Of a DNA stretch of 64,000 bases, positions 1 to 64,000 are shown one piece after another; positions within the stretch are counted from its first letter, which is position 1, and every line of letters begins with the position of its first letter. A model generated the notes under the pieces. It did no database searches. It worked only from the letters and a program-made list of their open reading frames with translations, and had not been told where the DNA came from. Origin of the DNA: an uncultured Candidatus Rokubacteria bacterium (GTDB lineage Bacteria > Methylomirabilota > Methylomirabilia > Rokubacteriales > CSP1-6); contig CAVVEU010000024.1 in assembly GCA_963747235.1 (NCBI GenBank), forward strand, positions 192,001 to 256,000. The letters run 5' to 3'. Position numbers and translations under genes: made by a program.

Positions 1-1154
1 CCGCGTGGGCCCGCAGCCAGGGGGCCGAGTTCAGCGACTATGGCGGCTACGGCATCGCGGCCCGCATCGGACTGATCGCCTACAGCGTCTGCTTCTATCC
101 GCTGAAGCTCGTGTGGCCGGCCGATCTGTCCCCGCTCTACGAGGTGCCCGCCCAGGTGAGCCTCGTGGATGCGCGGTTCCTGATCCCGCTGCTTGCCCTG
201 CTCGCGGTGACCGGCGTCCTGCTCGCGCTCCGGCGCCGCGCGCCGGGCGCGCTGGCCGCGTGGGCGCACGCGGCCGCCTTCGTCGCGCCGGTCAGCGGAG
301 TCGTGCACTCGGGCATCCAGATGGTCGCGGACCGCTACAGCTATCTCGCCCAGGTCGGATTCCTCGTCCTGGCCGGCTACGGGCTCGTGCGCCTGCTCGA
401 GCTCCACCGGGCGGGCCGGGTGCGGCGCGCCGCCATGGCGCTGGCGGGCGGCGGGATCGTGCTGATGCTCGGCGCGCTCGCGGCGTTGACGTGGAGCCAG
501 AGCCACGTGTGGCGAGATCCCGAGACGCTCTGGCGATGGGCGGTGGAGGTCGATCCGCTCTGCTCCCGCTGCCATAACAACCTGGGCGTGGCCCTCATGC
601 ACCATCGTCCGGACCCGCAAGGCCTGGGCGAGGCGGAGGAGCATCTCCGCCGGGCGGTGGCGCTCCGGCCCACGTACGCCCTGAGCCACCTCAACCTCGG
701 CTCGGTCGCGCTGCTCCGCGGCCGTTACGTCGAGGCGGAGGGCGCCTTGCGGAGCTACGTGGCGCGGCAGCCGGATGCTCCGGACGGCGCCGAGCGGCTC
801 GCCGTGCTCTATCTCGTTCAGGGACGATCCGACGAGGCGCTCCCGCTCCTGCGCCGGGCCCGCGGCATCCCCCGGTCCGACGGCGCTCGGGCCGACCTCG
901 CCACCGCGGTGGAGCTGATCCGCGATGGGGAGACCCTGCGCTTCCTCGGCCAGGCCTTGCTCGAACAGGGCCGCGCGGCCGACGCGATCGTCCCGCTCGC
1001 GCGCGCGGTGCAGCTTCATCCCTCGGCGCCCCGCTTCCGCTTCTGGCTCGCGCACGCGTACCGTGGGGCGGGACAGACGGCGCTGGCCGAGGGCGAGTTC
1101 GCGGCGCTACGCCGGCTGGATCCGAAGGCGGCCGCGCCGACCGTGGTCCACTAG
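1..1154 (+). CDS. TMTC-like membrane glycosyltransferase (GT-C) with C-terminal TPRs, copy 1 (5' truncated)
   Basis: LSPLYE, ADRYSYL and WRDPETLW motifs, CSRCHNNLG and TPR repeats; homologous to six other copies in the window. Confidence 0.8.
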   Translation, partial: AWARSQGAEFSDYGGYGIAARIGLIAYSVCFYPLKLVWPADLSPLYEVPAQVSLVDARFLIPLLALLAVTGVLLALRRRAPGALAAWAHAAAFVAPVSGVVHSGIQMVADRYSYLAQVGFLVLAGYGLVRLLELHRAGRVRRAAMALAGGGIVLMLGALAALTWSQSHVWRDPETLWRWAVEVDPLCSRCHNNLGVALMHHRPDPQGLGEAEEHLRRAVALRPTYALSHLNLGSVALLRGRYVEAEGALRSYVARQPDAPDGAERLAVLYLVQGRSDEALPLLRRARGIPRSDGARADLATAVELIRDGETLRFLGQALLEQGRAADAIVPLARAVQLHPSAPRFRFWLAHAYRGAGQTALAEGEFAALRRLDPKAAAPTVVH

Positions 1155-1180
1155 GCCGATCCCGCCGACCGCGCGGGGCT

Positions 1181-1621
1181 TCAGCCGGTCACGTGCTGCC
1201 GGAACGCGTCGAGCGCGGCGGTGCCGACCGCCGTGTCCTGCTCACCGGTGCCCCCGCTGATGCCGATGCCGCCGACCACGTCGCCGTCCACCTCGATGGG
1301 GAAGCCGCCCACGAAGACCGCGAAGCGGCCGGGATGCATGGCGTGGATGCCGAAGGCCTCGTTGCCGGGCAGGGCGGGTCCGGCCGGCGGCTGATTGAAC
1401 GTGTGCGTCGCGCGCCGGTGCCCGGCGGCGGTGAAGGCCTTGGCGATCGCGATCTCCACGCCGGTGATGCGCGCGCCGGTCATGCGGTGGAGCGCGATCG
1501 GGTGGCCGCCGTCGTCGCAGACGCAGATCGTCTCGGTGACGCCGATCTCGCGCGCCTTCGCCTCGGCGGCGGCCAGCAGCACGAGCGCGTCCTCCAGGGT
1601 GAGCCGCTTGACCGTGATCAC
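1181..1621 (-). CDS. GlcG/HbpS family heme-binding protein
   Basis: VCDDGG..LHRM..A..KAFTA..GGFPI..DVVGGIGISGG..EQD; GTG start overlaps the Rieske stop (GTGA). Confidence 0.85.
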   Translation of the reverse strand: MITVKRLTLEDALVLLAAAEAKAREIGVTETICVCDDGGHPIALHRMTGARITGVEIAIAKAFTAAGHRRATHTFNQPPAGPALPGNEAFGIHAMHPGRFAVFVGGFPIEVDGDVVGGIGISGGTGEQDTAVGTAALDAFRQHVTG

Positions 1622-1929
1622 GGCAGCTCCACGAAGATCGCGCCCTCGTCCACGCGCACCGGATAGACCGGCACGCTCGCGCCCCGGCCCGGGAAGAGGC
1701 ACTGGCCGGTGCGCACGTCGTACATCCAGCCGTGCCACGGGCAGGCCAGCCGGCTCCCGTTGAGCTTGCCCTGGCTCAGCGGGCCGCCGCGATGGGAGCA
1801 GACGTCGCCGCACGCGTAGACCGCGTCGCCGATCCGGGCGAGCACGATCCGGGTGCCGTCGAGCTCCACGAGCTTGAGCTGCCCGGCCGGCACCTCGTCC
1901 AGCGAGGCGACGTGCCGGGGCCCGCTCAC
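1618..1929 (-). CDS. Rieske [2Fe-2S] ferredoxin
   Basis: CSH...CPWH ligands in a ~103 aa protein. Confidence 0.9.
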   Translation of the reverse strand: MSGPRHVASLDEVPAGQLKLVELDGTRIVLARIGDAVYACGDVCSHRGGPLSQGKLNGSRLACPWHGWMYDVRTGQCLFPGRGASVPVYPVRVDEGAIFVELP

Positions 1930-2609
1930 GCGTCTTCCTTGAGGACGAAGGCGCGATGGAGCCCGGTCATGTACTGCCAGCGCATCTCGGTCGCCTCGCG
2001 CACGGCCTCCGCGGCGTCGCGCTGCTTCTCGGGGGTCGTGCTGTGGCGCTCCACGATCTGGTAGCCCCGCTCGCCGTGGATCTCGTCGGCCTCGATGTGG
2101 ATCGCGAAGAACTCCACCTCGTGGTCGGTGAAGCCGTAGTGGGTCTTGAGCGGCGGCAGGTTGCGCTTGTAGATGCCCGGCACCTGCGACTCGAGCCCCA
2201 CCAGCAGCCCGGCCGCCGCCACGTGGAAGGGCTTGCGCGCCGTCTCGTAGCACCACGCGGTCAGGCCGCGGGTGCTCGGGAGCTGCCGCGTGCTCTCGAC
2301 CTCGGTCCGGCTCACCCCGCACGCCTCGCCGAAGCGGATGAGGAGATCGACGTGTTTCGTGCCGGACTCCTCCTCGATGATGTTCTCGAGCAGGAAGTCA
2401 CAGGCGTCCGGATCCGGGCAGCCCCCGTACACCAGCGCGCACCAGCGCGAGAACTGCGAGACGTACTGGTAGTGCTGGCACACCCACTGGCCGAGCTGGG
2501 CCCGGGTCAGCTCGCCGTTGACCCACTTCTCGGTGAACGGATTCATCCGGCTGTGCCGGGCGTTGACCGCCTGCTCGAGCTGGGTGCGGAACGGGCTCAT
2601 GGTCGTCAT
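1926..2609 (-). CDS. Heme-oxygenase-like diiron protein (CADD/PqqC/TenA superfamily)
   Basis: [12 protein letters not shown] and HIEADEIH metal-ligand pattern; [13 protein letters not shown]-terminal motif. Confidence 0.8.
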
Positions 2610-2635
2610 GGCGTGCCTCCGTGCGTGAGATCGCG

Positions 2636-3138
2636 CTACGTGCGCGGATCGGTCTGGCCAGCAGGGCCTGCGTCTGCGCGTCCCGGTACTTCCGGAGCGC
2701 GGCGCGGATGTGGGGATGCTTGTTGGCCAGGATGGCGGCGGCGAGCAGCCCCGCGTTGGTGGCCCCCGCGTTGCCGATCGCCAGCGTGCCGACCGGGATG
2801 CCCGCCGGCATCTGCACGGTGGACAGCAGCGAGTCCATCCCGTTGAGCGCCTTGGACTGGATCGGCACGCCGAGGACCGGCAGCAGGGTCCGCGCCGCGC
2901 TCACTCCGGCCAGATGGGCGGCTCCGCCGGCTCCCGCGATGATGACCTCGAGGCCGCGCTCCTCGGCGCCGCTCACGTACTCGTCCACGAGCGCGGGCGT
3001 GCGGTGGGCGGACATCACGTTGACCTCGTAGGGGATGCCGAGGGCGTCGAGGGCCTTGGCCGCGTTCAGCATGGTGTCCCAGTCGGACTTCGAGCCCATG
3101 AGGATGCCGACGAGCGGCGCGGCGGAGCCGGGTGCCAT
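2636..3138 (-). CDS. purE: N5-CAIR mutase / AIR carboxylase PurE (indel near the C-terminus)
   Basis: [35 protein letters not shown]. Confidence 0.93.
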
Positions 3139-3207
3139 GGCGGCCCATTCTAGCAAGGCCTCAGGGCGTCGAACAGCGGCCCGCTGGCGGGCCGCCACGG
3201 GCCCCCT

Positions 3208-3223
3208 TGGCATGGCCGATGCA
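3208..3223 (+). promoter_or_regulatory. sigma54 (-24/-12) promoter of the sugar operon
   Basis: TGGCATGGCCGATGCA = GG-N10-GC, ~200 nt upstream of E1 alpha. Confidence 0.6.
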
Positions 3224-3424
3224 AGTTATGCGTGCTTACCGACGTCCGTCGAGGATCAGCTCCAGTACGACCGGCAGCCAAGAGTTCTTATAACCATATG
3301 AATAACAAGTACTAAATACTCCATAGCGCATCGCGTCGGCGTCGCCCATCGGCCCCCGAGCAGGTAGCCGGTTGGTGACCAAGAGCGTCGTCGCCGAGAC
3401 GCTCCTCGTAGCTAGGTGGGGGCG

Positions 3425-4386
3425 ATGACGGCCGCTTCGCGAGTGGACCTGCTACGCAGCATGCTCCGCATCCGCCGCGTCGAGGAGACGCTCGCGGATC
3501 TCTACCCGTCGCAGGAGATGCGGACGCCGACGCACTTCTCGATCGGCCAGGAGGCGGTCGCGGTCGGCGTGTGCGCCGCGCTCCGCCGCGACGACATCGT
3601 CTACAGCGGCCACCGCTGTCACGCCCACTACCTGGCCAAGGGGGGCGACCTCGCCGGCATGGTGGCCGAGCTCTACGGACGCGAGACGGGTTGCGCGCGA
3701 GGACGTGGCGGCTCCGTCCATCTCAACGATCCCGACGCCGGGATCATCGCGTCCTCCGCGATCCTCGGCCAGACCATGGCGGTCGCGGTGGGAACCGCGC
3801 TCGCCTTCGCGATGGACGGCCGGGATCAGGTCGCGGTCAGCTTCTTCGGCGACGGGACCGTGGAGGAGGGCATCTTCCACGAGACACTGAACTTCGCGGT
3901 GATGCGGCGCGCCCCGGTGCTCTTCGTGTGCGAGAACAACGGCTTCTCGACCCACACACGGCTCGAGGTTCGCCAGCCGGTGACGGTGCCGATCCACGCG
4001 CGGGCCGCCTCGTACGGCATGCCCGCGCGCCTGGTGGACGGCAACGACGTCTTCGCGGTCTACGCCGCGGCCCGCGAAGCGGTCGCGCATCCCGGCGCGG
4101 CGCCGGGCCGTTCTTCCTCGAGTGCACCACCTACCGGTGGCGCGAGCACGTCGGCCCGCTGTGGGACTACGACAAGGGATATCGGACGAAGGCCGAGGTC
4201 GATGCGTGGATCGCCCGCTGCCCCATCCGACACGCGTCCGAGCGGCTCTTGGGCGACGGGGTGTGCACGCCGGACGAGATCGCAGGCGATGAAGCGGGCA
4301 AGCCAGGACGAGGTGGACGCGGCGGTCGTCGCGGCGCGCGCGCTCCTTCCCCGACGGTCGAGGACCTGACCACCGGCACCTACTGA
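3425..4386 (+). CDS. TPP-dependent dehydrogenase E1 alpha-like subunit (frameshifted)
   Basis: HFSIGQEA, SGHRCH, GRGGSVH, GDG..EEG..ENN TPP motif, YRWREHVG. Confidence 0.88.
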
Positions 4387-4393
4387 GGACGCC

Positions 4394-5431
4394 ATGAGAG
4401 CGACTCGACCTACGTGGGAGGCCATCAGCGAAGCGACCGTCCAGTGCATGGAAGCGGACCCGGCATCTTCGTGACCGGGATCGGCGTCGACGACTTCAAG
4501 GGGATCTTCGGCACGACCGCGGAGGCCTACCGTCGGTTCGGCCCCGCGCGCGTCTTCGACATCCCGAACGGCGAGAACGCGATGACCGGCATCGCCATCG
4601 GCGCTGCGGCGGTCGGCAAGCGTCCGGTCGTCGTGCATCCGCGCAACGACTTCATGTTCCTGTGCATGGACCAGCTCTTCAACCTGGCCGCCAAGTGGCG
4701 GTACATGTTCGGCAACCGGGGCGGCGTGCCGGTGGTGTTCCGCGGCATCGTGGGCCGCGGATGGGGGCAGGGCGCGACGCATTCCCAGAGCCTGCAGGCG
4801 GTGTTCGCGCACTTCCCGGGACTCTACGTGGCCTTCCCGCGTCCCCCGCCGACGCGAAGGGCTTGCTGGTCAGCGCGCTCCAGGGCACCGGCCCGGTGGT
4901 GCTGCTCGAGAATCGCGCGCTCTACGAGCTCGAGGGCGAGGTGCCGGAGGAACCCGTGGCGGTGCCGTTCGGGAAGGGCAAGGTCGTGCGGCCCGGGACC
5001 GACGTCACGATCGTCGGCGTCTCGCTCATGGCCTACGAGGCGGTGCGGGCTGCCGAGATCCTGGCCGAGCAGGGCGTCGACGCCGAGGTGATCGATCTGC
5101 GCAGCGTCGCGGCCGCTCGACGAGGAGATGATCCTGCGATCGCTTCGGAAGACGGGGCGCCTGGTGGTGGCCGACACGAGCTGGGCTCTCTGCGGCGTCT
5201 CCGCCGAGGTCGCCGCGATCGCGGCCGAGAAGGGTTGGGACCATCTCAAGGCGCCGGTGCGTCGTGTCACGCCGCCCGATTGCCCGGCGCCGGTCTCGCA
5301 CCCGCTCGAAGACGCGTTCCATCCCAACCCGCTGACCATCGCGCAGGCGTGCCTCGACGTGCTGAGGACGGGGACGCCGATCGGGACGCGGCGTCACCGA
5401 CGTCCAGGCCACCTTCGCCGGACCATACTGA
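4394..5431 (+). CDS. TPP-dependent dehydrogenase E1 beta-like subunit (frameshifted)
   Basis: RVFDIPNGEN, GRGWGQGATHSQ, PVVLLENR, EVIDLRS, KTGRLVVAD spread over several frames. Confidence 0.85.
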
Positions 5432-5432
5432 G

Positions 5433-6160
5433 CTGACGCACCGCCGTCGCGTCAGCGTGTTCGTGCCTGCGTACAACGAGGCGGAGAATCTCGAGCGCGC
5501 GGTCGCGACATCGTCTGGGCCGCGGAGCAGGTGCTCGCGAGTACGAGATCCTGATCGTCGACGACGGCAGCCGCGACGCGACGGGACAGCTCGCCGACCG
5601 CCTCGCCGAGGAGAACGCTCGGATCCGGGCCGTCCACCAGCCTCGGAATCTGGGCATCGCGGCGGCCTACGAGCGCGCGCTCGACGAGGCGAAGCTCGAC
5701 TACTTCAGCTTCCTCGCCGCGCGACGGGGAGATCGCTCGCGACTCCATCCGCGACATCTTCGCGGCCGTCGGGCCGGCTGACATCGTGGCGCCCGTACCA
5801 CCAGAACCCGCGGGCGCGCCAGCTCCACCGCCGCTTGCTGACCTGGACGTCGACCCGCTCGTCAACGTGCTCTTCGGCCTTCGCATGCAATACTACCAGG
5901 GCCCCTGCATCTATCCGATCGCGCTCGCGCGCAGTCCTGCCGAAGACCGCGGGCGGCTTCTACTTCCTCACCGAGATGCTCGTCCACGCGCTACACGCCG
6001 GCTATAGCTACGTCGAGGTCGGGCCTCACCCACCTGGACCGCTCCCACGGCCGATCCAAGGCCGTGTCCGCCCGGAATATCCTGAAGGCGCTGCGGGCGA
6101 TCGCGCAGCCGTGGTGGTCGATCCACGTGCGGCACGGGCTCCGTCGCGCGGAGGTCCTGA
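5433..6160 (+). CDS. GT2 polyprenyl-phosphate glycosyltransferase (DPM1/ArnC/GtrB-like; frameshifted, start uncertain)
   Basis: VSVFVPAYNEAENL, EILIVDDGSRD, PRNLG, FLTEMLV. Confidence 0.75.
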
Positions 6161-6161
6161 C

Positions 6162-7178
6162 ATGGCGAGGACATCGTCCGACGGTGCTCGTCACTGGCGG
6201 CGGTGGCTACGTCGGAGCCGTGCTGGTCCCGAAGCTCCTGGCCGCCGGTTATCGGGTTCGGGTCGTCGATCTCTTTCTCTTCGGCGCCGACGTGCTGCCC
6301 GAGGACCCGGCCCTCGAGCTCGGTGAAGGCGGACATCCGGGACCGGGCGCTCCTCGAACGCCAGATGCGGGGGTCGATGCCGTCATCCACCTCGCGTGCA
6401 TCTCGAACGACCCGAGCTTCGAGCTCAATCCGACGCTCAGCCGGTCGATCAACTACGACTGCTTCGAGCCCCTCGTCGACGTCGCCCGGCGCGCCGGAGT
6501 CGCGCCGCTTCATCTACGCGTCCACATCGAGCGTGTACGGCGTCAGCGACGCCCCCGACGTGACCGAGGACCATCCGCTCGTGCCGCTGACCGACTACAA
6601 CAAGTACAAGGGCATGTGCGAGCCGATCCTGCTCCGGTATCAGGCGCCCGACTTCACGACGGTCATCATCCGGCCGGCCACGGTCTGCGGGTACTCGCCG
6701 CGGCTCCGGCTCGATCTGACGGTCAACATCCTCACCAACCTCGCGGTCAACAAGCGGCGCATCACGATCTTCGGCGGGCGCCAGAAGCGCCCCAACATCC
6801 ACATCGAGGACATCACGATCTCTACGTCGAGCTGCTCGACATGCCGGACGAGCATGATCGCGGGGCAGACCTTCAACGCCGCCTACCAGAACCACACGGT
6901 CGCCGAGCTCGGCGAGATGGTGCGAGACGATCGTGAGCGCGGGAGATGCCCGAGCTGGGCCCGATCGCGGCTCGAGACGGCGCCGAGCAACGACACTGCG
7001 CTCGTATCACGTCTCGTCCGAGAAGATCAAGCGCGAGCTCGGCTGGTCGCCCGAGCGCACCATCGAGGACGCGGTCGATCGACCTGTGTCGCGCCTTCCG
7101 GGCCGGGCGGATCCCGACCCGCTCGACGACATCCGCTACTACAACGTCAAGACGATTCAGGCGTCGGGCCTGGCCTGA
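6162..7178 (+). CDS. NAD-dependent epimerase/dehydratase (extended SDR) 1 (frameshifted)
   Basis: VLVTGGGGYVG, IHLACISNDPS, YNKYK, RPATVCGYSPRLRLD. Confidence 0.85.
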
Positions 7179-7181
7179 GCG

Positions 7182-8180
7182 ATGCCGCGCGCCGTCGTCA
7201 CCGGCGGAGCGGGCTTCATCGGCAGCCACATGGTCGATCTGCTGGTCGACCGAGGGCTATTCAGGTCGTCGTGATCGACAACCTGGTCACCGGGCCGACG
7301 CGAGAATCTCGCGCAGCACGCGGCGCGATCCGCGCGTCGAGCTTCGCACCGTGGACATGTGCGCGCTGGCGCCGGACGACGCCGCTGTTCCGCGACGCCG
7401 ACTATGTGTTCCACTTCGGCGGCATCGGCGACATCGTGCCGTCGATCGAGCGGCCGCTCGACTACATGCGGGCCAACGTCGACGGCACGCTCGCGGTGCT
7501 CGAGGCCGCGCGGCGCGCCGGGCGTGCGCAAGTTCGTCTACGCGGCCTCGTCGTCGTGCTACGGGCTCGCCACCGAGCTGCCGACCACGGAGGAGGCCGC
7601 CGATCCGGCCCGAGTATCCGTACGCGCTCAGCAAGTACCTCGGCGAGAGCGCGGCGCTGCACTGGGCCCAGGTGTACCGGCTGCCCGTGATCTCGATCCG
7701 CATGTTCAACGTCTACGGTCCACGCGTGCGCACCACCGGCGCCTACGGCGCGGTGTTCGGCGTGTTCCTCGCGCAGAAGCTCCACGGCAAGCCGTTCACC
7801 GTCGTCGGAGACGGCACCCAGCCGCGGGACTTCGTGTTCGTGACCGACGTGGCGCGGGCGTTCCTGCTGGCCGCGGAGTCCGCCGAGACGGCGAGGTCTT
7901 CAACCTCGGGCGCGGGCGACCCGCAGACCGTCAACCGGCTCGTGGAGCTGATCGGCGGCGACGTGGTGCACCTGCCGAAGCGCCCGGGCGAGCCGGACTG
8001 CACGTGGGCCGACATCGGCAAGATCCAGCGGCGCGCTCGGCTGGGAGCCCGAGGTGTCGTTCGAGCAGGGCGTCGCGGCGATGCTCGGCCAGATCGAGGA
8101 CTGGCGGGCGGCGCCGCTGTGGACGCCCGAGAACGATCGAGGCGGCGACCCACACGTGGTTCGAGCACCTGGCGCGATGA
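7182..8180 (+). CDS. NAD-dependent epimerase/dehydratase (extended SDR) 2 (frameshifted)
   Basis: VVTGGAGFIGSH, ASSSCYG, PYALSK, RMFNVYGPR, GDGTQxRDF. Confidence 0.87.
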
Positions 8181-9736
8181 AGGCCGACTACCGGCAGAAG
8201 ATGAAGACGCTCGAGGAGCTGGCGCGCGGCCATCGGCCCGCGGCCCCGCGCACGAAGACGCGTCATCATGTGCCACGGGATGTTCGACATCGTCCATCCG
8301 GGACATCTGCGGCACCTGATGTACGCCAAGGAGAAGGCGGACTCCTGATCGCGAGCCTCACCGCCGACGAGCACGTCACCAAGGCGGCCTTCCGGCCGTA
8401 CGTGCCCGCAGGAGCTGCGCGCGGCCAACCTCGCCGCGCTCGAGATGGTCGACTACGTGATCATCGACCCGAACCCGACGCCGATCGCAGCACATCAAGT
8501 ACCTGCAGCCCGACTACTTCGCCAAGGGCTACGAGTACTTCTCCGAGGGCGTGCCCGCCAAGACGCAGGAGGAGATCGACACGCTGGAAAGCTACGGCGG
8601 CGAGATCGTGTTCACGCCCGGCGACGTCGTCTACTCCTCGTCGCGCGCTGATCGAGGCGGCCCCGCCGAAGCTCGGCGTCGAGAAGCTGCTGGCCCTGAT
8701 GGAGTCGGAGGGCTTCGGGTTCGATCGATCTTCGCGAGACGCTCTCCGGCAGATGCGACGGGTCTGCGGGTGCACGTGGTCGGCGACACGATCGTGGACA
8801 CCTATAGCTACTGCTCGCTGCTCGGGCGCCACCGCGAAGTCGCCGACCTTCAGCGTCAAGCACGAGCGGACCGAGGTGTTCGCGGGCGGCGCCGCGGTGG
8901 TAGCCAAGCACGTGAAGGCGGCGGGCGCCGACGTCTCCTTCTCGACCGTCCTCGGCAACGACGCGGCCAAGGACTTCGTGCTGAAGGATCTGGACGAGGC
9001 CGGGGTCGTGGTGCACGCCTTCGTCGATCGGACCCGGCCGACCACCCAGAAGGAGCGGTTCATCGCGGACGGCTACAAGATGCTCCAGGTCGACCGGGTC
9101 GACAACCGGCGCGGTCTCGGAGCAAGGCGCTGCGCGTTCCTCAGCGACTCGATGGCGGACAGCCGCGCGGACGTGGTGATCTTCAGCGACTTCCGCCACG
9201 GCATCTTCAACCGCCAAGACGCATCCGCGATCCTGCGCGAGCGCGTGCCCGGCCGGCGCGCTCAAGGTGGCGGACAGCCAGGTGTCGAACCGCTGGGGCA
9301 ATATCCTGGACTTCACCGACTTCGATCTGCTGACGCCGAACGAGCGCGAGGCGCGGTTCGCGCTCGGCGATCAGGATTCGGTGGTGCGGCCGCTCGCGCT
9401 CGCAGCTCTTCCGGCGCGCCCGGCTGCAAGCACTGATCCTGAAGCTCGGCGAGCGCGGGCGTCCTCGGCTACCGCACGCCCGGGCCCGATGCCGCGCGAG
9501 TTCTTCACGGTCGACAGCCTCGTCGAACGCCTGGAGGACCCGATCGGCGCCGGCGACGCGCTCCTCGCGCTACGCGTCGCTCTCGCTGGCCGCCACCCGG
9601 CAACATCGTCATCGCCTCGATCCTGGGCTCGGTCGCGGCCGCCCTCGCCTGCGAGCGTCAGGGCAACGTGCCGATCGCCCCGGACGAGGTGGACGAGAAG
9701 ATCAACCTGATCGAAAAGCGGGCGCACTTCGAATGA
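8177..9736 (+). CDS. Bifunctional nucleotidyltransferase / PfkB-family sugar kinase (HldE-like, reversed domain order; frameshifted)
   Basis: N-terminal FDIVHPGH (HxGH); C-terminal VVGDTIVD, FSDFRHG, TPNEREAR, DPIGAGD. Confidence 0.82.
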
Positions 9737-10650
9737 GATACGTGGTCGTCGGCCTCGGCAACATCGGCGGCAAGCGCAAGCGCGGTGCTGGGTGACCGGT
9801 GTGTGGCGACCGTCGACCCGTTCAATCCCGCCGCCGACTTCCGCCACCCGACGACTGCCCCGACAACGCGCTACGATGCGGCGGTGCTGGCCGTGCCGAA
9901 CGACGTGAAGCTCCGACTGATGGAGTTCTTCCTCGACGCGCGGCAAGCACGTGCTGGTCGAGAAGCCGCTGATCCTGGACCGCCGAGACGGCCGCGCACC
10001 TGAACGGGTGAGCCGGGCCCCGGCGCCGATCTGGTATACGTCGTACAACTTTCGGTTCGAGCCCAACGTGGTGGCCCTCAAGCGGCACCTGCGAGGCGGG
10101 CACGATCGGACGCCTCTACCGGGTGCGGATGTTCTACGGCAACGGCACGGCCGGGAACATCGCCGGTACGTGGCGGGACAGCCGGCTCGGAGTCCTCGAG
10201 GACATGGCCCGCCACCTGATCGACCTGACCGGCTTCGTGTTCGGCCGCTTCGGTGCCGAGTTTCGCGTGTGGGAGCGTCGCGGCCACGAGCTCAAGGGCT
10301 TCGACCACTGCATCCTCGCCACATCCGATCGTAGCATCGACCATCGAGTGCAGCTTCCTGTCCTGGAAGAATCGGTGGCGGATCGAGGTGCTCGGCGAGG
10401 AGGGCGCACTCGAGATGAACGGGCTCACGAAGTGGGGCAAGAGCGAGCTTCTGATCCTCCGCCGGCGCCGGCCCAGCGGCGTGCCGGACGAAAGCCGGGA
10501 GGTGGCGCACGGCCCGGATCCCACCTGGGCCGCCGACATCCGGCACTTCGAGGAGATGGTCGCGACCGGGGTGACGTCGTGCGAGAACGACCTGTGGCTG
10601 TCGCGCACGGTGCAGCGGCGGCCGCCGGCCGCCCCGAGGGCGGCTCGTGA
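9733..10650 (+). CDS. Gfo/Idh/MocA family oxidoreductase (frameshifted)
   Basis: MRYVVVGLGNIG, HVLVEKP, YNFRFEP, D..RHLID. Confidence 0.8.
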
Positions 10651-11943
10651 GCGACCGCCCGACCGGCTTCCTCGGGCCTCTCCCACCTCGGGATCATCTC
10701 GAGCGTCGGCTGGGCCTCGCTCGGATCGCGGTGGTCGCGGTCGACCTCGATCGTGGGCCGGTCGAGTGGCTCCGCCGGGGCGCGCTGCCGGTGCACGAGC
10801 CCGCGCTCCCGGAGCTCTTCGCGGCGCATCGAGAGCGGATGAGCTTCTCGAGCGATCCCGCCGCGCTGGCCGAGTGCGACCTCGTCATCGTCTCGCGGGA
10901 CATCCCCACGGACGCAGACAACGGGAGCGACGTCTCGGTCGTCGACCGTCTGATCGAAGCCGCCGTCCCGCACCTCCGGCCCGGATCCACCCTGGTCCTG
11001 ATGAGCCAGGTTTCTCCCGGATCCACGCGCGCTCTCGCCGCGCGGATCGATCTCGCCGGCCGGGGGCCGGGATCGCGTGTACTACTGGGTCGAGACGCTC
11101 ATCTTCGGCAACGCGGTGCAGCGGTTCCTCCATCCGGAGCGGATCATCGTGGGCTCCGCCGATCCGTCCCGGCCGCTTCCCGCCGCGCTCGACGAGGGGC
11201 TCCGTCGCTTCGACTGCCCGATCCTGCCGATGGGCTACGAGAGCGCGGAGCTCACCAAGACCGCGATCAACCTCTACCTGTTCGGGGCGGTGACCTACGC
11301 CAACACGCTCTCCGATCTCTGCGAAGCGGTCGGGGCGGACTGGTCCGAGATGGTGCCCGCCCTTCGTCTGGATCGCCGCATCGGACCCGCCGCCTACATC
11401 CGCCCGGGCCTCGGCATGGCGGGAGGGAACCTCGAGCGCGACCTCGTCACGCTTCGTGGGCTCGGGCAGCGCCACGGCGTCGACGTCGCCTACGTCGAGA
11501 CGCTGCTCGCCCACAATACTCGTCGCTATCGCTGGGTCCAGCGCCAGCTCCAGCGATCGCGGTGCTCGATCGCGATGCCCGGGCGGTGGTCGCGGTGTGG
11601 GGCCTCGCCTACAAGAAGAACACGCGGTCGACCAAGAACTCGGTGGCCCTGCGGGTGATCGACGACCTCGGGGCCGCGCCGAGGTGCGCGCGTACGACCC
11701 GCTGGTCAAGGCGCAGACGGCGGACGTGGCGCGCCACCCTGGTGGAAAGCGCGACACCGCCCTCGACGGCGCCGACTGCCTGCTGATCCTCACCGACTGG
11801 GACGAGTTCGCCACGCCGCCTGGGGGCGGGTTCCGAGCGATGCGCCGGCCAGTGGTCATCGATTGCGTCGGGGTGATGGACGCGCCGTCGCCGACTTGCC
11901 GGGCGTCGAGTACGTGGCGATGGGCCGTCCGGGGCGCCGATGA
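10647..11943 (+). CDS. UDP-glucose/GDP-mannose dehydrogenase family protein lacking the catalytic Cys (frameshifted)
   Basis: HEPALPEL, PERIIVG, SAELTKTAIN, RLDRRIG, PGLGMAGGNLERD, WGLAYKKNT, LTDWDEF. Confidence 0.82.
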
Positions 11944-12475
11944 GCCGCCGCGCGGCCTTCCTCGATCGCGACGGCGTGCTGGTCGAGACGTTCGTGCGCG
12001 ACGGCCGCGCGCACGCCGCGGTCACCCTCGCGGAGTTCCGGATCTCCCCGGAGGCGCCCGCGCAGGTCGCACGGCTCAAGGCGGCCGGGTCTGCGGCCGA
12101 TCGTCTTCACCAACCAGCCCGAGGTCGCACGCGGCACACTCACCCCGGAGACGCTCGACCCCATGCACGCTCCTCTGCGCGCGGCCGTCGACGTCGACGA
12201 CATCCTCGTGTGCGTGCACGCCGATGGCGACGACTGCGCGTGCCACAAGCCCCGGCCCGGCATGCTCGAGGCGGCGGCGCGGAACTGGACGCTCGACCTG
12301 CCCGCCTCGTTCGTGGTCGGCGACCGGTGGCGGGACATCGACGCGGGGCGAGCCGTCGGCTGCTACACGGTGCTCATCGACCGCCCTTACAGCGAGTGCG
12401 CGTCGCGGACGCCCGCGTCGCCGATCTGGCCGACGCGGTCGACGTGGTGCTCGCCCGAATAGAGGATCCCAATGA
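11940..12475 (+). CDS. gmhB: HAD-IIIA sugar bisphosphate phosphatase (GmhB-like; frameshifted)
   Basis: AFLDRDGV, TNQP, CACHKPRPGML, VGDRWRD. Confidence 0.8.
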
Positions 12476-13070
12476 ACTTCGTCGCCAAGTACCTCGCCGA
12501 GGCCTCGCAGGTGGCGGCGCGGATCGATCACGCAGCGGTCACGCGCCTGGTCGATCTCTCGCGGAGGCGCGCGACGGCGGCGGCCGGCTGTTCGTCCTCG
12601 GCGTCGGCGGCAGCGCCGGCAACGCCTCCCACGCGGTCAACGACTTCCGGAAGATCGCGGGCTTCGAGGCCTACACGCCCACCGACAACGTCTCCGAGCT
12701 GACCGCCCGCATCAACGACGACGGCTGGGACACCTCGTTCGCCAACTGGCTCAGGGGGAGCCGGCTCGGCCCCCGGGACTGCGTGCTCGTCTTCTCGGTC
12801 GGCGGCGGCGACGCGGAGCGCAAGGTGAGCATCAACCTCGTGCGGGCGCTGGAGTACGCCAAGACGGTGGGGGCCCGCATCGGCGGCATCGTCGGCCGCG
12901 ACGGCGGCTTCACCGCCACGGTCGCCGACGCGTGCGTGATCATCCCCACCGTGAACCCGGAGCGGGTCACCGCGCACACCGAGGCGTTCCAGGCGGTGGT
13001 CTGGCACCTGCTCGTCTCCCACCCCCGCCTCCAGGCCGCGCCGATGCGCTGGGAGAGCCTGACCCGATGA
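12472..13070 (+). CDS. gmhA: SIS-domain phosphosugar isomerase (GmhA-like; frameshifted)
   Basis: GVGGSAGNASHAVND, LTARINDDG, SVGGG, HTEAFQ. Confidence 0.8.
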
Positions 13071-13944
13071 GCGGGATGCCGGCGCGGGTCGTGATCCTGG
13101 GCGCCAGCGGCTTCCTCGGCCGGGCGCTCCACGCCCGGCTCGCGGGCGACGGCGTCGAGGTGGTCGCGCATTCGTCACGGACGCTGGACCTCACGCGGGC
13201 GGATGCCCTGGCCGTCCTCGACGGGGTGGTGGGCCCGGCACCGCGCTCGTGTTCGCGTCCGCCTTGACCCCGGACCGGGGCCAGACCCCCGCCACTCTTC
13301 TTGCCAACACCACGATGGCCGCGAACCTGGCCGCCTATCTCGAGGGGCGTCGCCTCGCCCGCCTCGTCTACGTGGGCTCGGACGCGGCCTACGGCTTCGG
13401 CGAGCCGCCGGTCACCGAGGACACGCCGGTCTCGCCCGCCGGCTACTACGCGATCGGCAAGTACGTGGGGGAGCGGGTGATGGAGAGCGCGGCCCGCGCG
13501 GGCGGCTTTCCGCTGCTGACGCTCCGGGTGACCGGCGTCTACGGCCCCGGCGATCCGCACGCCTCCTACGGGCCCAATGCCTTCGCGCGCTCCCTGGCGC
13601 GTGACCGGACCGTCCGGATCTTCGGGGCGGGGGAGGAAGAGCGCGACCACGTCTACGTCGACGACGCGGCCCGGGTGATCGCGGGCCTGCTCCGGAGCGG
13701 CGCCGACGGCGTCTACAACGTGGCCACCGGGCAGAGCCAGTCGTTCGCGGACGTGGTGAAGACGATTCGCGACCTCGTGCCCTACGAGGTCACGGTGACG
13801 AGCGTGGCGCGGACGGGGCCGATCACGCATCGCCGGTTCGACACCGGCCGCCTGGCCCGCGCGCTGCCCGGCCTGCGCTTCACGCCGATCCGGGACGGCC
13901 TCCGGGCCACCCTCGTCGCCTTTGGAGCGATCGCGAATGGCTGA
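13067..13944 (+). CDS. NAD-dependent epimerase/reductase (SDR) 3 (frameshifted)
   Basis: VILGASGFLG, SDAAYG, YAIGK, VYGPGD, RDHVYVDD. Confidence 0.82.
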
Positions 13945-14589
13945 GGTCGATCTCCTCGACCGCTATCCGCGCGCCACGCGCGACATCGCGGCCCGCGCCG
14001 CCGCGGCCCCGGCCCAGCGCGAGGTGGCGACGCGATTCGCTCGCGAGTACTTCGACGGCGAGCGCGGCCAGGGCTACGGCGGCTACCGCTACGACGGCCG
14101 CTGGGTGCCGATCGCCGAGCGCATGCGCGACCACTACCGGCTGCGGGCCGGCGACCGCGTGCTCGACGTCGGGTGCGCCAAGGGCTTCCTGCTCCACGAC
14201 CTGCGCCGCCTGTCGGGGGGCTGCGCGTCGCGGGCCTCGACATCTCGGCCTACGCGCTGGGCCAGGCGAAGGACGACGTGCGGCCGTTCCTCGCACGCGG
14301 CACGGCGGAGCGGCTGCCGTTCGCGGACAAGGCGTTCGACCTGGTGGTGTCGATCAACACCCTGCACAACCTCGACCGCGCGGACTGCATCCGCGCGCTC
14401 GGCGAGATCGAGCGGGTGAGCCGCCGCCACCGCTACGTCCAGGTCGACTCGTGGCTCGACGAGACGCAGCGCGAGAAGTTCGAGCGCTGGCAGCTGACCG
14501 CGCTCACCTATTCGGATCCGGAGGGCTGGCGGCGCCTGTTCCGCGAGGCCGGCTACACCGGCGACTACTACTGGACCGTGACGGAATGA
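13937..14589 (+). CDS. Class I SAM-dependent methyltransferase (frameshifted)
   Basis: EYFDG..GYGGYRYDGRW, VLDVGCAKGFL, LPFADKAFDLVVSINTLHN. Confidence 0.85.
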
Positions 14590-14614
14590 CGGAGCGGGCC
14601 CGGAGGGAGACATC

Positions 14615-15287
14615 ATGAAGATCTTCGTCGATTCGGCGAACCTGGTGGAGATCGAGGAGGCGCTGGAGCGCGGGTTTCCCGCCGGCATCACCACGAACCC
14701 GTCGATCCTGGCCAAGGAAGAGAAGGCGGACTTCCGAGATCACATCAAGAAGATCATCGAGCTCGTGCAGCGATACGGCTACGACATCCCGCTGAGCGTC
14801 GAGGTCTTCTCGACCCAGCCGGAGGAGATGATCGACCAGGCCGAGGACTTCGTGCGCGAGTTCGGCCACTACCCGAACCTGAACGTCAAGGTGCCGGTCG
14901 GCTGGGACGAGCTGCGCCGTGATCAGCGAGCTCGCCGGCGCGGGCATCCGGGTCAACTGCACCTGCTGCATGACGTATAGCCAGGCGGTCATGGCGGCGG
15001 CGGCGGGCGCCAACTACGTGAGCCTCTTCTACGGTCGCATCCGCGACGTGGGCTACGACGCGGCCTCGGTGGTCCGCTCGGTTCGCGAGACCTTCCGCGA
15101 GCGCGCGGTGCCCTGCGAGATCATCGTGGGCAGCATCCGGCACATCGCGGACATCAGCGAGGCCTTCCAGGCCGGCACCGACATCGTCACGGTGCCCCCG
15201 AAGTTCTTCCGGCCGATGGTCGGCCACCCCAAGACCGACGAAGCGGTGCAGCAGTTCGTGACCGACTTCCAGAAGTGGATGCAGTAG
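14615..15287 (+). CDS. Transaldolase / fructose-6-phosphate aldolase family (frameshifted)
   Basis: IFVDSAN, GITTNPS, VKVP (Schiff-base Lys), YVSLFYGR, GSIR, HPKTD. Confidence 0.87.
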
Positions 15288-15826
15288 ATGAAAGGGCTGG
15301 TCCTCTCCGCGGCGGCCCTGGTGCTCCTGGTGCTCGGGAGCGCGGTCGCGCTCCGCTTCTACCGCGGGAACAAGGAGTTCCGGGTGTTCCTCGGCGCGTT
15401 CGCCGCCGCGGTGGTGCTGTACACCGGGACGTTCTGGCTGCTCCCGCCCGATCTGGGTTTCCTGCCCGCGGGCTGGCGGGAGACGGTCGCGTGGGTGGAC
15501 TTCGGGAACGGCCTCCTGCTCCTGGTCCTGATGTTCCACGGCTACTGGTGCTTCTCCTACTTCGCCTGTCTGAGCCCGTCCATGAGCGTGATGGTGTCGC
15601 TCCGGCTCCGGGGCCGCGAGGGCATGTCGCGCGCCGAGGTCCTCGGCGATTCAGGGCAGCGATCAGCCGGTCAACCTCATCTTCCAGCGCCGGCTGCCCG
15701 AAGCTCCTGCAGGGCGGCTACGTGCGGGAGGAGGCAGGCGCGTACCGGATCCTCGCGCCGGGTGAGCGGGTCGCCGCGCTGGGATCCTTCCTCGAGCGCC
15801 TGATCAACGCCCAGGTGGGCACTTAG
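15288..15826 (+). CDS. Small membrane protein (about 3 TM) with a C-terminal winged-helix-like tail (frameshifted)
   Basis: Hydrophobic N-terminus; PPDLGFL motif shared with the next gene. Confidence 0.6.
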
Positions 15827-15836
15827 GGCCGCCGCG

Positions 15837-16361
15837 GTGCTGAAGGGTCTCGTGCTCTGCGGACTGCTCATCACGACGTGGCTGATCGTGCAGGCCGCGG
15901 TGTTCCATCTCGTGGCGCCCCGGAAGGCGTTCGCCTCGATGCTGGCGGCCTTCGCTCCCATGGTGCCGCTCTACCTCGTGCTCTATCTCATGACCCCGGC
16001 CGATCTGGGATTCCTCTCGCCCGCGTTCGTGGGCGCGGACTGGCGGCTCGGGCTCGTGAACGGGCTCGTGCTCCAGATGTTCCTGTTCCTCACCGCCGGC
16101 TTGTTCTATTCCCACGCGGACCGCTCGATCACCGTCCGGCTGCTGATCGAGCTGGCCCGCGCGCCCCATCAGCGCCTCACGCTCGCCCAGATGCAGGCGG
16201 TGTGCGGGGTGGAGGTGCTCATGGCCGATCGCCTGGAGATCATGCTGGCCAATCGCTTCCTGAGGGCCCAGGGCGACCGCTTCGTGCTCACCCCGAAGGG
16301 CTGGATCGGGGGCAGCATCGGGCTGGCGGCCCGCAAGATCCTCCGCATGAAGGCCCTCTAG
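15837..16361 (+). CDS. Paralogous small membrane protein with a C-terminal winged-helix-like tail
   Basis: PADLGFL..NGL..RSITVRLLIEL..RL..LTPKG. Confidence 0.65.
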   Translation: MLKGLVLCGLLITTWLIVQAAVFHLVAPRKAFASMLAAFAPMVPLYLVLYLMTPADLGFLSPAFVGADWRLGLVNGLVLQMFLFLTAGLFYSHADRSITVRLLIELARAPHQRLTLAQMQAVCGVEVLMADRLEIMLANRFLRAQGDRFVLTPKGWIGGSIGLAARKILRMKAL

Positions 16362-16453
16362 GACACCCAGACCATGGAAACGACTACAGCGGGGGAAACG
16401 ACAAAGTAGGGGAACCGACCGAAGCGGGCCGGAGCGGAGCGGGTCTCGAGGAC

Positions 16454-17452
16454 ATGACGGTAGGCGCGCCCCGGTCCGCCCGGGAAGCGCTCCAATCGGG
16501 CGCGATCAGTCTCGAGGCGCTCCGAGCCGTCCACCGGATGCGCGACGGCCGCAGCGCGCTGGACGTGCTCGGCGCGCTGGCGTCGTTCGTGGCGGTGCCG
16601 GTGGTCTTCGGGCTCTATCCCCGCTGGTGGACCGCCGCGCTCCTGGCGCTCTGGGCGATCCGCAACTTCAACTGCGCGGCGCAGCTCGTCCACGAGAGCG
16701 ACCACGGCACCCTGTTCCACGACCCGCGCCTGAACCAGGGATTCGGCAACCTCTTCGCGTACCTCCTCGGCTACACGCGCGGGGGGCACCGGACCGCGCA
16801 CATGGATCATCACCTCTACCTGAACACCGATCGCGACCCGGACATCATCTTCAGCCAGCCGGAGGCGTCGGCGGCCGCGATCCTGAAGGGCCTGCTCGGC
16901 GATCTCGTCTTCGTCTCCGCGATCAAGCGCCTGCTCCAGTACTCGCAGTCCGACCGCGCCACGTACTCCGTCTCCCCGTGGCGGCGCCTCACGCCGGCCT
17001 ACTTCGTCCGCATGGCCGCCACGATGGTCCCGGTGGCCATCACGCAGCTCGTGCTCCTGGCGCTCTTCACGATGGCGGGCGGGCCCTGGGCCTACCTGCT
17101 CCTGCACGTCCTGCCGATCATGACGCTCTATCCGCTCCAGATCCGGGTCCGCTCGATCGCCGAGCACGGCTTCGAGGCGGGCTACCATCCGGAGTCGCCG
17201 CAGGAGGCGTGGGTGACGCGGACGAGCCGGTTGAACCTGGTCGAGCGATGGATCATCGCGCCCTTCGGCCAGTATCTCCACTATGAGCACCACGTGTTTC
17301 CCAGCATTCCCAACTACAACCTGCCCGAGGTGCATCGTCTCCTCGTGGCCGCGGGGATCCCGGTGCCCACCAATCGGAGCTATTTCGGCTTCCTGTTCCA
17401 GAAGATCCGGGCCGAATGGCGGAGCGGGTCGGCCGGCCGCGAGCGGGCATGA
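16454..17452 (+). CDS. Membrane fatty-acid desaturase/hydroxylase family protein
   Basis: His boxes HESDH, HMDHH, AEHG, HYEHHVFP; RBS GAGGA before the ATG. Confidence 0.88.
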   Translation: MTVGAPRSAREALQSGAISLEALRAVHRMRDGRSALDVLGALASFVAVPVVFGLYPRWWTAALLALWAIRNFNCAAQLVHESDHGTLFHDPRLNQGFGNLFAYLLGYTRGGHRTAHMDHHLYLNTDRDPDIIFSQPEASAAAILKGLLGDLVFVSAIKRLLQYSQSDRATYSVSPWRRLTPAYFVRMAATMVPVAITQLVLLALFTMAGGPWAYLLLHVLPIMTLYPLQIRVRSIAEHGFEAGYHPESPQEAWVTRTSRLNLVERWIIAPFGQYLHYEHHVFPSIPNYNLPEVHRLLVAAGIPVPTNRSYFGFLFQKIRAEWRSGSAGRERA

Positions 17453-18381
17453 ACGCCTCCGTGCGCGACGCGGAGCTGACCGGGGCGGTGTGCGATCTTT
17501 GCCGATCGGACCGGCACGCGGTACCGGTGCTGGAGGCGGGTGACTACGAGTATGGCGTCCCCGGTCGCTTCACGCTCTCCCACTGTACCGCGTGCGACCT
17601 GTACTACCAGACGCCGCGACCGGCCCGCGAGGTGATCCCGAGCTACTACCCGCCGACCTACGCGGTCTACGGGGACGATCCGGTGGTGGGATGGTTGTTC
17701 CGCATCACCTACTGGCTGGACGCGCGGCGGGTGGCGCGCCTCATCGGGCCTCGCGGCCGGGTTCTCGACGTGGGCTGCGGCGCGGGCGGCGCCCTGAACG
17801 CCCTCGCCGGGGTGGGTGAGTGGGACGTCTGCGGTCTCGAGCTCGACGCGGAGGCGGCCCGTCAGGCGGTCCGGCGCGGGTTCAACGTGCGGCAGGGCGA
17901 CCTGGTCGACACCGACTTCCCCCCCGAGTCGTTCGACCTCATTCGCATGGGCCACGTGATCGAGCACGTCCGCGATCCGATCGCGACCCTGCGGCGCGCC
18001 TGGGAGCTTCTCCGGCCGGGAGGCATTCTCTTCGGAGAGACGCCGAACATCGACTGCTGGGATTTCCGGCTCTTCGGGCGCTACTGGGGCGCGCTGCACT
18101 TCCCCCGCCACATCGCGCTCTTCAGCCCCGAAACCATCCGGGCCGCCTGCGAGCAGACCGGATTCGTGGGAACGCGCATCGTCCCCCGGCTGCGCACGGT
18201 GGGGTGGAGCGCGGGCATCCAGAACTGGCTCGCGGACCGGGCGGGGCTCCGGGTTCCGTCGAACGGCCGCGTCCGCTGGTATCCGGCGCTGATCGCACCC
18301 TTCTTGCCGGTCACCATCTTCCAGGCGCTGGTGAGCCGCACCGCCACGATGGCGTTCGTCGCCCGCCGTCCCGAGGCCTAG
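17449..18381 (+). CDS. Class I SAM methyltransferase with an N-terminal CxxC..CxxC domain
   Basis: CDLC/CTAC, VLDVGCGAG, HVIEH, HFPRH. Confidence 0.88.
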   Translation: MNASVRDAELTGAVCDLCRSDRHAVPVLEAGDYEYGVPGRFTLSHCTACDLYYQTPRPAREVIPSYYPPTYAVYGDDPVVGWLFRITYWLDARRVARLIGPRGRVLDVGCGAGGALNALAGVGEWDVCGLELDAEAARQAVRRGFNVRQGDLVDTDFPPESFDLIRMGHVIEHVRDPIATLRRAWELLRPGGILFGETPNIDCWDFRLFGRYWGALHFPRHIALFSPETIRAACEQTGFVGTRIVPRLRTVGWSAGIQNWLADRAGLRVPSNGRVRWYPALIAPFLPVTIFQALVSRTATMAFVARRPEA

Positions 18382-18387
18382 CCCGTC

Positions 18388-19066
18388 ATGGCGCTCCGCT
18401 ACGCGACCGAGCTCGGCGCCTTCGACCGGATCGAACGATCTGGCCTTCCAGGTGCGGCGCCGGATCTTCGAGCGATTCATGCGCGAGTGCGCGCCCGGCC
18501 CCGACGCGCGCGTGGCCGACTTCGGCGTGTCCGGTCATCGCGACCATCCGGTGCACTACTTCTTCGAGAGCCTGTACCCGTACCGGCAGCAGGTCACCGC
18601 GATCGGACGGGCGGCGGAGGAGGCGGGCTGGTTCGAGGAAGCCTTTCCCGGCCTGCGCTTCCTGGAGGCGGATCTCCGGGAGATCCCGCTACCCGACGGG
18701 TACTTCGACTACGGGATCTGCAACGCGGTGGTCGAGCATGGGGGAACGCGCGAGCAGCAGCGGGCTCTCGTCGCGGAGGTCTGTCGCGTGAGCCGGTGCG
18801 TGCTCTTCACCACGCCCAACAAGCGGTTTCCGCTCGAGCTGCACACCTGGCTGCCGCTGCTCCACTGGCTGCCGGATGCGGCGTACCGGGCCAGCCTGCG
18901 CCGCCTCGGTCTCGACTACTTCGCGGAGATCGAGAACCTGAACCTGCTCGACCCGGAAGCGTTCCTGTCGCTTTTCCCGAGATCCCGTCAGAATCGCCTG
19001 CTGAAGTCCGGTCTCCCGCTCCTGCGCTCGAATCTCGTCTGCCTTTCCCGCGCCGGCGGACGCTAG
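18388..19066 (+). CDS. SAM methyltransferase domain protein (indel near the 5' end)
   Basis: VADFGV, CNAVVEHGG, TTPNKRFPLELHTWLPLLHWLP. Confidence 0.78.
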
Positions 19067-19082
19067 CGCCCGGTCCGCTCGG

Positions 19083-20818
19083 TCACGGCACGACGCGCTT
19101 GAGCACCAGGCGCGCCCCGTCCATCCCCATCTCGTAGGGCACTCGGTCCGGCAGGGCCTGCATGAGCGCTCGGTTCCGGTCCGCGTCGAGGAAGTTGACG
19201 AAGAGGACCCGGTCGCTGAAATCGGGGCGATTGTTCCGGCGGTAGTAGGCCCAGGTGTAGGGCGGCACCGCGGTTCCCGGCAGGCTGTGGACGAAGACGA
19301 TGGCCCGCTCCGGCACCTCGAGCTCCACCAGGTCGTAGGGGGCGTTCACCAGATCGGCGCTGGCCCGCAGGGAGCCGGCGTAGACCGGCAGAAGGTGATC
19401 ACCGCACAGAGGGTCGCGACCAGCGGAAGCGAGGCCACGAACGCGGGCATGCGCGCGGGGGCTCCCGCGCGGCGGCTCAGCTCGATCAGCCGCACGAAGC
19501 CGCTGGCGGACAGGAGCACCAGCGGCGCGGCGAGCTCGGCGTAGTGCGCCGGGCCCGTGCTGCTGATGCTGGCCGCCGAGATGCCGGCGTAGAGGAGGAG
19601 CACCCCCGCGCAGCTCGCGAACAGGCGAAGCCCGCCGGGGAGGCGATGGAAGAAGGCCGCGAGCACCAGCGACACCGGCCATCCGAAGAGCCAGAAGTTG
19701 AAGCGGGCGAGCGTGTGGCCGAGCTCGTGGATCGACGGGAGCGGCGCCGGAGCCTTGACCGCCTGCCCGACGAGCCCCCAGTTGCGAAGGCGGCTGAAGG
19801 TCTGGTAGCCGCTCTCGAACGCGGAGCCGGAGAGCGCGTGCTGGTAGTCGAGGAGGAGGAGCCCCGCCCCGATCACCACCAGAGCGGAGGCGCCGGCTCC
19901 CAGGAGCGCTCGCGGAGAGCGCGTCGCCCACAGACGCATCGCGAGCCAGATCAGCCAGGGCGCCGCGAAGACCGGCGCGGAGAAGGGCCGGGTCAGGGTC
20001 GCCCAGCCCAGGGCGGCGCCCGCGAGGAGCCACCAGCGGAGCGCGCGCGGATCCTCGTGGGCGCGCAGCGCGGCGTAGACGAACGCCATGAGCAGCACCG
20101 CGACCGTCGAATGGGCGAGCAGCGTGGCGGACGAGAACACGAAGTACGGGGAGATCAGGAGCATCGGCAGGGCCAGTAGCGCGGTCCGCTGGCCGAAGAG
20201 GCGTCGCGCGATGGCGAACGCGAGCAGCACCGTCACGGTGGCCGATACCGTGGTCACCCAGTGGAGCAGTCCGAGCCATTCCCCGATCGCGAGTGCGGCG
20301 GGGTGCCCGGGGAAGTAGATCCCGTACATCTTCCCGCCGTTGATGATGAGGAACTGGTTCTCGAAGAACGCGCGGAGCGCGTCGGGCGGGGCCGGCACCA
20401 GGATCTTCCCGGACGCGAACATCTGGGCCATGAAGAGGTAGGCGTTCTCGTCATCGCTGATCGCCGCGTCCTTCAGGACCATGAGGCGGGTCAGCGTGGT
20501 GAGGAGGAACGTGCCCGAGCACGCGCCGAAGACGAGGGCGCGAACCTCGCGGGGGTTCAGGGAATCGAGGCGCTCGATGGCATCCAGGATCCGCGGGCCG
20601 GCCGCGTCGCGGACCGCGAACGTGAGGAGCACGATGGCGGGGATGCCGAAGAGGAGATAGTGCAGGAGAAAGGCCAGCTCCCCGGGGAACCATCCGTGCC
20701 GGCCATACCAGATCTGGTAGTTCGCGAAGTTGAGACCGGCGATCCAGATCTCGGCGATACAGAGGAGGCCGGTCAGGCCGAGGAGCAGGCTCTTCACCCG
20801 CGGGGTCACGGAGCTCAC
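19083..20818 (-). CDS. ArnT/PMT-like GT-C membrane glycosyltransferase (indel near 19385)
   Basis: About 12 TM segments; ISDDENAY acidic loop, YFPGHP, TRPF; periplasmic C-terminal tail in the 19083 frame. Confidence 0.75.
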
Positions 20819-22035
20819 GAGGGGCCGCCCGAGCCCAGGTAGGACGAGACGAATCCCGCGGCGGCCGGAGCGCCGAGCGAGCCGAAGCGATCGAGCCGAA
20901 ACGGTGTCGGGCTCACCGGCGAGGGGGTGCCCGTGACGAGGGCGGCCATCATCTCGCCGACCGCCGGGGACAGCTTGAAGCCGTGGCCGGACATGCCCGC
21001 CGCGATCCAGAAGCCGCGCACCGGAGACTCGTCGAGAATCGGCATCCAGTCCGGCGTGATGTCGAAGGCTCCCGCGTAGCCGCGGCTGAACCGCGCGTCG
21101 GCCAGCGCGGGGATGGCCCGGGCGGTGCGGGCCAGGACGTCCGCGGCCTCGTCGAAGCCGGCCTCGCTGCCGAGGAGCTCCGGGTCCATCGGGTGCTGGG
21201 TCTCGTCGTCGGTGAGCGACCCGGTCAACGTGAGGTTGCCGGTCTCGGGCCGCACGTAGCTGCCGCCGGCCAGGTCCAGGTAGACGGTGTGCGCGGGGCC
21301 GAACCCGGCATTCCGCGCCAGCGTGAAGACCGGATGGCGCCCGATCACGATGGGCAGGTCCACGCCGGCCATCCGCGCGACCCGCGGCGACCAGAGGCCC
21401 GCCGCGTTGATGACGACCGGCGCGTCGATCCGCTCACCGGTCGCGGTGTCCACCCCGACGACCCGGTCGGCCCGGCGGCGAATCGCGATCACCTCGACGC
21501 CCTGCTCGATCACGGCGCCGCGGCGGCGTGCCGCGGCGGCGAAGCCCGCGGTCACCGCGCTGGGATCCCCGTACCCGGAGCCCGGCTCCCACAGCACCGC
21601 GCCGAGCCCCGAGGTGTCGATGCGAGGCTCGATGCGCGCCAGGTCGGCCGGCTCCACGATCTCGGCCTGGATCCCGATGCCCTTCTGCAGCGCCAGCGTC
21701 CGCTCGAGCGTCGGCCGCATGGCTGGAGAGACCCCGATGAGCGCGCCGGTGCGGACGAAGCCCGCCTCGCCGCCCACCGCCTCGCCGAAGCGCTCGAAGA
21801 CCGCCAGGGAGCGGAGCACCATCTGGCTCGTCTCGCGGGTCGGATAGAGCTGCCGGATGATGCCGACGGACCGGCCCGTCCCGCCGGAGCCCAGGAACTT
21901 CCGCTCGAGGACGAGGACGCGCCGCAGGCCCGCTCCCGCGAGCTGGAACGCGATCGAGACGCCTGTCACGCCGCCGCCGATGATGACGGCATCGGCCGTC
22001 CGGGCGCTTCCGCTCAAGACCTCACCACGGCACAA
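20815..22035 (-). CDS. FAD-dependent oxidoreductase (DAO/sarcosine oxidase beta family)
   Basis: VIIGGGVTG, STGRSVG-like, VINAAG, TPDWMP, SGHGFKLSP. Confidence 0.88.
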   Translation of the reverse strand: MCRGEVLSGSARTADAVIIGGGVTGVSIAFQLAGAGLRRVLVLERKFLGSGGTGRSVGIIRQLYPTRETSQMVLRSLAVFERFGEAVGGEAGFVRTGALIGVSPAMRPTLERTLALQKGIGIQAEIVEPADLARIEPRIDTSGLGAVLWEPGSGYGDPSAVTAGFAAAARRRGAVIEQGVEVIAIRRRADRVVGVDTATGERIDAPVVINAAGLWSPRVARMAGVDLPIVIGRHPVFTLARNAGFGPAHTVYLDLAGGSYVRPETGNLTLTGSLTDDETQHPMDPELLGSEAGFDEAADVLARTARAIPALADARFSRGYAGAFDITPDWMPILDESPVRGFWIAAGMSGHGFKLSPAVGEMMAALVTGTPSPVSPTPFRLDRFGSLGAPAAAGFVSSYLGSGGPS

Positions 22036-22087
22036 GTATCCACGAGCCCCCGTTTCGGGTGGAAGGAAATGGGCCAGCGCGCGGGGC

Positions 22088-24037
22088 CTACCGGCGAGGC
22101 CCCGCGCGCGATCCGGCGGCCGCTTGGAGAACAGCTCCCGCCGCGGCCGGATCCAGCGTTCTGAGCACGTCGATCTGCGCTTGCGCTTCGAGAGGCTTGC
22201 CGGCGAGCAGGTAGGCTCGGGCCAGCCAGAATCGTTCAGGCGCGCCCGTTGGCCGGAGCGCCACGGCGCGCTCGAGCGGCGGGACGGCCTCGACGGCCTT
22301 TCCGTCCTCTATCAGGGCCTGGCCGAGGTTCCGCCAGAAGGTGGCCTCCGCGGGCAGGAGTCCGGTCGCTTCTCGGAACAGGCCGACCGCTTCCGCGGCC
22401 TTGCCCTCCTGGGCCAGTTCTATCCCCGCATTGTCGAGAGCAAACGCGAGGTTGCCCCGCGCGCTGCCGAGCTGCGGGGAGAGGACGATGGCCTGGCGCA
22501 GCAGCGGAATGGCCTCGGCGTACCGCCGTTGCCGGGCATAGAGCGCTCCCAGGTTCGCGGTGGCCTCGCGGTACTTGGGCGTCAGCCGGAGGGCCTCACG
22601 GAACTCGCCCTCGGCTTCGCCGAGCCGGCCCCGATCCACGAAGAAAGCCCCGAGGCTATTGTGCGCCGTCGGCCGCTCCGGCCGCAGCGCGACGGCGCGG
22701 GTCAGCTCGGCTTCCGCCTCTCGATGAAAGCCCGCCGTCTGCAGGACGCTCCCGAGTTTCTGGCGGCACAGCGCGCACGCGGGATCGGCCGTGACGGCCG
22801 AGCGCCAGAGGCTTTCGGAATCACGCCAGATCCGGCTCTGAACCCAGGTGCCCGCGCCGAGTCCGGCCAGGGCGAGCACCATCGCCGTGGCCGTGGCTCC
22901 GAGCATCCAGCGGCTCACTCGCCCGCGCTCCCGTTGCCGGAGGAGCCACGTCACCGCTGTTCCCGCGAGCACGGCGAACCCGAGACCAGATAGATAACTG
23001 TAGCGGTCGTGCGCGAGCTGGTGGCCGGCGTGCGCGATGCCGCTCACCGGCGCCAGCACGATCATGGAGTGAAGCCAGGCGGCGAGCGCGCCGGGGACCC
23101 GGCGGCGCGCGAGCAGCAGGGTGGCGGTGACCGCGAGCACGCCAACGGTCGGCCAGAGGAACTGGGCATCGAAGAGATGGATGCGGGCGGGAAGCTCGTA
23201 GAGCGGCGAGAGTCGCTCGGGCCAGATGAGCTTCCACGGATAGAACCAGAAGCTATAGCCGGTCATGGCCACCCGAGCCTCGAGCCCGTAGGCGTCGTAG
23301 CTCGTCCAGCCCGCCCCACGGGTGACCGCCCAGCTCGCTACCCCCGCTCCGACGGCGGCGAGCCCGAAGTGCCCCAGCTTCTCCCTGACGAGGGTCGGCC
23401 AGCCGAGGCCCTGGCGGCGGAGTGGGTAGACGTCGAGCACGAGCAGGGTCACCGGGAGCGTCATCGCGATGGCTTTCGACCCGAGGGCCGCCGCGAAGGC
23501 CGCGAGCGATGCCACGAGCCATCGGCCGGTGAGGGCGTGCTCCCGTGTGGCCCCCCGAAGGTAGGCGAGCACCGCCAGGAGATAGAAGAAGCCACAGAGC
23601 AGGTCTCGCCGCTCCGTGATCCACGCGACCGACTCCACGCGAAGGGGGTGGAGCGCCCACAGAAGGGCCGTGGCGGCAGCCCCCAGGGAGACGGCCAGGC
23701 CGCCTTCCGCCAGGAGTCGGCGGGCGACGAAGAAGACGAGCGTGGTGTTCGCCGCGTGGAGAAGGAGATTGCCCAGGTGATATCCCCACGGCTCCATGCC
23801 GCCGAGCGCATGGTTGAGCCCGAAGGTCAGCCACGTGAGCGGGATGTAGTGCCCCATCCACGTCGCGGTGAACATCCACTGCAGCTCACGTAGGCCCAGG
23901 CCGCGATATTCCGTGTTCCACAGGAAGTTCCGGTCGTCGTCCCAGTCCAGGAACCCTCCGTCGAGGGCCGGAAGGAACGCGACAAACGCAAGGACGCCGA
24001 CGAGAACCGGGAGCAGCGCCCGCCGCAGGCGGCTCAT
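22088..24037 (-). CDS. TMTC-like GT-C + TPR protein, copy 2
   Basis: WDD loop, GHYIPLTW, HPLRVESVAW..ERRD, HDRYSYL, CALC, TPRs. Confidence 0.82.
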   Translation of the reverse strand: MSRLRRALLPVLVGVLAFVAFLPALDGGFLDWDDDRNFLWNTEYRGLGLRELQWMFTATWMGHYIPLTWLTFGLNHALGGMEPWGYHLGNLLLHAANTTLVFFVARRLLAEGGLAVSLGAAATALLWALHPLRVESVAWITERRDLLCGFFYLLAVLAYLRGATREHALTGRWLVASLAAFAAALGSKAIAMTLPVTLLVLDVYPLRRQGLGWPTLVREKLGHFGLAAVGAGVASWAVTRGAGWTSYDAYGLEARVAMTGYSFWFYPWKLIWPERLSPLYELPARIHLFDAQFLWPTVGVLAVTATLLLARRRVPGALAAWLHSMIVLAPVSGIAHAGHQLAHDRYSYLSGLGFAVLAGTAVTWLLRQRERGRVSRWMLGATATAMVLALAGLGAGTWVQSRIWRDSESLWRSAVTADPACALCRQKLGSVLQTAGFHREAEAELTRAVALRPERPTAHNSLGAFFVDRGRLGEAEGEFREALRLTPKYREATANLGALYARQRRYAEAIPLLRQAIVLSPQLGSARGNLAFALDNAGIELAQEGKAAEAVGLFREATGLLPAEATFWRNLGQALIEDGKAVEAVPPLERAVALRPTGAPERFWLARAYLLAGKPLEAQAQIDVLRTLDPAAAGAVLQAAAGSRAGPRR

Positions 24038-26085
24038 CGGCTGAGCTCCGCCGCGTGCGCGGGCGCCAGCGTGCGCAGCGTGGCGGCCTCGCGGTCGGCC
24101 TCCGGCAGTCGTCCGGCGAGCCGGTAGGCGCGCGCCAGCCAGAGGCGCTCCGCTCCACGCTGGGGGGCCAGCGCGACGGCCCGCTCGAGGACCGGAATGG
24201 CCTCGACCCCTTTGCCTCGCTCGACGAGGGCCTGGCCCAGCCCACGAAGGAGATCGGGATCCTCGCCCGCGAGGGGCGCCGCTTCCTGCCAGAGGCGCGC
24301 GGCCTCGTCGAGCCGGTCCTCCCGCGCGAGCTCGATGGCCCGGCTCCTCAGGGCTCGGCCGAGGTCGGCCCTGACCCCGGCCCGTCCGCCATCGAGCGCA
24401 AGCGCGCGACGGAGGGGGCCGACCGCCTCCTCGAAGCGGCCCTGCCTCGTGTAGAGGACGCCCAGGTTGGCGGGGCCATCCACGAGTCGGGGCGACAGCC
24501 GTGCCGCCTCCTGGAACTCGGTCTCGGCCTCGCGGTCGCGCCCCTGGCTGGCCAGCGCCACTCCCAGCGCGTTGCGGGACGCCGCACGGTCGGGCTGGAG
24601 CGTCGCGGCGCGCCGGAAGTGCTCCTCCGCCTCACGATAGCGACCTTGAGCGAGCATGATCGTGCCCATGTTCTCGTGCGGGCCCGGGCGATCGGGCCGG
24701 AGCGCGATCGCCCGCTGTACCTGCGTCTCGCCCTCCGCGAAGCGACCTGGGCGCGCCACCACCCGCCCGAGATTGCTCGCGCAGAGCGAGCAGGTCGGAT
24801 CGAGCTCGACGGCCCGCCGCCAGAGCGTCTCGGAGTCCTGCCAGGCCACCGTCTGCGCTCGGGCGCCCGCTCCGAGGGCGACCACGACCAGCGCGGCCGC
24901 GGTCCACGCGAGGGGGCGCACCCAGTGGCGCGCCGCCCGGCCGGCGGCGTGCAAGATCCAGACGAGGCCGGCGCCGGCCAGGACCGACAATCCAAGCCCC
25001 GCGAGATAGCTGTAGCGGTCGGCGGTGAGCTGATAGCCCGAGTGGACGACGCCGCTGATCGGCACCAGCACGATGACCGACTGGGCCCAGGCGGCGAGCC
25101 CCGCGGGCCACCGCCGCCGCAGGAGCACGAGCGTGGCGGTGAGAACGGTCACGGCCAGCAGCGGCCCGAGGAACCGTGCCTGGCCGAGATCGACGCGCTG
25201 GGGCAGCTCGTACATCGGCGACAGGCCGGCCGGCCAGACCGATTTCCACCAGGAGAACCACAGGGTGTACGCCGCCAATGCCAGGCGGGCGCCGGTCCCG
25301 TACTGCGTGTAGGCCGTGATGTTGCCGCTCTCCTGCCGAGCGACGAATGCCACGACGCCGGCCGCGCCGGCAAGAAGCGCGTAGGGCAGCTTCTCCCGGG
25401 CGAGGATCCACCAGCCAAGCGTGAGCCGGCGGAGCGGATACACGTCCAGCAGCAGCAGGGTGAGGGGCAGCGTCATCGCGATGGTCTTCGACGAGAGGGC
25501 GGCCGCGAAGGCGCCCAGGGAAAGCGCCCAGCACCGACGCTCGATCCCGGCTCCGCCAGCCACGCCCCGGAGGTACGCCAGGACCGCGAGGAGATAGAAG
25601 AGCCCGCATAGCACGTCCCGCCGGGCGCTGGCCCACGCGACGGCCTCGGCGCGCAACGGATGCAGGCCCCAGACGAGTGCCGCGATGGTGGCGCCGGCCG
25701 CGATCGTCGCGCTGGTGGTCGCGGCGGTCGCCCCGACCGTGAGCAGCCGGCGCGCGACGAGCCAGAGCAGCGCGACGCTGGCCGAGTGTAGGAGGAGGTT
25801 GCCGAGGTGATAGCCCCACGGGTCGAGGCCGCCCGTGACGTAGTTGAGGCTCCAGGTCATCCAGGTGAGCGGGCTCCAGTGACCGAGGAACGTGGTGGTG
25901 AGCATCCACCGCAGCTGGGCCCAGCCGAGCCCGCGATAGGCGGTGTTGGTGAGGAAGCTCGTCTCGTCGTCCCAGTTGACGAAGGTGGCCTCGATCGTCG
26001 GGAGGAAGGTGAGGAAGGCGAGGGCCGCCGCCAGGCCTGGCAGCCATCTCTCGAACCGCTGCGTCTCGTCGCCCGTCGGGGTCAT
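24034..26085 (-). CDS. TMTC-like GT-C + TPR protein, copy 3
   Basis: VNWDD, GHWSPLTW, HPLRAEAVAW, ADRYSYL, CSLC, TPRs; ATGA overlap with copy 2. Confidence 0.82.
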   Translation of the reverse strand: MTPTGDETQRFERWLPGLAAALAFLTFLPTIEATFVNWDDETSFLTNTAYRGLGWAQLRWMLTTTFLGHWSPLTWMTWSLNYVTGGLDPWGYHLGNLLLHSASVALLWLVARRLLTVGATAATTSATIAAGATIAALVWGLHPLRAEAVAWASARRDVLCGLFYLLAVLAYLRGVAGGAGIERRCWALSLGAFAAALSSKTIAMTLPLTLLLLDVYPLRRLTLGWWILAREKLPYALLAGAAGVVAFVARQESGNITAYTQYGTGARLALAAYTLWFSWWKSVWPAGLSPMYELPQRVDLGQARFLGPLLAVTVLTATLVLLRRRWPAGLAAWAQSVIVLVPISGVVHSGYQLTADRYSYLAGLGLSVLAGAGLVWILHAAGRAARHWVRPLAWTAAALVVVALGAGARAQTVAWQDSETLWRRAVELDPTCSLCASNLGRVVARPGRFAEGETQVQRAIALRPDRPGPHENMGTIMLAQGRYREAEEHFRRAATLQPDRAASRNALGVALASQGRDREAETEFQEAARLSPRLVDGPANLGVLYTRQGRFEEAVGPLRRALALDGGRAGVRADLGRALRSRAIELAREDRLDEAARLWQEAAPLAGEDPDLLRGLGQALVERGKGVEAIPVLERAVALAPQRGAERLWLARAYRLAGRLPEADREAATLRTLAPAHAAELSR

Positions 26086-26199
26086 GGTCGTAAAGGCCAG
26101 AGAAGTCGGCCACTTCCAGTATAGGGGCTGGGGTATTTTTCCGGCCGCGTCTCCGGCGTGGGAGAGGTGTACCGCGGTGCGGTAAGAAGCGGGGCTGGG

Positions 26200-27175
26200 T
26201 CAGAGCGACACCTCGGCGCCCAGTCCCGCCGCCACGGCCCGGTCATAGGCCAGGCGTGCGGTCACCGCGTCCTCGGGCGCGAATCCCACCGACTTGAACA
26301 GGGTGATCTCCTGGGGCGAAGTCCGGCCCCGCCGGGTGCCGGCCACCAGCTCGGCCAGGTCCGCCCGCACGTGGCGCCGGGTGATGGCGCGGGCCTTGAT
26401 CGGGATGAGCAGATCCCCGGCCTCTTCCCAGGCGCCTTCATACGTGTCCACCACGACCCGCGATCTCTGGACGGTCAGCGTATCGACTTCGCGCGTGGCG
26501 GGCCGGAACGTGCCGACGCCGTCCACGTGGGTGCCGGGCGCGAGGTCGCGGCCCGAGAAGACGGGCCGCGAGGCGGTGGTGGCGCAGGTGATCACGTCGG
26601 CCCCGGTCACCGCCGCCTTCCGGCTGCTCGCGACGCGCACCTCGATGCCCAGCTCGCCACGCATCTTCTGGGCGAACGCGGCGGCCCGCCGCGGGTCGCG
26701 GCCCACCACCCGGACCTCGACCAGGGGCAGGACCTGGCTCAGGCAGAGAAGCTGGAAGCGCGCCTGCACGCCCGCGCCGAAGCAGGCCGCCACGCGCGAG
26801 TCGGGCCGGGCCAGGTAGCGGGCGGCCACCGCGGACGTCGCGCCCGTGCGGATGGCGGTGAGGAAGCCGGCTTCCATCAGGGCCAGCGGGGCGCCGGTCT
26901 CCGGATCGGTGAGCAGGTAGGTGGCGTGGATGGTGGGCAGCCCCCGACGCCGATTGCGCTCCACCACCGTCACCAGCTTGGTGCCGAGGGCGCCCAGGCG
27001 GGGCAGGGCCGAGACCATGGCCAGGAACACCCCGTGCCGGCCCATCGGCAGGACTGTGCGCGGGAAGAGCCACGACTCGCCCGGCGGCGGACTCGCGGAA
27101 GGCGCGCTCCACGGCCGCGATCACGTCGGCGGGCGGCAGGAGCGCCTCCAGCACCTCGCGGCCGAGGATCCGCAT
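26200..27175 (-). CDS. Ornithine cyclodeaminase / mu-crystallin family (indel near 27060)
   Basis: KLVTV, LTAIRTGA, GAGVQA, TLFKSVG..ED. Confidence 0.87.
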
Positions 27176-27630
27176 CACGCGGACTTGCGCTTGATCATCC
27201 GTTTCACGGCCGCTTCCAGGACCACCTCGCCGCGCTGGTTGGTGACCTCGTGGCGGTAGGTCACGATGCCGCGATCGGCCTTCTTGGTCTCGCGCTTGTC
27301 CGTGATCGTGACGCTGACGTGCAGCGTGTCGCCCTCCAGCACCGGCGCCACGATGCGGATCTCGCTGCCGAGGTACGACATGCCGGTGCCGTGGATGAGC
27401 CCGGTCTGCATGATGAGGCCTTCCGAGAGGCAGAAGGTCATCGCGCCCGGCGCGGCGCGGCCCTTGAAGACCGACTCCTTGGCGACGAATTCCATGTCCA
27501 TGAAGAGGGGCTCGTTGAAGCCGCACAGGTTGACGAAGGCGCAGATGTCGGCCTCCGACACGGTGCGGCCGAGCGTCCGGTACACGGCGCCCACCGCGTG
27601 CTCCTCGTAGGTCAGTCCCGCGCTTTTCAC
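27175..27630 (-). CDS. MaoC/PaaZ-like hot-dog fold dehydratase
   Basis: GRTVSEADI, EPLFMD, PVLEGDTL, NQRGEVV. Confidence 0.85.
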   Translation of the reverse strand: MKSAGLTYEEHAVGAVYRTLGRTVSEADICAFVNLCGFNEPLFMDMEFVAKESVFKGRAAPGAMTFCLSEGLIMQTGLIHGTGMSYLGSEIRIVAPVLEGDTLHVSVTITDKRETKKADRGIVTYRHEVTNQRGEVVLEAAVKRMIKRKSA

Positions 27631-27671
27631 GCTCGCGCTCCTCTTCGTTCTTGGCTCGTCGTTCCTGGCGC

Positions 27672-28368
<697 letters not shown>

Positions 28369-28388
<20 letters not shown>

Positions 28389-29175
28389 TCGCCGCGCTCG
28401 CGCCGGGGGTCCACCGCCGGCGGCCGAGATACGCCTCGATCACGCGGGGATCCCGCTGGACATCAGAGGGCCGGCCCTCCGCGATCTTCTCCCCGTAGTC
28501 GAGCACCGTGACGCGATCCGAGACCTCCATCACCACCCGCATGTTGTGCTCGATCAGGAGCAGGGTGAGCTTGCGCTCCTCGACCAGCCGGCGCAGCAGC
28601 GCCATGAGGCCGCGGGCCTCGCCCTGGGTCATGCCCGCGGTCGGCTCGTCGAGCAGCAGCAGCGCCGGATCGGAGGCGAGGGCGCGCGCCAGCTCGAGGC
28701 GCCGCTGGTCGCCGTAGGGCAGGTTGCGCGCGAGCTCGTTGGCCTTGTCCCGGAGACCGGCCACCTCGAGGAGCTCGGCGCCGTGCTCCCACTGCCGCCG
28801 CTCCTGGTCCCGCCAGCGCTGGTTCCGGGTGATCACGTCCCAGAAGCTCAGCGGGACCCGGCTGTGCATGCCCACCAGCACGTTCTCGATGGCGGTCATC
28901 CGGGGGAACAGGCGGATGTTCTGGAAGGTGCGGCAGATGCCGAGCGCGGTGATCTCGTCGGGGCGCCGGCCGAGGACGGGGGCGCCCCGGAAGGTCACGA
29001 CGCCTTCCTCCGGCACGTAGATCCCGGTGAACACGTTGAAGAACGTGGTCTTGCCCGCCCCGTTGGGCCCGATGATCGAGGCGATGTGGCCTTCCTCGAG
29101 CGTGAAGTCGACCGTGTTGAGCGCGGTCAACCCGCCGAAGCGCTTGCTCACGGCCCGGGCCTCGAGCAGCGGCAT
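28369..29175 (-). CDS. livG: Branched-chain amino acid ABC transporter ATPase
   Basis: MPLLEARAVSKRFGG, GPNGAGKTT, RTFQNIRLF, LPYGDQRR, IEAYLG. Confidence 0.9.
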
Positions 29176-30435
29176 CAGGGCTTCTCGGTGAGCTCCCGGT
29201 GTCGGCGCTTCGCGGGCAGGATGCCCTGGGGGCGGAAGATCATCATGAGCACGAGGATGAGGCCGAAGACCATCCGCTCGTACTTGGCCGGCTCGAGCTG
29301 GGTGGGCAGGTTGACGAGATCGTAGCCGAAGATGACGGTCCCCGCGTTCCGCAGCTCGTTGAGCCAGAGCGACAGGCCCTTGAGCACCTGCAGGTTCAGG
29401 ATGGTCACCACCGCGGCGCCCAGGATCGCGCCGGGAATCGAGCCCATGCCGCCGAGGATGATCATGGCGAGCACGCCGATGGACTCCATGAACGTGAAGG
29501 ACTCGGGGTTGATGAAGATCTGCTTGGCCGAGAAGAGCACCCCGACGGTCCCCGCGAAGGAGGCGCCGCAGGCGAAGGCGAGCAGCTTCATGCGCACGAG
29601 GGGGACGCCCATCGCCTGCGCCGCGGTCTGGTCCTCGCGGATCGCTTCCCACGCCCGGCCGATGTGCGAGTCCTCCAGGCGCCGGTTCGCGAGCACGGTG
29701 GCGCCCACGATGACGCAGCACGAGCGCGTACAGGTAGAGCGGGTAGATGACGTTGGGGTTGGGATCGATGCCGATCGCCTCGAGCGGCGCGGCGAAGAAG
29801 ATGGGCGGCCGCCCGATGGGGGTGATGCCCTTGGGCCCGTTGGTGAGGTTGATCGGCTTGTCGAGATTGTTGGCGAGCACGCGGATCACCTCGCCGAAGC
29901 CGAGCGTCACCAGGGCCAGGTAGTCGCCGTGAAGGCGCAGCACCGGCAGGCCGAGCAGGATGCCCGCGCCGGCGGCCACCGCCACCCCGACGAAGAGGAA
30001 CACGAAGAACCACCACGGGTTCAGCGGGAAATAGTCGCCCCCGAAGATCAGGTTGGCCTGCGGCGAGCCGAAGATCGCCCAGGAATAGGCCCCCACCGCG
30101 AAGAAGGCCACGTAGCCCAGGTCGAGCAGGCCCGCCAGCCCGACCACGATGTTGAGGCCGAGCGCGAGCGCCACGAAGATGCCGACCTGGATCGCGATCT
30201 CCATGTAGTACGCGTTGACCGTCCCGATCCACGGCATCAACACGCCCAGGGTGATGACGGTGAGCGCGCCCTTGACGAGGGCGGGCATGCGGGCCAGGTA
30301 GAGGAGCAGCATCGTGCTCTGGAAGAGCAGGAAGACCGAGACCGCGCGGGGACTGTAGAGCACGCCCCAGGTCGTGGCCGCGAGCAGGGCGGTGACCAGG
30401 ATGCTCGCGGGGAGGGGGCGGTTGAGCAGGTTCAC
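29175..30435 (-). CDS. livM: Branched-chain amino acid ABC transporter permease (indel near 29715)
   Basis: GLNIVVGLAGLLDLG, LRLHGDYLA, GRAWEAIRED, FRPQG. Confidence 0.88.
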
Positions 30436-31404
30436 GCCCGCTCCCGGACGACTCTCGCCGAGGAGGCCCTTGGGACGGAAGATGAGAATCAGGATCAGGA
30501 TCGAGAACGCGAAGATGTCCTTGTACTCCGCGCCGAAGGCGCCGCCGGTGAGGAGCGACAGGTAGGACGCCGCGAAGGCCTCGAGCAGGCCGAGGACGAG
30601 ACCGCCCAGCATGGCGCCGGGAATATTGCCGATGCCGCCCAGCACCGCGGCGGTGAAGGCCTTGAGTCCCGGGATGAAGCCGGTGTAGGGATTGATCAGG
30701 CTGTACTGCACGCCGAAGAGCACCCCGGCGCCCCCGCCCATGGCCCCGCCGATCAGGAAGGTCAGCGAGATGATCCGGTTCACGTTGATGCCCATCAGCG
30801 AGGCGGCGGCCTGGTCCTCGGCCACCGCGCGGATCGCCTTGCCGACCTTGGTGCGGTTGACGAGGGTGTGCAGGCTCCAGAGCATGATCAGGGCGGCCAC
30901 GATCACCACGAGCGACTTGACGGAGACGTCGATCGTCTCGGTCAGCTCGAAGCGGTGATTGAGCACGTCCATGGTCGGGTACACGAGGTTGAAGGAGTTG
31001 CGCCAGAGCGACTCGAAGAGCCGGATCGCGTCCTGGAGGAAGAAGGAGACGCCGATCGCCGAGATCAGGGGGATGAGCCGCGGCGCGCTCCGCAGGGGCC
31101 GGTAGGCGGTCCGCTCGATCACCACCGCGACCGCGCCGCTCACCGCCATGCCCGCGACCAGCACCAGGAACAGCACGAGGACCCACGGCAGCACGTCGAG
31201 CCAGCCCGCCGACTTGAACGACAGGAGTATTTCCACGCCCACGAAGGCCCCGATGATGAAGATCTCGGAGTGGGCGAAGTTGATGAACTCGAGCACGCCG
31301 TAGACCATGGTGTAGCCGAGCGCGATCAGGGCGTACATGAAGCCCAGGGTGAGACCGTCCAGGAGGACCTGCGGGAAGATGCCGATCAGGAGGTCAAAGT
31401 CCAT
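30432..31404 (-). CDS. livH: Branched-chain amino acid ABC transporter permease (indel near the C-terminus)
   Basis: YALIALGYTMVYG, NFAH, KAFTAAVLGGIG. Confidence 0.9.
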
Positions 31405-31433
31405 CGGCAGTCAGCGGGAAGGCGGGGAGCAGT

Positions 31434-31466
31434 GGGAGGGGCGCCCGGTCTTCGGGCGCCCCTCCC
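31434..31466. terminator. Strong GC hairpin between livK and livH (mRNA stabiliser or attenuator)
   Basis: GGGAGGGGCGCCCG-gtctt-CGGGCGCCCCTCCC, perfect 14-bp stem. Confidence 0.65.
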
Positions 31467-31479
31467 GCGGAGGGCCGCG

Positions 31480-32676
31480 TTACTTCTTGACCGCGGGCGG
31501 CGCGATCGTGAGCTGCTTGACGATCTTGTTGTCACCCCACTTCTCGGGGTTGTCGCTCACGACCGTCAGGATGAAGTACTGGGCCTTCAGGCGGTCGCCC
31601 TTGCTGTCGAAGGCGATCTCGCCGGTGATCCCGGAGAGCTTGACCTTGCGGACCGCGGCCGAGACATCCTCGCGGGTCATCTTCTTGCCGCTCTTGGCGA
31701 CGTCCTCCAGCGCCTTGATGGCGATCGTGGTCGCGTCGTAGGCCTCGGCCGCGTAGGGCTCGGGGTTCTTGCTGAACTTCTTCTTGAAGTCGTCCACGAA
31801 CGCCTTGGCCTTCGGCAGCGCGGAGGCGGGGCCCGCCGCGGAGGTGTAGTGCATGCCCACCACGGCCTTGCCCGCGATCTTGGTCAGGTCCGAGGAGTCC
31901 ATGCCGTCCGGGCCCATGAACTTGGACTTGATGCCCTTCTCGCGCGCCTGCTTGAAGAACGGCGCCCCCTGGTCGTAGATGCCGCCGAAGTAGATGACGT
32001 CGGGGTTCTTGGCCTTGATCGGGGTCAGGAGCGGGTCGAAGTTCGACTTCTCCTCGGTGCCCTCGAAGCCCAGGACCTTGATGCCCTTCTTCTCGGCGTC
32101 CGCCTTGAAGAATTCGGCGATGCTCTGCCCGTACTGGGTCTTGTCGTGCACGATGTAGGCGCTCTTGACCTTGAGGGTCCCGTGGACGAACTCGGAGCCC
32201 ACCACGCCCTGCACGTCGTCACGCCCGCACACCCGGTTCACGTTGACGTAGTTGCGATCGGTGACGACCGGGTTGGTGTTGGCCGGAGAGACCATGGCCA
32301 GCGTGACTTCCTTGTAGACCTCGGACGACGGGATCGCCACGCCCGAGTTCAGGTGGCCGATGACCACCATGATGTCCTTGTCCGCGATGATGTTCTTCGC
32401 GTTGGCCACCCCGACGTCCGGCTTGGCCTGGTCGTCGAACGGCACGAAGTCGACCTTGTAGCCCATCTTCTCCAGGTTGCCCCGGAGCTTCTCGACCGCG
32501 AGCTGGGCTCCGAGCTTGATGCCCTCGCCGAGCACGGCCTGGCCACCCGACAGGGGGCTCTGGGAGGCGATCTTGATGGTGCCCTTGGACTGGGCGTCGG
32601 CGATGGAGGCCACCGGGAGCACCAGCGCCAACGCAGTAATCGCGGCGATGACCAGACGAAGTCGTGCGAGTTTCAT
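31480..32676 (-). CDS. livK: Branched-chain amino acid ABC transporter substrate-binding protein
   Basis: Signal peptide, PLSG, DDQ, GHLNSG, RDDVQG, YDA. Confidence 0.9.
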   Translation of the reverse strand: MKLARLRLVIAAITALALVLPVASIADAQSKGTIKIASQSPLSGGQAVLGEGIKLGAQLAVEKLRGNLEKMGYKVDFVPFDDQAKPDVGVANAKNIIADKDIMVVIGHLNSGVAIPSSEVYKEVTLAMVSPANTNPVVTDRNYVNVNRVCGRDDVQGVVGSEFVHGTLKVKSAYIVHDKTQYGQSIAEFFKADAEKKGIKVLGFEGTEEKSNFDPLLTPIKAKNPDVIYFGGIYDQGAPFFKQAREKGIKSKFMGPDGMDSSDLTKIAGKAVVGMHYTSAAGPASALPKAKAFVDDFKKKFSKNPEPYAAEAYDATTIAIKALEDVAKSGKKMTREDVSAAVRKVKLSGITGEIAFDSKGDRLKAQYFILTVVSDNPEKWGDNKIVKQLTIAPPAVKK

Positions 32677-32725
32677 CGGCTCCTCCTCCTTGACCTGACG
32701 GAAACGGGTGGGTTCAAGCGCGGCC

Positions 32726-32753
32726 ATTATAGCGATTTCTGGACGATCGTCAA
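32726..32753 (-). promoter_or_regulatory. sigma70-like promoter of the liv operon
   Basis: TTGACG-N16-TATAAT. Confidence 0.6.
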
Positions 32754-34661
32754 CGGACGGGGAGCTCCGAGGCGGCCTGTGGATCGATCCGGCGGAGCAG
32801 CTCCATCTGCTGCCGGGCCAGGTCGCCGCGGCCGGCGCCCTGGTAGGCCTGGACGAGCCAGAAGTGGGCGGGCACCGCGGAGGGATCCAGGGCGGCCGCG
32901 CGCCGGAGGGCGAAGATCGCGTCGCCCGGGTGCCCCCGCTCGACCAGTGCCCGCCCCAGCAGCATGAGCGTCCCGGGGTCGTCTTCCACGAGAGCAACGG
33001 CCATCGCGAGCGGGGCGGAGGCCGGCCCGCCCGATGCTGCGGGGGCTGCGGGTGGCAGGCCCCGGGCCTGGAGCAGGAGCGGCACCGCATCCTCGAGCCG
33101 GCCCTGGAGCAGGTACAGCAGGCCGAGCCGTCCCAGGGCGTTTCGCGACCCCGGCAGGAGCTCGAGGTAGGTCCGGAAGGCTCCTTCCGCGTCGGCGTAC
33201 CGCGTCCGGACCGACAGGAGGGTCCCGAGGTTGAAGTAGGGGATGGGGTTGTCGGGCCGCAGCTCGATGGCGCGGCGCAGGTGCGCCTCGGCCTCGTCGA
33301 GCCGGGCTTGGCCCAGCTCGGCCGTGGTGATCGCGGAGCCCAGGTTCCCGTGGCAGAGGGAGCAGGCCGGGTCCATCTCGACCGCCCACCGCCAGAGGGT
33401 CTCCGAGTCCCGCCAGACCTGGGCCTGGGTCCAGGTGGCGAGGCCCAGCGCCAGGACGACGAGAGCCGCGCCTGCCACGAGCACCGAGACGGTGGTCATC
33501 GTCGCGCGACCCCGCTCCCGGAGACGCAGGACCCCGAGGACTCCCGCGCCGGCCAGCACCGCGAACCCGAGGCCGGAGAGGTAGCTGTAGCGGTCGTTGA
33601 CGAGCTGGCTGCCCGCATGCACGACGCCGCTGATCGGGAGCACCATCAGCGCCGAGTAGGTCCACGCGGTGAGGCCTCCCGGCCATCGGGCCCGCGCGAG
33701 GACGAGGACCGCGGTCACGCCGGTGACGCCCAGCAGGGCGGGGAGAAAGGGCCAGCTCGCGAGGTCGACCCGGGCGGGCAGCTCGTACATCGGGGAGAGC
33801 CGAACCGGCAAGAGGAATTTGGCCGGATAGAAGAGGAAGCTGTAGGCAACCATGCCGATACGGGCGGCCACGCCGTACGATTCGTACGAGGTCACGCCGG
33901 CGCCGCGGGGGAGGGCAATCAGCGCCACCACTGCCGCGGCCGCGGCCAGCGCCGCGTACGGGATCTTCTCGAGAACCAGCCGTTTCCAACCGGCGCTCCA
34001 CCGCCGGAGCGGGTAGGAATCCAGCAGGAGCAGGATCGCGGGCAGGGGCATGGCGGCCGCCTTCGACAGGAGGGCCGCTGCGAAGGCCAGCCAGGGACAG
34101 CGCCTGCCAGATCGACCGCGGACGACCTTCTCGGTCGAGGCCCTTGAGATATGCCAGGACGGCGAGCAGGAAGAACAGCCCGCAGAGCACATCGCGCCGC
34201 TCGGTGATCCACGCCACCGATTCGACGCGCAGCGGGTGAAGGCCCCACACCAGAGCCGCGAACGCCCCGGCCACCGCGATGGAGCCGGTCGTGTGCCCAT
34301 CCCGGGAGCCGCCGCCCTGCGCCGCGGCGAGAAGGCGGCGGGCAATCAGATACACGAGCGTCGTGTTGGCGGCATGCAGGAGCAGGTTCCCGAGGTGGTA
34401 ACCCCAGGGGTTCATTCCGCCGAGGGCGTAGTTCAGCCCGAAGCTCAGCCAGGTCACCGGGATGTAGTGGCCCATGAGGGTGGCGCCCAGCATCCACTTG
34501 ATCTGCGGCCAGCCCAGGCCACGGTAGTGGGGGTTCGCCACGAAGTTGACCGAGTCGTCCCAGTTGAGAAATTCTCCACGCAGCGCCGGAAGGAACACGG
34601 CGCCGGTGATGAGGAAGACCAGGGGCGGCAGGAGCAGACGGAGACGTCCGGGGAGCCTCAT
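32750..34661 (-). CDS. TMTC-like GT-C + TPR protein, copy 4 (indel near 34090)
   Basis: LNWDD, GHYIPVTW, HPLRVESVAW, NDRYSYL, CSLCH, TPRs. Confidence 0.8.
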
Positions 34662-36406
34662 GGCCGCGGCGATGGGCCGGCGGAGACGACCCGCGCCTCG
34701 GCGAGGAGCATCTCGGCTTCGCCGCCCCGCCCCTGCGCCTGGAGCCCCTGGGCCTGACCTTCGAGGGCCTGGACCAGATAGCGTCGCAGGTCAGGGGTCC
34801 CGGGCTTCAGGACGAACGCGGTCCGCAGGAGCGGCACGGCCGGCTCGTAGCGACCCTGCAGCAGGTACACCAGGCCCAGGCGCTCGGGGCCGGAGACGGA
34901 CCAGGGCGCGCGCTCCATGAAGGCGCGGAGGGGCGCCTCCGCGTCGGCATACCGCCCCTGGAGCACGAGGGCCGTCCCGAGGTTGTAGTACGCGTCGGGG
35001 AGATCCGGCCGCAAGGCGATGGCGCGGCGGAACAGCCCCTCCGCCTCCGCGGCCCGCGTCTGGCCCCCCGGCCCGCCGAGGGCACTCTCTCCGAGCTTGC
35101 CGTGGCAGACGCTGCAGCTCCGGATCCACCTCGACCGCCCAGCGCCACAGGGTCTCTGACTCCCTCCAGACCAGGCCGTAGCTCCACGTGGTGACACCGA
35201 GCCCCACGATCGCGATGAGGCCCGCGACCGCGACGGCACCATCCCATCGAACGGGTCAGCGCTCCCTCCCGGACGAGCCGGATCAGGCCGAGCACCCCAC
35301 CACCAACGAGCACCGCGAAGCCCATGCCGGAGAGATAGGTGTAGCGGTCGGGCGACAGGTCGACACCCTGCCGCACCACCGCGCTCGTCGGGGCAAGCAT
35401 GAGCACCGAGAACGTCCAGGCGGCCAGCCCGCCGGGCCATCGTGCGCGCAGCCCGATCAGCACCGCGGTGACGAGAACCACGCCGGCCAGGGCCAGGGCG
35501 AACCTGGGCTCGAGCGGACTGATCCGCGCCGGCATCTCGTAGAGCGGCGACAGGGCGGCCGGCCAGATCACCCGGAACGGGGCGATGAGGAAGCTGTAGG
35601 CGGCCGCCGCGAGCCGGGCGAAGCCACCGTGCTCGGAGATCTGGGTGAGGACCGCGCCCTGGCGGACCGCGTAGATCGACGGCTCCCGCCCCCGCGAGCG
35701 TGACCAGCAGGAGCGGCAGCTTCTCCCGCACCAGGGGCCGGACGCCGAGCCGGCGGAGTCGGCGAAGCGGGTAGACGTCGAGGAGGAGCAGCGCCCCCAC
35801 GAACGGCAGCGCGGCTCCCTTGGAGAGCAGGGCGGCTGCGAGCGTGAGGGAGGCGACGAGGATGAGTCCACGACGGGCAGGTCCCCCGGTCTCGACCGCG
35901 CGGAGATAGACCCACGTCGTGAGGAGCACGAAGGTGGCGCAGAGCAGGTCGGCGCGACCGGTGATCCAGGCCACCGGCTCGACCCGGAGCGGATGAACGC
36001 CCCACACCAGCGCGGCGACCGCGGCGGCCGCGCAAAGGTCGGGTCCGCGCCGTCCGGCTTGGCCTCCATCGGCGATCGCGGCGGCCAGGAGCCGCCGGGC
36101 CACGAAGTAGAAGAGGACGGCATTGCCCGTGTGCAGCAGCACGTTCACCAGGTGATAGCCCCAGGGGTTCATCCCGCCCAGGACCCAGTTGAGGCTCCAG
36201 GTGAGGCGGGTCAGCGGGATGTAGTGGCCGAAGGCCACGCTCGTGAAGGCCCAGCGGACATGCTCGGGGCCGAGCCCACGATAGGCGGGATTCTCGAGGA
36301 AGTTCACGTTGTCGTCCCAGTTGAGGAACGAGCCGGACAGCGTGGGCAGGAAGGCCGCCGCGGTCAGGATGGCGACGGCGAGCGGGACGAGCCCGCGGCG
36401 GATCAT
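34658..36406 (-). CDS. TMTC-like GT-C + TPR protein, copy 5 (internal compensating indels)
   Basis: LNWDD, GHYIPLT, HPLRVEPVAW; PDRYTYL in an alternate frame; CSVCH, TPRs. Confidence 0.78.
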   Translation of the reverse strand: MIRRGLVPLAVAILTAAAFLPTLSGSFLNWDDNVNFLENPAYRGLGPEHVRWAFTSVAFGHYIPLTRLTWSLNWVLGGMNPWGYHLVNVLLHTGNAVLFYFVARRLLAAAIADGGQAGRRGPDLCAAAAVAALVWGVHPLRVEPVAWITGRADLLCATFVLLTTWVYLRAVETGGPARRGLILVASLTLAAALLSKGAALPFVGALLLLDVYPLRRLRRLGVRPLVREKLPLLLVTLAGAGAVDLRGPPGRGPHPDLRARWLRPARGGRLQLPHRPVPGDLAGRPVAALRDAGADQSARAQVRPGPGRRGSRHRGADRAARTMARRAGRLDVLGAHACPDERGGAAGCRPVARPLHLSLRHGLRGARWWWGARPDPARPGGSADPFDGMVPSRSRASSRSWGSVSPRGATAWSGGSQRPCGAGRSRWIRSCSVCHGKLGESALGGPGGQTRAAEAEGLFRRAIALRPDLPDAYYNLGTALVLQGRYADAEAPLRAFMERAPWSVSGPERLGLVYLLQGRYEPAVPLLRTAFVLKPGTPDLRRYLVQALEGQAQGLQAQGRGGEAEMLLAEARVVSAGPSPRP

Positions 36407-38292
36407 CGGAGCTTGGGCGGCCGCCCGGGGTCGGCCCGGAACTGCGCGAGCAGCCGCTCGGCCTCCGCGTCCCCGGGCCGAAGCGCGGCCGCCCGCTCCA
36501 GGTGCGCACCCGCCGCGTCGGTCCGCCCGCGCTCCCAGAGCGCGAGGCCGAGGTTGCGATGGATCTCGGGATCGTCGGGGGTGAGGTCGAGCGCCTCCCG
36601 GAAGAGCTCCTCGGCCTCGGGGAAGTGGCCCGCGCGCGTCTGCACGATCCCGTCGTTGCGCAGCGCCAGCACCAGGTGGGCCCGGAGCCCTGCGTGCTCG
36701 GGAGATTTCGCAAACGCGGCGCGCAGCAGCGCCACCGCTTCGGCATGCCGACCGCCTCGCGCGTACAGGATCCCCAGGTTGACCAGCGGCGTGACACGGT
36801 CGGGAGCCAGCTGGATCGCCCGGCGGAACGCCGCCTCCGCTTCCTGGTCCGCATGCCGCTGGGCCAGAACGATCCCCAGCGTGTTGTAGGAGCTATCGTG
36901 GGTCGGGTCGATGGACAGAGCGTACCGGGCCAGCTGTTCCGCTTCCCGCAGCCGCGCGGCATTGTCGGAGTCGACGAGGAGCGCCGCGAGGTTGTCGGCG
37001 CAGATCGCGCAGCGGGGGTCCGCCTCCACGCCCCAGCGCCAGAGCGTCTCCGAGTCCAGCCAGACACGGCTCTGCTGCCAGCTCCCGACTCCGAGGGCGG
37101 CCACGCCGAGGGCCGCGACGCCGAGGGCCCCCGCCGCCACCGGGCGGCTCACGCGCCGATCTCCGGTGGCGCGCAGGATCCACGCGATTGCCCCTCCGGC
37201 CACCAGCGCGAAGCCGAGTCCCGAGAGATAGCTGTAGCGGTCGTGCGCCAGCTGGAAGCCGGCGTGCACGACCCCACTGATCGGCAGGAGCATCATGGCG
37301 GAGTACACCCAGGCCGCCAGGCCACCGGGCCACCGCTTCCGCAGGAGTACGAGCAGGGTGGTGACCGCGACGAGCCCGAGGACCGGGAGCAGGAATCTCG
37401 GGGAGAGCGGGTCGAGCCGGGCGGGCAACTCGTACATGGGCGAGAGGCGGACCGGCCAGGCCCACGTGGAGGGGTAGAACCAGAAGCTATAGGCCACCAT
37501 CGTCACGCGAGCTTCCGGGCCGTAAGCGGCGTACGGCGTGATGCGCAGCCCGGACAGGCGGAGCGCGACCAGCGCCCCGACCGCGCCGGCCAGCGCCAGC
37601 GCCCAGTACCCCGCTTTCTCGACGACGAGCCGCCGCCACGTGAAGGCGTTGCGCCGCAGCGGGTAGACGTCGAGCAGCACGAGCACGGCGGGCAGCGTCA
37701 TCACCGAGGCCTTGGACAGGAGGCCCGCCGTGAACAGCAAGAGGGAATACGTCCGCCAGCGGGGCTCGAGGCGCTCGCCCGCCTCCACGCCCCGCAGGTA
37801 GGCGAGGATCGCGGCGAGAAAGAAGAGCCCGCTGAGCACGTCACGCCGCTCGGTGATCCACGCCACCGACTCGACGCGCAGCGGGTGCAGCGCGAACACC
37901 AGCGCCGCGGTGGCCGCGCCCGCGACCAGGAGCGCCTCCCGGTGCGCCGTCTGCCGCCCTCCGTCGCGGGCGGCCGCGAGCAGGCGTCGCGCGACGAGAT
38001 AGAACAGGATGGCGTTCGCGGCATGAATGAGCAGGCTGACGAGGTGATAGCCCCACGGGTTCATGCCTCCCGCGACGTAGTTCGCGGAGAGGCTGAGCCA
38101 GGTGAGGGGGATGTAGTGCCCCATCCGCACATTGCTGAACGCCCACCGGATCTGCGCCCATCCGAGCCCGCGGTACGACTCGTTCGTCAGGAAGTTGACA
38201 TCGTCGTCCCAGGTCAGGAACTTGCCGTCGAGCGCGGGCAGGAACGCCACGACGCTCAGGATGCCGATCACGAGGGCGAGCAGGCGGCGCAT
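36403..38292 (-). CDS. TMTC-like GT-C + TPR protein, copy 6
   Basis: MRRLLALV start, LTWDD, HPLRVESVAW, HDRYSYL, CAIC, TPRs. Confidence 0.82.
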   Translation of the reverse strand: MRRLLALVIGILSVVAFLPALDGKFLTWDDDVNFLTNESYRGLGWAQIRWAFSNVRMGHYIPLTWLSLSANYVAGGMNPWGYHLVSLLIHAANAILFYLVARRLLAAARDGGRQTAHREALLVAGAATAALVFALHPLRVESVAWITERRDVLSGLFFLAAILAYLRGVEAGERLEPRWRTYSLLLFTAGLLSKASVMTLPAVLVLLDVYPLRRNAFTWRRLVVEKAGYWALALAGAVGALVALRLSGLRITPYAAYGPEARVTMVAYSFWFYPSTWAWPVRLSPMYELPARLDPLSPRFLLPVLGLVAVTTLLVLLRKRWPGGLAAWVYSAMMLLPISGVVHAGFQLAHDRYSYLSGLGFALVAGGAIAWILRATGDRRVSRPVAAGALGVAALGVAALGVGSWQQSRVWLDSETLWRWGVEADPRCAICADNLAALLVDSDNAARLREAEQLARYALSIDPTHDSSYNTLGIVLAQRHADQEAEAAFRRAIQLAPDRVTPLVNLGILYARGGRHAEAVALLRAAFAKSPEHAGLRAHLVLALRNDGIVQTRAGHFPEAEELFREALDLTPDDPEIHRNLGLALWERGRTDAAGAHLERAAALRPGDAEAERLLAQFRADPGRPPKLR

Positions 38293-38303
38293 GCGCGAGG
38301 GGC

Positions 38304-38928
38304 CTATCGGTCCGGGGCCATGCCGAGGAAGGCTCGCGTCGCGGCCTCGGGATCCGGTGCCGCGCATACGGCGGAGATCACGGCGACCGCGTCCGCCCCC
38401 GCGGTGAGTACCGCCCGCGCGTTGTCCGCGGTGATGCCCCCGATCCCCACGAGCGGAACCGGGACTTCCGGCCGCACCCGACGGATCAGCTCCGGCCCCA
38501 CCAGCTGGAAGCCGGCCTTCGTCGTGGTCGGATAGATGCTGCCCACCGCGACGTAGTCGGCGCCGTCCGCCACTGCGCTGCCGCGCCTGCTCGGGGTCGT
38601 GGGTCGACACCCCCAGGATCATCCCGGGCCGCAGGATCTGGCGGGCCCGGCGCGCGGGCAGATCGTCCTGGCCCACGTGAAGTCCGTCGGCGCCCGCGGC
38701 CAGCGCGAGGTCGGCCCGGTCGTTCACGATGAAGAGCGCGCCGACCTCACGGCATCGCCGCGCGAGCTGCCGCGCGAGCGGCAGGAGCTCGGCGAGCGGC
38801 ATGGTCTTCTCGCGGAGCTGGATGAGCCGGCCGCCGCCGCCCAGGACCGCGTCCAGCAGGGCGGGCAGATCGCGGCCGCGAGCGACCGACCGGTCGAGGA
38901 TCGCGTACAGCGGCGAGGGGAGCCGCAC
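38304..38928 (-). CDS. thiE: Thiamine-phosphate synthase (indel near 38575)
   Basis: QLREK, IVNDRAD, GLHVGQDD, STH, IYPTTTK, IGGI, AVISA. Confidence 0.88.
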
Positions 38929-38938
38929 CGCGGCGCCC

Positions 38939-40273
38939 CTAGAGGTTCTGCTCGAGCCGGGCCAGCGTTGATCCGCCCGCCACGAACGCCGGGTCGGCCA
39001 GCAGCTTCAGGTGATAGGGGATCGTGGTCTTGATGCCCTCGACGACCGTCTCGTGGAGTGCCCGCTGCATGCGGGCGATCGCCTCGTTGCGATCGCGACC
39101 GTGGACGATGATCTTGGCGATGAGCGAGTCGTAGTAGGGCGGCACCATGTAGCCGGTCATCATGTGGCTGTCCACGCGGACCCCGGGTCCGCCCGGGGCG
39201 ATCCAGGCGGTCACGCGGCCCGGGGAGGGAATGAAGTGCTCGGGATCCTCCGCGTTGATGCGGCACTCGATGGCGTGGCCGGTGAAGGTCACCGCGCTCT
39301 GCTTGTACCCGAGCGCCTCCCCGGAGGCGATCCGGATCTGCTCGCGGACGATGTCGATGCCGGTGATCATCTCGGTCACCGGGTGCTCGACCTGGATGCG
39401 GGTATTCATCTCGATGAAGTAGAACTGCCCCTCCCGGTCCACCAGGAACTCCACCGTGCCCGCCGACACGTAGTTGACCGCGTTCGACACCGCGAGCGCC
39501 GACTTGTGGAGGCCGGCGCGGGTCTCCGGCGCGAGCGCGGGCGCGGGACCCTCCTCGAGGAGCTTCTGATGCCGGCGCTGCACGGAGCAATCGCGCTCGC
39601 CCAGGTGCAGGCGCATGCCGTTCTTGTCTCCGAGCACCTGCACTTCCACGTGCCGGGCGTCTTCCACGAACTTCTCGAGGTAGAGCTCGGAGGATCCGAA
39701 CGCGGCGCCCGCCTCGGCCTGGCACGTCGTGTAGGCGCGGGCCAGCGCCTCCCGCTCGCGCACGATGCGCATCCCGCGTCCGCCGCCTCCCGCCGCCGCC
39801 TTGACGATGACCGGATACCCCATCGAGTCCGCGAGGGCCTGCGCCTCGTCCACACCGGCCAGCGGCCCCTCGCTGCCCGGGACCACCGGCGCGCCCGCGT
39901 GCTTGGCCATCTCCCGGGCCTGGGCCTTGTCGCCCATGAGGCGGATGGCCTCGGGGGACGGGCCGATGAAGGTGATGCCGCACGCGCGGCAGATCTCCGC
40001 GAAGGCGGAGTTCTCGGCGAGGAGGCCGTAGCCGGGATGGATCGCCTCGCTGTCGGTGATCGCGGCCGCCGAGATGATGCTCGGGATGTTGAGGTAGCTG
40101 AGGCGCGCCTCGGGCGGGCCGATGCAGACGGACTCGTCGGCCAGGCGCACCGGCAGGGAGTCGGCGTCGGCGGTGGAGTGGGCGATCACGGTGCGGATTC
40201 CCATCTCGCGGCACGCCCGGATGACCCGGAGCGCGATCTCGCCCCGGTTGGCGATGAGGATCTTGTGGAACAT
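38939..40273 (-). CDS. accC: Biotin carboxylase
   Basis: ILIANRGEIA, HPGYG, GGGGRGM, EMNTRIQVEH, YYDS. Confidence 0.95.
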   Translation of the reverse strand: MFHKILIANRGEIALRVIRACREMGIRTVIAHSTADADSLPVRLADESVCIGPPEARLSYLNIPSIISAAAITDSEAIHPGYGLLAENSAFAEICRACGITFIGPSPEAIRLMGDKAQAREMAKHAGAPVVPGSEGPLAGVDEAQALADSMGYPVIVKAAAGGGGRGMRIVREREALARAYTTCQAEAGAAFGSSELYLEKFVEDARHVEVQVLGDKNGMRLHLGERDCSVQRRHQKLLEEGPAPALAPETRAGLHKSALAVSNAVNYVSAGTVEFLVDREGQFYFIEMNTRIQVEHPVTEMITGIDIVREQIRIASGEALGYKQSAVTFTGHAIECRINAEDPEHFIPSPGRVTAWIAPGGPGVRVDSHMMTGYMVPPYYDSLIAKIIVHGRDRNEAIARMQRALHETVVEGIKTTIPYHLKLLADPAFVAGGSTLARLEQNL

Positions 40274-40283
40274 CAGCCGAGGG

Positions 40284-40767
<484 letters not shown>

Positions 40768-40768
40768 G

Positions 40769-41338
40769 CTAGCCCGCCGCCGACACGCGGCCGAGGTACT
40801 CGCCGCTGCGGGTATCGACCTTCACCACGTCGCCCTCGTTGAGGAAGAGCGGCACCTGCACCACCGCGCCGGTCTCGAGGGTGGCGGGCTTGGAGCCGCC
40901 GGAGGCGGTGTCGCCGCGGATGCCGGGATCCGTCTTGGCGATCTGCAGCTCGATGAAGTTCGGCAGCTCCACCGTGACCGGGCTCGCGTCGATGAACAGG
41001 ATCTCCACCTCGGTGTTCTCCTTGAGGAAGTCGCGCGCGTCGCCGACCTCCTCGGCGGACAGGGAGATCTGGTCGTACGTGTCGAGATCCATGAAGTTGT
41101 ACCGATCGTCCTTGTACAGGAACTGCATCCGCTTCTCTTCGAAGTCGACCAGCTCGACCTTCTCGCCCGCGCGGAACGTGTTGTCGATCACCCGCCCGAG
41201 CTTCATGTGCTTGAGCTTGGTACGGACGAACGCGCCGCCCTTGCCGGGCTTGACGTGCTGGAAGTCGACGATCGTGTACGGCGCGCCGTCGAACTGGATC
41301 TTCATGCCCTTCTTGAACTCGGCCGTGGACACCACCAT
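40769..41338 (-). CDS. efp: Translation elongation factor P
   Basis: [27 protein letters not shown]. Confidence 0.95.
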
Positions 41339-41342
41339 GCGG

Positions 41343-42008
41343 TCAGGACCCTTTCCGTCGTTGAGTCTTGAGTCGGAGCGCCTCTTCGAGGCCCTCCCGG
41401 GCCCGGGCATGGCCCAGGTCGCGAGCGAGCAGACGCAGGAAGATCTGCGCCGCCTCGTCGACCAGCCCCTGCTCGAGGCAGAGCGAGCCGAAGCTCAACG
41501 TCGCGAACGTGTCGTCGGTCAACAGCTGCTTGAGAGCGGAACCCTCCGCAACGGTTCCGCCGGCCCCCAGCACGTCCAGGAGCGCCCGCGACTCGCGATC
41601 ACCCGGATCCAGGCGCACCGCGTGCTCCAGGTGGGAGACCGCGTCCGTGAGAGCGCCGGCCCGACGATACAGGTCGCCGGCCAGCCGATGCGCCTGCGCC
41701 TCCTGCGGGCTGGTCTCGAGGATGGTCCGAACCTCGCTCATCGCCCCGTCCGGGTCCCCGTCGTCCAGCAGGGCCTTGGCCAGGATCAGACGCGCCGTGA
41801 CGTACTGCGGGAACCGCTCGAGACCCTCCCGGCAGAGCCGGATGGCGTCGCGGCTCCGCCCCGTCTTTCGATAGGCGTCGGCCAGGGGCGCGAAGGCCAG
41901 TGACGTGGGGTCCTTGGCCAACCGATCCTCGTATCGACGGATCGCGCTGAGGGTAGCCGGATCATCGGGCGTCAGGGTCCCGCCGATCGGAGAGACCGGG
42001 TTTGCCAT
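41343..42008 (-). CDS. TPR protein
   Basis: [18 protein letters not shown] pattern; position upstream of efp. Confidence 0.75.
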
Positions 42009-42017
42009 CCACCTTTT

Positions 42018-42046
42018 GTTATACGCGGCAGGGCTTGCTGAGTCAA
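42018..42046 (-). promoter_or_regulatory. sigma70-like promoter for TPR-efp-accBC
   Basis: TTGACT-N17-TATAAC, 9 nt before the ATG. Confidence 0.6.
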
Positions 42047-42112
42047 TCATTCCAGCACCCTGCAACGACTATCGGCTTGGCCGGGATAAGCCGATATGGG
42101 AGATTGAAGGTG

Positions 42113-44008
42113 ATGAATCCGGCTCCGACGGGCGGTCTACGGCCCAGCCTGCGCTGGGTCATTCCGGCTCTCCTGCCTCTGGTGGTGGCTGCGGTGTTCC
42201 CCCTGGCCCTGCTCGGCAAGTTCCAGTGGGATGACTACCCCCTGCTGGTCGACAACCCTGCGTATCGTGGCCTCGCCTGGTCGAATCTGCGGTGGATGTT
42301 CTCGACGAATCTCATGGGCCACTACATGCCCGTCACCTGGATCACCTACGGGCTGGACTATCTCATCTGGGGTCTCGATCCGTTCGGCTACCACCTCACC
42401 AATCTCGCCCTGCACGCCGCCAATGCGATCCTGGTCTACGTCGTGGCGCTTCGCCTCTTCCGCGCCGCCTGGATTCGCTCCCCCGGGGATGGCGCGGATG
42501 TTCTGCGGATCGGCGCCGTGCTCGCGGCCCTGCTCTTCGGGGTCCATCCTCTGCGGGTCGAGTCGGTGGTGTGGATAACGGAGCGACTCGATCTGGCTTG
42601 TGGGTTCTTCTACCTGCTTGCGATTCTGATGTACCTGCGGAGTGTCGAAGCGGAGTCGACCGATGTCGGGCGGTCGCGCACGTACTACTGGGCGGCGGTG
42701 GCTGCATTCGTGCTGGCGCTGCTGTCGAAGTCGATGGCGGTCACGCTTCCGGTGGTCCTCCTGGTGCTCGATGCCTATCCGCTCCGGCGTCTTCGACCGG
42801 GAGTCCGCGGCTGGGCGACCCCCGGGCCGTGGCGCATCTGGCAGGAGAAGGTGCCCTTCGTGCTCGCGGCGGCGCTCGTCAGCGTCGTGGCGTTTCGGGT
42901 GCTCCTGAGCTTCGCGCCGGCGACGTCGTGGGAGCGCCTCGGTCCACTCGAGCGGGTTGCCGTTTCCGCCTACGCGCTTGCGTTCTACCTGCGAAAGACA
43001 CTGCTTCCGCTGGGGCTATCGCCACTCTACGAGCTGTTCCTGCCGGTGCGCCCCTTCGAGGGGCGCTTTCTCCTTAGTGGGGTGGTTGTTCTCCTCATCA
43101 CCGGAGCGGTCTTTGCCTTGAGGAAGCGATGGCCCGGTCTCCTGGCCGTCTGGATCAGCTACGGCGTGATGCTCTTTCCGGTGGTCGGAGTCTTTCACAA
43201 GGGCTATCAGATCGCGGCCGATCGGTACAGCTACTTGCCGGGTATCGGCTGGGCTCTGCTCGCCGGCGGTGCCGTGGTGCTCGCGTTGCGGAGGTTCCCG
43301 GGCGCCCGGCCCGGTCGCCGCGCGCTCGCGGTCATTCTCGTCTTCTCGACGGTTCCGTTGCTGGCGCTAGCGACGTGGAGACAGGTGAAGATCTGGGAAG
43401 ACGGCGTGAGCCTATGGCGTCACGCCGTCCGGATCGAGCCCACATCGCCGATCGCGGTGGCGAACCTCGGCTGGGAGCTTCGCGCTCGCGGGGACCTGGC
43501 CGAGGCGGTCGAGCAATGCCAGCGCGCCCTCCTGCTCAGGCCTGACTACGCGGACGCGCACCTGAATCTGGGACTCGCGATGGCCGCCCAGGGTAGGACC
43601 GCCGAGGCGGAACGGCATCTGCGCCGGGTGATCGAGCTCACACCCCGATCCATCCCGGCTCGATCCGGTCTCGGCTCCCTTCTGGAGGCGCAGGGGCGCC
43701 TGGACGAGGCTATTGCTTACTTTCGCGAGGCCCGCCAGATCGACCCGCGCTCGGCGAAGGCTCGCAACAACCTCGGGGTGGTCCTGGCGCGGAGCGGCCA
43801 GACCGGAGAGGCGCTGGCCGAGTTCTCCGAGGCGGTTCGGCTCGATCCGACCTTCGGCCAGGCGCAGAACAATCTCGGCCTGGCCCTGGCCCACCTGGGC
43901 AGGCTGAGCGAGGCGCGGGATCACTTCCTGGCGGCCATTCGCTCGGAGCCCGGGTTCGAGGAGGCGCATCGGAATCTCACGCAGACGCGGCGTCTCCTGG
44001 GGCGGTAG
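42113..44008 (+). CDS. TMTC-like GT-C + TPR protein, copy 7 (opposite strand to its neighbours)
   Basis: FQWDD, GHYMPVTW, HPLRVESVVW, ADRYSYL, about 5 TPRs; no CxxC. Confidence 0.83.
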   Translation: MNPAPTGGLRPSLRWVIPALLPLVVAAVFPLALLGKFQWDDYPLLVDNPAYRGLAWSNLRWMFSTNLMGHYMPVTWITYGLDYLIWGLDPFGYHLTNLALHAANAILVYVVALRLFRAAWIRSPGDGADVLRIGAVLAALLFGVHPLRVESVVWITERLDLACGFFYLLAILMYLRSVEAESTDVGRSRTYYWAAVAAFVLALLSKSMAVTLPVVLLVLDAYPLRRLRPGVRGWATPGPWRIWQEKVPFVLAAALVSVVAFRVLLSFAPATSWERLGPLERVAVSAYALAFYLRKTLLPLGLSPLYELFLPVRPFEGRFLLSGVVVLLITGAVFALRKRWPGLLAVWISYGVMLFPVVGVFHKGYQIAADRYSYLPGIGWALLAGGAVVLALRRFPGARPGRRALAVILVFSTVPLLALATWRQVKIWEDGVSLWRHAVRIEPTSPIAVANLGWELRARGDLAEAVEQCQRALLLRPDYADAHLNLGLAMAAQGRTAEAERHLRRVIELTPRSIPARSGLGSLLEAQGRLDEAIAYFREARQIDPRSAKARNNLGVVLARSGQTGEALAEFSEAVRLDPTFGQAQNNLGLALAHLGRLSEARDHFLAAIRSEPGFEEAHRNLTQTRRLLGR

Positions 44009-44016
44009 GCGAGGTC

Positions 44017-45099
44017 CTAGACAAGCTCCTTCAGAACGTCGAGCACGGCGTCCCTCGGCACGTCGGACACCACGCGGAACGACCCGATCTCGGGCGCTAA
44101 GACAAACGGGACCCGTCCGTCCCGGCTCTTCTTGTCACGCGACAACGCTTCGACCACGGCTGCCGGCTGGACCTGAATCCCGGCGACCGGCAGCCCGACC
44201 GCGGCGAGCAGGGACACCTGGCGCTTCGTCGCGGCCGGGCTACCGATCCCCAATCGCTCGGCCAGCCGAGCCTCCGCCGCGATGCCCAGTGAGACGGCCT
44301 CGCCATGAGTCCAGACTCGAAACCCGGTGGCAGCCTCGATGGCATGGCCGACGGTGTGGCCGTAGTTCAGCACCCATCGCAGCTCGGCTTCCTGTTCGTC
44401 CCGCTCCACGATCCCGGCTTTGAGCCGGCAGGATCCGGCCACCACCCGCTCGAGCGTCGTCAGGTCACGACCGACCAGCGCTTGAACGCTGGCCTCGAGA
44501 TCTTCGAAGTAGCCAGCGTCCAGCACGATCCCGTGCTTGATGACCTCGGCCAGCCCGGATCGGAACTCGCGCTCGGGCAGCGTGGCGAGCACGGCCGGAT
44601 CCACGAGGACCAGCCGGGGCTGATGGAAGGCGCCGATCAGGTTCTTGGCGCGCGGATGATCGATGGCCGTCTTGCCCCCGATCGACGCGTCCACCTGCGC
44701 CAGGAGTGTCGTGGGCACCTGGACGAAGTTCATGCCGCGCATGTAGGTGGCGGCGACGAAGCCCGAGAGATCCCCCACCGCTCCGCCACCCAGGGCCACC
44801 ACCGTGGAGCTCCGATCGCACCCTTCGTCCAGCAGCCGGTCCCACAGCCCCCGCGCCGTCTCGAGCACCTTGGCCTGCTCGCCCTCCGGGACGGAGAGGC
44901 GGATCAGATCGAAGCCGGCGCCGGAGAGGCTCCGCGCGACCGGCTCGCCGTGCAGCCGGTCGATCGCGGGATCGGTGATCAGGATCGCCTTGCGGCCGAC
45001 GCGCAGCTTGGCGAGCTCGGCCCCCACCGTGCCCAGGGCGCCGATGGCCACCAGGATCCGGTACGCGCGCGAGCCGAGATTGACGGGTATGTCGGTCAT
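44017..45099 (-). CDS. aroB: 3-dehydroquinate synthase
   Basis: GGGAVGD, PTTLLAQVDASIGGK, KNLIGAF, LNYGHT, HGEAV. Confidence 0.95.
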   Translation of the reverse strand: MTDIPVNLGSRAYRILVAIGALGTVGAELAKLRVGRKAILITDPAIDRLHGEPVARSLSGAGFDLIRLSVPEGEQAKVLETARGLWDRLLDEGCDRSSTVVALGGGAVGDLSGFVAATYMRGMNFVQVPTTLLAQVDASIGGKTAIDHPRAKNLIGAFHQPRLVLVDPAVLATLPEREFRSGLAEVIKHGIVLDAGYFEDLEASVQALVGRDLTTLERVVAGSCRLKAGIVERDEQEAELRWVLNYGHTVGHAIEAATGFRVWTHGEAVSLGIAAEARLAERLGIGSPAATKRQVSLLAAVGLPVAGIQVQPAAVVEALSRDKKSRDGRVPFVLAPEIGSFRVVSDVPRDAVLDVLKELV

Positions 45100-45148
45100 C
45101 GTCTTCGAGCTCAGAGGCCCCTGCGGCTGGCGGAAGCCAGGGGCAAGC

Positions 45149-46321
45149 CTACCAGTCTTTGAGGTAGTCCAGGTATCCCTGATAGTTGCGGCGGATCTCG
45201 TCCACGCTGTCCCCGCCGAACTTCTCGAGAAACGCCTCGGCCAGCACGATGGCCATCATGGCCTCGCCCACCACGCCGGCGGCGGGCACCGCGCAGACGT
45301 CGCTCCGCTCCACCACGGCTTCCACGGCTTCGCGCGTGTCGAGATCGACCGAGCGGAGGGGCTTGCGCAGGGTCGAGATCGGCTTCATCGCGGCCCGGAC
45401 GACCACCGGCTGGCCGTTGGTCACCCCGCCCTCGAGACCCCCCGCGCTGTTGGAGCCGCGGTGGAAGCCGGCCTCCTTGTCGAAGAGGATCTCGTCGTGG
45501 ACCTGGGATCCGGGGCGGCGCGCGGCCTCGAATCCGAGCCCGATCTCGGCTCCCTTGATCGCGTGGATCGAGCAGAACGCGCGGGCGAGCTGCCCGTCGA
45601 GCTTCCGGTCCCATTGCACGTAGGAGCCCAGGCCGACCGGGCACCCCAGGGCGACCACCTCGAACACTCCGCCGAGGGTGTCGCCGGCCGCCTTGGCCCG
45701 GTCGATGGCCTCGATCATCGCGGCCTCGGCGCCCGGATCCGCGCAGCGGACCTCGCTGGCCTCCGCGCGCCGCTGCACCTCGTCCCACGCGACCTCGAGC
45801 GGGCCGATCCGGATCCCGCCGATCTCCGTGACGTGGCTCAGGATCGTGATGCCGAACTCGCCGAGCAGACGCTTGGCGACTCCCGCCACCGCGACCCGGG
45901 CCGTCGTCTCGCGGGCGCTCGAGCGCTCGAGCACGTTGCGGATGTCATGGTGACCGTACTTCATCGCGCCCGCGAGGTCGGCGTGCCCCGGCCGCGGACG
46001 GGTGATCATCTTGGGGACGGCGCCCTCGGGCGGCGGGCCGACGGACATCGTCTGCTGCCAGTTCTCCCAGTCCCGGTTGCGGATGGTCAGCGTGAGCGGG
46101 CTGCCGAGCGTGAGACCCCACCGTACGCCGGCGGAGATGTGGGCCTGGTCCCGCTCGATCTTCATCCGGCCGCCGCGGCCGTAGCCGCGCTGGCGGCGGG
46201 CGAGATCGGCGTTGATGTCGGCTTCGGTAAGAGCCAGACCCGCCGGAAGTCCGTCGATGACGGCGGTCAGCGCCTCACCGTGGGACTCGCCGGCGGTGAG
46301 GAAACGCAGCCGCCCGCCCAC
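45149..46321 (-). CDS. aroC: Chorismate synthase
   Basis: [32 protein letters not shown]. Confidence 0.95.
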
Positions 46322-48945
46322 CTACCTTCTGGGGGCGGCGGCCGGCACGCCGTCTGTCTTCAGGATCGAGGGCGTCATGAAGACGACCAGCTCACGACCG
46401 GTCTCGAAGTCCTCGCGCTGCTTGAACAGCCAGCCGAGGATCGGCACGTCGCCCATGAGGGGGACCTTGCGGACGGTCTTCTGCTGGACGTTCTGGGTGA
46501 CGCCGCCGATGACAAGCCGGTCGCCTTCGCGGACGAGGACCTGGGTCTCGGCCTTGCGCCGGTTGATGATCGGCACGCTCACGCCGGCCGCCGGGCTGAT
46601 CACGTCACCCCGCGAGTTGTTCTCCACGATCACCGTCATCTTGACCTTGCGAATCTCCTGGCCGTCGATGGTCTCACGGATCACTGTCGGCGTCACCTCG
46701 AGCTTCAGGACCGCTTCCTTGAACTGCACCTGGGTGCCCGCCGAGCTGACCGTGGCGTACGGGATTTCTTCACCAAGCGTGAAGGCGGCCTTGTTGTTCT
46801 CCACCGTGACGATCTCGGGGTGAGCCAGCGTGCGGGTTTTTCCGAGCGTGGCGAGGGCCTGGAGCGCCAGGTTGATGTTGAACTTGGTCCCGACGATGCC
46901 GAAGGCGATGCCTCCCGCCGGGGTGGTGGTGGACGCGTTCGGCAGCAGCGAGAACGGCAGGTTCACGAGGTTGCCACCCGTGGCGAGGCCGGTAGCGGCG
47001 GCCACCGGCAGCAGCGACCCGAGGGTCAGATTGGGGTTGACCGGGGTAAGGGCGCCCGGCGCGGCTGCGATGCCCGCTCGGCCGGGGTCCGTGCTCTGGA
47101 AGCCCTGGCCGATCAGCGTGTTGCCGCCGACGTTCCCGGCCGTGGCGCCACCCCACTGGACCCCGATGGCCTCGAGCGAGTTGCGGTCCAGGATCTCCAT
47201 CCGCGCCTCGATCTTGATCTGGGGCAGCGGCACGTCGAGTTGCTCACGGATGAGCTTCTTGAGCCGCTCGAGGTCGGCCTCGTAATGGCGAATGAAGAGA
47301 CTGTTCGTCGCCTTGTTGGCCCTGACCGTGATGCCCTTGGCCAGGACGTCCTGGCTGGGTGACACCGCGGGCTGCACCAGCGGCGGGAATGGGGCGTTGG
47401 TCTGCGGGAGGCCGCGCAGCTCCGGGTTGAGAGGCCCCGACCCTGAGGGGATCACGATCGGATTGGCCGGCACGCCCGGCACGAGCGGTGTGCCGGGCAC
47501 CTGCACACCCTCCGGCGGGATGCCGAGGATGCCCTGCAGGGTCAGCGCGACCTCGATCGGGTCGGCGTAGGAGAGGCGGATGACCTCCTCGCGGAGCGGA
47601 CCACGAGCCTGCGCCTCGGCAGCCGCCGCGTCAGCGGCGAGCTTCCGGGTGGCGAGCTCCGTCTCCTTGAGCTGCGCCTCGGCCATCTTGGTGCGCGTTT
47701 CGATCTCCGCGTTCCGCTTGGCCGCCTCGACCCGCGTGAGCGCTTCCTTTTCCTTGGTCAGCTGCTCGATCGACACGATGCGGATCACGCCTTCCCGCTC
47801 GACCTTCGCGAGGCCACGCACCTCGAGGATCGTATCCAGGGCCTGCTCCCAGGTCACGTTCTTCAGCGAGATGGACACGCGCCCCTTGACGTCGTCACCG
47901 GACACGATGTTCCGGCCGCTCTCCGCGGCCAGGATCCGCAGCAGGTTGACCACGTCGGCGTCCTTGAAATCCAGGGAGATCAGCTTTTCGCCGGACGCCG
48001 GCGTCGAGGCCGCGGGCGGCGGAGGCGGAGCGGGAGTGCTCGCCTGGGCCACCATCTGGCGGGCCGGGGCGGCCGCCACGGGGATCGTGGTCGTCTGCGC
48101 GAGCATCTGGCGAGCCGGGATCACCGGCGCCGCCGCTACCGCTGGGGCAGGCGGCGGCGTGACCGCGGCCACCGGTGGGACACGGACCGGCGCCGGAGGC
48201 TCCTTGCTCGCGGGCGTCGGGCTGACCGGGGCCGCCGCGGGCGCGGGCTTGTCCGCGGGCTTCGCCGCGGCGACTACGATGGGCTTGGGAGCGGGCTTGG
48301 GCGCCTCGACGGCGGCAACCACAGTCGGCTTGGGAGCGGCCTTCGGTGTCTCGACGGCGGCAACCACGGCCGGCTTGGGAGCGGCCTTGGCCGCGTCCGT
48401 GGCAGAGTCGGTGACGATGCTGGCCGGGGCCACCTTCTCGGCCGGCTTCACGGTGGCCATGACGGCCGGCTTCGGGGCGATCTTGGCCGTGTCCGACACG
48501 CCGGTGGTGACCTTGGCCGACTCGAGCTTGGTCTCCGGGGACCGCCCGTTCGAGTTCTCGATCGCGACGACGAGCCCCTCCGGGGTCTCGTCGATTCGGT
48601 AGCCGACGTCGGTACGGTTCATCTCCACGACCACCCGGGCCACGCCCTTGCGCCACTGGCTGCCGCGGACTTCCTTGACCGGGTCGACACCGGACATCCA
48701 GCGCGACTTGGAGGAGCTGTACGTCGCGCCGGAGAGTCGATGACGAGCCGGGTGGGGGAGTCGATGAGCTTCGCCTCGTACTGGGTCGGCCCGGAGGTCT
48801 TGACCGTGACCGCGGCTCCGTCGAAGGCCCGCTCGATGGTGACGTCCTTGAGCTGGACCGGCGTGTCGGTCGTCTGAGACGAGCCGATCCCGGTGACCGC
48901 CAGCGATACCGCCACGACGAGACCAGCTATCCGCGCGCTTCTCAT
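46322..48945 (-). CDS. pilQ: Type IV pilus secretin with AMIN domains (indel near 48730)
   Basis: Signal peptide, PTRLVID AMIN motif, ISLDFKDAD N0 domain, QIKIEARM, KVPLMGDVPILGWLFK. Confidence 0.9.
48260..48392 (-). repeat. About 3 x 45-bp tandem repeat in the PilQ linker (PKAAPKPxVVAAVEx)
   Basis: ggcttgggagcgg recurs at 48282, 48327 and 48372. Confidence 0.75.
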
Positions 48946-48971
48946 CAGGTCAGTCCCCCCCCTCATACCGT

Positions 48972-49439
48972 CTAGTTCTCTGGCAGCCGCAGCGTCAGGC
49001 TGGAGGCGCTCTGCGAGCCCCGAGCCGTGACCGCGAACGTGACCGAGGTTGGCGTGATGCCGGTGACGCGCCCATCGCCCAATGCGTCGCCCGGCTTGAG
49101 AATGTAGCCGATGCCGTCCGGTGCCTCGACAAGGGCCATCAGCCCCCCTCGGCCCCCGACGACCCCGGTAAGCTTCACGGCGCTGACGGAGAGGCCCGCG
49201 TTGTCCTTGCCCACGAAGATCGGGGTGAACGGGTCGCGTCGGCCCTTCGGCTCGTAGGCGATCGGCGGCAGGGCCTTGCTCGTCTCCGGCTCCTTCGGCC
49301 GCACCACCGGTGCCGCGGCGACGGGCGCCGCGGGTGCCACTGCCACGGGCGGTGGCGGAGGCGTCCCGCCTCCGCAGCCTGCCGCCATCGTGGCCACGAC
49401 ACCGACTATGACGACCAGCCCCGACGTGCCGTGCTTCAT
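48972..49439 (-). CDS. pilP: Type IV pilus lipoprotein PilP
   Basis: Lipobox AAGC, Pro-rich linker, YEPKGRRDPF, ALVEAPDG. Confidence 0.82.
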   Translation of the reverse strand: MKHGTSGLVVIVGVVATMAAGCGGGTPPPPPVAVAPAAPVAAAPVVRPKEPETSKALPPIAYEPKGRRDPFTPIFVGKDNAGLSVSAVKLTGVVGGRGGLMALVEAPDGIGYILKPGDALGDGRVTGITPTSVTFAVTARGSQSASSLTLRLPEN

Positions 49440-50044
49440 CGACCGGCCCCCGGCTGGCCCGGCTGCGGCTTGGGCGGTGGCGCTCCCTCCGGCCGGAAGA
49501 TATAGGTCATCAGCGTGACCTCCGCCCGGATCGTTCCGGTCGGCCGGTCGATGCCGAGCAGCCGCCAGTCGTTCAGGTTCACGATCCGAGGCATCTTGCC
49601 CATTCGAGCCAGGAAGTTACCGAACTGATGGAAGGTGCCCTCGGCGTTCACCGTGATCGGCACGTCGAAGAAGATTTCCTTCTCCTCGGGGGTCCGAGGG
49701 GTGAACACCGCCATGGCCAGTCCCGACTGGAAGGCCAGATCCGAGATCTGCCGGTACAGACCCGGCATCTCCTTCTCGGTGGGCAGGCGCTCCTGGGCGG
49801 CCTCGAGGCGCTTGCGCAGAGCTTCGGCCTGGGCCCGGAAGCCGCGGAGACTGGCCTCCAGCGCCTGGGCCTGCGTCAACTCGGCGCGGACCTGCTCGCC
49901 CTGCGACCGCAGGGCATCCCGCTCGATCTGCTTGGGAGACAGCAGCAGGAAATAGCCCAGTGCCGCGACGATCACGCAGAGGGTGACCCCCAGCGCGATC
50001 TTCTGGTTCTTCGGAGCGTTGGTGATGGGATCCAGGAGGGCCAT
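49436..50044 (-). CDS. pilO: Type IV pilus assembly protein PilO
   Basis: TM plus coiled coil, LPTEKEMP, GTFHQFGNF, PRIVN. Confidence 0.88.
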   Translation of the reverse strand: MALLDPITNAPKNQKIALGVTLCVIVAALGYFLLLSPKQIERDALRSQGEQVRAELTQAQALEASLRGFRAQAEALRKRLEAAQERLPTEKEMPGLYRQISDLAFQSGLAMAVFTPRTPEEKEIFFDVPITVNAEGTFHQFGNFLARMGKMPRIVNLNDWRLLGIDRPTGTIRAEVTLMTYIFRPEGAPPPKPQPGQPGAGR

Positions 50045-50048
50045 CGGC

Positions 50049-50603
50049 CTAGATCTCGAACCGGCACGACACCTCGAAGGTGATCGTGCGAGGTGACTTG
50101 CTCAGGTCTTGCTTGGCGTCGAGCAGATCCACGTCCTTGAAGCGGCCGGAGGCCTTCAGGTTGGCCATGAAGTCCGAGAGAGCGACCGACGAGTAGGTGG
50201 TGCCCGCGATCCGCAGGCTCGGCCCCCGCTCTTCCAGACGGGTCAGCCAAAGGTCGGGAGGCAGGGTGTCCGCCATGGCGTCCAGGAGGTAGACCGGCCG
50301 GGCCTGGTTGCGGGCCACGGTCTCGATGGCGTTGAGCCGGCGCTCCAGCTCGTCCCGCTCGCGGCGATACCGCTGGCCGGCCGCGATGATGGGCTTGAGC
50401 CGCTCGAGCTCGCGTCGGTTGTTCTCGATCTCGGCGGTGAGCCGGCGGCTTTCCAGCGACATGCTGAGCCACCAGCCGCCGATGATCAGCACGAGAACGG
50501 CCAGGATCCCACCAAACAGCAGGCTGAGATTGATCTCGGCGCCGCTGCTGGCCGCTCGGCGCGGCCGCTTGGTCGTGGGAGGGGCGAGGTTGACCTTGAT
50601 CAT
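50049..50603 (-). CDS. pilN: Type IV pilus assembly protein PilN
   Basis: MIKVNLAP, TM, coiled coil, LPPDLWLT. Confidence 0.87.
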   Translation of the reverse strand: MIKVNLAPPTTKRPRRAASSGAEINLSLLFGGILAVLVLIIGGWWLSMSLESRRLTAEIENNRRELERLKPIIAAGQRYRRERDELERRLNAIETVARNQARPVYLLDAMADTLPPDLWLTRLEERGPSLRIAGTTYSSVALSDFMANLKASGRFKDVDLLDAKQDLSKSPRTITFEVSCRFEI

Positions 50604-51661
50604 GCGGGCTTGTCTCCCGGGCGGCGAAGAGCGAGTCCGACCGCCACCGCCAGCACGGGGCCGATCTGCTCCGGATCCTCGTCGGCGAACTGGGCCGCGT
50701 CGTGCTCGATGCCCTGGAACGGTCGAGCGAGCTCGACCGGGACACCCCAGGACGAGCCCAGGAAGTCGTCGAGGCCGGTCAGCTTCGCGCAGCCCCCTGA
50801 CAGGACGATCTTGCCGATCCTCTCGGATTCCGCCGTCGATGCGAAGTAGTCGAAGGTCCGCTGGACCTCGAGCGACAGCTCCCGGGAGACGGCTTCCAGG
50901 GCGGGCACGAGATCGTCCCAATTCACGCCGACCTCGCGTCCCTGCTTGGCCGCCTCCGCCATCTCGACCGAGACGCTCAGGCGCTGGGCGATGGCGTCCG
51001 TATAGTTGTTGCCCCCGAACGGGACGTCGCGGGCGAAGATGCACGCCCCGCCCTGGATGACGTTGGTCTTCATGACGCTGGCGCCGATGTCGATGAGCGC
51101 GACCGCATCGGTCCCGTCACCGGCACTGCTCAGCTCGAACTGGTTCTGGATCGCGAACGCGTCCAGGTCCACCACGACCGCGTCCAGGCCGGCCGCTTCG
51201 ACCGCGGCCACGTACTCGAGAACCTTGACCTTCTTGGTCGCCACCAGGACCACCGACATGGCGTTGGCCGACTGGCTGACCACCTGGTAGTCGAGGAAGA
51301 CGTCGTCGATGGCGAAGGGGATGTGGTGCTCCGCCTCGAGCTGGATGGCGTCTCCCAGCTCCTTCGCGGTCACCTTGGGCAGCGGCACGCGCTTGACGAT
51401 CGCCTCGCGTCCGGAGACCGAGATGATCGTGCTCGTCCCGGTGATCCCCGCCTTCTCGACGCATTCTCGGATCGCGTCGGTCACCACCTGAGGCTCCCGG
51501 ATGGTGCCCTCGGCGATGACGTCCCGCGGAAGCGGGACCATGGCGAATGATTTGAGCGCGAGCCCGCCCTTGCTCTGGACGAGTTCTACAACCTTGATCG
51601 CGCTCGTACCGATGTCGAGCCCAAATGTCGTGGGCTTCTTGCCTAGTCCAAACAGCGCCAT
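50600..51661 (-). CDS. pilM: Type IV pilus assembly protein PilM
   Basis: GLDIGTSAIK, IPF, LIDIGA, FGGN, LSGG, AVGLALR. Confidence 0.92.
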   Translation of the reverse strand: MALFGLGKKPTTFGLDIGTSAIKVVELVQSKGGLALKSFAMVPLPRDVIAEGTIREPQVVTDAIRECVEKAGITGTSTIISVSGREAIVKRVPLPKVTAKELGDAIQLEAEHHIPFAIDDVFLDYQVVSQSANAMSVVLVATKKVKVLEYVAAVEAAGLDAVVVDLDAFAIQNQFELSSAGDGTDAVALIDIGASVMKTNVIQGGACIFARDVPFGGNNYTDAIAQRLSVSVEMAEAAKQGREVGVNWDDLVPALEAVSRELSLEVQRTFDYFASTAESERIGKIVLSGGCAKLTGLDDFLGSSWGVPVELARPFQGIEHDAAQFADEDPEQIGPVLAVAVGLALRRPGDKPA

Positions 51662-51758
51662 ATTCGGCTCCCGGCCTTCTCCTGACTCTGACTCCACTTC
51701 ACTGAAGAAGCGAATCAGCTGTCAGCCCGGTGCGTTGTGGAAGGAAACTCTATCGTGG

Positions 51759-51794
51759 TGACAGTTTATAACGGTGCGGCATTTAAACTGTCAA
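51759..51794 (-). promoter_or_regulatory. sigma70-like pilM promoter embedded in a 10-bp inverted repeat
   Basis: Minus strand TTGACA-N18-TATAAA; arms TGACAGTTTA / TAAACTGTCA. Confidence 0.6.
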
Positions 51795-51899
51795 CACTTC
51801 TTGCGCTACGGCGTGCGTTTCCGTGTTTCGCCGACCCCGACCGGTGGGGTTTCCGCCTGCACGAAGACCATCGGCGTGTGTTCCGTTCGGAACAGGCGC

Positions 51900-53057
51900 C
51901 TACCCGGCGACTTCCCGGTAGCTGCCCGGCTTCACCATCCATCGCTGCGGGATGCGGCCTCCGCCGGACCGGCCCACTTCGCAGCTCCACACGAGCGCGG
52001 TATCACCCGCGGGGCGCGCGTCGATCAGACTCGGCGCCGTGCTCCGGACGTGTCCGGCCATCGCCGCGCCCACCACCCGGGCCGCGCCCGTCTGGCTGAG
52101 GCGGTCTGCCGCGTAGGCCAGGCCCTGGATCGTGACGTCGCCGCCGACGGACAGGCTCCCGTTCACGATGAGCCACCCTCGGAACGATCCGCCGGGTCCG
52201 GCCGCACCGTCGCCGATGGTGGCCGCCGCGAGATCGGCGATGGGCGTCGCGTCGGTGATGGGCTGGCCGCTGCCCGTATCGACGAAGACTACCCCGTCCG
52301 GGATTCGGCGTGACGCGTCGAAGGTCACGGCGCCCTGATAGTAGGTGCCGCGCACCCGCGCGACGGCCTTCAGCGCCTGGAGCTCGGCCGCGCTGAAGGC
52401 GAGGCCGTCGAAGGCTCCAACCGGCTGCGCCTGGCGCATGTCGGTCGGCTCGTTCGGGATCGCCGCGTCGCCGCCCCGTCCCTGGATCTGCGCGCCGGCG
52501 CCGGCGGTGGTCACTCCGGACGACCAGGTCCCCGCGCGATCGCCACAGCTGCCATCGGCGCTGGCGTCAACGGTGACGCCAGCGCCGATCATGAGATCAC
52601 CGCGCACCGCGAGTCCGGCGGGCGGAGCCGGGAATCGGAGGCGGATGAGGGTGGCGGTGATGTTCTGGCGCGCCCGACCCAGGGGACCGGTGTCGCCGGG
52701 CACGAGGCCGATGGCGGCCACCTCTCGCTGGCGATCGCCCTCGCCGCTGACCGTGAGGCGGAAGCCACCCAGCATGGCGCCCGACTCCGTCGCCACGCCG
52801 AGAAAGACACTGCCGTCGTAAGGGGCCGCGGCCGTCCCCGACCAGGGGATCCCATCGGCGGACTCGGGAGTGCTGAGCGCCCACACTGCCCGCTCGAGGC
52901 CCGCTTCGGCCAGCGCCTGGGCCTGGACGATCATGACGTGGTTGCTCGCGATGAGCGGCTCCTGTCCCGTGAGCGACGAAAGGCCCAGCAGCACGGCCGA
53001 GAGCACCACGAGGATCAGCATCGCGATGGGAAGGACGGCGCCACGCTGGTCGCGCAT
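51900..53057 (-). CDS. PilX-like minor pilin with an extended C-terminal domain
   Basis: QRG/AVLPIAM prepilin site without E5; ALAEAGLERA. Confidence 0.75.
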   Translation of the reverse strand: MRDQRGAVLPIAMLILVVLSAVLLGLSSLTGQEPLIASNHVMIVQAQALAEAGLERAVWALSTPESADGIPWSGTAAAPYDGSVFLGVATESGAMLGGFRLTVSGEGDRQREVAAIGLVPGDTGPLGRARQNITATLIRLRFPAPPAGLAVRGDLMIGAGVTVDASADGSCGDRAGTWSSGVTTAGAGAQIQGRGGDAAIPNEPTDMRQAQPVGAFDGLAFSAAELQALKAVARVRGTYYQGAVTFDASRRIPDGVVFVDTGSGQPITDATPIADLAAATIGDGAAGPGGSFRGWLIVNGSLSVGGDVTIQGLAYAADRLSQTGAARVVGAAMAGHVRSTAPSLIDARPAGDTALVWSCEVGRSGGGRIPQRWMVKPGSYREVAG

Positions 53058-53058
53058 C

Positions 53059-53493
53059 TCAGCGGGATCCGATGTAGGTGCTGACGGTGACCGCGCCGCG
53101 ACGAGTCGAGGCCGGGCCCTGCCCCGCCGCGGCCGGGTAGGTCACGGTGACCGTGACCTGACGGACGCCGGGGGTTGCGATGCCCGAGCACCCGGGGGCG
53201 AGCTCACAGTCCCGGACGCGGACCGCTCGGCTGAAGGCGCCATGGGGCGCCGTCAGCGACGCTTCGTCGGCGAACGCGATGACATTCGCCCCGGAGCCCA
53301 CCGCCAGGCGGATCTGCTCGAGCCGCTGGGTGGCGAGAAAGGCGGCGCCGGACCGGTGGGCACCTTCGTGCACGCCGAATCCAGCGAGCGGGAGCAGGGA
53401 GATCAAGGCGACGAGGCCGATGGAGAGCACGGTGAGCGCGGAGAGAACCTCCGCGAGCGTCAAGCCATGCTCCTGCGCAAGGAGCGACCGCAC
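53059..53493 (-). CDS. PilV-like minor pilin
   Basis: EHG/LTLAEV prepilin site; QRLEQIR; RQVTVTVTY. Confidence 0.72.
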   Translation of the reverse strand: MRSLLAQEHGLTLAEVLSALTVLSIGLVALISLLPLAGFGVHEGAHRSGAAFLATQRLEQIRLAVGSGANVIAFADEASLTAPHGAFSRAVRVRDCELAPGCSGIATPGVRQVTVTVTYPAAAGQGPASTRRGAVTVSTYIGSR

Positions 53494-53503
53494 GCGGGCT
53501 GAC

Positions 53504-53995
53504 CTAGGGGCAGACAGAGGCGGTAGCGGAAGCGAGACAGACACGGCCGGAGGCGCGCGACGATGACCCTCAAGGTCCGTCCGCTGGGCACGTCCGTCAC
53601 GGTGTACGTCGCTCCCGTGGTGGCATTTCCGAGCTGGCCGAAGATCGCGCTGGCGGTCGAGGAGAGGCTGATGTTCTCCGGCAGCCGGACGTTGCCCGCG
53701 GCGCCCGAGAGCCCGGGCAGCGAAGATCACGGTTCCGCCGCGCAGTGCTGGTCGTTCTGAACTGCATGGTGCTCGTGGTATGGGCCACGCACACCGGCCC
53801 GTTCGTCTTGATCGCCAGCTGGCGGCCCTCGTTGAGGTATGCGCTCACTGTCCGCGCCCCGGCCTGGGCCCGGGCACTCCGGAGGTAGTTCAAGAAGGAG
53901 GGCATGGCCCACGTGGTCACGATCAGGATCATGCCGACCGTGATGACCAGCTCGATAAGCGAGTAGCCGGCCTGTGTAGACCGTCGACCGGGCAT
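53504..53995 (-). CDS. FimT/GspH-like minor pilin (frameshifted)
   Basis: QAG/YSLIELV, MPSF, GRQLAI, IFGQLG, ASGRV. Confidence 0.72.
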
Positions 53996-54337
53996 CCGAG
54001 AGACCAGGTATCGAAGCATGGCAGCCCAGTAAGCTAGCAAGAAGGGGACCAAGGCGGGATGCACTCTTCGGGAGCCTCCCCTCTCCCCCGTCGATCCAGA
54101 GCCGCTCTGATCCTCGAGGGAACGCAGAGTGGATAGCAATATAATCAGATACTTATATACATGCTCGGCCGGCCAATTTCCGTCTCCCTTCTGCAAGGCT
54201 CTGGAGACCACCTGATTGGGTGCCACTGCACGTCACCCCAGCCGACCACCTTCGACGATTCTCGGTGGGCCGCCACACTGGCTGTAGGGCGATGGACGGT
54301 GTGACGTCAATCCTGCGACGCCTGCCACGCGAAAGCC

Positions 54338-55120
54338 TCAGCTCTGGAACTGCGCGAAGTACCATGCCAGGAGGGCCTCACCCCAGAAGAGGCTGATGAA
54401 TCCGCCCAGGGCGAGGAACGGACCGAAGGGGATCGGGTCCTTCCGGCTCTTCCGGCCGGTGGCCAGAAGGGCCGCCGCCATGGGGCCTCCCAGGAGCGTC
54501 GAGAGCAGGATGCTCAGGAGGGCAAGCTTCCAGCCGAGGAAGGCCCCGAGCATGGCCCCGAGCTTGACGTCCCCGACGCCCATGCCCGCCTGTCCGAGCA
54601 CCAGGGTGCTGGCGACGATGATCACCACGAATATGCCGCCGCCGAGTAGGACGCCCAGGAGCGAGGGCGCCCATCCGATCCCGCCCGGCGCCAGGCTGAA
54701 CAGGACGCCAAGGGCGATCCCCGGCAGGCTGAGAACATCCGGGATGATCTGGTGATCCAGGTCGATCGCGGTGATCGCCACGAGGCCGGCCAGGAGGATC
54801 AAGGCCGCCGCGAGTGCCGTGCCCGCCTCGAAGCGGCTGTAGGCCAGCACGAACAGGACGCCGCAGGCGATCTCCACCGCCGGATAGCGCCACGAGATCG
54901 GCTCCCGGCAATTCCGACAGCGCCCGCGGAGGAACGTATAGGAGAGCACCGGGAGGTTGTCATACCAGGCGATCGCGTTTCCGCACCGCGGACATGCCGA
55001 GCCGGGGAAGACGATGCTCCGGCCTTCGGGGATCCGCGCGATGACCACGTTGAGGAAGCTGCCAACGCAGAGACCGACGATCGCGATGAAGGTCAAGGCG
55101 ATCCCCTCCGAAGTCAGCAC
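54338..55120 (-). CDS. pilD: Prepilin peptidase
   Basis: GSFLNVVI, CPRC/CRNC, IDLD, GMGVGDVKL, PFGPFL. Confidence 0.93.
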   Translation of the reverse strand: MLTSEGIALTFIAIVGLCVGSFLNVVIARIPEGRSIVFPGSACPRCGNAIAWYDNLPVLSYTFLRGRCRNCREPISWRYPAVEIACGVLFVLAYSRFEAGTALAAALILLAGLVAITAIDLDHQIIPDVLSLPGIALGVLFSLAPGGIGWAPSLLGVLLGGGIFVVIIVASTLVLGQAGMGVGDVKLGAMLGAFLGWKLALLSILLSTLLGGPMAAALLATGRKSRKDPIPFGPFLALGGFISLFWGEALLAWYFAQFQS

Positions 55121-55215
55121 TGCCCACTCCTTTGCTCATCACGATCACCGAGGTTGCCCAGCTGGTTGTGCATGCGCATCAACTATAAGGGCTGCGGCCG
55201 GTCCGTTCCTTCCCA

Positions 55216-55256
55216 GAAAATAAGCGGGGGAAGGAGCGGTCGGCTCCCTCCCCCGC
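55216..55256 (-). terminator. Rho-independent terminator after pilA copy B
   Basis: GCGGGGGAGGGAGC/GCTCCTTCCCCCGC stem followed by TTATTTT. Confidence 0.75.
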
Positions 55257-55276
55257 GAGGCCCGACTCTCGGTCCG

Positions 55277-55682
55277 CTACGGAACCGAGACGCTCGTGGC
55301 GTCACCGGAGTTGGTGATGGTGAAGGTACCGGACGTCGTGGAGGCGTAGCCGTACGCGCCCCAGCCGGCCGGGCCCGCGGGGACCGAGGCCAGGAAGGGG
55401 CCGCCCGGCTGCCCGAGCGAGTTGGTGACCACCGAGGTAGAGGGCGGTCAGGGCGCCGGGGAGCGTGCCCATGTGAGCGGAGTAGATGCTGACGGCGGAC
55501 GCGAGGGCCCGGGCATCAGCCTGGGCCTTGGCCAGCCGCGCGCGCGCCTGGACGTTGGCGTACAGCGGGATGGCGATGGCAGCGAGGATACCGATGATGG
55601 CGACGACGATCATCAACTCGATGAGCGTGAAGCCGCGCTGGTTGCTCAGCAGCTTGTGCCGCCGGTGCCAGAACTTCGTCAT
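55277..55682 (-). CDS. pilA: Type IVa major pilin, copy B (+1 indel near 55439)
   Basis: NQRG/FTLIELMIVVAIIGILAAIAIP; ends ...GDATSVSVP* once the indel is corrected. Confidence 0.85.
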
Positions 55683-55751
55683 GGACTCTGCCTCCGTTGT
55701 TTTCGGTTGAGATGTTGATCCTGCGCCCGTGGCGCACCGGTCACGCTCATG

Positions 55752-55767
55752 TGCACATCGTGTGCCA
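55752..55767 (-). promoter_or_regulatory. sigma54 promoter of pilA copy B
   Basis: TGGCACACGATGTGCA (GG-N10-GC). Confidence 0.7.
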
Positions 55768-55869
55768 CGCGAGGCCAGACGAACACGCCGTCGGAGTGAC
55801 GCATTGAACGGCGGAGCGGCGGGGCATCGGCGGGACCGACGCGTTGGCGCGCCGACACGACATCATCAC

Positions 55870-55914
55870 AAAATGACGATCACGCGGGGAGGGGTTACCT
55901 CGCCCGCGTGATCG
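55870..55914 (-). terminator. Terminator hairpin after pilA copy A
   Basis: CGATCACGCGGG...CCCGCGTGATCG stem followed by TCATTTTG. Confidence 0.7.
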
Positions 55915-55943
55915 GTTCAGCAGTTGCTGCGTTGGTTCAGCCC

Positions 55944-56349
55944 TTACGGAACCGAGACGCTCGTGGCTGTCACCGGAGTTGGTGATGGTGAAGGTACCGG
56001 AAGTCGTGGAGGCGTAGCCGTACGCGCCCCAGCCGGCCGGGCCCGCGGGGACCGAGGACATGAAGGGACCGCCCGCCTGCCCGAGCGAGTTGGTGACCAC
56101 CGAGGTGAGGGCGGTCAGGGCGCCGGGGAGCGTGCCCATGTGAGCGGAGTAGATGCTGACGGCGGACGCGAGGGCCCGGGCATCAGCCTGGGCCTTGGCC
56201 AGCCGCGCGCGCGCCTGGACGTTGGCGTACAGCGGGATGGCGATGGCAGCGAGGATACCGATGATGGCGACGACGATCATCAACTCGATGAGCGTGAAGC
56301 CGCGCTGGTTGCCCAGCATCTTCCGCTTACGATTCCAGAACCTGTTCAT
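55944..56349 (-). CDS. pilA: Type IVa major pilin, copy A (+1 indel near 55967)
   Basis: NQRG/FTLIELMIVV; 117-aa mature pilin ending ...SVSVP* once the indel is corrected. Confidence 0.87.
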
Positions 56350-56423
56350 TGTAATTCCTCCCTGAACCTGTTGGCCTTTACGGCCGAGTATAGAAAGTTG
56401 AATTGCTTCTGGCAGAGAGGGAA

Positions 56424-56439
56424 TGCATCTTCGGTGCCA
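56424..56439 (-). promoter_or_regulatory. sigma54 promoter of pilA copy A
   Basis: TGGCACCGAAGATGCA (GG-N10-GC), downstream of pilR. Confidence 0.75.
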
Positions 56440-56626
56440 CGACCTTTCGGGGGAAACCGTCAGAGATTTGACGGTCTGGCCGAAGAGGGCAGGAGCCTAC
56501 TCCAGATTCTAAGTACTTGCTTCTATGTAATAAACTGGCTGGGCTCGTCCGCCCTGGCCCCGCGTCAGGGTTCCTGTCAGGCGTATTGCGCTTTGACGAC
56601 GGACGTAACCACATCGACGAGGAATG

Positions 56627-58024
<1,398 letters not shown>

Positions 58025-58082
58025 ATCCGCCTCGTCTCGCGGCGCCGGCTCCCGGCCCACCGCGTCAGGATGCTATTCGGAC

Positions 58083-59726
58083 TCATCTGCGGGCGGCCCC
58101 CTCGGGAGCGGGAAGCGTGAGGACGAAGGTCGTGCCCTCGCCTACGCGGCTCCGGACCTCGATCGAGCCTCCGTGCTCCTCGACGACCCGGTAGACGAGC
58201 GCCAGGCCGATGCCGCTGCCCTCCGGCTTCGTCGAGAAGAACGGCTCGAATATGTGCGGCAGGTCGGTCTCCGCGATGCCCTGGCCGGTGTCGGTGATGG
58301 AGATCTGGAGGCGGCCCCCGCGCTCGCGGAGCGACTGGGCTCCGACCCGGAGCTCACCCCCGTCGGGCATCGCCTGGACCGCGTTGAGACAGAGATTCCA
58401 CACCGCCTGCCGCAGCCGCTGGGGATCGGCGCGGGTCGGCAGCGACTCTCCGTACTCCCGCGACACCTTCAGGTTGGCGGGCAGGGTGCGATGCTCGATG
58501 AGGAGCAGCACCTCGTCGAGGATCTCCGCCATGTTGATCTCGATCGCCGCCATCGGGGCCGGGCGTGCGTACTCGAGGAAGTCCCCGACGATCTGGTTGA
58601 GCCGGGCGGACTCCCGCAGCACGATGTCGACGAGCTGGCTCCGGGTATTGTCGGGCGGCAGATCGCGGGCGAGCGCCTCGACCGCTCCCGAGATCGACGC
58701 GAGCGGGTTGCGGATCTCGTGCGCCATGTTGGCCGAGAGGCGGCCGACCGCGGCCAGCCGGTCCGCCTGGCGCATGCGCTGCTCCATCTGCTTGATGCTG
58801 GAGAGGTCCTGGCAGACCCCGATGAGGCCGGCCACGTCTCCGGTGCCGGAGCGAAGCGACCAGAACGAGATGCCAACCGGAACCTCCTGACCGTCGCGCC
58901 GGCGGAGACGGAACTCGTAGCGCGGCGCCGGCTCGCTTCCGTCCGAGACCGCGCGACTCACCTCGGCCAGGTCGACCCCGTCTCCGAAGATCGTTTCCCA
59001 CCCCTGGTCGACCGCGTCCTCCGCGCGCACGCCGGTGATGGACTCGGCGGCCCGGTTGAACGCGGTGACCCGGCCGTTCGGAGCCACGCCGACCAGCCCC
59101 GAGCCCACCGATTCGAAGATCAGGTCTCGGAAGGCCTGCAGGTCGGAGAGATGCTTCCGCTGGTCCTCCATGTGTTCCTGCAGCTCGTGATAGCGCTCCG
59201 CGAGGGCCCCGGTGACGACCGCGACCGCGAGCAGCACTCCCGCGTTCATGAAGACGGTCAAGATCTCGAGCGCGGTGTTCTCGGAGGGGGCGCCCACCTT
59301 CAACATCGGCACGATCGTGCGGCCCAGGACCGGCAGCACGTAGAGGAGACTGCAGATTCCCGCGACGATCAGGCCTCCCCGCCCGGAGAGCACGAAGCAA
59401 GAGGCCACCACGAGGAGCACGTAGAGTGGGATGAAGACCGATTGGGGCCCGCCGGTCGCGGTGATGATGCCGGTGATGAGGACCGCGTCCAACCCGAACT
59501 GGAACCACGCGATCCGCTCCAGCGGCACGCCCCGCCGCTCCCCCAGCGGCAACACCAGGCAGGCGGCGGCGCCGCCGAGCACCGCCATCGCAAACGTGCC
59601 GAAGGCGTACGGGAACGCCTCCGTGAACCGGAGCAGCGCTCCGACCGCCAGCACGATGGCGGCCGTGAGCAGTCGCGCCCGGTTCAGCCCCCACAGGGAC
59701 GAACGGAGCGCGGGCGACTTGGGCAA
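58083..59726 (-). CDS. pilS: Membrane PAS sensor histidine kinase
   Basis: About 6 TM, PAS domain, AHEIRNPL, NAVQAM, DTGQG, GIGL. Confidence 0.87.
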   Translation of the reverse strand: MPKSPALRSSLWGLNRARLLTAAIVLAVGALLRFTEAFPYAFGTFAMAVLGGAAACLVLPLGERRGVPLERIAWFQFGLDAVLITGIITATGGPQSVFIPLYVLLVVASCFVLSGRGGLIVAGICSLLYVLPVLGRTIVPMLKVGAPSENTALEILTVFMNAGVLLAVAVVTGALAERYHELQEHMEDQRKHLSDLQAFRDLIFESVGSGLVGVAPNGRVTAFNRAAESITGVRAEDAVDQGWETIFGDGVDLAEVSRAVSDGSEPAPRYEFRLRRRDGQEVPVGISFWSLRSGTGDVAGLIGVCQDLSSIKQMEQRMRQADRLAAVGRLSANMAHEIRNPLASISGAVEALARDLPPDNTRSQLVDIVLRESARLNQIVGDFLEYARPAPMAAIEINMAEILDEVLLLIEHRTLPANLKVSREYGESLPTRADPQRLRQAVWNLCLNAVQAMPDGGELRVGAQSLRERGGRLQISITDTGQGIAETDLPHIFEPFFSTKPEGSGIGLALVYRVVEEHGGSIEVRSRVGEGTTFVLTLPAPEGAARR

Positions 59727-59741
59727 CCAGCAGCTCTCGGG

Positions 59742-60941
59742 CTACTTGACCAGCGTGACCAGTTTGAAGATCGGCAGGTACATGGCCACGACGAGGCCGC
59801 CGACCACCACGCCGAGGAACACGATCATCATCGGCTCCAGCAGCGAGGTGAGCGTGCTGACCGCGGTGTCCACTTCGTCGTCATAGAAGTCGGCGATCTT
59901 GCTCAGCATCGCGTCGAGGGCGCCGGTCTGCTCGCCGACCGAGATCATCTGGGTGACCATCGGCGGGAACACGCCGGAGGTGCGCAGCGGATCGGCCAGG
60001 GTCTTACCTTCCGTGACCGCGGCGCGGCACTGGAGCACCGCCTTCTCCACCACCTTGTTCCCGGCGGTCCGGGCGGTGATCCGGAGGCCGTCCAGGATCG
60101 GCACGCCGGACTGGACGAGAGTGCCCAGCGTCCGGGTGAAGCGGGCCACCGCGACCTTGCGCACGAGGGTGCCGAAGACCGGGAGCTTGAGCATCAGCGC
60201 ATCGATGGTGGCGCGCCCGCCCTCGGTTCGGTAGTAGGACCGCAGGGCCATGACCGAGCCGATCATGCCCGCGATGATCAGCAGGATGTAGGCGCGCACG
60301 AAGTTGGACAGCCACAGGACGATCATCGTGGGCATCGGTAGGTCCGCGCCGAGGTCCTTGAACATCTGGGCGAAGGTCGGGATCACGAACGTCAGCATGA
60401 AGATGACGACCATCATCGCGACCCCGATGATCGCGGCCGGGTACACCATCGCGGCCTTGACCTTGCGCTTGAGGGCGGCCGCTTTCTCGATGTAGGCGGC
60501 GAGACGCTGGAGGACGACGTCGAGGATACCGCCGGCCTCTCCCACCTCGACGAGGTTCGTGAAGAGATCATCGAAGGTTCGCGGGTGGCGCCGCAGCGCG
60601 TCGGCGAGCGTGGAGCCCGCCTCCACGTGGCGGGCGACCTGTCCGGTGACGCTCCGGAGCGTCTTCGACTCGCTCTGCTCGGCGAGGATGTTCAGGCACT
60701 GCACCAGCGGAAGACCGGCGTCGATCATGGTGGAGAACTGGCGGGTGAAGATCGCCATCTCCTTGTCCTTGACCTTGCCGCCGAACTTGAAGGATATCTT
60801 CGGCGCCGTCTTTTCCGCGATCTTGGTGACGAGAATCGAGCGGCGCCGAAGCTCTCCCACCGCCGCCGAGCGGTCGGGAGCTTCGATCTCGCCGTTCTGG
60901 TTTCCACTGGCGGTGCGACCCTGATAGACGAAGACAGCCAT
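59742..60941 (-). CDS. pilC: Type IV pilus platform protein
   Basis: FTRQFSTMIDAGLP, GEAGG, YP, GEQTG, MYLPIF. Confidence 0.93.
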   Translation of the reverse strand: MAVFVYQGRTASGNQNGEIEAPDRSAAVGELRRRSILVTKIAEKTAPKISFKFGGKVKDKEMAIFTRQFSTMIDAGLPLVQCLNILAEQSESKTLRSVTGQVARHVEAGSTLADALRRHPRTFDDLFTNLVEVGEAGGILDVVLQRLAAYIEKAAALKRKVKAAMVYPAAIIGVAMMVVIFMLTFVIPTFAQMFKDLGADLPMPTMIVLWLSNFVRAYILLIIAGMIGSVMALRSYYRTEGGRATIDALMLKLPVFGTLVRKVAVARFTRTLGTLVQSGVPILDGLRITARTAGNKVVEKAVLQCRAAVTEGKTLADPLRTSGVFPPMVTQMISVGEQTGALDAMLSKIADFYDDEVDTAVSTLTSLLEPMMIVFLGVVVGGLVVAMYLPIFKLVTLVK

Positions 60942-60962
60942 CGTGTAAGCCTCCCCGGTGGA

Positions 60963-62096
60963 CTACCGTCTGCCGAATGGAGAGCCGCCCGCGCCCGCGA
61001 CCGCGGCGGGCGCGCCCGCGGGGGCGGCCGGAGCGTTCCCGAGCAGTCCCGCGAGCTCTTCGGGCAGCGTGCTGCGGTTCAGCGCTTCTTCCCGGCTGAT
61101 GCGGCGCTTCTGCACCAGCTCGGCGAGCGACTGGTTCATGGTCTGCATGCCGAACTTCTGGCCCGCCTGCATGGCGGAATAGATCTGGTGGACCTTCTCC
61201 TCGCGGATGAGGTTCCGGATCGCGGGAGTCGCGACCATGATCTCCAGCGACATGGCCCGGCCCCGGCCGTCCGCGGTCGGGATCAATTGCTGCGACATGA
61301 CGCCCTCGAGCACCAGGGAAAGCTGGGCGCGCACCTGCGCCTGCTGGCTGGTGGGGAACACGTCGATGATCCGGTTGATCGTCTGAGCGCAGGAGTTGGT
61401 GTGGAGCGTGCCGAGCGTCAGGTGGCCGGTCTCGGCGATGGTCAGGGCCGCCGAGATGGTCTCGAGGTCGCGCATCTCACCGACGAGCACGACGTCGGGG
61501 TCCTGGCGCAGGATCGACTTCAGCGCGTTCTTGAACGAGTGCGTGTCCGAGAAGACCTCGCGCTGGTTCACCATGCACTTCTTGTGCTGGTGCACGAACT
61601 CGATCGGGTCCTCGATGGTGACGATGTGCTCCGAGCGCTCGGAGTTGACCTTGTCCACCATCGCGGCCAGCGTCGTCGACTTGCCGGAGCCGGTGGGGCC
61701 GGTGACCAGGATCAGGCCCTTGGGCCGGTCGGCCATCTGCTCGACGATCGCGGGAAGCCCCAGCTCGTCGAAGGTCCGGATCTTCACCGGGATGACGCGG
61801 ATGGCGCAGGCGACCGCGCCCCGCTGGCGGTAGACGTTGCAGCGGAAGCGAGCGAGCCCGTGGATGCCGAACGACAGGTCCAGCTCGTTCTCTTCCTCGA
61901 ACTTCTGCTTCTGGCCCTCGTTGAGGACGCTGTAGGCCAGGCGCTGCGTATCGGTCGGGCTCAGCGATTCGAACTGGGTGATCGGCGTGAGCTTGCCGTT
62001 GAGCCGGATCTGCGGGTGCGTGCCCGTCGTGATGTGGAGGTCGGAGGCTCCACGCTCGATCATCAGGGTCAGCAGGTCGTGCATCGTGGCCGCCAT
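60963..62096 (-). CDS. pilT: Twitching motility retraction ATPase
   Basis: GPTGSGKSTT, TIEDPIE, LRQDPD, GEMRD, AIRNLIRE. Confidence 0.95.
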   Translation of the reverse strand: MAATMHDLLTLMIERGASDLHITTGTHPQIRLNGKLTPITQFESLSPTDTQRLAYSVLNEGQKQKFEEENELDLSFGIHGLARFRCNVYRQRGAVACAIRVIPVKIRTFDELGLPAIVEQMADRPKGLILVTGPTGSGKSTTLAAMVDKVNSERSEHIVTIEDPIEFVHQHKKCMVNQREVFSDTHSFKNALKSILRQDPDVVLVGEMRDLETISAALTIAETGHLTLGTLHTNSCAQTINRIIDVFPTSQQAQVRAQLSLVLEGVMSQQLIPTADGRGRAMSLEIMVATPAIRNLIREEKVHQIYSAMQAGQKFGMQTMNQSLAELVQKRRISREEALNRSTLPEELAGLLGNAPAAPAGAPAAVAGAGGSPFGRR

Positions 62097-62155
62097 TGGT
62101 TCCCTTGAACCTCCCTATAGACCTGAGTGTATGCCCCAGGGCCCCTCAAGGCGCA

Positions 62156-62171
62156 TGCAACCTGCGTTCCA
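62156..62171 (-). promoter_or_regulatory. sigma54 promoter of pilT-pilC-pilS-pilR
   Basis: TGGAACGCAGGTTGCA (GG-N10-GC with TTGC). Confidence 0.65.
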
Positions 62172-62355
62172 GATTGCCCGGGTATTCCGCGAACGCGACG
62201 GATGCCCGGGCGGTGCCGGGTCACCAGTGGCGACAAGTCATTCTAGCCCAGGGTGGTTTTACCAAGCGCTTATTGGCTGAGGCCCCGGGAGGGGGCCGGG
62301 CGGATTCCAGGCGGGGATTCCACACCGGGTGTAGCTCCGGTGCGCGAAATGAGGG

Positions 62356-62892
62356 CTAGCGAACGCCTCCGAGGCGCTTCAGAACCTCGCTGAAGGCCTT
62401 CTGGGCCTGGTCCTCGTAGAGCACGAAGAGGACCTTCTCCAGGCTCGAGGTCCCTCGCTTGACGTGCTCGACCACGGTGGTCAGCATCGCGTCGGCGGAC
62501 TGCGCCGCCGGCACGCCGCCCACTCCACTCCCGAGGGCCGGGAACGCGAGCGACGAGAGCTTGTGCTTCTCGGCGATCGCCAGGGTGGCCCGGGTGGCCG
62601 CGATGATGTTGTCGGGGTCCGCCTTGAGGTCCTTCCCCATGGTGACCGCGTGAATGACGTGGGTCGCCGCCAGGTTCCCGGCGACCGTCAGCACCGCCTC
62701 GCCGATCTCCAGCGGCCCTTGCCGGATGGCATCTTCCTCGATGACCACTCCGCCCTTGCGCTTGAGCGCCCCGGCGACGCCGGCGCCCATCCACAGCTCG
62801 GCGTTGGCGGCGTTGACCACCGCGTCGACCTCGGCCTCGGTGATATCCCCGCGCTCGACGATGACGGTCGTCTTGCCGATCTTGCACTTCAT
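62356..62892 (-). CDS. Macrodomain (ADP-ribose-binding/hydrolase) protein
   Basis: GDIT, DAVVNAAN, GAGVAGA, VIHAV, FPALGSGVGG. Confidence 0.9.
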   Translation of the reverse strand: MKCKIGKTTVIVERGDITEAEVDAVVNAANAELWMGAGVAGALKRKGGVVIEEDAIRQGPLEIGEAVLTVAGNLAATHVIHAVTMGKDLKADPDNIIAATRATLAIAEKHKLSSLAFPALGSGVGGVPAAQSADAMLTTVVEHVKRGTSSLEKVLFVLYEDQAQKAFSEVLKRLGGVR

Positions 62893-63704
62893 GACCGCAT
62901 CTCCGATTCGGGACGGTCCGGACCCTCTTGCGCCTTGACTGCTTCCCACGCTTGATCCAGGTCTGCCGCAGATGCCTCAGTGACCGTCCGGCCGCCCGCC
63001 TTCATCTCCGTCTCCACCTTCCCGAAGCGTCGGGTGAACTTCTCGGAGGCTCGGCGCAGGCAGTCCTCGGCATCCATGCCCCGTAGCCGTGCCACATTGA
63101 CGATCGAAAACAGCAGATCACCGAGCTCGTCCGCGACGCGGGTGTCATCCCCGCCGGTCAGCGCCGCCTGGACTTCGCCCACTTCCTCCCCCACCTTGCC
63201 CCACGCGTCCTGCCAGCCGGGCCAGTCGAAGCCCACGCGGGCCGCCTTGGTCTGCAGCCGCTGCGCCCGGAGTAGGGCGGGAAGCGAGGCGGGCACCCCC
63301 TCGAGGGCGGAGCCCGTCGAACCGGCCTCTTCGCGCTTGATCCGCTCCCACTGAGCGAGGGCCTCCCGGGAATCGGCCACCACGCGGTCTCCGAATACGT
63401 GCGGGTGCCGGCGGGTCATCTTGTCGCAGACCCGCTCGACCACGTCATCCATCGTGAACTCGCCGGCCTCGGCCCCGAGCTGACTATGGAAGACGACCTG
63501 GAAGAGCAGATCACCGAGCTCCTCCACCAGGTGATCTCGCGAGCCCTCATCGATGGCCTGCACGACCTCGTAGGCCTCCTCGATGACATACGGACGGAGC
63601 GAGGTTCGCGTCTGCTCGCGGTCCCACGGGCAGCCACCTTCGGCCCTGAGGCGAGCCATGAGGGAGAGGAGGGAGACGAAGCGAGTGCCGGCGGCGTCAG
63701 CCAT
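62889..63704 (-). CDS. mazG: Nucleoside triphosphate pyrophosphohydrolase MazG
   Basis: CPWDREQT, EEAYE, EELGDLL, RRHPHVF, GFDW. Confidence 0.93.
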   Translation of the reverse strand: MADAAGTRFVSLLSLMARLRAEGGCPWDREQTRTSLRPYVIEEAYEVVQAIDEGSRDHLVEELGDLLFQVVFHSQLGAEAGEFTMDDVVERVCDKMTRRHPHVFGDRVVADSREALAQWERIKREEAGSTGSALEGVPASLPALLRAQRLQTKAARVGFDWPGWQDAWGKVGEEVGEVQAALTGGDDTRVADELGDLLFSIVNVARLRGMDAEDCLRRASEKFTRRFGKVETEMKAGGRTVTEASAADLDQAWEAVKAQEGPDRPESEMRS

Positions 63705-63879
63705 GGGAAAATCGTGGAGTCGCACCGGCATTATACACAACCGGTTCCACTCGGTTGCAGGCTAGCACACGTCTGCGGTTCGCGCCCTCCCTGGACCAGC
63801 TAGCTGGCCGCCCACAGCGCTGCTCCCGGCCTGGCAAGCCTCTGATTTGGTTACCACGACTGGTAATATTTGGATCCTA

Positions 63880-63909
63880 CTTGACACTCACAGACTCAGG
63901 ATATATAAG
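63880..63909 (+). promoter_or_regulatory. sigma70 promoter of dnaK with an overlapping HAIR-like operator
   Basis: TTGACA-N17-TATAAG; CTTGACA-N7-ACTCAGG resembles CTTGAGT-N7-ACTCAAG. Confidence 0.6.
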
Positions 63910-63962
63910 TCAGATACGCTTAGATTAGAGCGACCAGCCATTCAGACAGGGGAGAACACGCT

Positions 63963-64000
63963 ATGGCGAAGGTGATCGGTATCGACCTCGGCACGACGAA
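63963..64000 (+). CDS. dnaK: Chaperone DnaK, 5' fragment
   Basis: MAKVIGIDLGTT after a GGGGAG RBS. Confidence 0.85.
   Translation, partial: MAKVIGIDLGTT

Follow-up and report, generated by a model that had tools for sequence, protein, structure and literature searches.

Gene content of the locus

The window is a 64,000-nt stretch (positions 192,001–256,000 of contig CAVVEU010000024.1, GCA_963747235.1) from an uncultured Rokubacteriales soil bacterium. Its own genome is called G000 here and the contig that carries it G000:C24; other G-numbers denote comparison genomes. A 14-gene sugar-nucleotide operon spans 3416–15820, and it and the genes that follow are:

3416..5436, + strand: TPP-dependent E1-alpha-like and E1-beta-like pair (E1_dh, Transket_pyr, Transketolase_C), frameshifted
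5445..6160, + strand: DPM1/ArnC-like GT2, 241 aa in relatives (Glycos_transf_2), frameshifted
6175..8174, + strand: two SDR epimerase/dehydratase genes, frameshifted
8177..9733, + strand: fused nucleotidyltransferase and PfkB sugar kinase (CTP_transf_like 31–157, PfkB 195–491), frameshifted
9733..11922, + strand: Gfo/Idh/MocA oxidoreductase and NDP-sugar dehydrogenase (TIGR03026, 217 bits, cut-off 189.8), frameshifted
11940..15284, + strand: GmhB-like HAD phosphatase, GmhA-like SIS isomerase, SDR, SAM methyltransferase and FSA/TalC-type transaldolase, all frameshifted
15288..16361, + strand: two paralogous small membrane proteins, 178 and 174 aa, the first frameshifted, the second intact
16454..19066, + strand: membrane di-iron hydroxylase/desaturase-like gene and two methyltransferases (FA_desaturase, Methyltransf; weak GntB-like match)
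19083..20818, − strand: ArnT/PMT_2-like GT-C without TPR, 580 aa in G013 (PMT_2, 57 bits, cut-off 26.1)

The earlier note had described a sugar-nucleotide operon, a DPM1/ArnC-like GT2 and an ArnT-like GT-C in this region. Both transferases were confirmed. The best solved relatives of the GT2 are dolichol-P-mannose synthase 5mlz (E 6e-9, residues 6–223) and ArnC, and the ArnT-like gene, split by one frameshift in the window into 490 and 88 aa, matches PMT_2 above the cut-off. The operon is present by its protein families, but 14 of the 15 genes compared are split across several frames in the window's assembly. The E1-like pair scores under the PDH equivalog cut-offs. In the nucleotidyltransferase–kinase fusion the domain order is opposite to that of HldE, and HldE domain models match below their cut-offs. 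Neither small membrane protein matched a family at E≤0.001, and a flippase role for them would be a guess only. A paralogous sugar cluster lies at C24:469–495 kb, with no GT-C nearby.

The operon was compared with the lincosamide thio-octose branch as given in Table 1 of PMC12945683 (LmbR, N, P, K, O, L, M, Z and S). Compared by enzyme class, eight of these nine recur (transaldolase, isomerase, kinase, phosphatase, nucleotidyltransferase, dehydrogenase, epimerase and NAD(P) oxidoreductase). Relative to that table the operon differs in having no aminotransferase and in having an extra TPP-dependent E1 pair, a GT2 and methyltransferases. A heptose reading (GmhA/HldE/GmhB-like) would suit the operon equally well, all matches being below equivalog cut-offs.

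The pil genes are:

46322..51661, − strand: pilQ, pilP, pilO, pilN and pilM (Secretin, PilP, PilO, PilN and PilM_2 families)
from 51900, − strand: minor-pilin-like genes (weak PilX_N and N_methyl matches)
54338–55120, − strand: prepilin peptidase gene pilD
55280–55682, − strand: pilA2, frame change near 55432
about 55945–56349, − strand: pilA1, a single-base insertion four codons ahead of the stop
56627..62096, − strand: pilR (sigma-54 activator), pilS, pilC and pilT

Read in the correct frame, pilA1 and pilA2 encode pilins of about 134 aa without cysteine. Ser and Thr make up 34–36% of the C-terminal half in the two intact G013 pilins, compared with 10% in the window's other proteins, which bears out the earlier description of two cysteine-free pilins whose C-terminal half is about one-third Ser/Thr. 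A 200-aa ‘PilA’ open reading frame was rejected as a real pilin; it is an out-of-frame run-on.

Sigma-54 promoter elements

Elements of the extended sigma-54 consensus (TGGCAY-N5-NTGCA, also TGGCAC-N6-TGC) were found at four sites:

3208..3222, + strand: TGGCATGGCCGATGC, sigma-54-type −24/−12 element, one mismatch, about 208 nt upstream of the sugar operon
55753..55767, − strand: TGGCACACGATGTGC, sigma-54 promoter of pilA2, exact match, conserved in G013
56425..56439, − strand: TGGCACCGAAGATGC, sigma-54 promoter of pilA1, exact match
62157..62171, − strand: TGGAACGCAGGTTGC, sigma-54-like element before pilT, one mismatch, conserved in G013

The bare GG-N10-GC motif named previously at these sites is uninformative (1670 matches versus 1615 expected), but the extended consensus is real at all four, and its two exact matches in the window are those before pilA1 and pilA2. 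Among the relatives inspected, the element precedes all six sugar operons (another genus included), 13 of 16 pilA genes and both pilT genes. In a genome with 20 matches to sigma-54 activators, shared sigma-54 promoters are weak evidence for one pathway.

Fold and motifs of the GT-C/TPR proteins

Around the operon and the pil genes are seven GT-C/TPR genes:

3..1154, + strand: copy 1, TPR-bearing 3′ part (TPR families); its start, at G000:C24:191292, precedes the window
22088–24037, − strand: copy 2, 649 aa, intact (TPR families)
24034–26085, − strand: copy 3, 683 aa, intact (TPR families)
32750–34661, − strand: copy 4, frameshifted, 636 aa in G013
34658–36406, − strand: copy 5, frameshifted, 588 aa in G013
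36403–38292, − strand: copy 6, 629 aa, an extra tandem copy relative to G013
42104–44008, + strand: copy 7, adjoining aroB; counterpart absent in G013, G045 and G068 each with a copy there

The N-domain of copy 1 was located by tblastn at C24:191292–192557. An AF2 model, given for copies 2 and 3, had a pLDDT of 90 and a pTM of 0.84. Residues 5–416 of the model aligned with yeast Pmt1–Pmt2 (6p2r_B) over 349 residues with a Z of 20.5, followed by AglB (19.6), Pmt4 (18.9), STT3 (18.7), ArnT (18.1) and PglB (17.1). TPR families match the C-terminal parts. F35, W38, D39 and D40 (the WDD motif) are invariant across 38 GT-C/TPR sequences. By fold, motif and domain layout these are real GT-C enzymes, with a PMT/ArnT-type fold and the architecture of TfpW and TMTC.

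All seven genes that the earlier note called ‘TMTC-like’ are thus present with a GT-C fold and TPR, but copies 4 and 5 are frameshifted and the family label went too far. The N-domains have no Pfam family match, and DUF1736 and PMT_2 stayed without one even at E≤10. Because DUF1736, the TMTC signature, was undetectable in any copy or elsewhere in the genome, ‘TMTC homologue’ overstates their membership. Animal TMTC1–4, the ER cadherin protein O-mannosyltransferases, do have the same layout: a DD motif in loop 1 of a multi-TM GT-C domain, then TPR repeats in the lumen or, for the bacterial proteins, the periplasm. The strings SHYYRP, HPIHTE and KEVAVT of clade-B proteins resemble the published TMTC strings SHKSYRP, FAVHPIHT and KET(Q)xxT, and an ESM feature search ranked a eukaryotic DUF1736 cluster 19th (score 0.92). 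By contrast, the nearest named ESM feature clusters are bacterial and of the PMT_2 type, and host, compartment, donor and acceptors differ.

Linkage of GT-C/TPR genes to pilus genes

All nine N-domain loci on assembled context lie between pilB and pilQ, at C24:185004–235441, a span of about 50 kb; the tenth, a fragment, is located where contig C1 ends. The order pilA–GT-C/TPR (one to three genes)–pilD was found in all six further genomes inspected, from five genera. With the divergent clade B it was found in G045, G068, G083, G067 and G060, and in G065, where it is cut at the contig end. This exact position recurs in 12 or more of the genomes inspected and also outside the phylum, in a few others. 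At least 26 of the 71 PilM-bearing genomes of the order, as read by eye, have a GT-C/TPR gene within 11 kb of pilM. Of the 17 closest loci in genome_contigs, 12 have pil genes and 11 of those have pilD directly after the match; pil genes accompany four of 61 distant loci. Part of the pil linkage in relatives is synteny by descent, so these counts overstate independence. In Rokubacteriales the GT-C/TPR family is linked to the pilin gene much more closely than the earlier note could see.

The window's own pilA–pilD slot is occupied by the second pilA, with no glycosyltransferase. In a tree of 31 hand-chosen rows, six of the seven window copies, copy 1 included, form an expansion clade apart from both pil-slot clades, and the sole G000 orthologue of the pil-slot enzyme is a copy outside the window that adjoins pilB. 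In G067 there is a second, independent array with GT-C/TPR genes around an E1a/E1b, GT2 and SIS module, and two of its copies group in the window's expansion clade (support 100/99).

Using ≥55% identity to the kinase/nucleotidyltransferase as a marker, we found the sugar operon in eight of 81 genomes and GT-C/TPR genes in 64 of 81; 56 of these 64 have no operon marker. The presence of the GT-C/TPR family thus does not require the sugar operon. With six window copies in a separate clade as well, the data do not support the earlier proposal of one pathway as it was stated: on co-occurrence and synteny, the GT-C/TPR genes are tied to pilA in relatives, but the operon is rare.

Comparison with known systems and proposed mechanism

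TfpW of Pseudomonas aeruginosa Pa5196/PA7, the group IV pilin D-arabinofuranosyl transferase, is described as a 646-aa protein that spans the membrane with 11 helices, carries its TPR domain in the periplasm and has a DDX motif; ArnT was the best template for modelling it. Its gene is described as directly following pilA, and the protein as required for pilin glycosylation. By architecture and gene position the GT-C/TPR proteins resemble it: a GT-C membrane domain, DD(x) in the first periplasmic loop and C-terminal periplasmic TPR, a size class of about 620–680 aa, ArnT and PMT as best fold matches and, in Rokubacteriales relatives, a gene between pilA and pilD. They differ in number (one TfpW, up to nine paralogues here, none of them in the pilA slot of the window), in donor (the DprE1/DprE2 decaprenyl-P-arabinose route versus a candidate heptose/octose-like donor with a DPM1-like GT2) and in the pilins, which have a disulfide loop in Pseudomonas and no cysteine in the window. 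The ArnC/ArnT and DPM1/PMT pairs likewise couple a GT2, here closest to DPMS and ArnC, to GT-C enzymes, here including one PMT_2 member, and follow the same logic from NDP-sugar to polyprenyl-P-sugar to periplasmic transfer. Unlike ArnC, GtrB and archaeal DPMS, the operon GT2 has no C-terminal membrane helices, and the sugar, judged from gene content, would be neither mannose nor Ara4N.

In the proposed mechanism, the sigma-54-driven operon would convert sedoheptulose or octulose phosphate into an NDP-activated sugar of heptose or octose type. The transaldolase, SIS isomerase, kinase–nucleotidyltransferase and HAD phosphatase would carry out the core steps, and the SDRs, NDP-sugar dehydrogenase, Gfo/MocA oxidoreductase, E1-like pair and methyltransferases the tailoring. 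The DPM1-like GT2 would place the sugar on polyprenyl phosphate, and the lipid-linked sugar would be flipped across the membrane and consumed by the periplasmic GT-C enzymes, with TPR domains selecting protein acceptors. Fold, conserved DD motif, domain architecture and linkage to pil genes are direct observations; we infer the chemistry and the acceptor. The whole reading, a type IVa pilus locus inside an expanded array of periplasm-facing GT-C enzymes with C-terminal TPR that forms a TfpW-like periplasmic protein glycosylation system, has in our judgement about an even chance of being correct.

Alternative explanations

It is possible, if rather doubtful, that two unrelated systems are neighbours here. 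The operon, GT2 and TPR-less ArnT-like GT-C would then act like ArnC/ArnT on a lipid or glycan, for example lipid A, LPS core or some other envelope glycolipid, and the GT-C/TPR proteins would use a different, common donor made elsewhere. The ArnT-like gene and the operon kinase gene are about 9.4 kb apart in G065, in G068 and in the window, and about 8 kb apart in G045; the ArnT-like enzyme, beside the operon in g1 and g17 genomes, could be the operon's true consumer. The hydroxylase/desaturase-like gene and methyltransferases after the operon may suit lipid chemistry, and the distribution of the two gene sets (64 versus eight of 81 genomes) also favors separate systems. However, G072 and G092 both have the operon marker, and the ArnT-like gene was found in neither. 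In G067 a GT-C/TPR array encloses a similar sugar module, and two copies of that array are sister to window copies; in G000 all GT-C/TPR copies surround the operon.

We consider it unlikely that the GT-C/TPR proteins glycosylate non-pilin proteins or glycans (general periplasmic or outer-membrane O-glycosylation), or act through their TPR in pilus or secretin assembly like PilF/PilW/Tgl. Genomes have up to 14 matches, some in arrays distant from pil genes (G045:C7 and G067:C8, for example), the TPR parts are akin to PilW/PilF/Tgl-type proteins at scores below family cut-offs, and six of the window copies belong to neither pil-slot clade. By contrast, the invariance of the DD motif and of many transmembrane-domain residues argues for catalysis, and the recurrent pilA-to-pilD position is that of TfpW.

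The interrupted reading frames raise a last alternative. Between 4091 and 15696 the window has 85 indels of its own with lengths not divisible by three (56 of +1, 25 of −1 and four of +2), compared with two to seven in each of four congeners. In G013, G015 and G005 the operon's frames are open, and G008 has one interrupted gene. Given these open operons and window-specific indels, the broken state is most likely an assembly artefact. Frame changes relative to G013 also affect the ArnT-like gene, GT-C/TPR copies 4 and 5, thiE, the 5′ end of pilQ and both pilA genes. The window's own substitutions keep a third-position bias (239 third, 119 first, 86 second), with a third/(first+second) ratio of 1.17 compared with 1.5–2.0 in relatives; the excess of first- and second-position changes fits added sequencing errors and also a brief relaxation of selection. 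In the sequencing runs examined for reads, the share of the window's stretch was ≤0.06. A truly dead, decaying operon is very improbable: all 14 genes are interrupted, long-ORF cover puts the region in the lowest 12 of 528 10-kb bins and the lineage has that excess of changes, but the indels are of 1–2 nt and biased to insertion (60:25) with a single 3-nt event, in-frame stretches retain a GC3 of 0.85–1.0 and mostly 70–93% protein identity to G015, essential or housekeeping genes (thiE, pilQ, both pilA) are affected too, and the close relative G013 has frameshifts of its own in accC, pilS and pilC.

Together, these data point to the major pilin as the best-supported acceptor for the GT-C/TPR family in Rokubacteriales. 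Support for a pilin acceptor is good at the level of the family and only indirect for the window's own copies and the operon sugar. The six expansion-clade copies and the sugar operon may target pilin or other envelope proteins.

The window genes encode predicted GT-C enzymes with a periplasmic TPR domain

The earlier note had recognized seven TMTC-like genes in the window, and all seven were confirmed as encoding an N-terminal multi-helix membrane domain followed by C-terminal TPR repeats, as in TMTC proteins. A genome-wide tblastn search with four N-domain queries yielded ten loci in this genome (G000). Nine are within C24:185004-235441, on the contig of the window, and the tenth is a fragment at the end of contig C1. 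No Pfam or NCBIfam model matched the N-domains. Alignment of 38 sequences showed that F35, W38, D39, and D40 are invariant and that many membrane residues are conserved, so an acidic DD motif is present in the first extracytoplasmic loop as in other GT-C enzymes. In one subgroup of the family, clade B, the motif reads VWDD.

The AlphaFold model is confident (pLDDT 90). When residues 5-416 were compared with 48,161 chains using VIA-align in a wide search, the modelled membrane domain matched GT-C folds, including chain 6p2r_B of Pmt1-Pmt2 (Z 20.5, rmsd 4.5, 349 residues aligned), AglB, Pmt4, STT3, ALG12, ArnT (5f15, Z 18.1), and PglB (5ogl, Z 17.1). The GT-C match was seen with this method alone, and a Foldseek search of the PDB with the full-length model returned TPR proteins only. 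Together, the invariant residues, the confident model, and the fold matches indicate that the window proteins are predicted GT-C enzymes with a periplasmic TPR domain. Judged from the family, they would use a polyprenyl-phosphate-linked sugar donor.

The idea that these proteins are members of the TMTC family itself (Pfam TMTC_DUF1736, CAZy GT105) did not hold. The DUF1736 signature (PF08409), which occupies the TM7-TM8 loop, was absent from four N-domains and from the six-frame translation of the G000 genome at E ≤ 10, and from three clade-B proteins at E ≤ 1. Strings in clade B look like the published TMTC motifs M2 (SHKSYRP) and M4 (KET(Q)xxT), a likeness seen by eye and not a profile comparison.

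The closest known system is TfpW of Pseudomonas aeruginosa. TfpW is described as a protein of 646 aa with 11 TM helices, a C-terminal TPR domain, and a DDX motif; the protein is needed for pilin glycosylation, and its gene is directly 3' of pilA (bioRxiv 10.1101/2020.04.19.049825). The window proteins resemble TfpW, by this description only, in being GT-C proteins of approximately 650 aa with DDx and a periplasmic TPR domain, and in relatives of G000 the gene position is also alike. In the window itself no transferase gene is directly 3' of the major pilin gene, where the order is pilA1-pilA2-pilD. Copy number, candidate donor pathway, and host phylum differ from TfpW. Pilin glycosylation in Pseudomonas is reported to matter for phage resistance and for surface behaviour (10.1101/150227). 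The cyanobacterial pilin-modifying Ogt was rejected as a relative; it is a GT41 and not a GT-C enzyme. The literature searched on bacterial TMTC-like enzymes, TfpW relatives, and Rokubacteria pili, which excluded most subscription journals, contained no description of the GT-C/TPR family in Rokubacteria and no experimental work on GT-C/TPR proteins apart from TfpW.

GT-C/TPR genes are linked to pilin genes across the order

The window contains pilQPONM, minor pilins, pilD, pilA2, pilA1, pilR, pilS, pilC, and pilT, and pilB is located 9 kb upstream (locus L018:1355-3433); the type IVa pilus components PilA, PilD, PilM-Q, PilC, PilT, PilB, and PilSR are thus all encoded. Around pilB (C24:180243-184680) are genes for a small GTPase of the Ras/Arf-like kind and for a TPR protein, as well as two Roadblock/LC7 (MglB-like) genes, a set that looks like an MglA/MglB-type polarity module.

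Adjoining pilB, outside the window, is a clade-B GT-C/TPR gene whose product has 28% identity to copy 3 of the window and 57% to that of a gene in G045. In G045 and four other genomes (G068, G083, G067, and G060) a clade-B gene separates pilA from pilD and runs into the start of pilD. In G065 the contig ends with a related copy that comes after pilA. The order pilB-T-C-S-R, pilA (one to three), GT-C/TPR (one to three), pilD, pilMNO(P)Q was found in all six further genomes, which belong to five other genera. Among 81 genomes of the order, PilM was detected in 71, GT-C/TPR in 64, and clade B in at least 7 (best 15 candidates per genome). At least 26 genomes have a GT-C/TPR gene and pilM on one contig no more than 11 kb apart, as read by eye among the 150 of 230 matches listed; this is a lower bound because of that listing and because many contigs are short. 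In one family (f4), a GT-C/TPR copy is 20-78 kb from pilM with conserved synteny (GT-C/TPR, DAO, MaoC, liv, accC, accB, efp, aroB, pilQ). Outside the phylum, pilin or pil genes were beside the match in 4 of 61 distant loci. The linkage counts include two genomes flagged unpublished (G072 and G049), and no claim depends on those alone. These data argue strongly for a family-level link of GT-C/TPR to pilin.

Close relatives of the clade-B enzyme of Rokubacteriales (54-83% protein identity) were also encoded at four loci (L025, L027, L031, and L034), whose contigs are assigned to MAGs with the labels Nitrosocosmicus, Verrucomicrobiia, Deferrimicrobiaceae, and Dormiibacterota. Rokubacteria-like pilD/pilM adjoin the match in two of them, and the odd labels are probably binning errors.

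Both pilA genes of the window, when read in the right frames, encode prepilins of approximately 134 aa with no cysteine. Ser plus Thr make up 34-36% of the C-terminal half in two intact pilins of the congener G013 and 27-33% in seven further Rokubacteriales pilins. As a comparison, the value for the other proteins of the window is 10%.

The window copies appear to be a lineage-specific expansion

We compared 31 N-domains, hand-chosen from the fetched loci, in a tree. Copies located between pilA and pilD fell into two clades, clade B (100/100) and a group within clade A (98/97). A third clade (100/99) contained copies 1, 2, 3, and 6, copies 4 and 5 as represented by their G013 orthologues, and two copies from an array in G067. 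This array adjoins a second pilus-like cluster and surrounds a module of E1a/E1b, GT2, SIS, and aminotransferase genes. Copy 7 clustered loosely with copies that adjoin aroB in G045 and G068. When the window is compared with G013, copy 6 is one additional tandem copy and copy 7 is without a counterpart. The clades in the tree, the module in the G067 array, and the comparison with G013 indicate that the window copies are an expansion specific to this lineage and associated with sugar modules. The G000 orthologue of the copies between pilA and pilD has moved beside pilB.

The pilus-like cluster in G067 (L016:2268-8506, on contig C10) is divergent, with a PilM-like gene (22% identity) and an N-methyl pseudopilin. 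The array beside it comes with a sugar module of its own and with genes for a radical SAM/B12 enzyme and for a DegT aminotransferase.

Frame interruptions point to errors in the assembly

The window corresponds to C24:192001-256000 of the G000 genome, which is 5.57 Mb in 42 contigs with a completeness of 88%, and close homologues of the window proteins are labelled Candidatus Rokuibacteriota or Rokubacteria. The GC content of the window is 65-74%, and a simple listing gives 230 ORFs of at least 100 aa. Such lists are misleading at this GC content; genes were therefore called from codon-position GC bias and then checked against Pfam. An 841-aa ORF at 36403-38928 was rejected as a thiE-GT-C fusion and is instead copy 6 and a frameshifted thiE.

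In the stretch from 3.4 to 15.8 kb, the phase with high GC3 shifts every few hundred bases and the Pfam domains of the sugar operon are divided among overlapping ORFs. The same 12 kb is present in five congeners at 83-87% identity; the operon has 15 uninterrupted genes in G013, G015, and G005, and one gene is interrupted in G008. Fourteen of the 15 G015 operon proteins map onto the window in several frames. A five-way alignment revealed 85 window-specific indels not divisible by three at 4091-15696 (56 single-base insertions, 25 single-base deletions, and 4 two-base insertions), as compared with 7, 2, 6, and 5 in the relatives. The window's own substitutions favour the third codon position (239 vs 119 and 86) with a bias weaker than in the relatives. 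Further frame changes relative to G013 occur in the ArnT-like gene, copies 4 and 5, thiE, an OCD-family gene, a liv gene, the 5' end of pilQ, and both pilA copies, and G013 has breaks of its own in accC, pilS, and pilC. No public sequencing run contained more than 0.06 of the words of window 4000-13900. Because the operon indels are dense, single-base, insertion-biased, and patchy, they point to consensus errors and not to gene decay. With such apparent patches of dense indel errors, gene calls from this assembly need care.

The sugar operon may make an unusual higher-carbon sugar

Features of the window at and around the sugar operon

1181-3213 (-), small gene set between GT-C/TPR copy 1 and the operon: HbpS-like haem-degrading, Rieske, haem-oxygenase-like/PqqC-TenA family, AIR carboxylase
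3370-3412, leader GGTGACCAAGAGCGTCG...GAGACGCTSCTCGT with an inverted repeat, 3' of the sigma-54 element and 5' of the first operon gene; kept in five congeners (same place in loci L002-L005 and L015) and partly in another genus
about 3.4-15.8 kb, sugar operon
3' of the operon, membrane di-iron hydroxylase-like gene and two methyltransferases
opposite strand, convergent with the operon, PMT_2/ArnT-like GT-C (19083-20818) and DAO-type flavoprotein

Searches with Rfam gave no family match for the window or for the leader. Operon content was read from the proteins of G015.

Content of the sugar operon

1, E1-alpha-like and E1-beta-like TPP enzymes, under PDH equivalog cut-offs
2, GT2, 241 aa
3, two SDRs
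4, nucleotidyltransferase-PfkB kinase fusion; HldE domains in reversed order, under cut-off
5, Gfo/Idh/MocA oxidoreductase
6, NDP-sugar dehydrogenase, exceeding the subfamily cut-off
7, GmhB-like phosphatase
8, GmhA-like SIS isomerase
9, third SDR
10, methyltransferase
11, FSA/TalC-type transaldolase
12, two small membrane proteins, no assigned family

The GT2 matched PF00535 at 78 bits and was far under the cut-offs of all NCBIfam equivalogs. Among solved structures, its catalytic domain is nearest to known polyprenyl-P sugar synthases, the best matches being archaeal dolichol-P-mannose synthase (DPMS, 5mlz; E 6e-9, residues 6-223) and ArnC entries (E 1e-7 to 1e-6). The ArnT-like gene matched PF13231 at 57.0-57.5 bits against a gathering cut-off of 26.1, and a second ArnT-like gene, on contig C1, adjoins a GT-C/TPR fragment.

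No equivalog-level matches to the ADP-heptose pathway (GmhA/HldE/GmhB/HldD) were found in the operon, with scores of 54 vs a cut-off of 209 for GmhA, 141 vs 521 for HldE, and 108 vs 178 for GmhB. By these scores and the reversed HldE domain order, the operon is a relative, not an equivalent, of that pathway. Eight of the nine enzyme classes of the lincosamide thio-octose branch are matched by the operon, a parallel at the level of class and not of compared homology (PMC12945683). From this match, the product is probably a derivative of an NDP-heptose or of an NDP-octose.

A second large region for sugar biosynthesis (C24:469000-495400) has a paralogous module with 30-69% protein identity, comprising a GT2, E1a/E1b twice, SDRs, two kinase-nucleotidyltransferase fusions, Gfo, NDP-sugar dehydrogenase, SIS, GmhB, and transaldolase. 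No GT-C gene was found near this region.

Predicted sigma-54 promoters precede the operon and the pilin genes

The earlier note had listed GG-N10-GC motifs before the sugar operon, both pilA copies, and pilT. The bare motif is not enriched in the window (1670 vs 1615 expected). What stands is an extended, conserved element, TGGCAC-N6-TGC, at the named sites. Its only two exact matches in the window are 85-90 nt 5' of pilA1 and pilA2, and matches with one mismatch are 5' of the sugar operon and of pilT. In relatives the element is conserved at the sugar operon (6/6), pilA (13/16), and pilT (2/2). The -24 GG and -12 GC in a TGGCAC-N5-TTGCW context, the upstream position, the conservation, and the presence of rpoN (C8:726117) are those of candidate sigma-54 promoters. 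Because the genome has 20 matches to sigma-54 activators, a common dependence on sigma-54 does not establish a common regulon. The two pilA copies (55280-56349) are near-identical in the first ~80 codons, each with its own such promoter, and relatives have one to three tandem copies.

Relation of the operon to the GT-C/TPR enzymes

Genomic co-occurrence had been put forward as a check on a joint pathway. All 8 of the 81 genomes with an orthologue of the kinase-nucleotidyltransferase (≥55% identity) do have GT-C/TPR genes, but this overlap is unremarkable because the background is 79%. Of the 81 genomes, at least 7 have clade B (best 15 candidates per genome), 8 have the operon, and at least 4 have both. 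Three of the four are from one genus, and we did not count this overlap as evidence. The ArnT-like gene is beside the operon in genomes of two groups (g1 and g17) and was not found in G072 and G092. The ArnT-like enzyme must therefore be taken seriously as an alternative candidate for using the lipid-linked sugar.

The most extended reading of these data, which we regard as unlikely, is that the expansion-clade paralogues are a multi-enzyme bacterial counterpart of TMTC1-4, each placing or extending an unusual C7/C8 sugar on Ser/Thr residues both of the pilin, which is beta-rich and cysteine-free, and of further envelope proteins. A route to NDP-octose/heptose that is Lmb-like and includes a TPP-dependent branch step would supply this sugar, a DPM1-like synthase that has no membrane anchor would deliver it, and expression, jointly with pilA, would be from a sigma-54 promoter.

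Proteins of this GT-C/TPR type are very numerous, with at least 3843 at E ≤ 1e-5 among 8000 scored candidates. The operon linked to the GT-C/TPR genes may encode a new higher-carbon sugar, and the order pilA, GT-C/TPR, pilD, conserved in an uncultured phylum, provides a concrete, testable substrate for the family.

Follow-up and report, generated by a model that had tools for sequence, protein, structure and literature searches.

In the GDP-octose branch of lincomycin and celesticetin biosynthesis, LmbR forms octulose 8-phosphate from ribose 5-phosphate, and LmbP and LmbO are separate proteins. The roles of the Lmb enzymes are set out in Table 1 of PMC12945683 and Table 2 of PMC4351081. The pathway to ADP-L-glycero-β-D-manno-heptose (GmhA, HldE, GmhB and HldD) proceeds from ketose phosphate to aldose phosphate, bisphosphate, sugar 1-phosphate and finally NDP-sugar. 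In Campylobacter jejuni, GDP-heptose is modified by the C4-dehydrogenase Cj1427, epimerases and C4-reductases (enzyme functions as given in PMC10680097). Below, we describe a 15-gene, 13-kb operon in a metagenome-assembled genome (MAG) of the Rokubacteria/Methylomirabilota that has points in common with each of these systems. It occupies positions 3372-16361 of the plus strand of the window, by which we mean the whole stretch of 64,000 nucleotides that was analysed. The core of it, at 6162-15287, is a genuine sugar-building operon. We consider, at a probability of about 60% and going by gene families and gene order, that the operon would build a higher-carbon sugar that is nucleotide-activated, heavily tailored and destined for a glycoconjugate of the envelope.

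Genes of the operon and their distribution

A Pfam scan of 70 stop-to-stop plus-strand frames, from 3412 to 19541, found within the core two Epimerase genes, PfkB, GFO_IDH_MocA, all three UDPG_MGDP_dh domains, HAD, SIS_2, a third Epimerase and TAL_FSA, the last in two pieces (14582-14977 and 14883-15284). Every gene family named in the preliminary description is thus present, which confirms its basis in observation; a SAM methyltransferase (13945-14586) was absent from its list. Of the kinase/nucleotidyltransferase that it named, the kinase half is detected in the window, whereas the nucleotidyltransferase half is undetectable in the window fragments and clear in an intact ortholog. Its limits were exact, 6162 being the start of SDR1 and 15287 the transaldolase stop when mapped from the ortholog in the same-genus genome G005, but the operon exceeds them on both sides. 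Mapping of orthologs onto the window indicates that the genes abut or overlap, all on one strand.

Upstream of the core lie E1 alpha (3372-4386) and E1 beta (4394-5431) of a pyruvate/acetoin-dehydrogenase-type thiamine-diphosphate enzyme, and a family-2 glycosyltransferase (GT2; 5372-6160) that is a candidate polyprenyl-phosphate sugar synthase; all three are frame-broken. E1 alpha is recognized by PF00676 on window pieces, and an intact ortholog (L014:1839-2879) scores 220 bits. E1 beta has Transket_pyr and Transketolase_C domains (Pfam) and seven net frame-shifting indels. The GT2 matches PF00535 and, weakly, ArnC/TuaG-type NCBIfam models; no membrane helix is predicted in it.

The core begins with five frame-broken genes. 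SDR1 (6162-7178; PF01370; 12 net indels) is an extended short-chain dehydrogenase whose closest solved structure is 6vo6 (E 9e-37), which we take to be the C. jejuni GDP-heptose C4-dehydrogenase Cj1427. SDR2 (7179-8180) is GalE/WbpP-type and 4-epimerase-like by Pfam and PDB matches, the latter to UDP-glucose 4-epimerases at 183 bits; it is the most conserved tailoring gene, with 57-73% identity across phyla and 78-92% among the closest Rokubacteria loci. The next gene (8177-9736), the most broken with 26 net indels, encodes a bifunctional HldE-like enzyme of reversed domain order, judging by domains and motifs: in an intact ortholog, CTP_transf_like spans residues 31-140 and PfkB 197-490. The HPGH motif of the N-terminal nucleotidyltransferase and the DPVGAGD motif of the C-terminal kinase are kept. 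Identity across phyla is 57-74%. There follow a Gfo/Idh/MocA oxidoreductase (9733-10650; Pfam) with its GLGNIG and EKP motifs and a nucleotide-sugar dehydrogenase of the UDP-glucose/GDP-mannose dehydrogenase family (10594-11943; Pfam), which reaches 218.8 bits against TIGR03026 (cut-off 189.8) and has Asn for the catalytic Cys.

Next comes the GmhB-like HAD-IIIA phosphatase (11940-12475; Pfam and NCBIfam; three indels), which scores 80.1 bits against TIGR01662, over the 44.6 cut-off. It is followed by a SIS isomerase of a distinct GmhA-like subfamily (12472-13070; Pfam, NCBIfam and homolog motifs), by SDR3, an RmlD/GDP-fucose-synthase-like reductase (12932-13944, the real start probably lying near 13063; Pfam and NCBIfam), by a class I SAM-dependent methyltransferase (13937-14589; Pfam) and by a short (223 aa) ‘type A’ transaldolase (14615-15287; Pfam), which one net frame-shifting indel near 14915 splits. 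Downstream are two small membrane proteins: U1 (15288-15826), with three predicted helices, a soluble tail and a C-terminus that is frame-broken in the window, and its paralog U2 (15837-16361), the sole operon gene without an indel. Neither matches a family. On the minus strand, an open reading frame at 19346-20818 encodes a PMT_2 (ArnT-like GT-C) membrane glycosyltransferase (PF13231, 58 bits), which may, by neighbourhood only, work with the GT2 in the periplasm; synteny of the window with the genome G013 is retained to 20958.

The operon is a member of a cassette that occurs under more than 12 phylum-level labels and comprises a dedicated transaldolase, a GmhA-like isomerase of divergent sequence, a GmhB-like phosphatase, the reversed HldE-like enzyme, adjacent Gfo/Idh/MocA and nucleotide-sugar dehydrogenase genes, three SDRs and a methyltransferase, to which the E1 alpha/beta enzyme and a GT2 are often added. 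Of 48 full loci, each flanked by 6 kb or more on either side, 47 have Gfo, 44 the dehydrogenase, 42 HAD, 39 the methyltransferase, 38 the transaldolase, 36 SIS and 31 E1 beta. Many proteins neighbouring the cassettes have no family. The operon locus has no aminotransferase, as the preliminary description stated; a paralogous cluster elsewhere in the genome, at a distance of 273 kb, has two DegT genes.

Broken reading frames in the window copy

Fourteen of the 15 operon genes are frameshifted in the window, with approximately 121 net 1-bp frame-shifting indels, the same against either of two orthologs. Their density is 8-16 per kb at 4-11 kb, 1-5 per kb at 12-16 kb and approximately 0-2 per kb in most flanking bins. 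Nearly all are 1 bp, insertions outnumber deletions by approximately 2:1, the boundaries are sharp and, in the operon compared with its orthologs, no tie to homopolymers was seen. The accompanying excess of substitutions is modest, at a few percent. The rest of the window and the paralogous cluster read cleanly.

So many 1-bp events, biased towards insertion and with few substitutions, resemble raw long-read error and not bacterial gene decay, and the broken frames are quite probably due to a consensus of poor quality in this part of the MAG. In same-genus genomes, at 82-90% nucleotide identity, the operon is intact: this was read through in G005, long open frames are also present in G013 and G008, and operon DNA finds full-length or near full-length matches in nine such genomes. 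More than 100 near-identical full-length transaldolases are present in public data. These observations speak against a true pseudogene array that decayed once it was redundant with the cluster 273 kb away, a rather unlikely explanation that nevertheless accounts for the number of genes affected, for the match between the limits of the damage and those of the operon, and for an intact paralogous cluster in the same genome. Contigs from soil runs that report positions 6815, 8134 and 9220 show a 1-bp difference from the window there, which could also be put on the side of decay; however, those in the densely damaged part are only approximately 90% alike, and hence come from relatives and are mute on this strain. 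No public sequencing run was found with the operon stretch at near-identity (best share 0.10).

The proposed route and its product

The route that follows is put together from families and gene order. The dedicated transaldolase would make a ketose phosphate from sugars of the pentose phosphate pathway, and the SIS enzyme would convert it to an aldose phosphate. The C-terminal PfkB domain of the HldE-like protein would phosphorylate C1, the HAD-IIIA phosphatase would remove the distal phosphate and the N-terminal nucleotidyltransferase domain would give the NDP-sugar. The Cys-less dehydrogenase, presumably limited to one two-electron oxidation, would yield a ketone or aldehyde and not a uronic acid, acting with the adjacent Gfo/Idh/MocA enzyme; the three SDRs would serve oxidation, epimerization and reduction, and the methyltransferase would methylate. 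The E1 alpha/beta enzyme may put a two-carbon branch on a keto intermediate. Finally, the GT2 would load the sugar on polyprenyl phosphate and a GT-C enzyme, such as the nearby PMT_2, would transfer it outside the cytoplasm, the GT2-PMT_2 link again being drawn from neighbourhood only.

Several of these enzymes depart from those of heptose and uronic-acid synthesis, as the preliminary description had supposed. Scores against the heptose equivalogs of NCBIfam are far under their cut-offs (GmhA 50.7 bits against 209, HldE 143 against 521, GmhB 112.7 against 178 and HldD 125 against 275). The dehydrogenase has the motif G-x-x-G-G-N-L-E-R-D in 66 of 66 cassette homologs; its Asn aligns with the Cys of GGSCFPKD in the UDP-glucose dehydrogenase 4a7p, and the following Lys is Arg, which closes the canonical four-electron route to uronic acids. 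The cassette SIS enzymes (49 homologs) form a distinct conserved subfamily with SHAVNDFRK and an insertion in the STSGNS loop, presumably the phosphate-binding loop of GmhA, and in three of five other genomes coexist with genes much closer to GmhA (152-200 bits). Together with the transaldolase, the low scores and the missing Cys weigh against a pathway for plain ADP-heptose or uronic acids.

The transaldolase is constant across the cassette loci, a dedicated part and no chance neighbour, in agreement with the weight placed on it at the outset. It is present in at least 38 of the 48 full loci, as two forms approximately 30% identical to each other. When the genomes of five apparently Tal-less loci were searched again, three had a type-A transaldolase (67-89% identity), one of these genes lying just beyond the flank analysed and one within the locus, frame-broken. 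After this re-check, seven of the 48 are left without a cassette transaldolase of type A or type B, whether within the locus or next to it, and two of the seven have a type-A-like gene on another contig or of unknown linkage. The window enzyme shares 35% identity with the housekeeping-type transaldolase of its genome and 65% with the transaldolase in the paralogous cluster. Both forms retain Asp, the Schiff-base Lys, Glu and Phe, with Gln and Tyr found there in E. coli FsaA.

The product is probably an as yet undescribed seven- or eight-carbon surface sugar, as far as families and motifs indicate. The dedicated transaldolase and the family-level resemblance to the lincosamide genes suggest that the backbone may be an octose, with octulose 8-phosphate made from ribose 5-phosphate, at a little under even odds; a heptose is a serious, somewhat more doubtful candidate and anything else distinctly unlikely. 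The Cys-less dehydrogenase fits a secondary alcohol at C6 equally well whether the sugar is a heptose or an octose. Gene clusters often hold extra primary-metabolism genes just for precursor supply, so the transaldolase could merely make sedoheptulose 7-phosphate, which the SIS, HldE-like and HAD enzymes would turn into an NDP-heptose to be tailored by the SDRs, Gfo enzyme and dehydrogenase, as in the Campylobacter capsule heptose pathways. This possible though tentative scheme draws on early enzymes that match heptose-pathway families alone, albeit under cut-off, on a kinase/nucleotidyltransferase of the ADP-heptose type, on the structural neighbour of SDR1 and on the ordinary catalytic signature of both transaldolases. 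The source genome, moreover, has no other GmhA-like gene over cut-off, so that one of its two clusters could simply supply heptose. Yet a housekeeping-type transaldolase is already there, retention of two such dissimilar forms across the loci argues for a necessary and not an auxiliary step, and the SIS subfamily departs from GmhA in the very loop discussed above. Characterized heptose pathways, furthermore, begin at sedoheptulose 7-phosphate without a dedicated transaldolase, and the word ‘transaldolase’ does not occur in the passages searched of PMC10680097, on C. jejuni heptose.

As the product, a surface glycan has more plausibility than an antibiotic, a preference already expressed from the letters of the DNA and supported by the GT2 in the operon, the nearby PMT_2, the Gram-negative-type neighbourhood and the lack of any NRPS seen in the window. 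Very improbable, in our view, is a free small molecule (a secondary metabolite or solute) with the NDP-sugar as a mere intermediate. Two distant cassette versions (L038 and L054) contain NUDIX hydrolase genes, and these genes, the familyless neighbours and the likeness to lincosamide sugar genes would suit such a product. Against it, a GT2 is part of the versions from Rokubacteria, Chloroflexota and Bacillota, adjoined in two cases by GT-C genes (PMT_2 in the window, YfhO in a version from Bacillota); no PKS or resistance gene, either, was seen in the window; and the spread across phyla at 57-74% identity is more typical of envelope functions.

Comparison with described pathways

The preliminary interpretation as a whole is partly supported, and the lincosamide parallel stands at the level of families only, the Lmb proteins being compared by their described roles. 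Both this operon and the GDP-octose branch (LmbR, N, P, K, O, M, L, Z and S) have a dedicated transaldolase, SIS isomerase, kinase, HAD phosphatase, nucleotidyltransferase, SDR epimerase, UDP-glucose-dehydrogenase-family enzyme and Gfo/Idh/MocA enzyme. Here, however, kinase and nucleotidyltransferase are fused in one HldE-type protein (PfkB and cytidylyltransferase-like); the operon locus lacks aminotransferase, NRPS, mycothiol and resistance genes and adds E1 alpha/beta, a methyltransferase, a GT2 and membrane proteins; and the host is a Gram-negative-type Rokubacterium, with the cassette in many phyla. The ADP-heptose pathway has the same four families and the same chemical logic, but differs from the operon in its equivalog scores, HldE domain order and SIS motifs, and in having no transaldolase in the unit. 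With the C. jejuni pathway the operon would have in common extended SDRs that tailor a nucleotide-linked higher-carbon sugar; that pathway makes GDP-α-heptose via HddA/HddC and is without a transaldolase, Gfo enzyme, Cys-less dehydrogenase or E1 enzyme. The cassette dehydrogenase has the three Pfam domains of the Ugd family and passes its TIGR03026 cut-off, differing by the replacement of Cys by Asn and of the next Lys by Arg. Three-part polyprenyl-phosphate glycosylation systems (ArnC/ArnT, CsbB/YfhO and GtrB/GtrA/Gtr type) differ in that no flippase is recognized here, U1 and U2 being three-helix proteins; they are alike, as judged by neighbourhood only, in the pairing of a soluble or peripheral GT2, here within the operon, with a nearby GT-C enzyme.

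Gene content and frame breaks of the window operon

The assembly that holds the window, G000, comprises 5.57 Mb in 42 contigs and is 88% complete; the window corresponds to C24:192001-256000 and has a G+C content of approximately 70%. In a plot of G+C by codon position, the coding frame of the + strand switches every few hundred bases between approximately 3.4 and 16.4 kb, and long clean frames are seen elsewhere. The 70 stop-to-stop frames of at least 50 codons on the + strand of window 3412-19541 were compared with Pfam. The domains occur in the order E1_dh, Transket_pyr with Transketolase_C, Glycos_transf_2, two Epimerase genes, PfkB and GFO_IDH_MocA, followed by three UDPG_MGDP_dh domains, HAD, SIS_2, a third Epimerase, a SAM methyltransferase and TAL_FSA in two frames. 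Each gene family listed in the preliminary description is therefore present, and the limits that it set for the core, 6162 and 15287, are exactly the start of SDR1 and the stop of the transaldolase gene. In the same-genus genome G005, the operon locus has 15 consecutive genes: E1 alpha, E1 beta, GT2, SDR1, SDR2, a 511-residue HldE-like protein, Gfo/Idh/MocA, a nucleotide-sugar dehydrogenase, HAD-IIIA, SIS, SDR3, a methyltransferase, a 223-residue transaldolase and two family-less proteins of approximately 175 residues, for each of which three membrane helices are predicted. Promoter and terminator scans at both ends of the operon found none.

Fourteen of the 15 genes in the window contain frameshifts. 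Gene limits were set by nucleotide alignment with the ortholog because tblastn with the orthologous proteins fails for those genes that are most heavily broken. Measured against the same-genus genomes G013 or G005, the stretch from 3.4 to 16.4 kb carries a net total of approximately 121 frame-shifting indels, almost all of 1 bp, with insertions outnumbering deletions by approximately 2 : 1 and with no link to homopolymers. Their density per kb is 8-16 at 4-11 kb, 1-5 at 12-16 kb and roughly 0-2 in most flanking bins. The dense stretch has sharp edges at the limits of the operon (3410 and 16362), steps down near 12 kb, and resembles a patch of low-quality consensus within a long contig that is clean elsewhere. 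When 40 relatives were searched at the DNA level, the distal 3.4 kb of the operon was matched at 82-90% identity in nine same-genus genomes, and the operon genes are long open frames in the three same-genus loci examined. The excess of substitutions in the window copy is only a few percent, and both the remainder of the window and a paralogous cluster in the same genome are free of such breaks; we therefore consider it quite probable that the breaks reflect a poor consensus rather than decay. Among public sequencing runs, the best share of words with the stretch was 0.10; among the matches listed, contigs from four soil runs were near-identical to the window only at approximately 14.2-17.5 kb, and pieces from 4-11 kb were approximately 90% alike. 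In another long-contig Rokubacteria MAG, the cluster transaldolase (L031, G047:C6:2136546-2137214) is broken across three frames, and so the window's assembly is not the only one in which this operon has frame breaks.

Distribution and organization of the cassette

Of the 282 relatives confirmed in a search with the HldE-like protein, the best 80, at 57-74% identity, were analysed. The MAG labels amongst these 80 include Chloroflexota, Polyangiales/Haliangiales, Nitrospirota, Verrucomicrobiota, Planctomycetota, Acidobacteriota, Bacillota, Binatia, Bipolaricaulota, Bdellovibrionota, Elusimicrobia, Patescibacteria and the Alpha-, Beta- and Gammaproteobacteria. Cultured carriers amongst them are the isolates Magnetospirillum sp. 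UT-4 and Azospirillum rugosum, the latter with a partial set. Three of the contigs are filed as Candidatus Nitrosocosmicus, uncultured Streptomyces and Bordetella parapertussis (L024, L046 and L061), and are probably mis-binned or mislabelled; the first label is that of an archaeon, on a contig with 88% identity to the Rokubacteria protein, and the Streptomyces-labelled contig has merely 61% G+C. The HldE-like protein had no match in a plasmid collection at an E-value of 1e-50.

When the 15 proteins of G005 were mapped on to the 80 loci by tblastn, the cassette behaved as a fixed unit. The arrangement in most phyla is SIS, HAD, transaldolase, SDR1, SDR2, HldE-like, Gfo, dehydrogenase, SDR3 and methyltransferase, and E1 alpha/beta are often close by. 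That in Rokubacteria, Chloroflexota, Bacillota and one Planctomycetales MAG is E1 alpha, E1 beta, GT2, SDR1, SDR2, HldE-like, Gfo, dehydrogenase, HAD, SIS, SDR3 and methyltransferase, with the transaldolase at one end. Of the 48 loci that extend at least 6 kb to each side, 47 contain Gfo, 44 the dehydrogenase, 42 HAD, 39 the methyltransferase, 38 a transaldolase, 36 SIS and 31 E1 beta.

The paralogous cluster (L016, G000:C24:470000-489000) lies 273 kb downstream of the window operon on the same contig, is mostly intact and has the same core. It encodes E1 alpha, two SDRs, a reversed HldE-like protein, Gfo, the dehydrogenase and a short-chain dehydrogenase split in two frames, followed by SIS, HAD, transaldolase and two family-less ORFs. 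Beyond these come a further HldE-like/SIS/SDR set, a pair of DegT aminotransferases and a gene resembling E1 beta.

Properties of the cassette enzymes

TAL_FSA, found in the window, scores 148 bits in the orthologs. The transaldolase is present in at least 38 of the 48 full loci. For five of the ten loci without it, the genomes were searched: three hold the window form (type A) at 67-89% identity, one copy lying just beyond the examined flank on the same contig, one within the locus but frame-broken, and one on a contig as yet unlinked; of the other two genomes, one has a 41% match and one has none. The window transaldolase shares 65% identity with its counterpart in the paralogous cluster and 35% with a housekeeping-type transaldolase on another contig of G000. 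At least 120 proteins match it at 78-94% identity and, among the matches listed, all names are Rokubacteria-type or generic. The gene for the second cassette form (type B) lies approximately 2.8 kb upstream of that for the HldE-like protein; type B shares 53-68% identity across phyla and only 30% with type A. That two unrelated transaldolases occur in one cassette argues that the activity is needed and is not incidental.

In an alignment with E. coli FsaA, both types retain Asp, the Schiff-base Lys, Glu and Phe; the Glu and Phe are found in all eight non-E. coli sequences, in contrast to the Gln and Tyr of FsaA. We take Glu plus Phe to be the mark of a transaldolase, and Gln plus Tyr that of a fructose-6-phosphate aldolase; on this assumption, the residues mark both types as true transaldolases rather than aldolases. 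Amongst solved relatives, ordinary short transaldolases score 149 bits and aldolases approximately 70-79 bits; the TIGR00875 equivalog cut-off is missed (164.4 versus 245.95 bits). Both types also keep Arg/Ser/Arg at positions presumed to bind phosphate and, in the common gene order, the transaldolase adjoins SIS and HAD, which together point to sugar phosphates as the probable substrates. A scheme in which the transaldolase extends a nucleotide-sugar aldehyde produced by the Cys-less dehydrogenase described below (C7 + C3) was set aside as less likely, given the retained Arg/Ser/Arg and the position of the gene beside SIS and HAD.

The activation enzymes miss every NCBIfam equivalog cut-off of the canonical ADP-heptose pathway: GmhA (50.7 bits versus 209.45), HldE (143.1 versus 521), GmhB (112.7 versus 178) and HldD (125.4 versus 274.6). 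Canonical HldE has its kinase before its adenylyltransferase, whereas the order is reversed in the HldE-like protein (nucleotidyltransferase, residues 22-158; kinase, 189-506), which keeps the signature motifs HPGH and DPVGAGD, respectively. At the position of HFAEEL in E. coli GmhA, the cassette SIS has SHAVNDFRK, conserved in 49 homologs, and there is a six-residue insertion in its STSGNS loop; by these motifs, it is a distinct subfamily. It scores 46-59 bits with the GmhA model in five other carrier genomes, three of which also hold a far more GmhA-like gene elsewhere (152-200 bits). No GmhA-like gene was found in G000 outside the two clusters.

The dehydrogenase has the three-domain architecture of UDP-glucose 6-dehydrogenase (PF03721, PF00984 and PF03720) and its subfamily score (TIGR03026, 218.8 bits, above 189.8), but lacks the catalytic Cys of the GGxCxxKD motif. 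It reads AGGNLERD where the UDP-glucose dehydrogenase 4a7p reads GGSCFPKD, with Asn aligned to the Cys, and Asn occupies this position in 66 of 66 homologs. Oxidation in this family proceeds through a thiohemiacetal and then a thioester on the catalytic Cys. By this established mechanism, the cassette enzyme should be unable to form a uronic acid because that Cys is replaced, and a single oxidation to a ketone or aldehyde would be the natural expectation; C6 is a secondary alcohol in heptoses and octoses. Both in the window and in 44 of the 48 loci, its gene adjoins that for Gfo/Idh/MocA, a protein that retains the motifs GLGNIG and EKP. An ESM Atlas search with the dehydrogenase returned generic names only. 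The claim that the gene set is not that of ordinary ADP-heptose or Ugd is thus borne out by the heptose scores, the reversed HldE and the missing Cys, and the names gmhA, hldE, gmhB and ugd are unsuitable for these genes.

Of the other tailoring enzymes, SDR1 has 6vo6 as its best solved relative, ahead by ten orders of magnitude in E-value; we take this structure to be Cj1427, a GDP-heptose C4-dehydrogenase. The portion of PMC10680097 available to us gives that function for Cj1427. SDR2 resembles 4-epimerases, and SDR3 is similar to GDP-fucose synthase and to reductases of the Rmd/RmlD type. E1 alpha and E1 beta are a pair of the pyruvate/acetoin dehydrogenase type. Precedents for two-carbon branching by such enzymes come from branched-sugar antibiotic clusters and, by analogy, the pair may add a two-carbon branch to a keto sugar.

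Destination and identity of the sugar

The GT2 of the Rokubacteria-type version has no membrane helices; a PMT_2 (GT-C) gene lies 3 kb downstream of the operon on the opposite strand, and a YfhO-like GT-C adjoins the cassette in a Bacillota version. As a neighbourhood, this pairing of GT2 with GT-C is reminiscent of glycosylation by way of polyprenyl phosphate, as with ArnC/ArnT or CsbB/YfhO. A surface glycan, already preferred to an antibiotic in the preliminary description, is likely, as host and gene context point to the envelope; NUDIX genes in two distant cassette versions keep a small-molecule fate barely alive. Gram-negative-type genes elsewhere in the window include those for the PilQ secretin, PilM, PilO, a PilS/PilR-like sigma-54 pair, a prepilin peptidase and many TPR proteins. 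The type IV pilus set (44020-62114, - strand) also comprises PilC and a PilT/B-type ATPase, and has aroB and aroC interleaved with it. Beyond the operon, its strand encodes a membrane fatty-acid desaturase (PF00487) and a pair of SAM methyltransferases at 16600-19063 (+); these may belong to the system, with modification of a lipid anchor as one candidate role. Two further large frames are an 867-residue one (36406-39006, -) with an N-terminal thiamine-phosphate synthase (TMP-TENI) and a long TPR region, an unusual fusion if the frame is real, and a 1013-residue one (28372-31410, -) with two branched-chain amino-acid ABC permease domains fused to an ATPase domain.

We propose, with a probability of about 40%, that the cassette encodes a hitherto undescribed pathway, widespread among bacteria, to a nucleotide-activated octose with lincosamine-like side-chain chemistry. 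The dedicated transaldolase would form octulose 8-phosphate, the specialized SIS/HldE-like/HAD trio would activate it, and the Cys-less dehydrogenase with Gfo/Idh/MocA would carry out keto/deoxy chemistry on the side chain, which to our knowledge is known only from lincosamine. The eight-carbon backbone on its own is something we infer, an attractive idea rather than a result, at odds only slightly short of even. The higher-carbon sugars known from bacterial envelopes are mainly heptoses, Kdo and nonulosonic acids. That a conserved cassette of 10-12 genes is shared by Rokubacteria, Alphaproteobacteria, Verrucomicrobiota, Planctomycetota, Acidobacteriota and Bacillota suggests that an as yet unassigned surface sugar is common. 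If the proposal is correct, 'lincosamide-only' sugar chemistry would belong to an envelope-glycan pathway common in over a dozen phyla, which might also be the evolutionary source of its lincosamide counterpart. The product of the cluster-dedicated transaldolase, the role of a UDP-glucose dehydrogenase relative in which Asn naturally replaces Cys, and the reason for the swapped HldE domains are questions of enzymology that are testable in the cultured carriers.

A search of the running text of the literature found no published account of the cassette, which as a whole appears to be undescribed. The available part of PMC4743980 describes an 11-gene operon for the O-antigen sugar bradyrhizose in photosynthetic Bradyrhizobium, which was considered as a candidate equivalent of the cassette; the gdh primers and encoded peptides in that part, used as queries, gave nothing convincing in the cassette loci or in four Xanthobacteraceae MAGs. 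Against 401 genomes of the family, the primers had no site with two or fewer mismatches and six with three, versus nine for a reversed control; no cassette homolog occurs at these six loci, and one match falls within a Meth_synt_2 gene.

The lincosamide pathway, as presented in the parts of PMC12945683 and PMC4351081 available to us, employs LmbR (transaldolase), LmbN (isomerase), LmbP (kinase), LmbK (phosphatase), LmbO (nucleotidyltransferase), LmbM (epimerase), LmbL (dehydrogenase), LmbZ (oxidoreductase) and LmbS (aminotransferase); GDP-octose is converted to GDP-lincosamide by LmbM, LmbL, CcbZ and CcbS. The parallel drawn with this gene set holds for six enzyme families: transaldolase, isomerase, phosphatase, epimerase, dehydrogenase and oxidoreductase. 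Both systems have a cluster-dedicated gene of the transaldolase family, an SIS isomerase and an HAD phosphatase for the passage from ketose phosphate to sugar 1-phosphate, and members of the UDP-glucose dehydrogenase (LmbL) and Gfo/Idh/MocA (LmbZ) families, which are an adjacent pair in the cassette. The parallel fails at the activating step: the LmbP kinase and LmbO guanylyltransferase are separate proteins, whereas the cassette has one fused HldE-type protein (CTP_transf_like with PfkB). LmbS has no counterpart in the window operon, and Pfam comparison of the window and its orthologs agrees with the earlier statement that no sugar aminotransferase is present in 3372-16361; the two DegT genes are in the paralogous cluster instead. 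The likeness therefore seems to be one of enzyme families and, whereas the lincosamide pathway leads to an antibiotic, the host and context of the cassette point to an envelope glycan.
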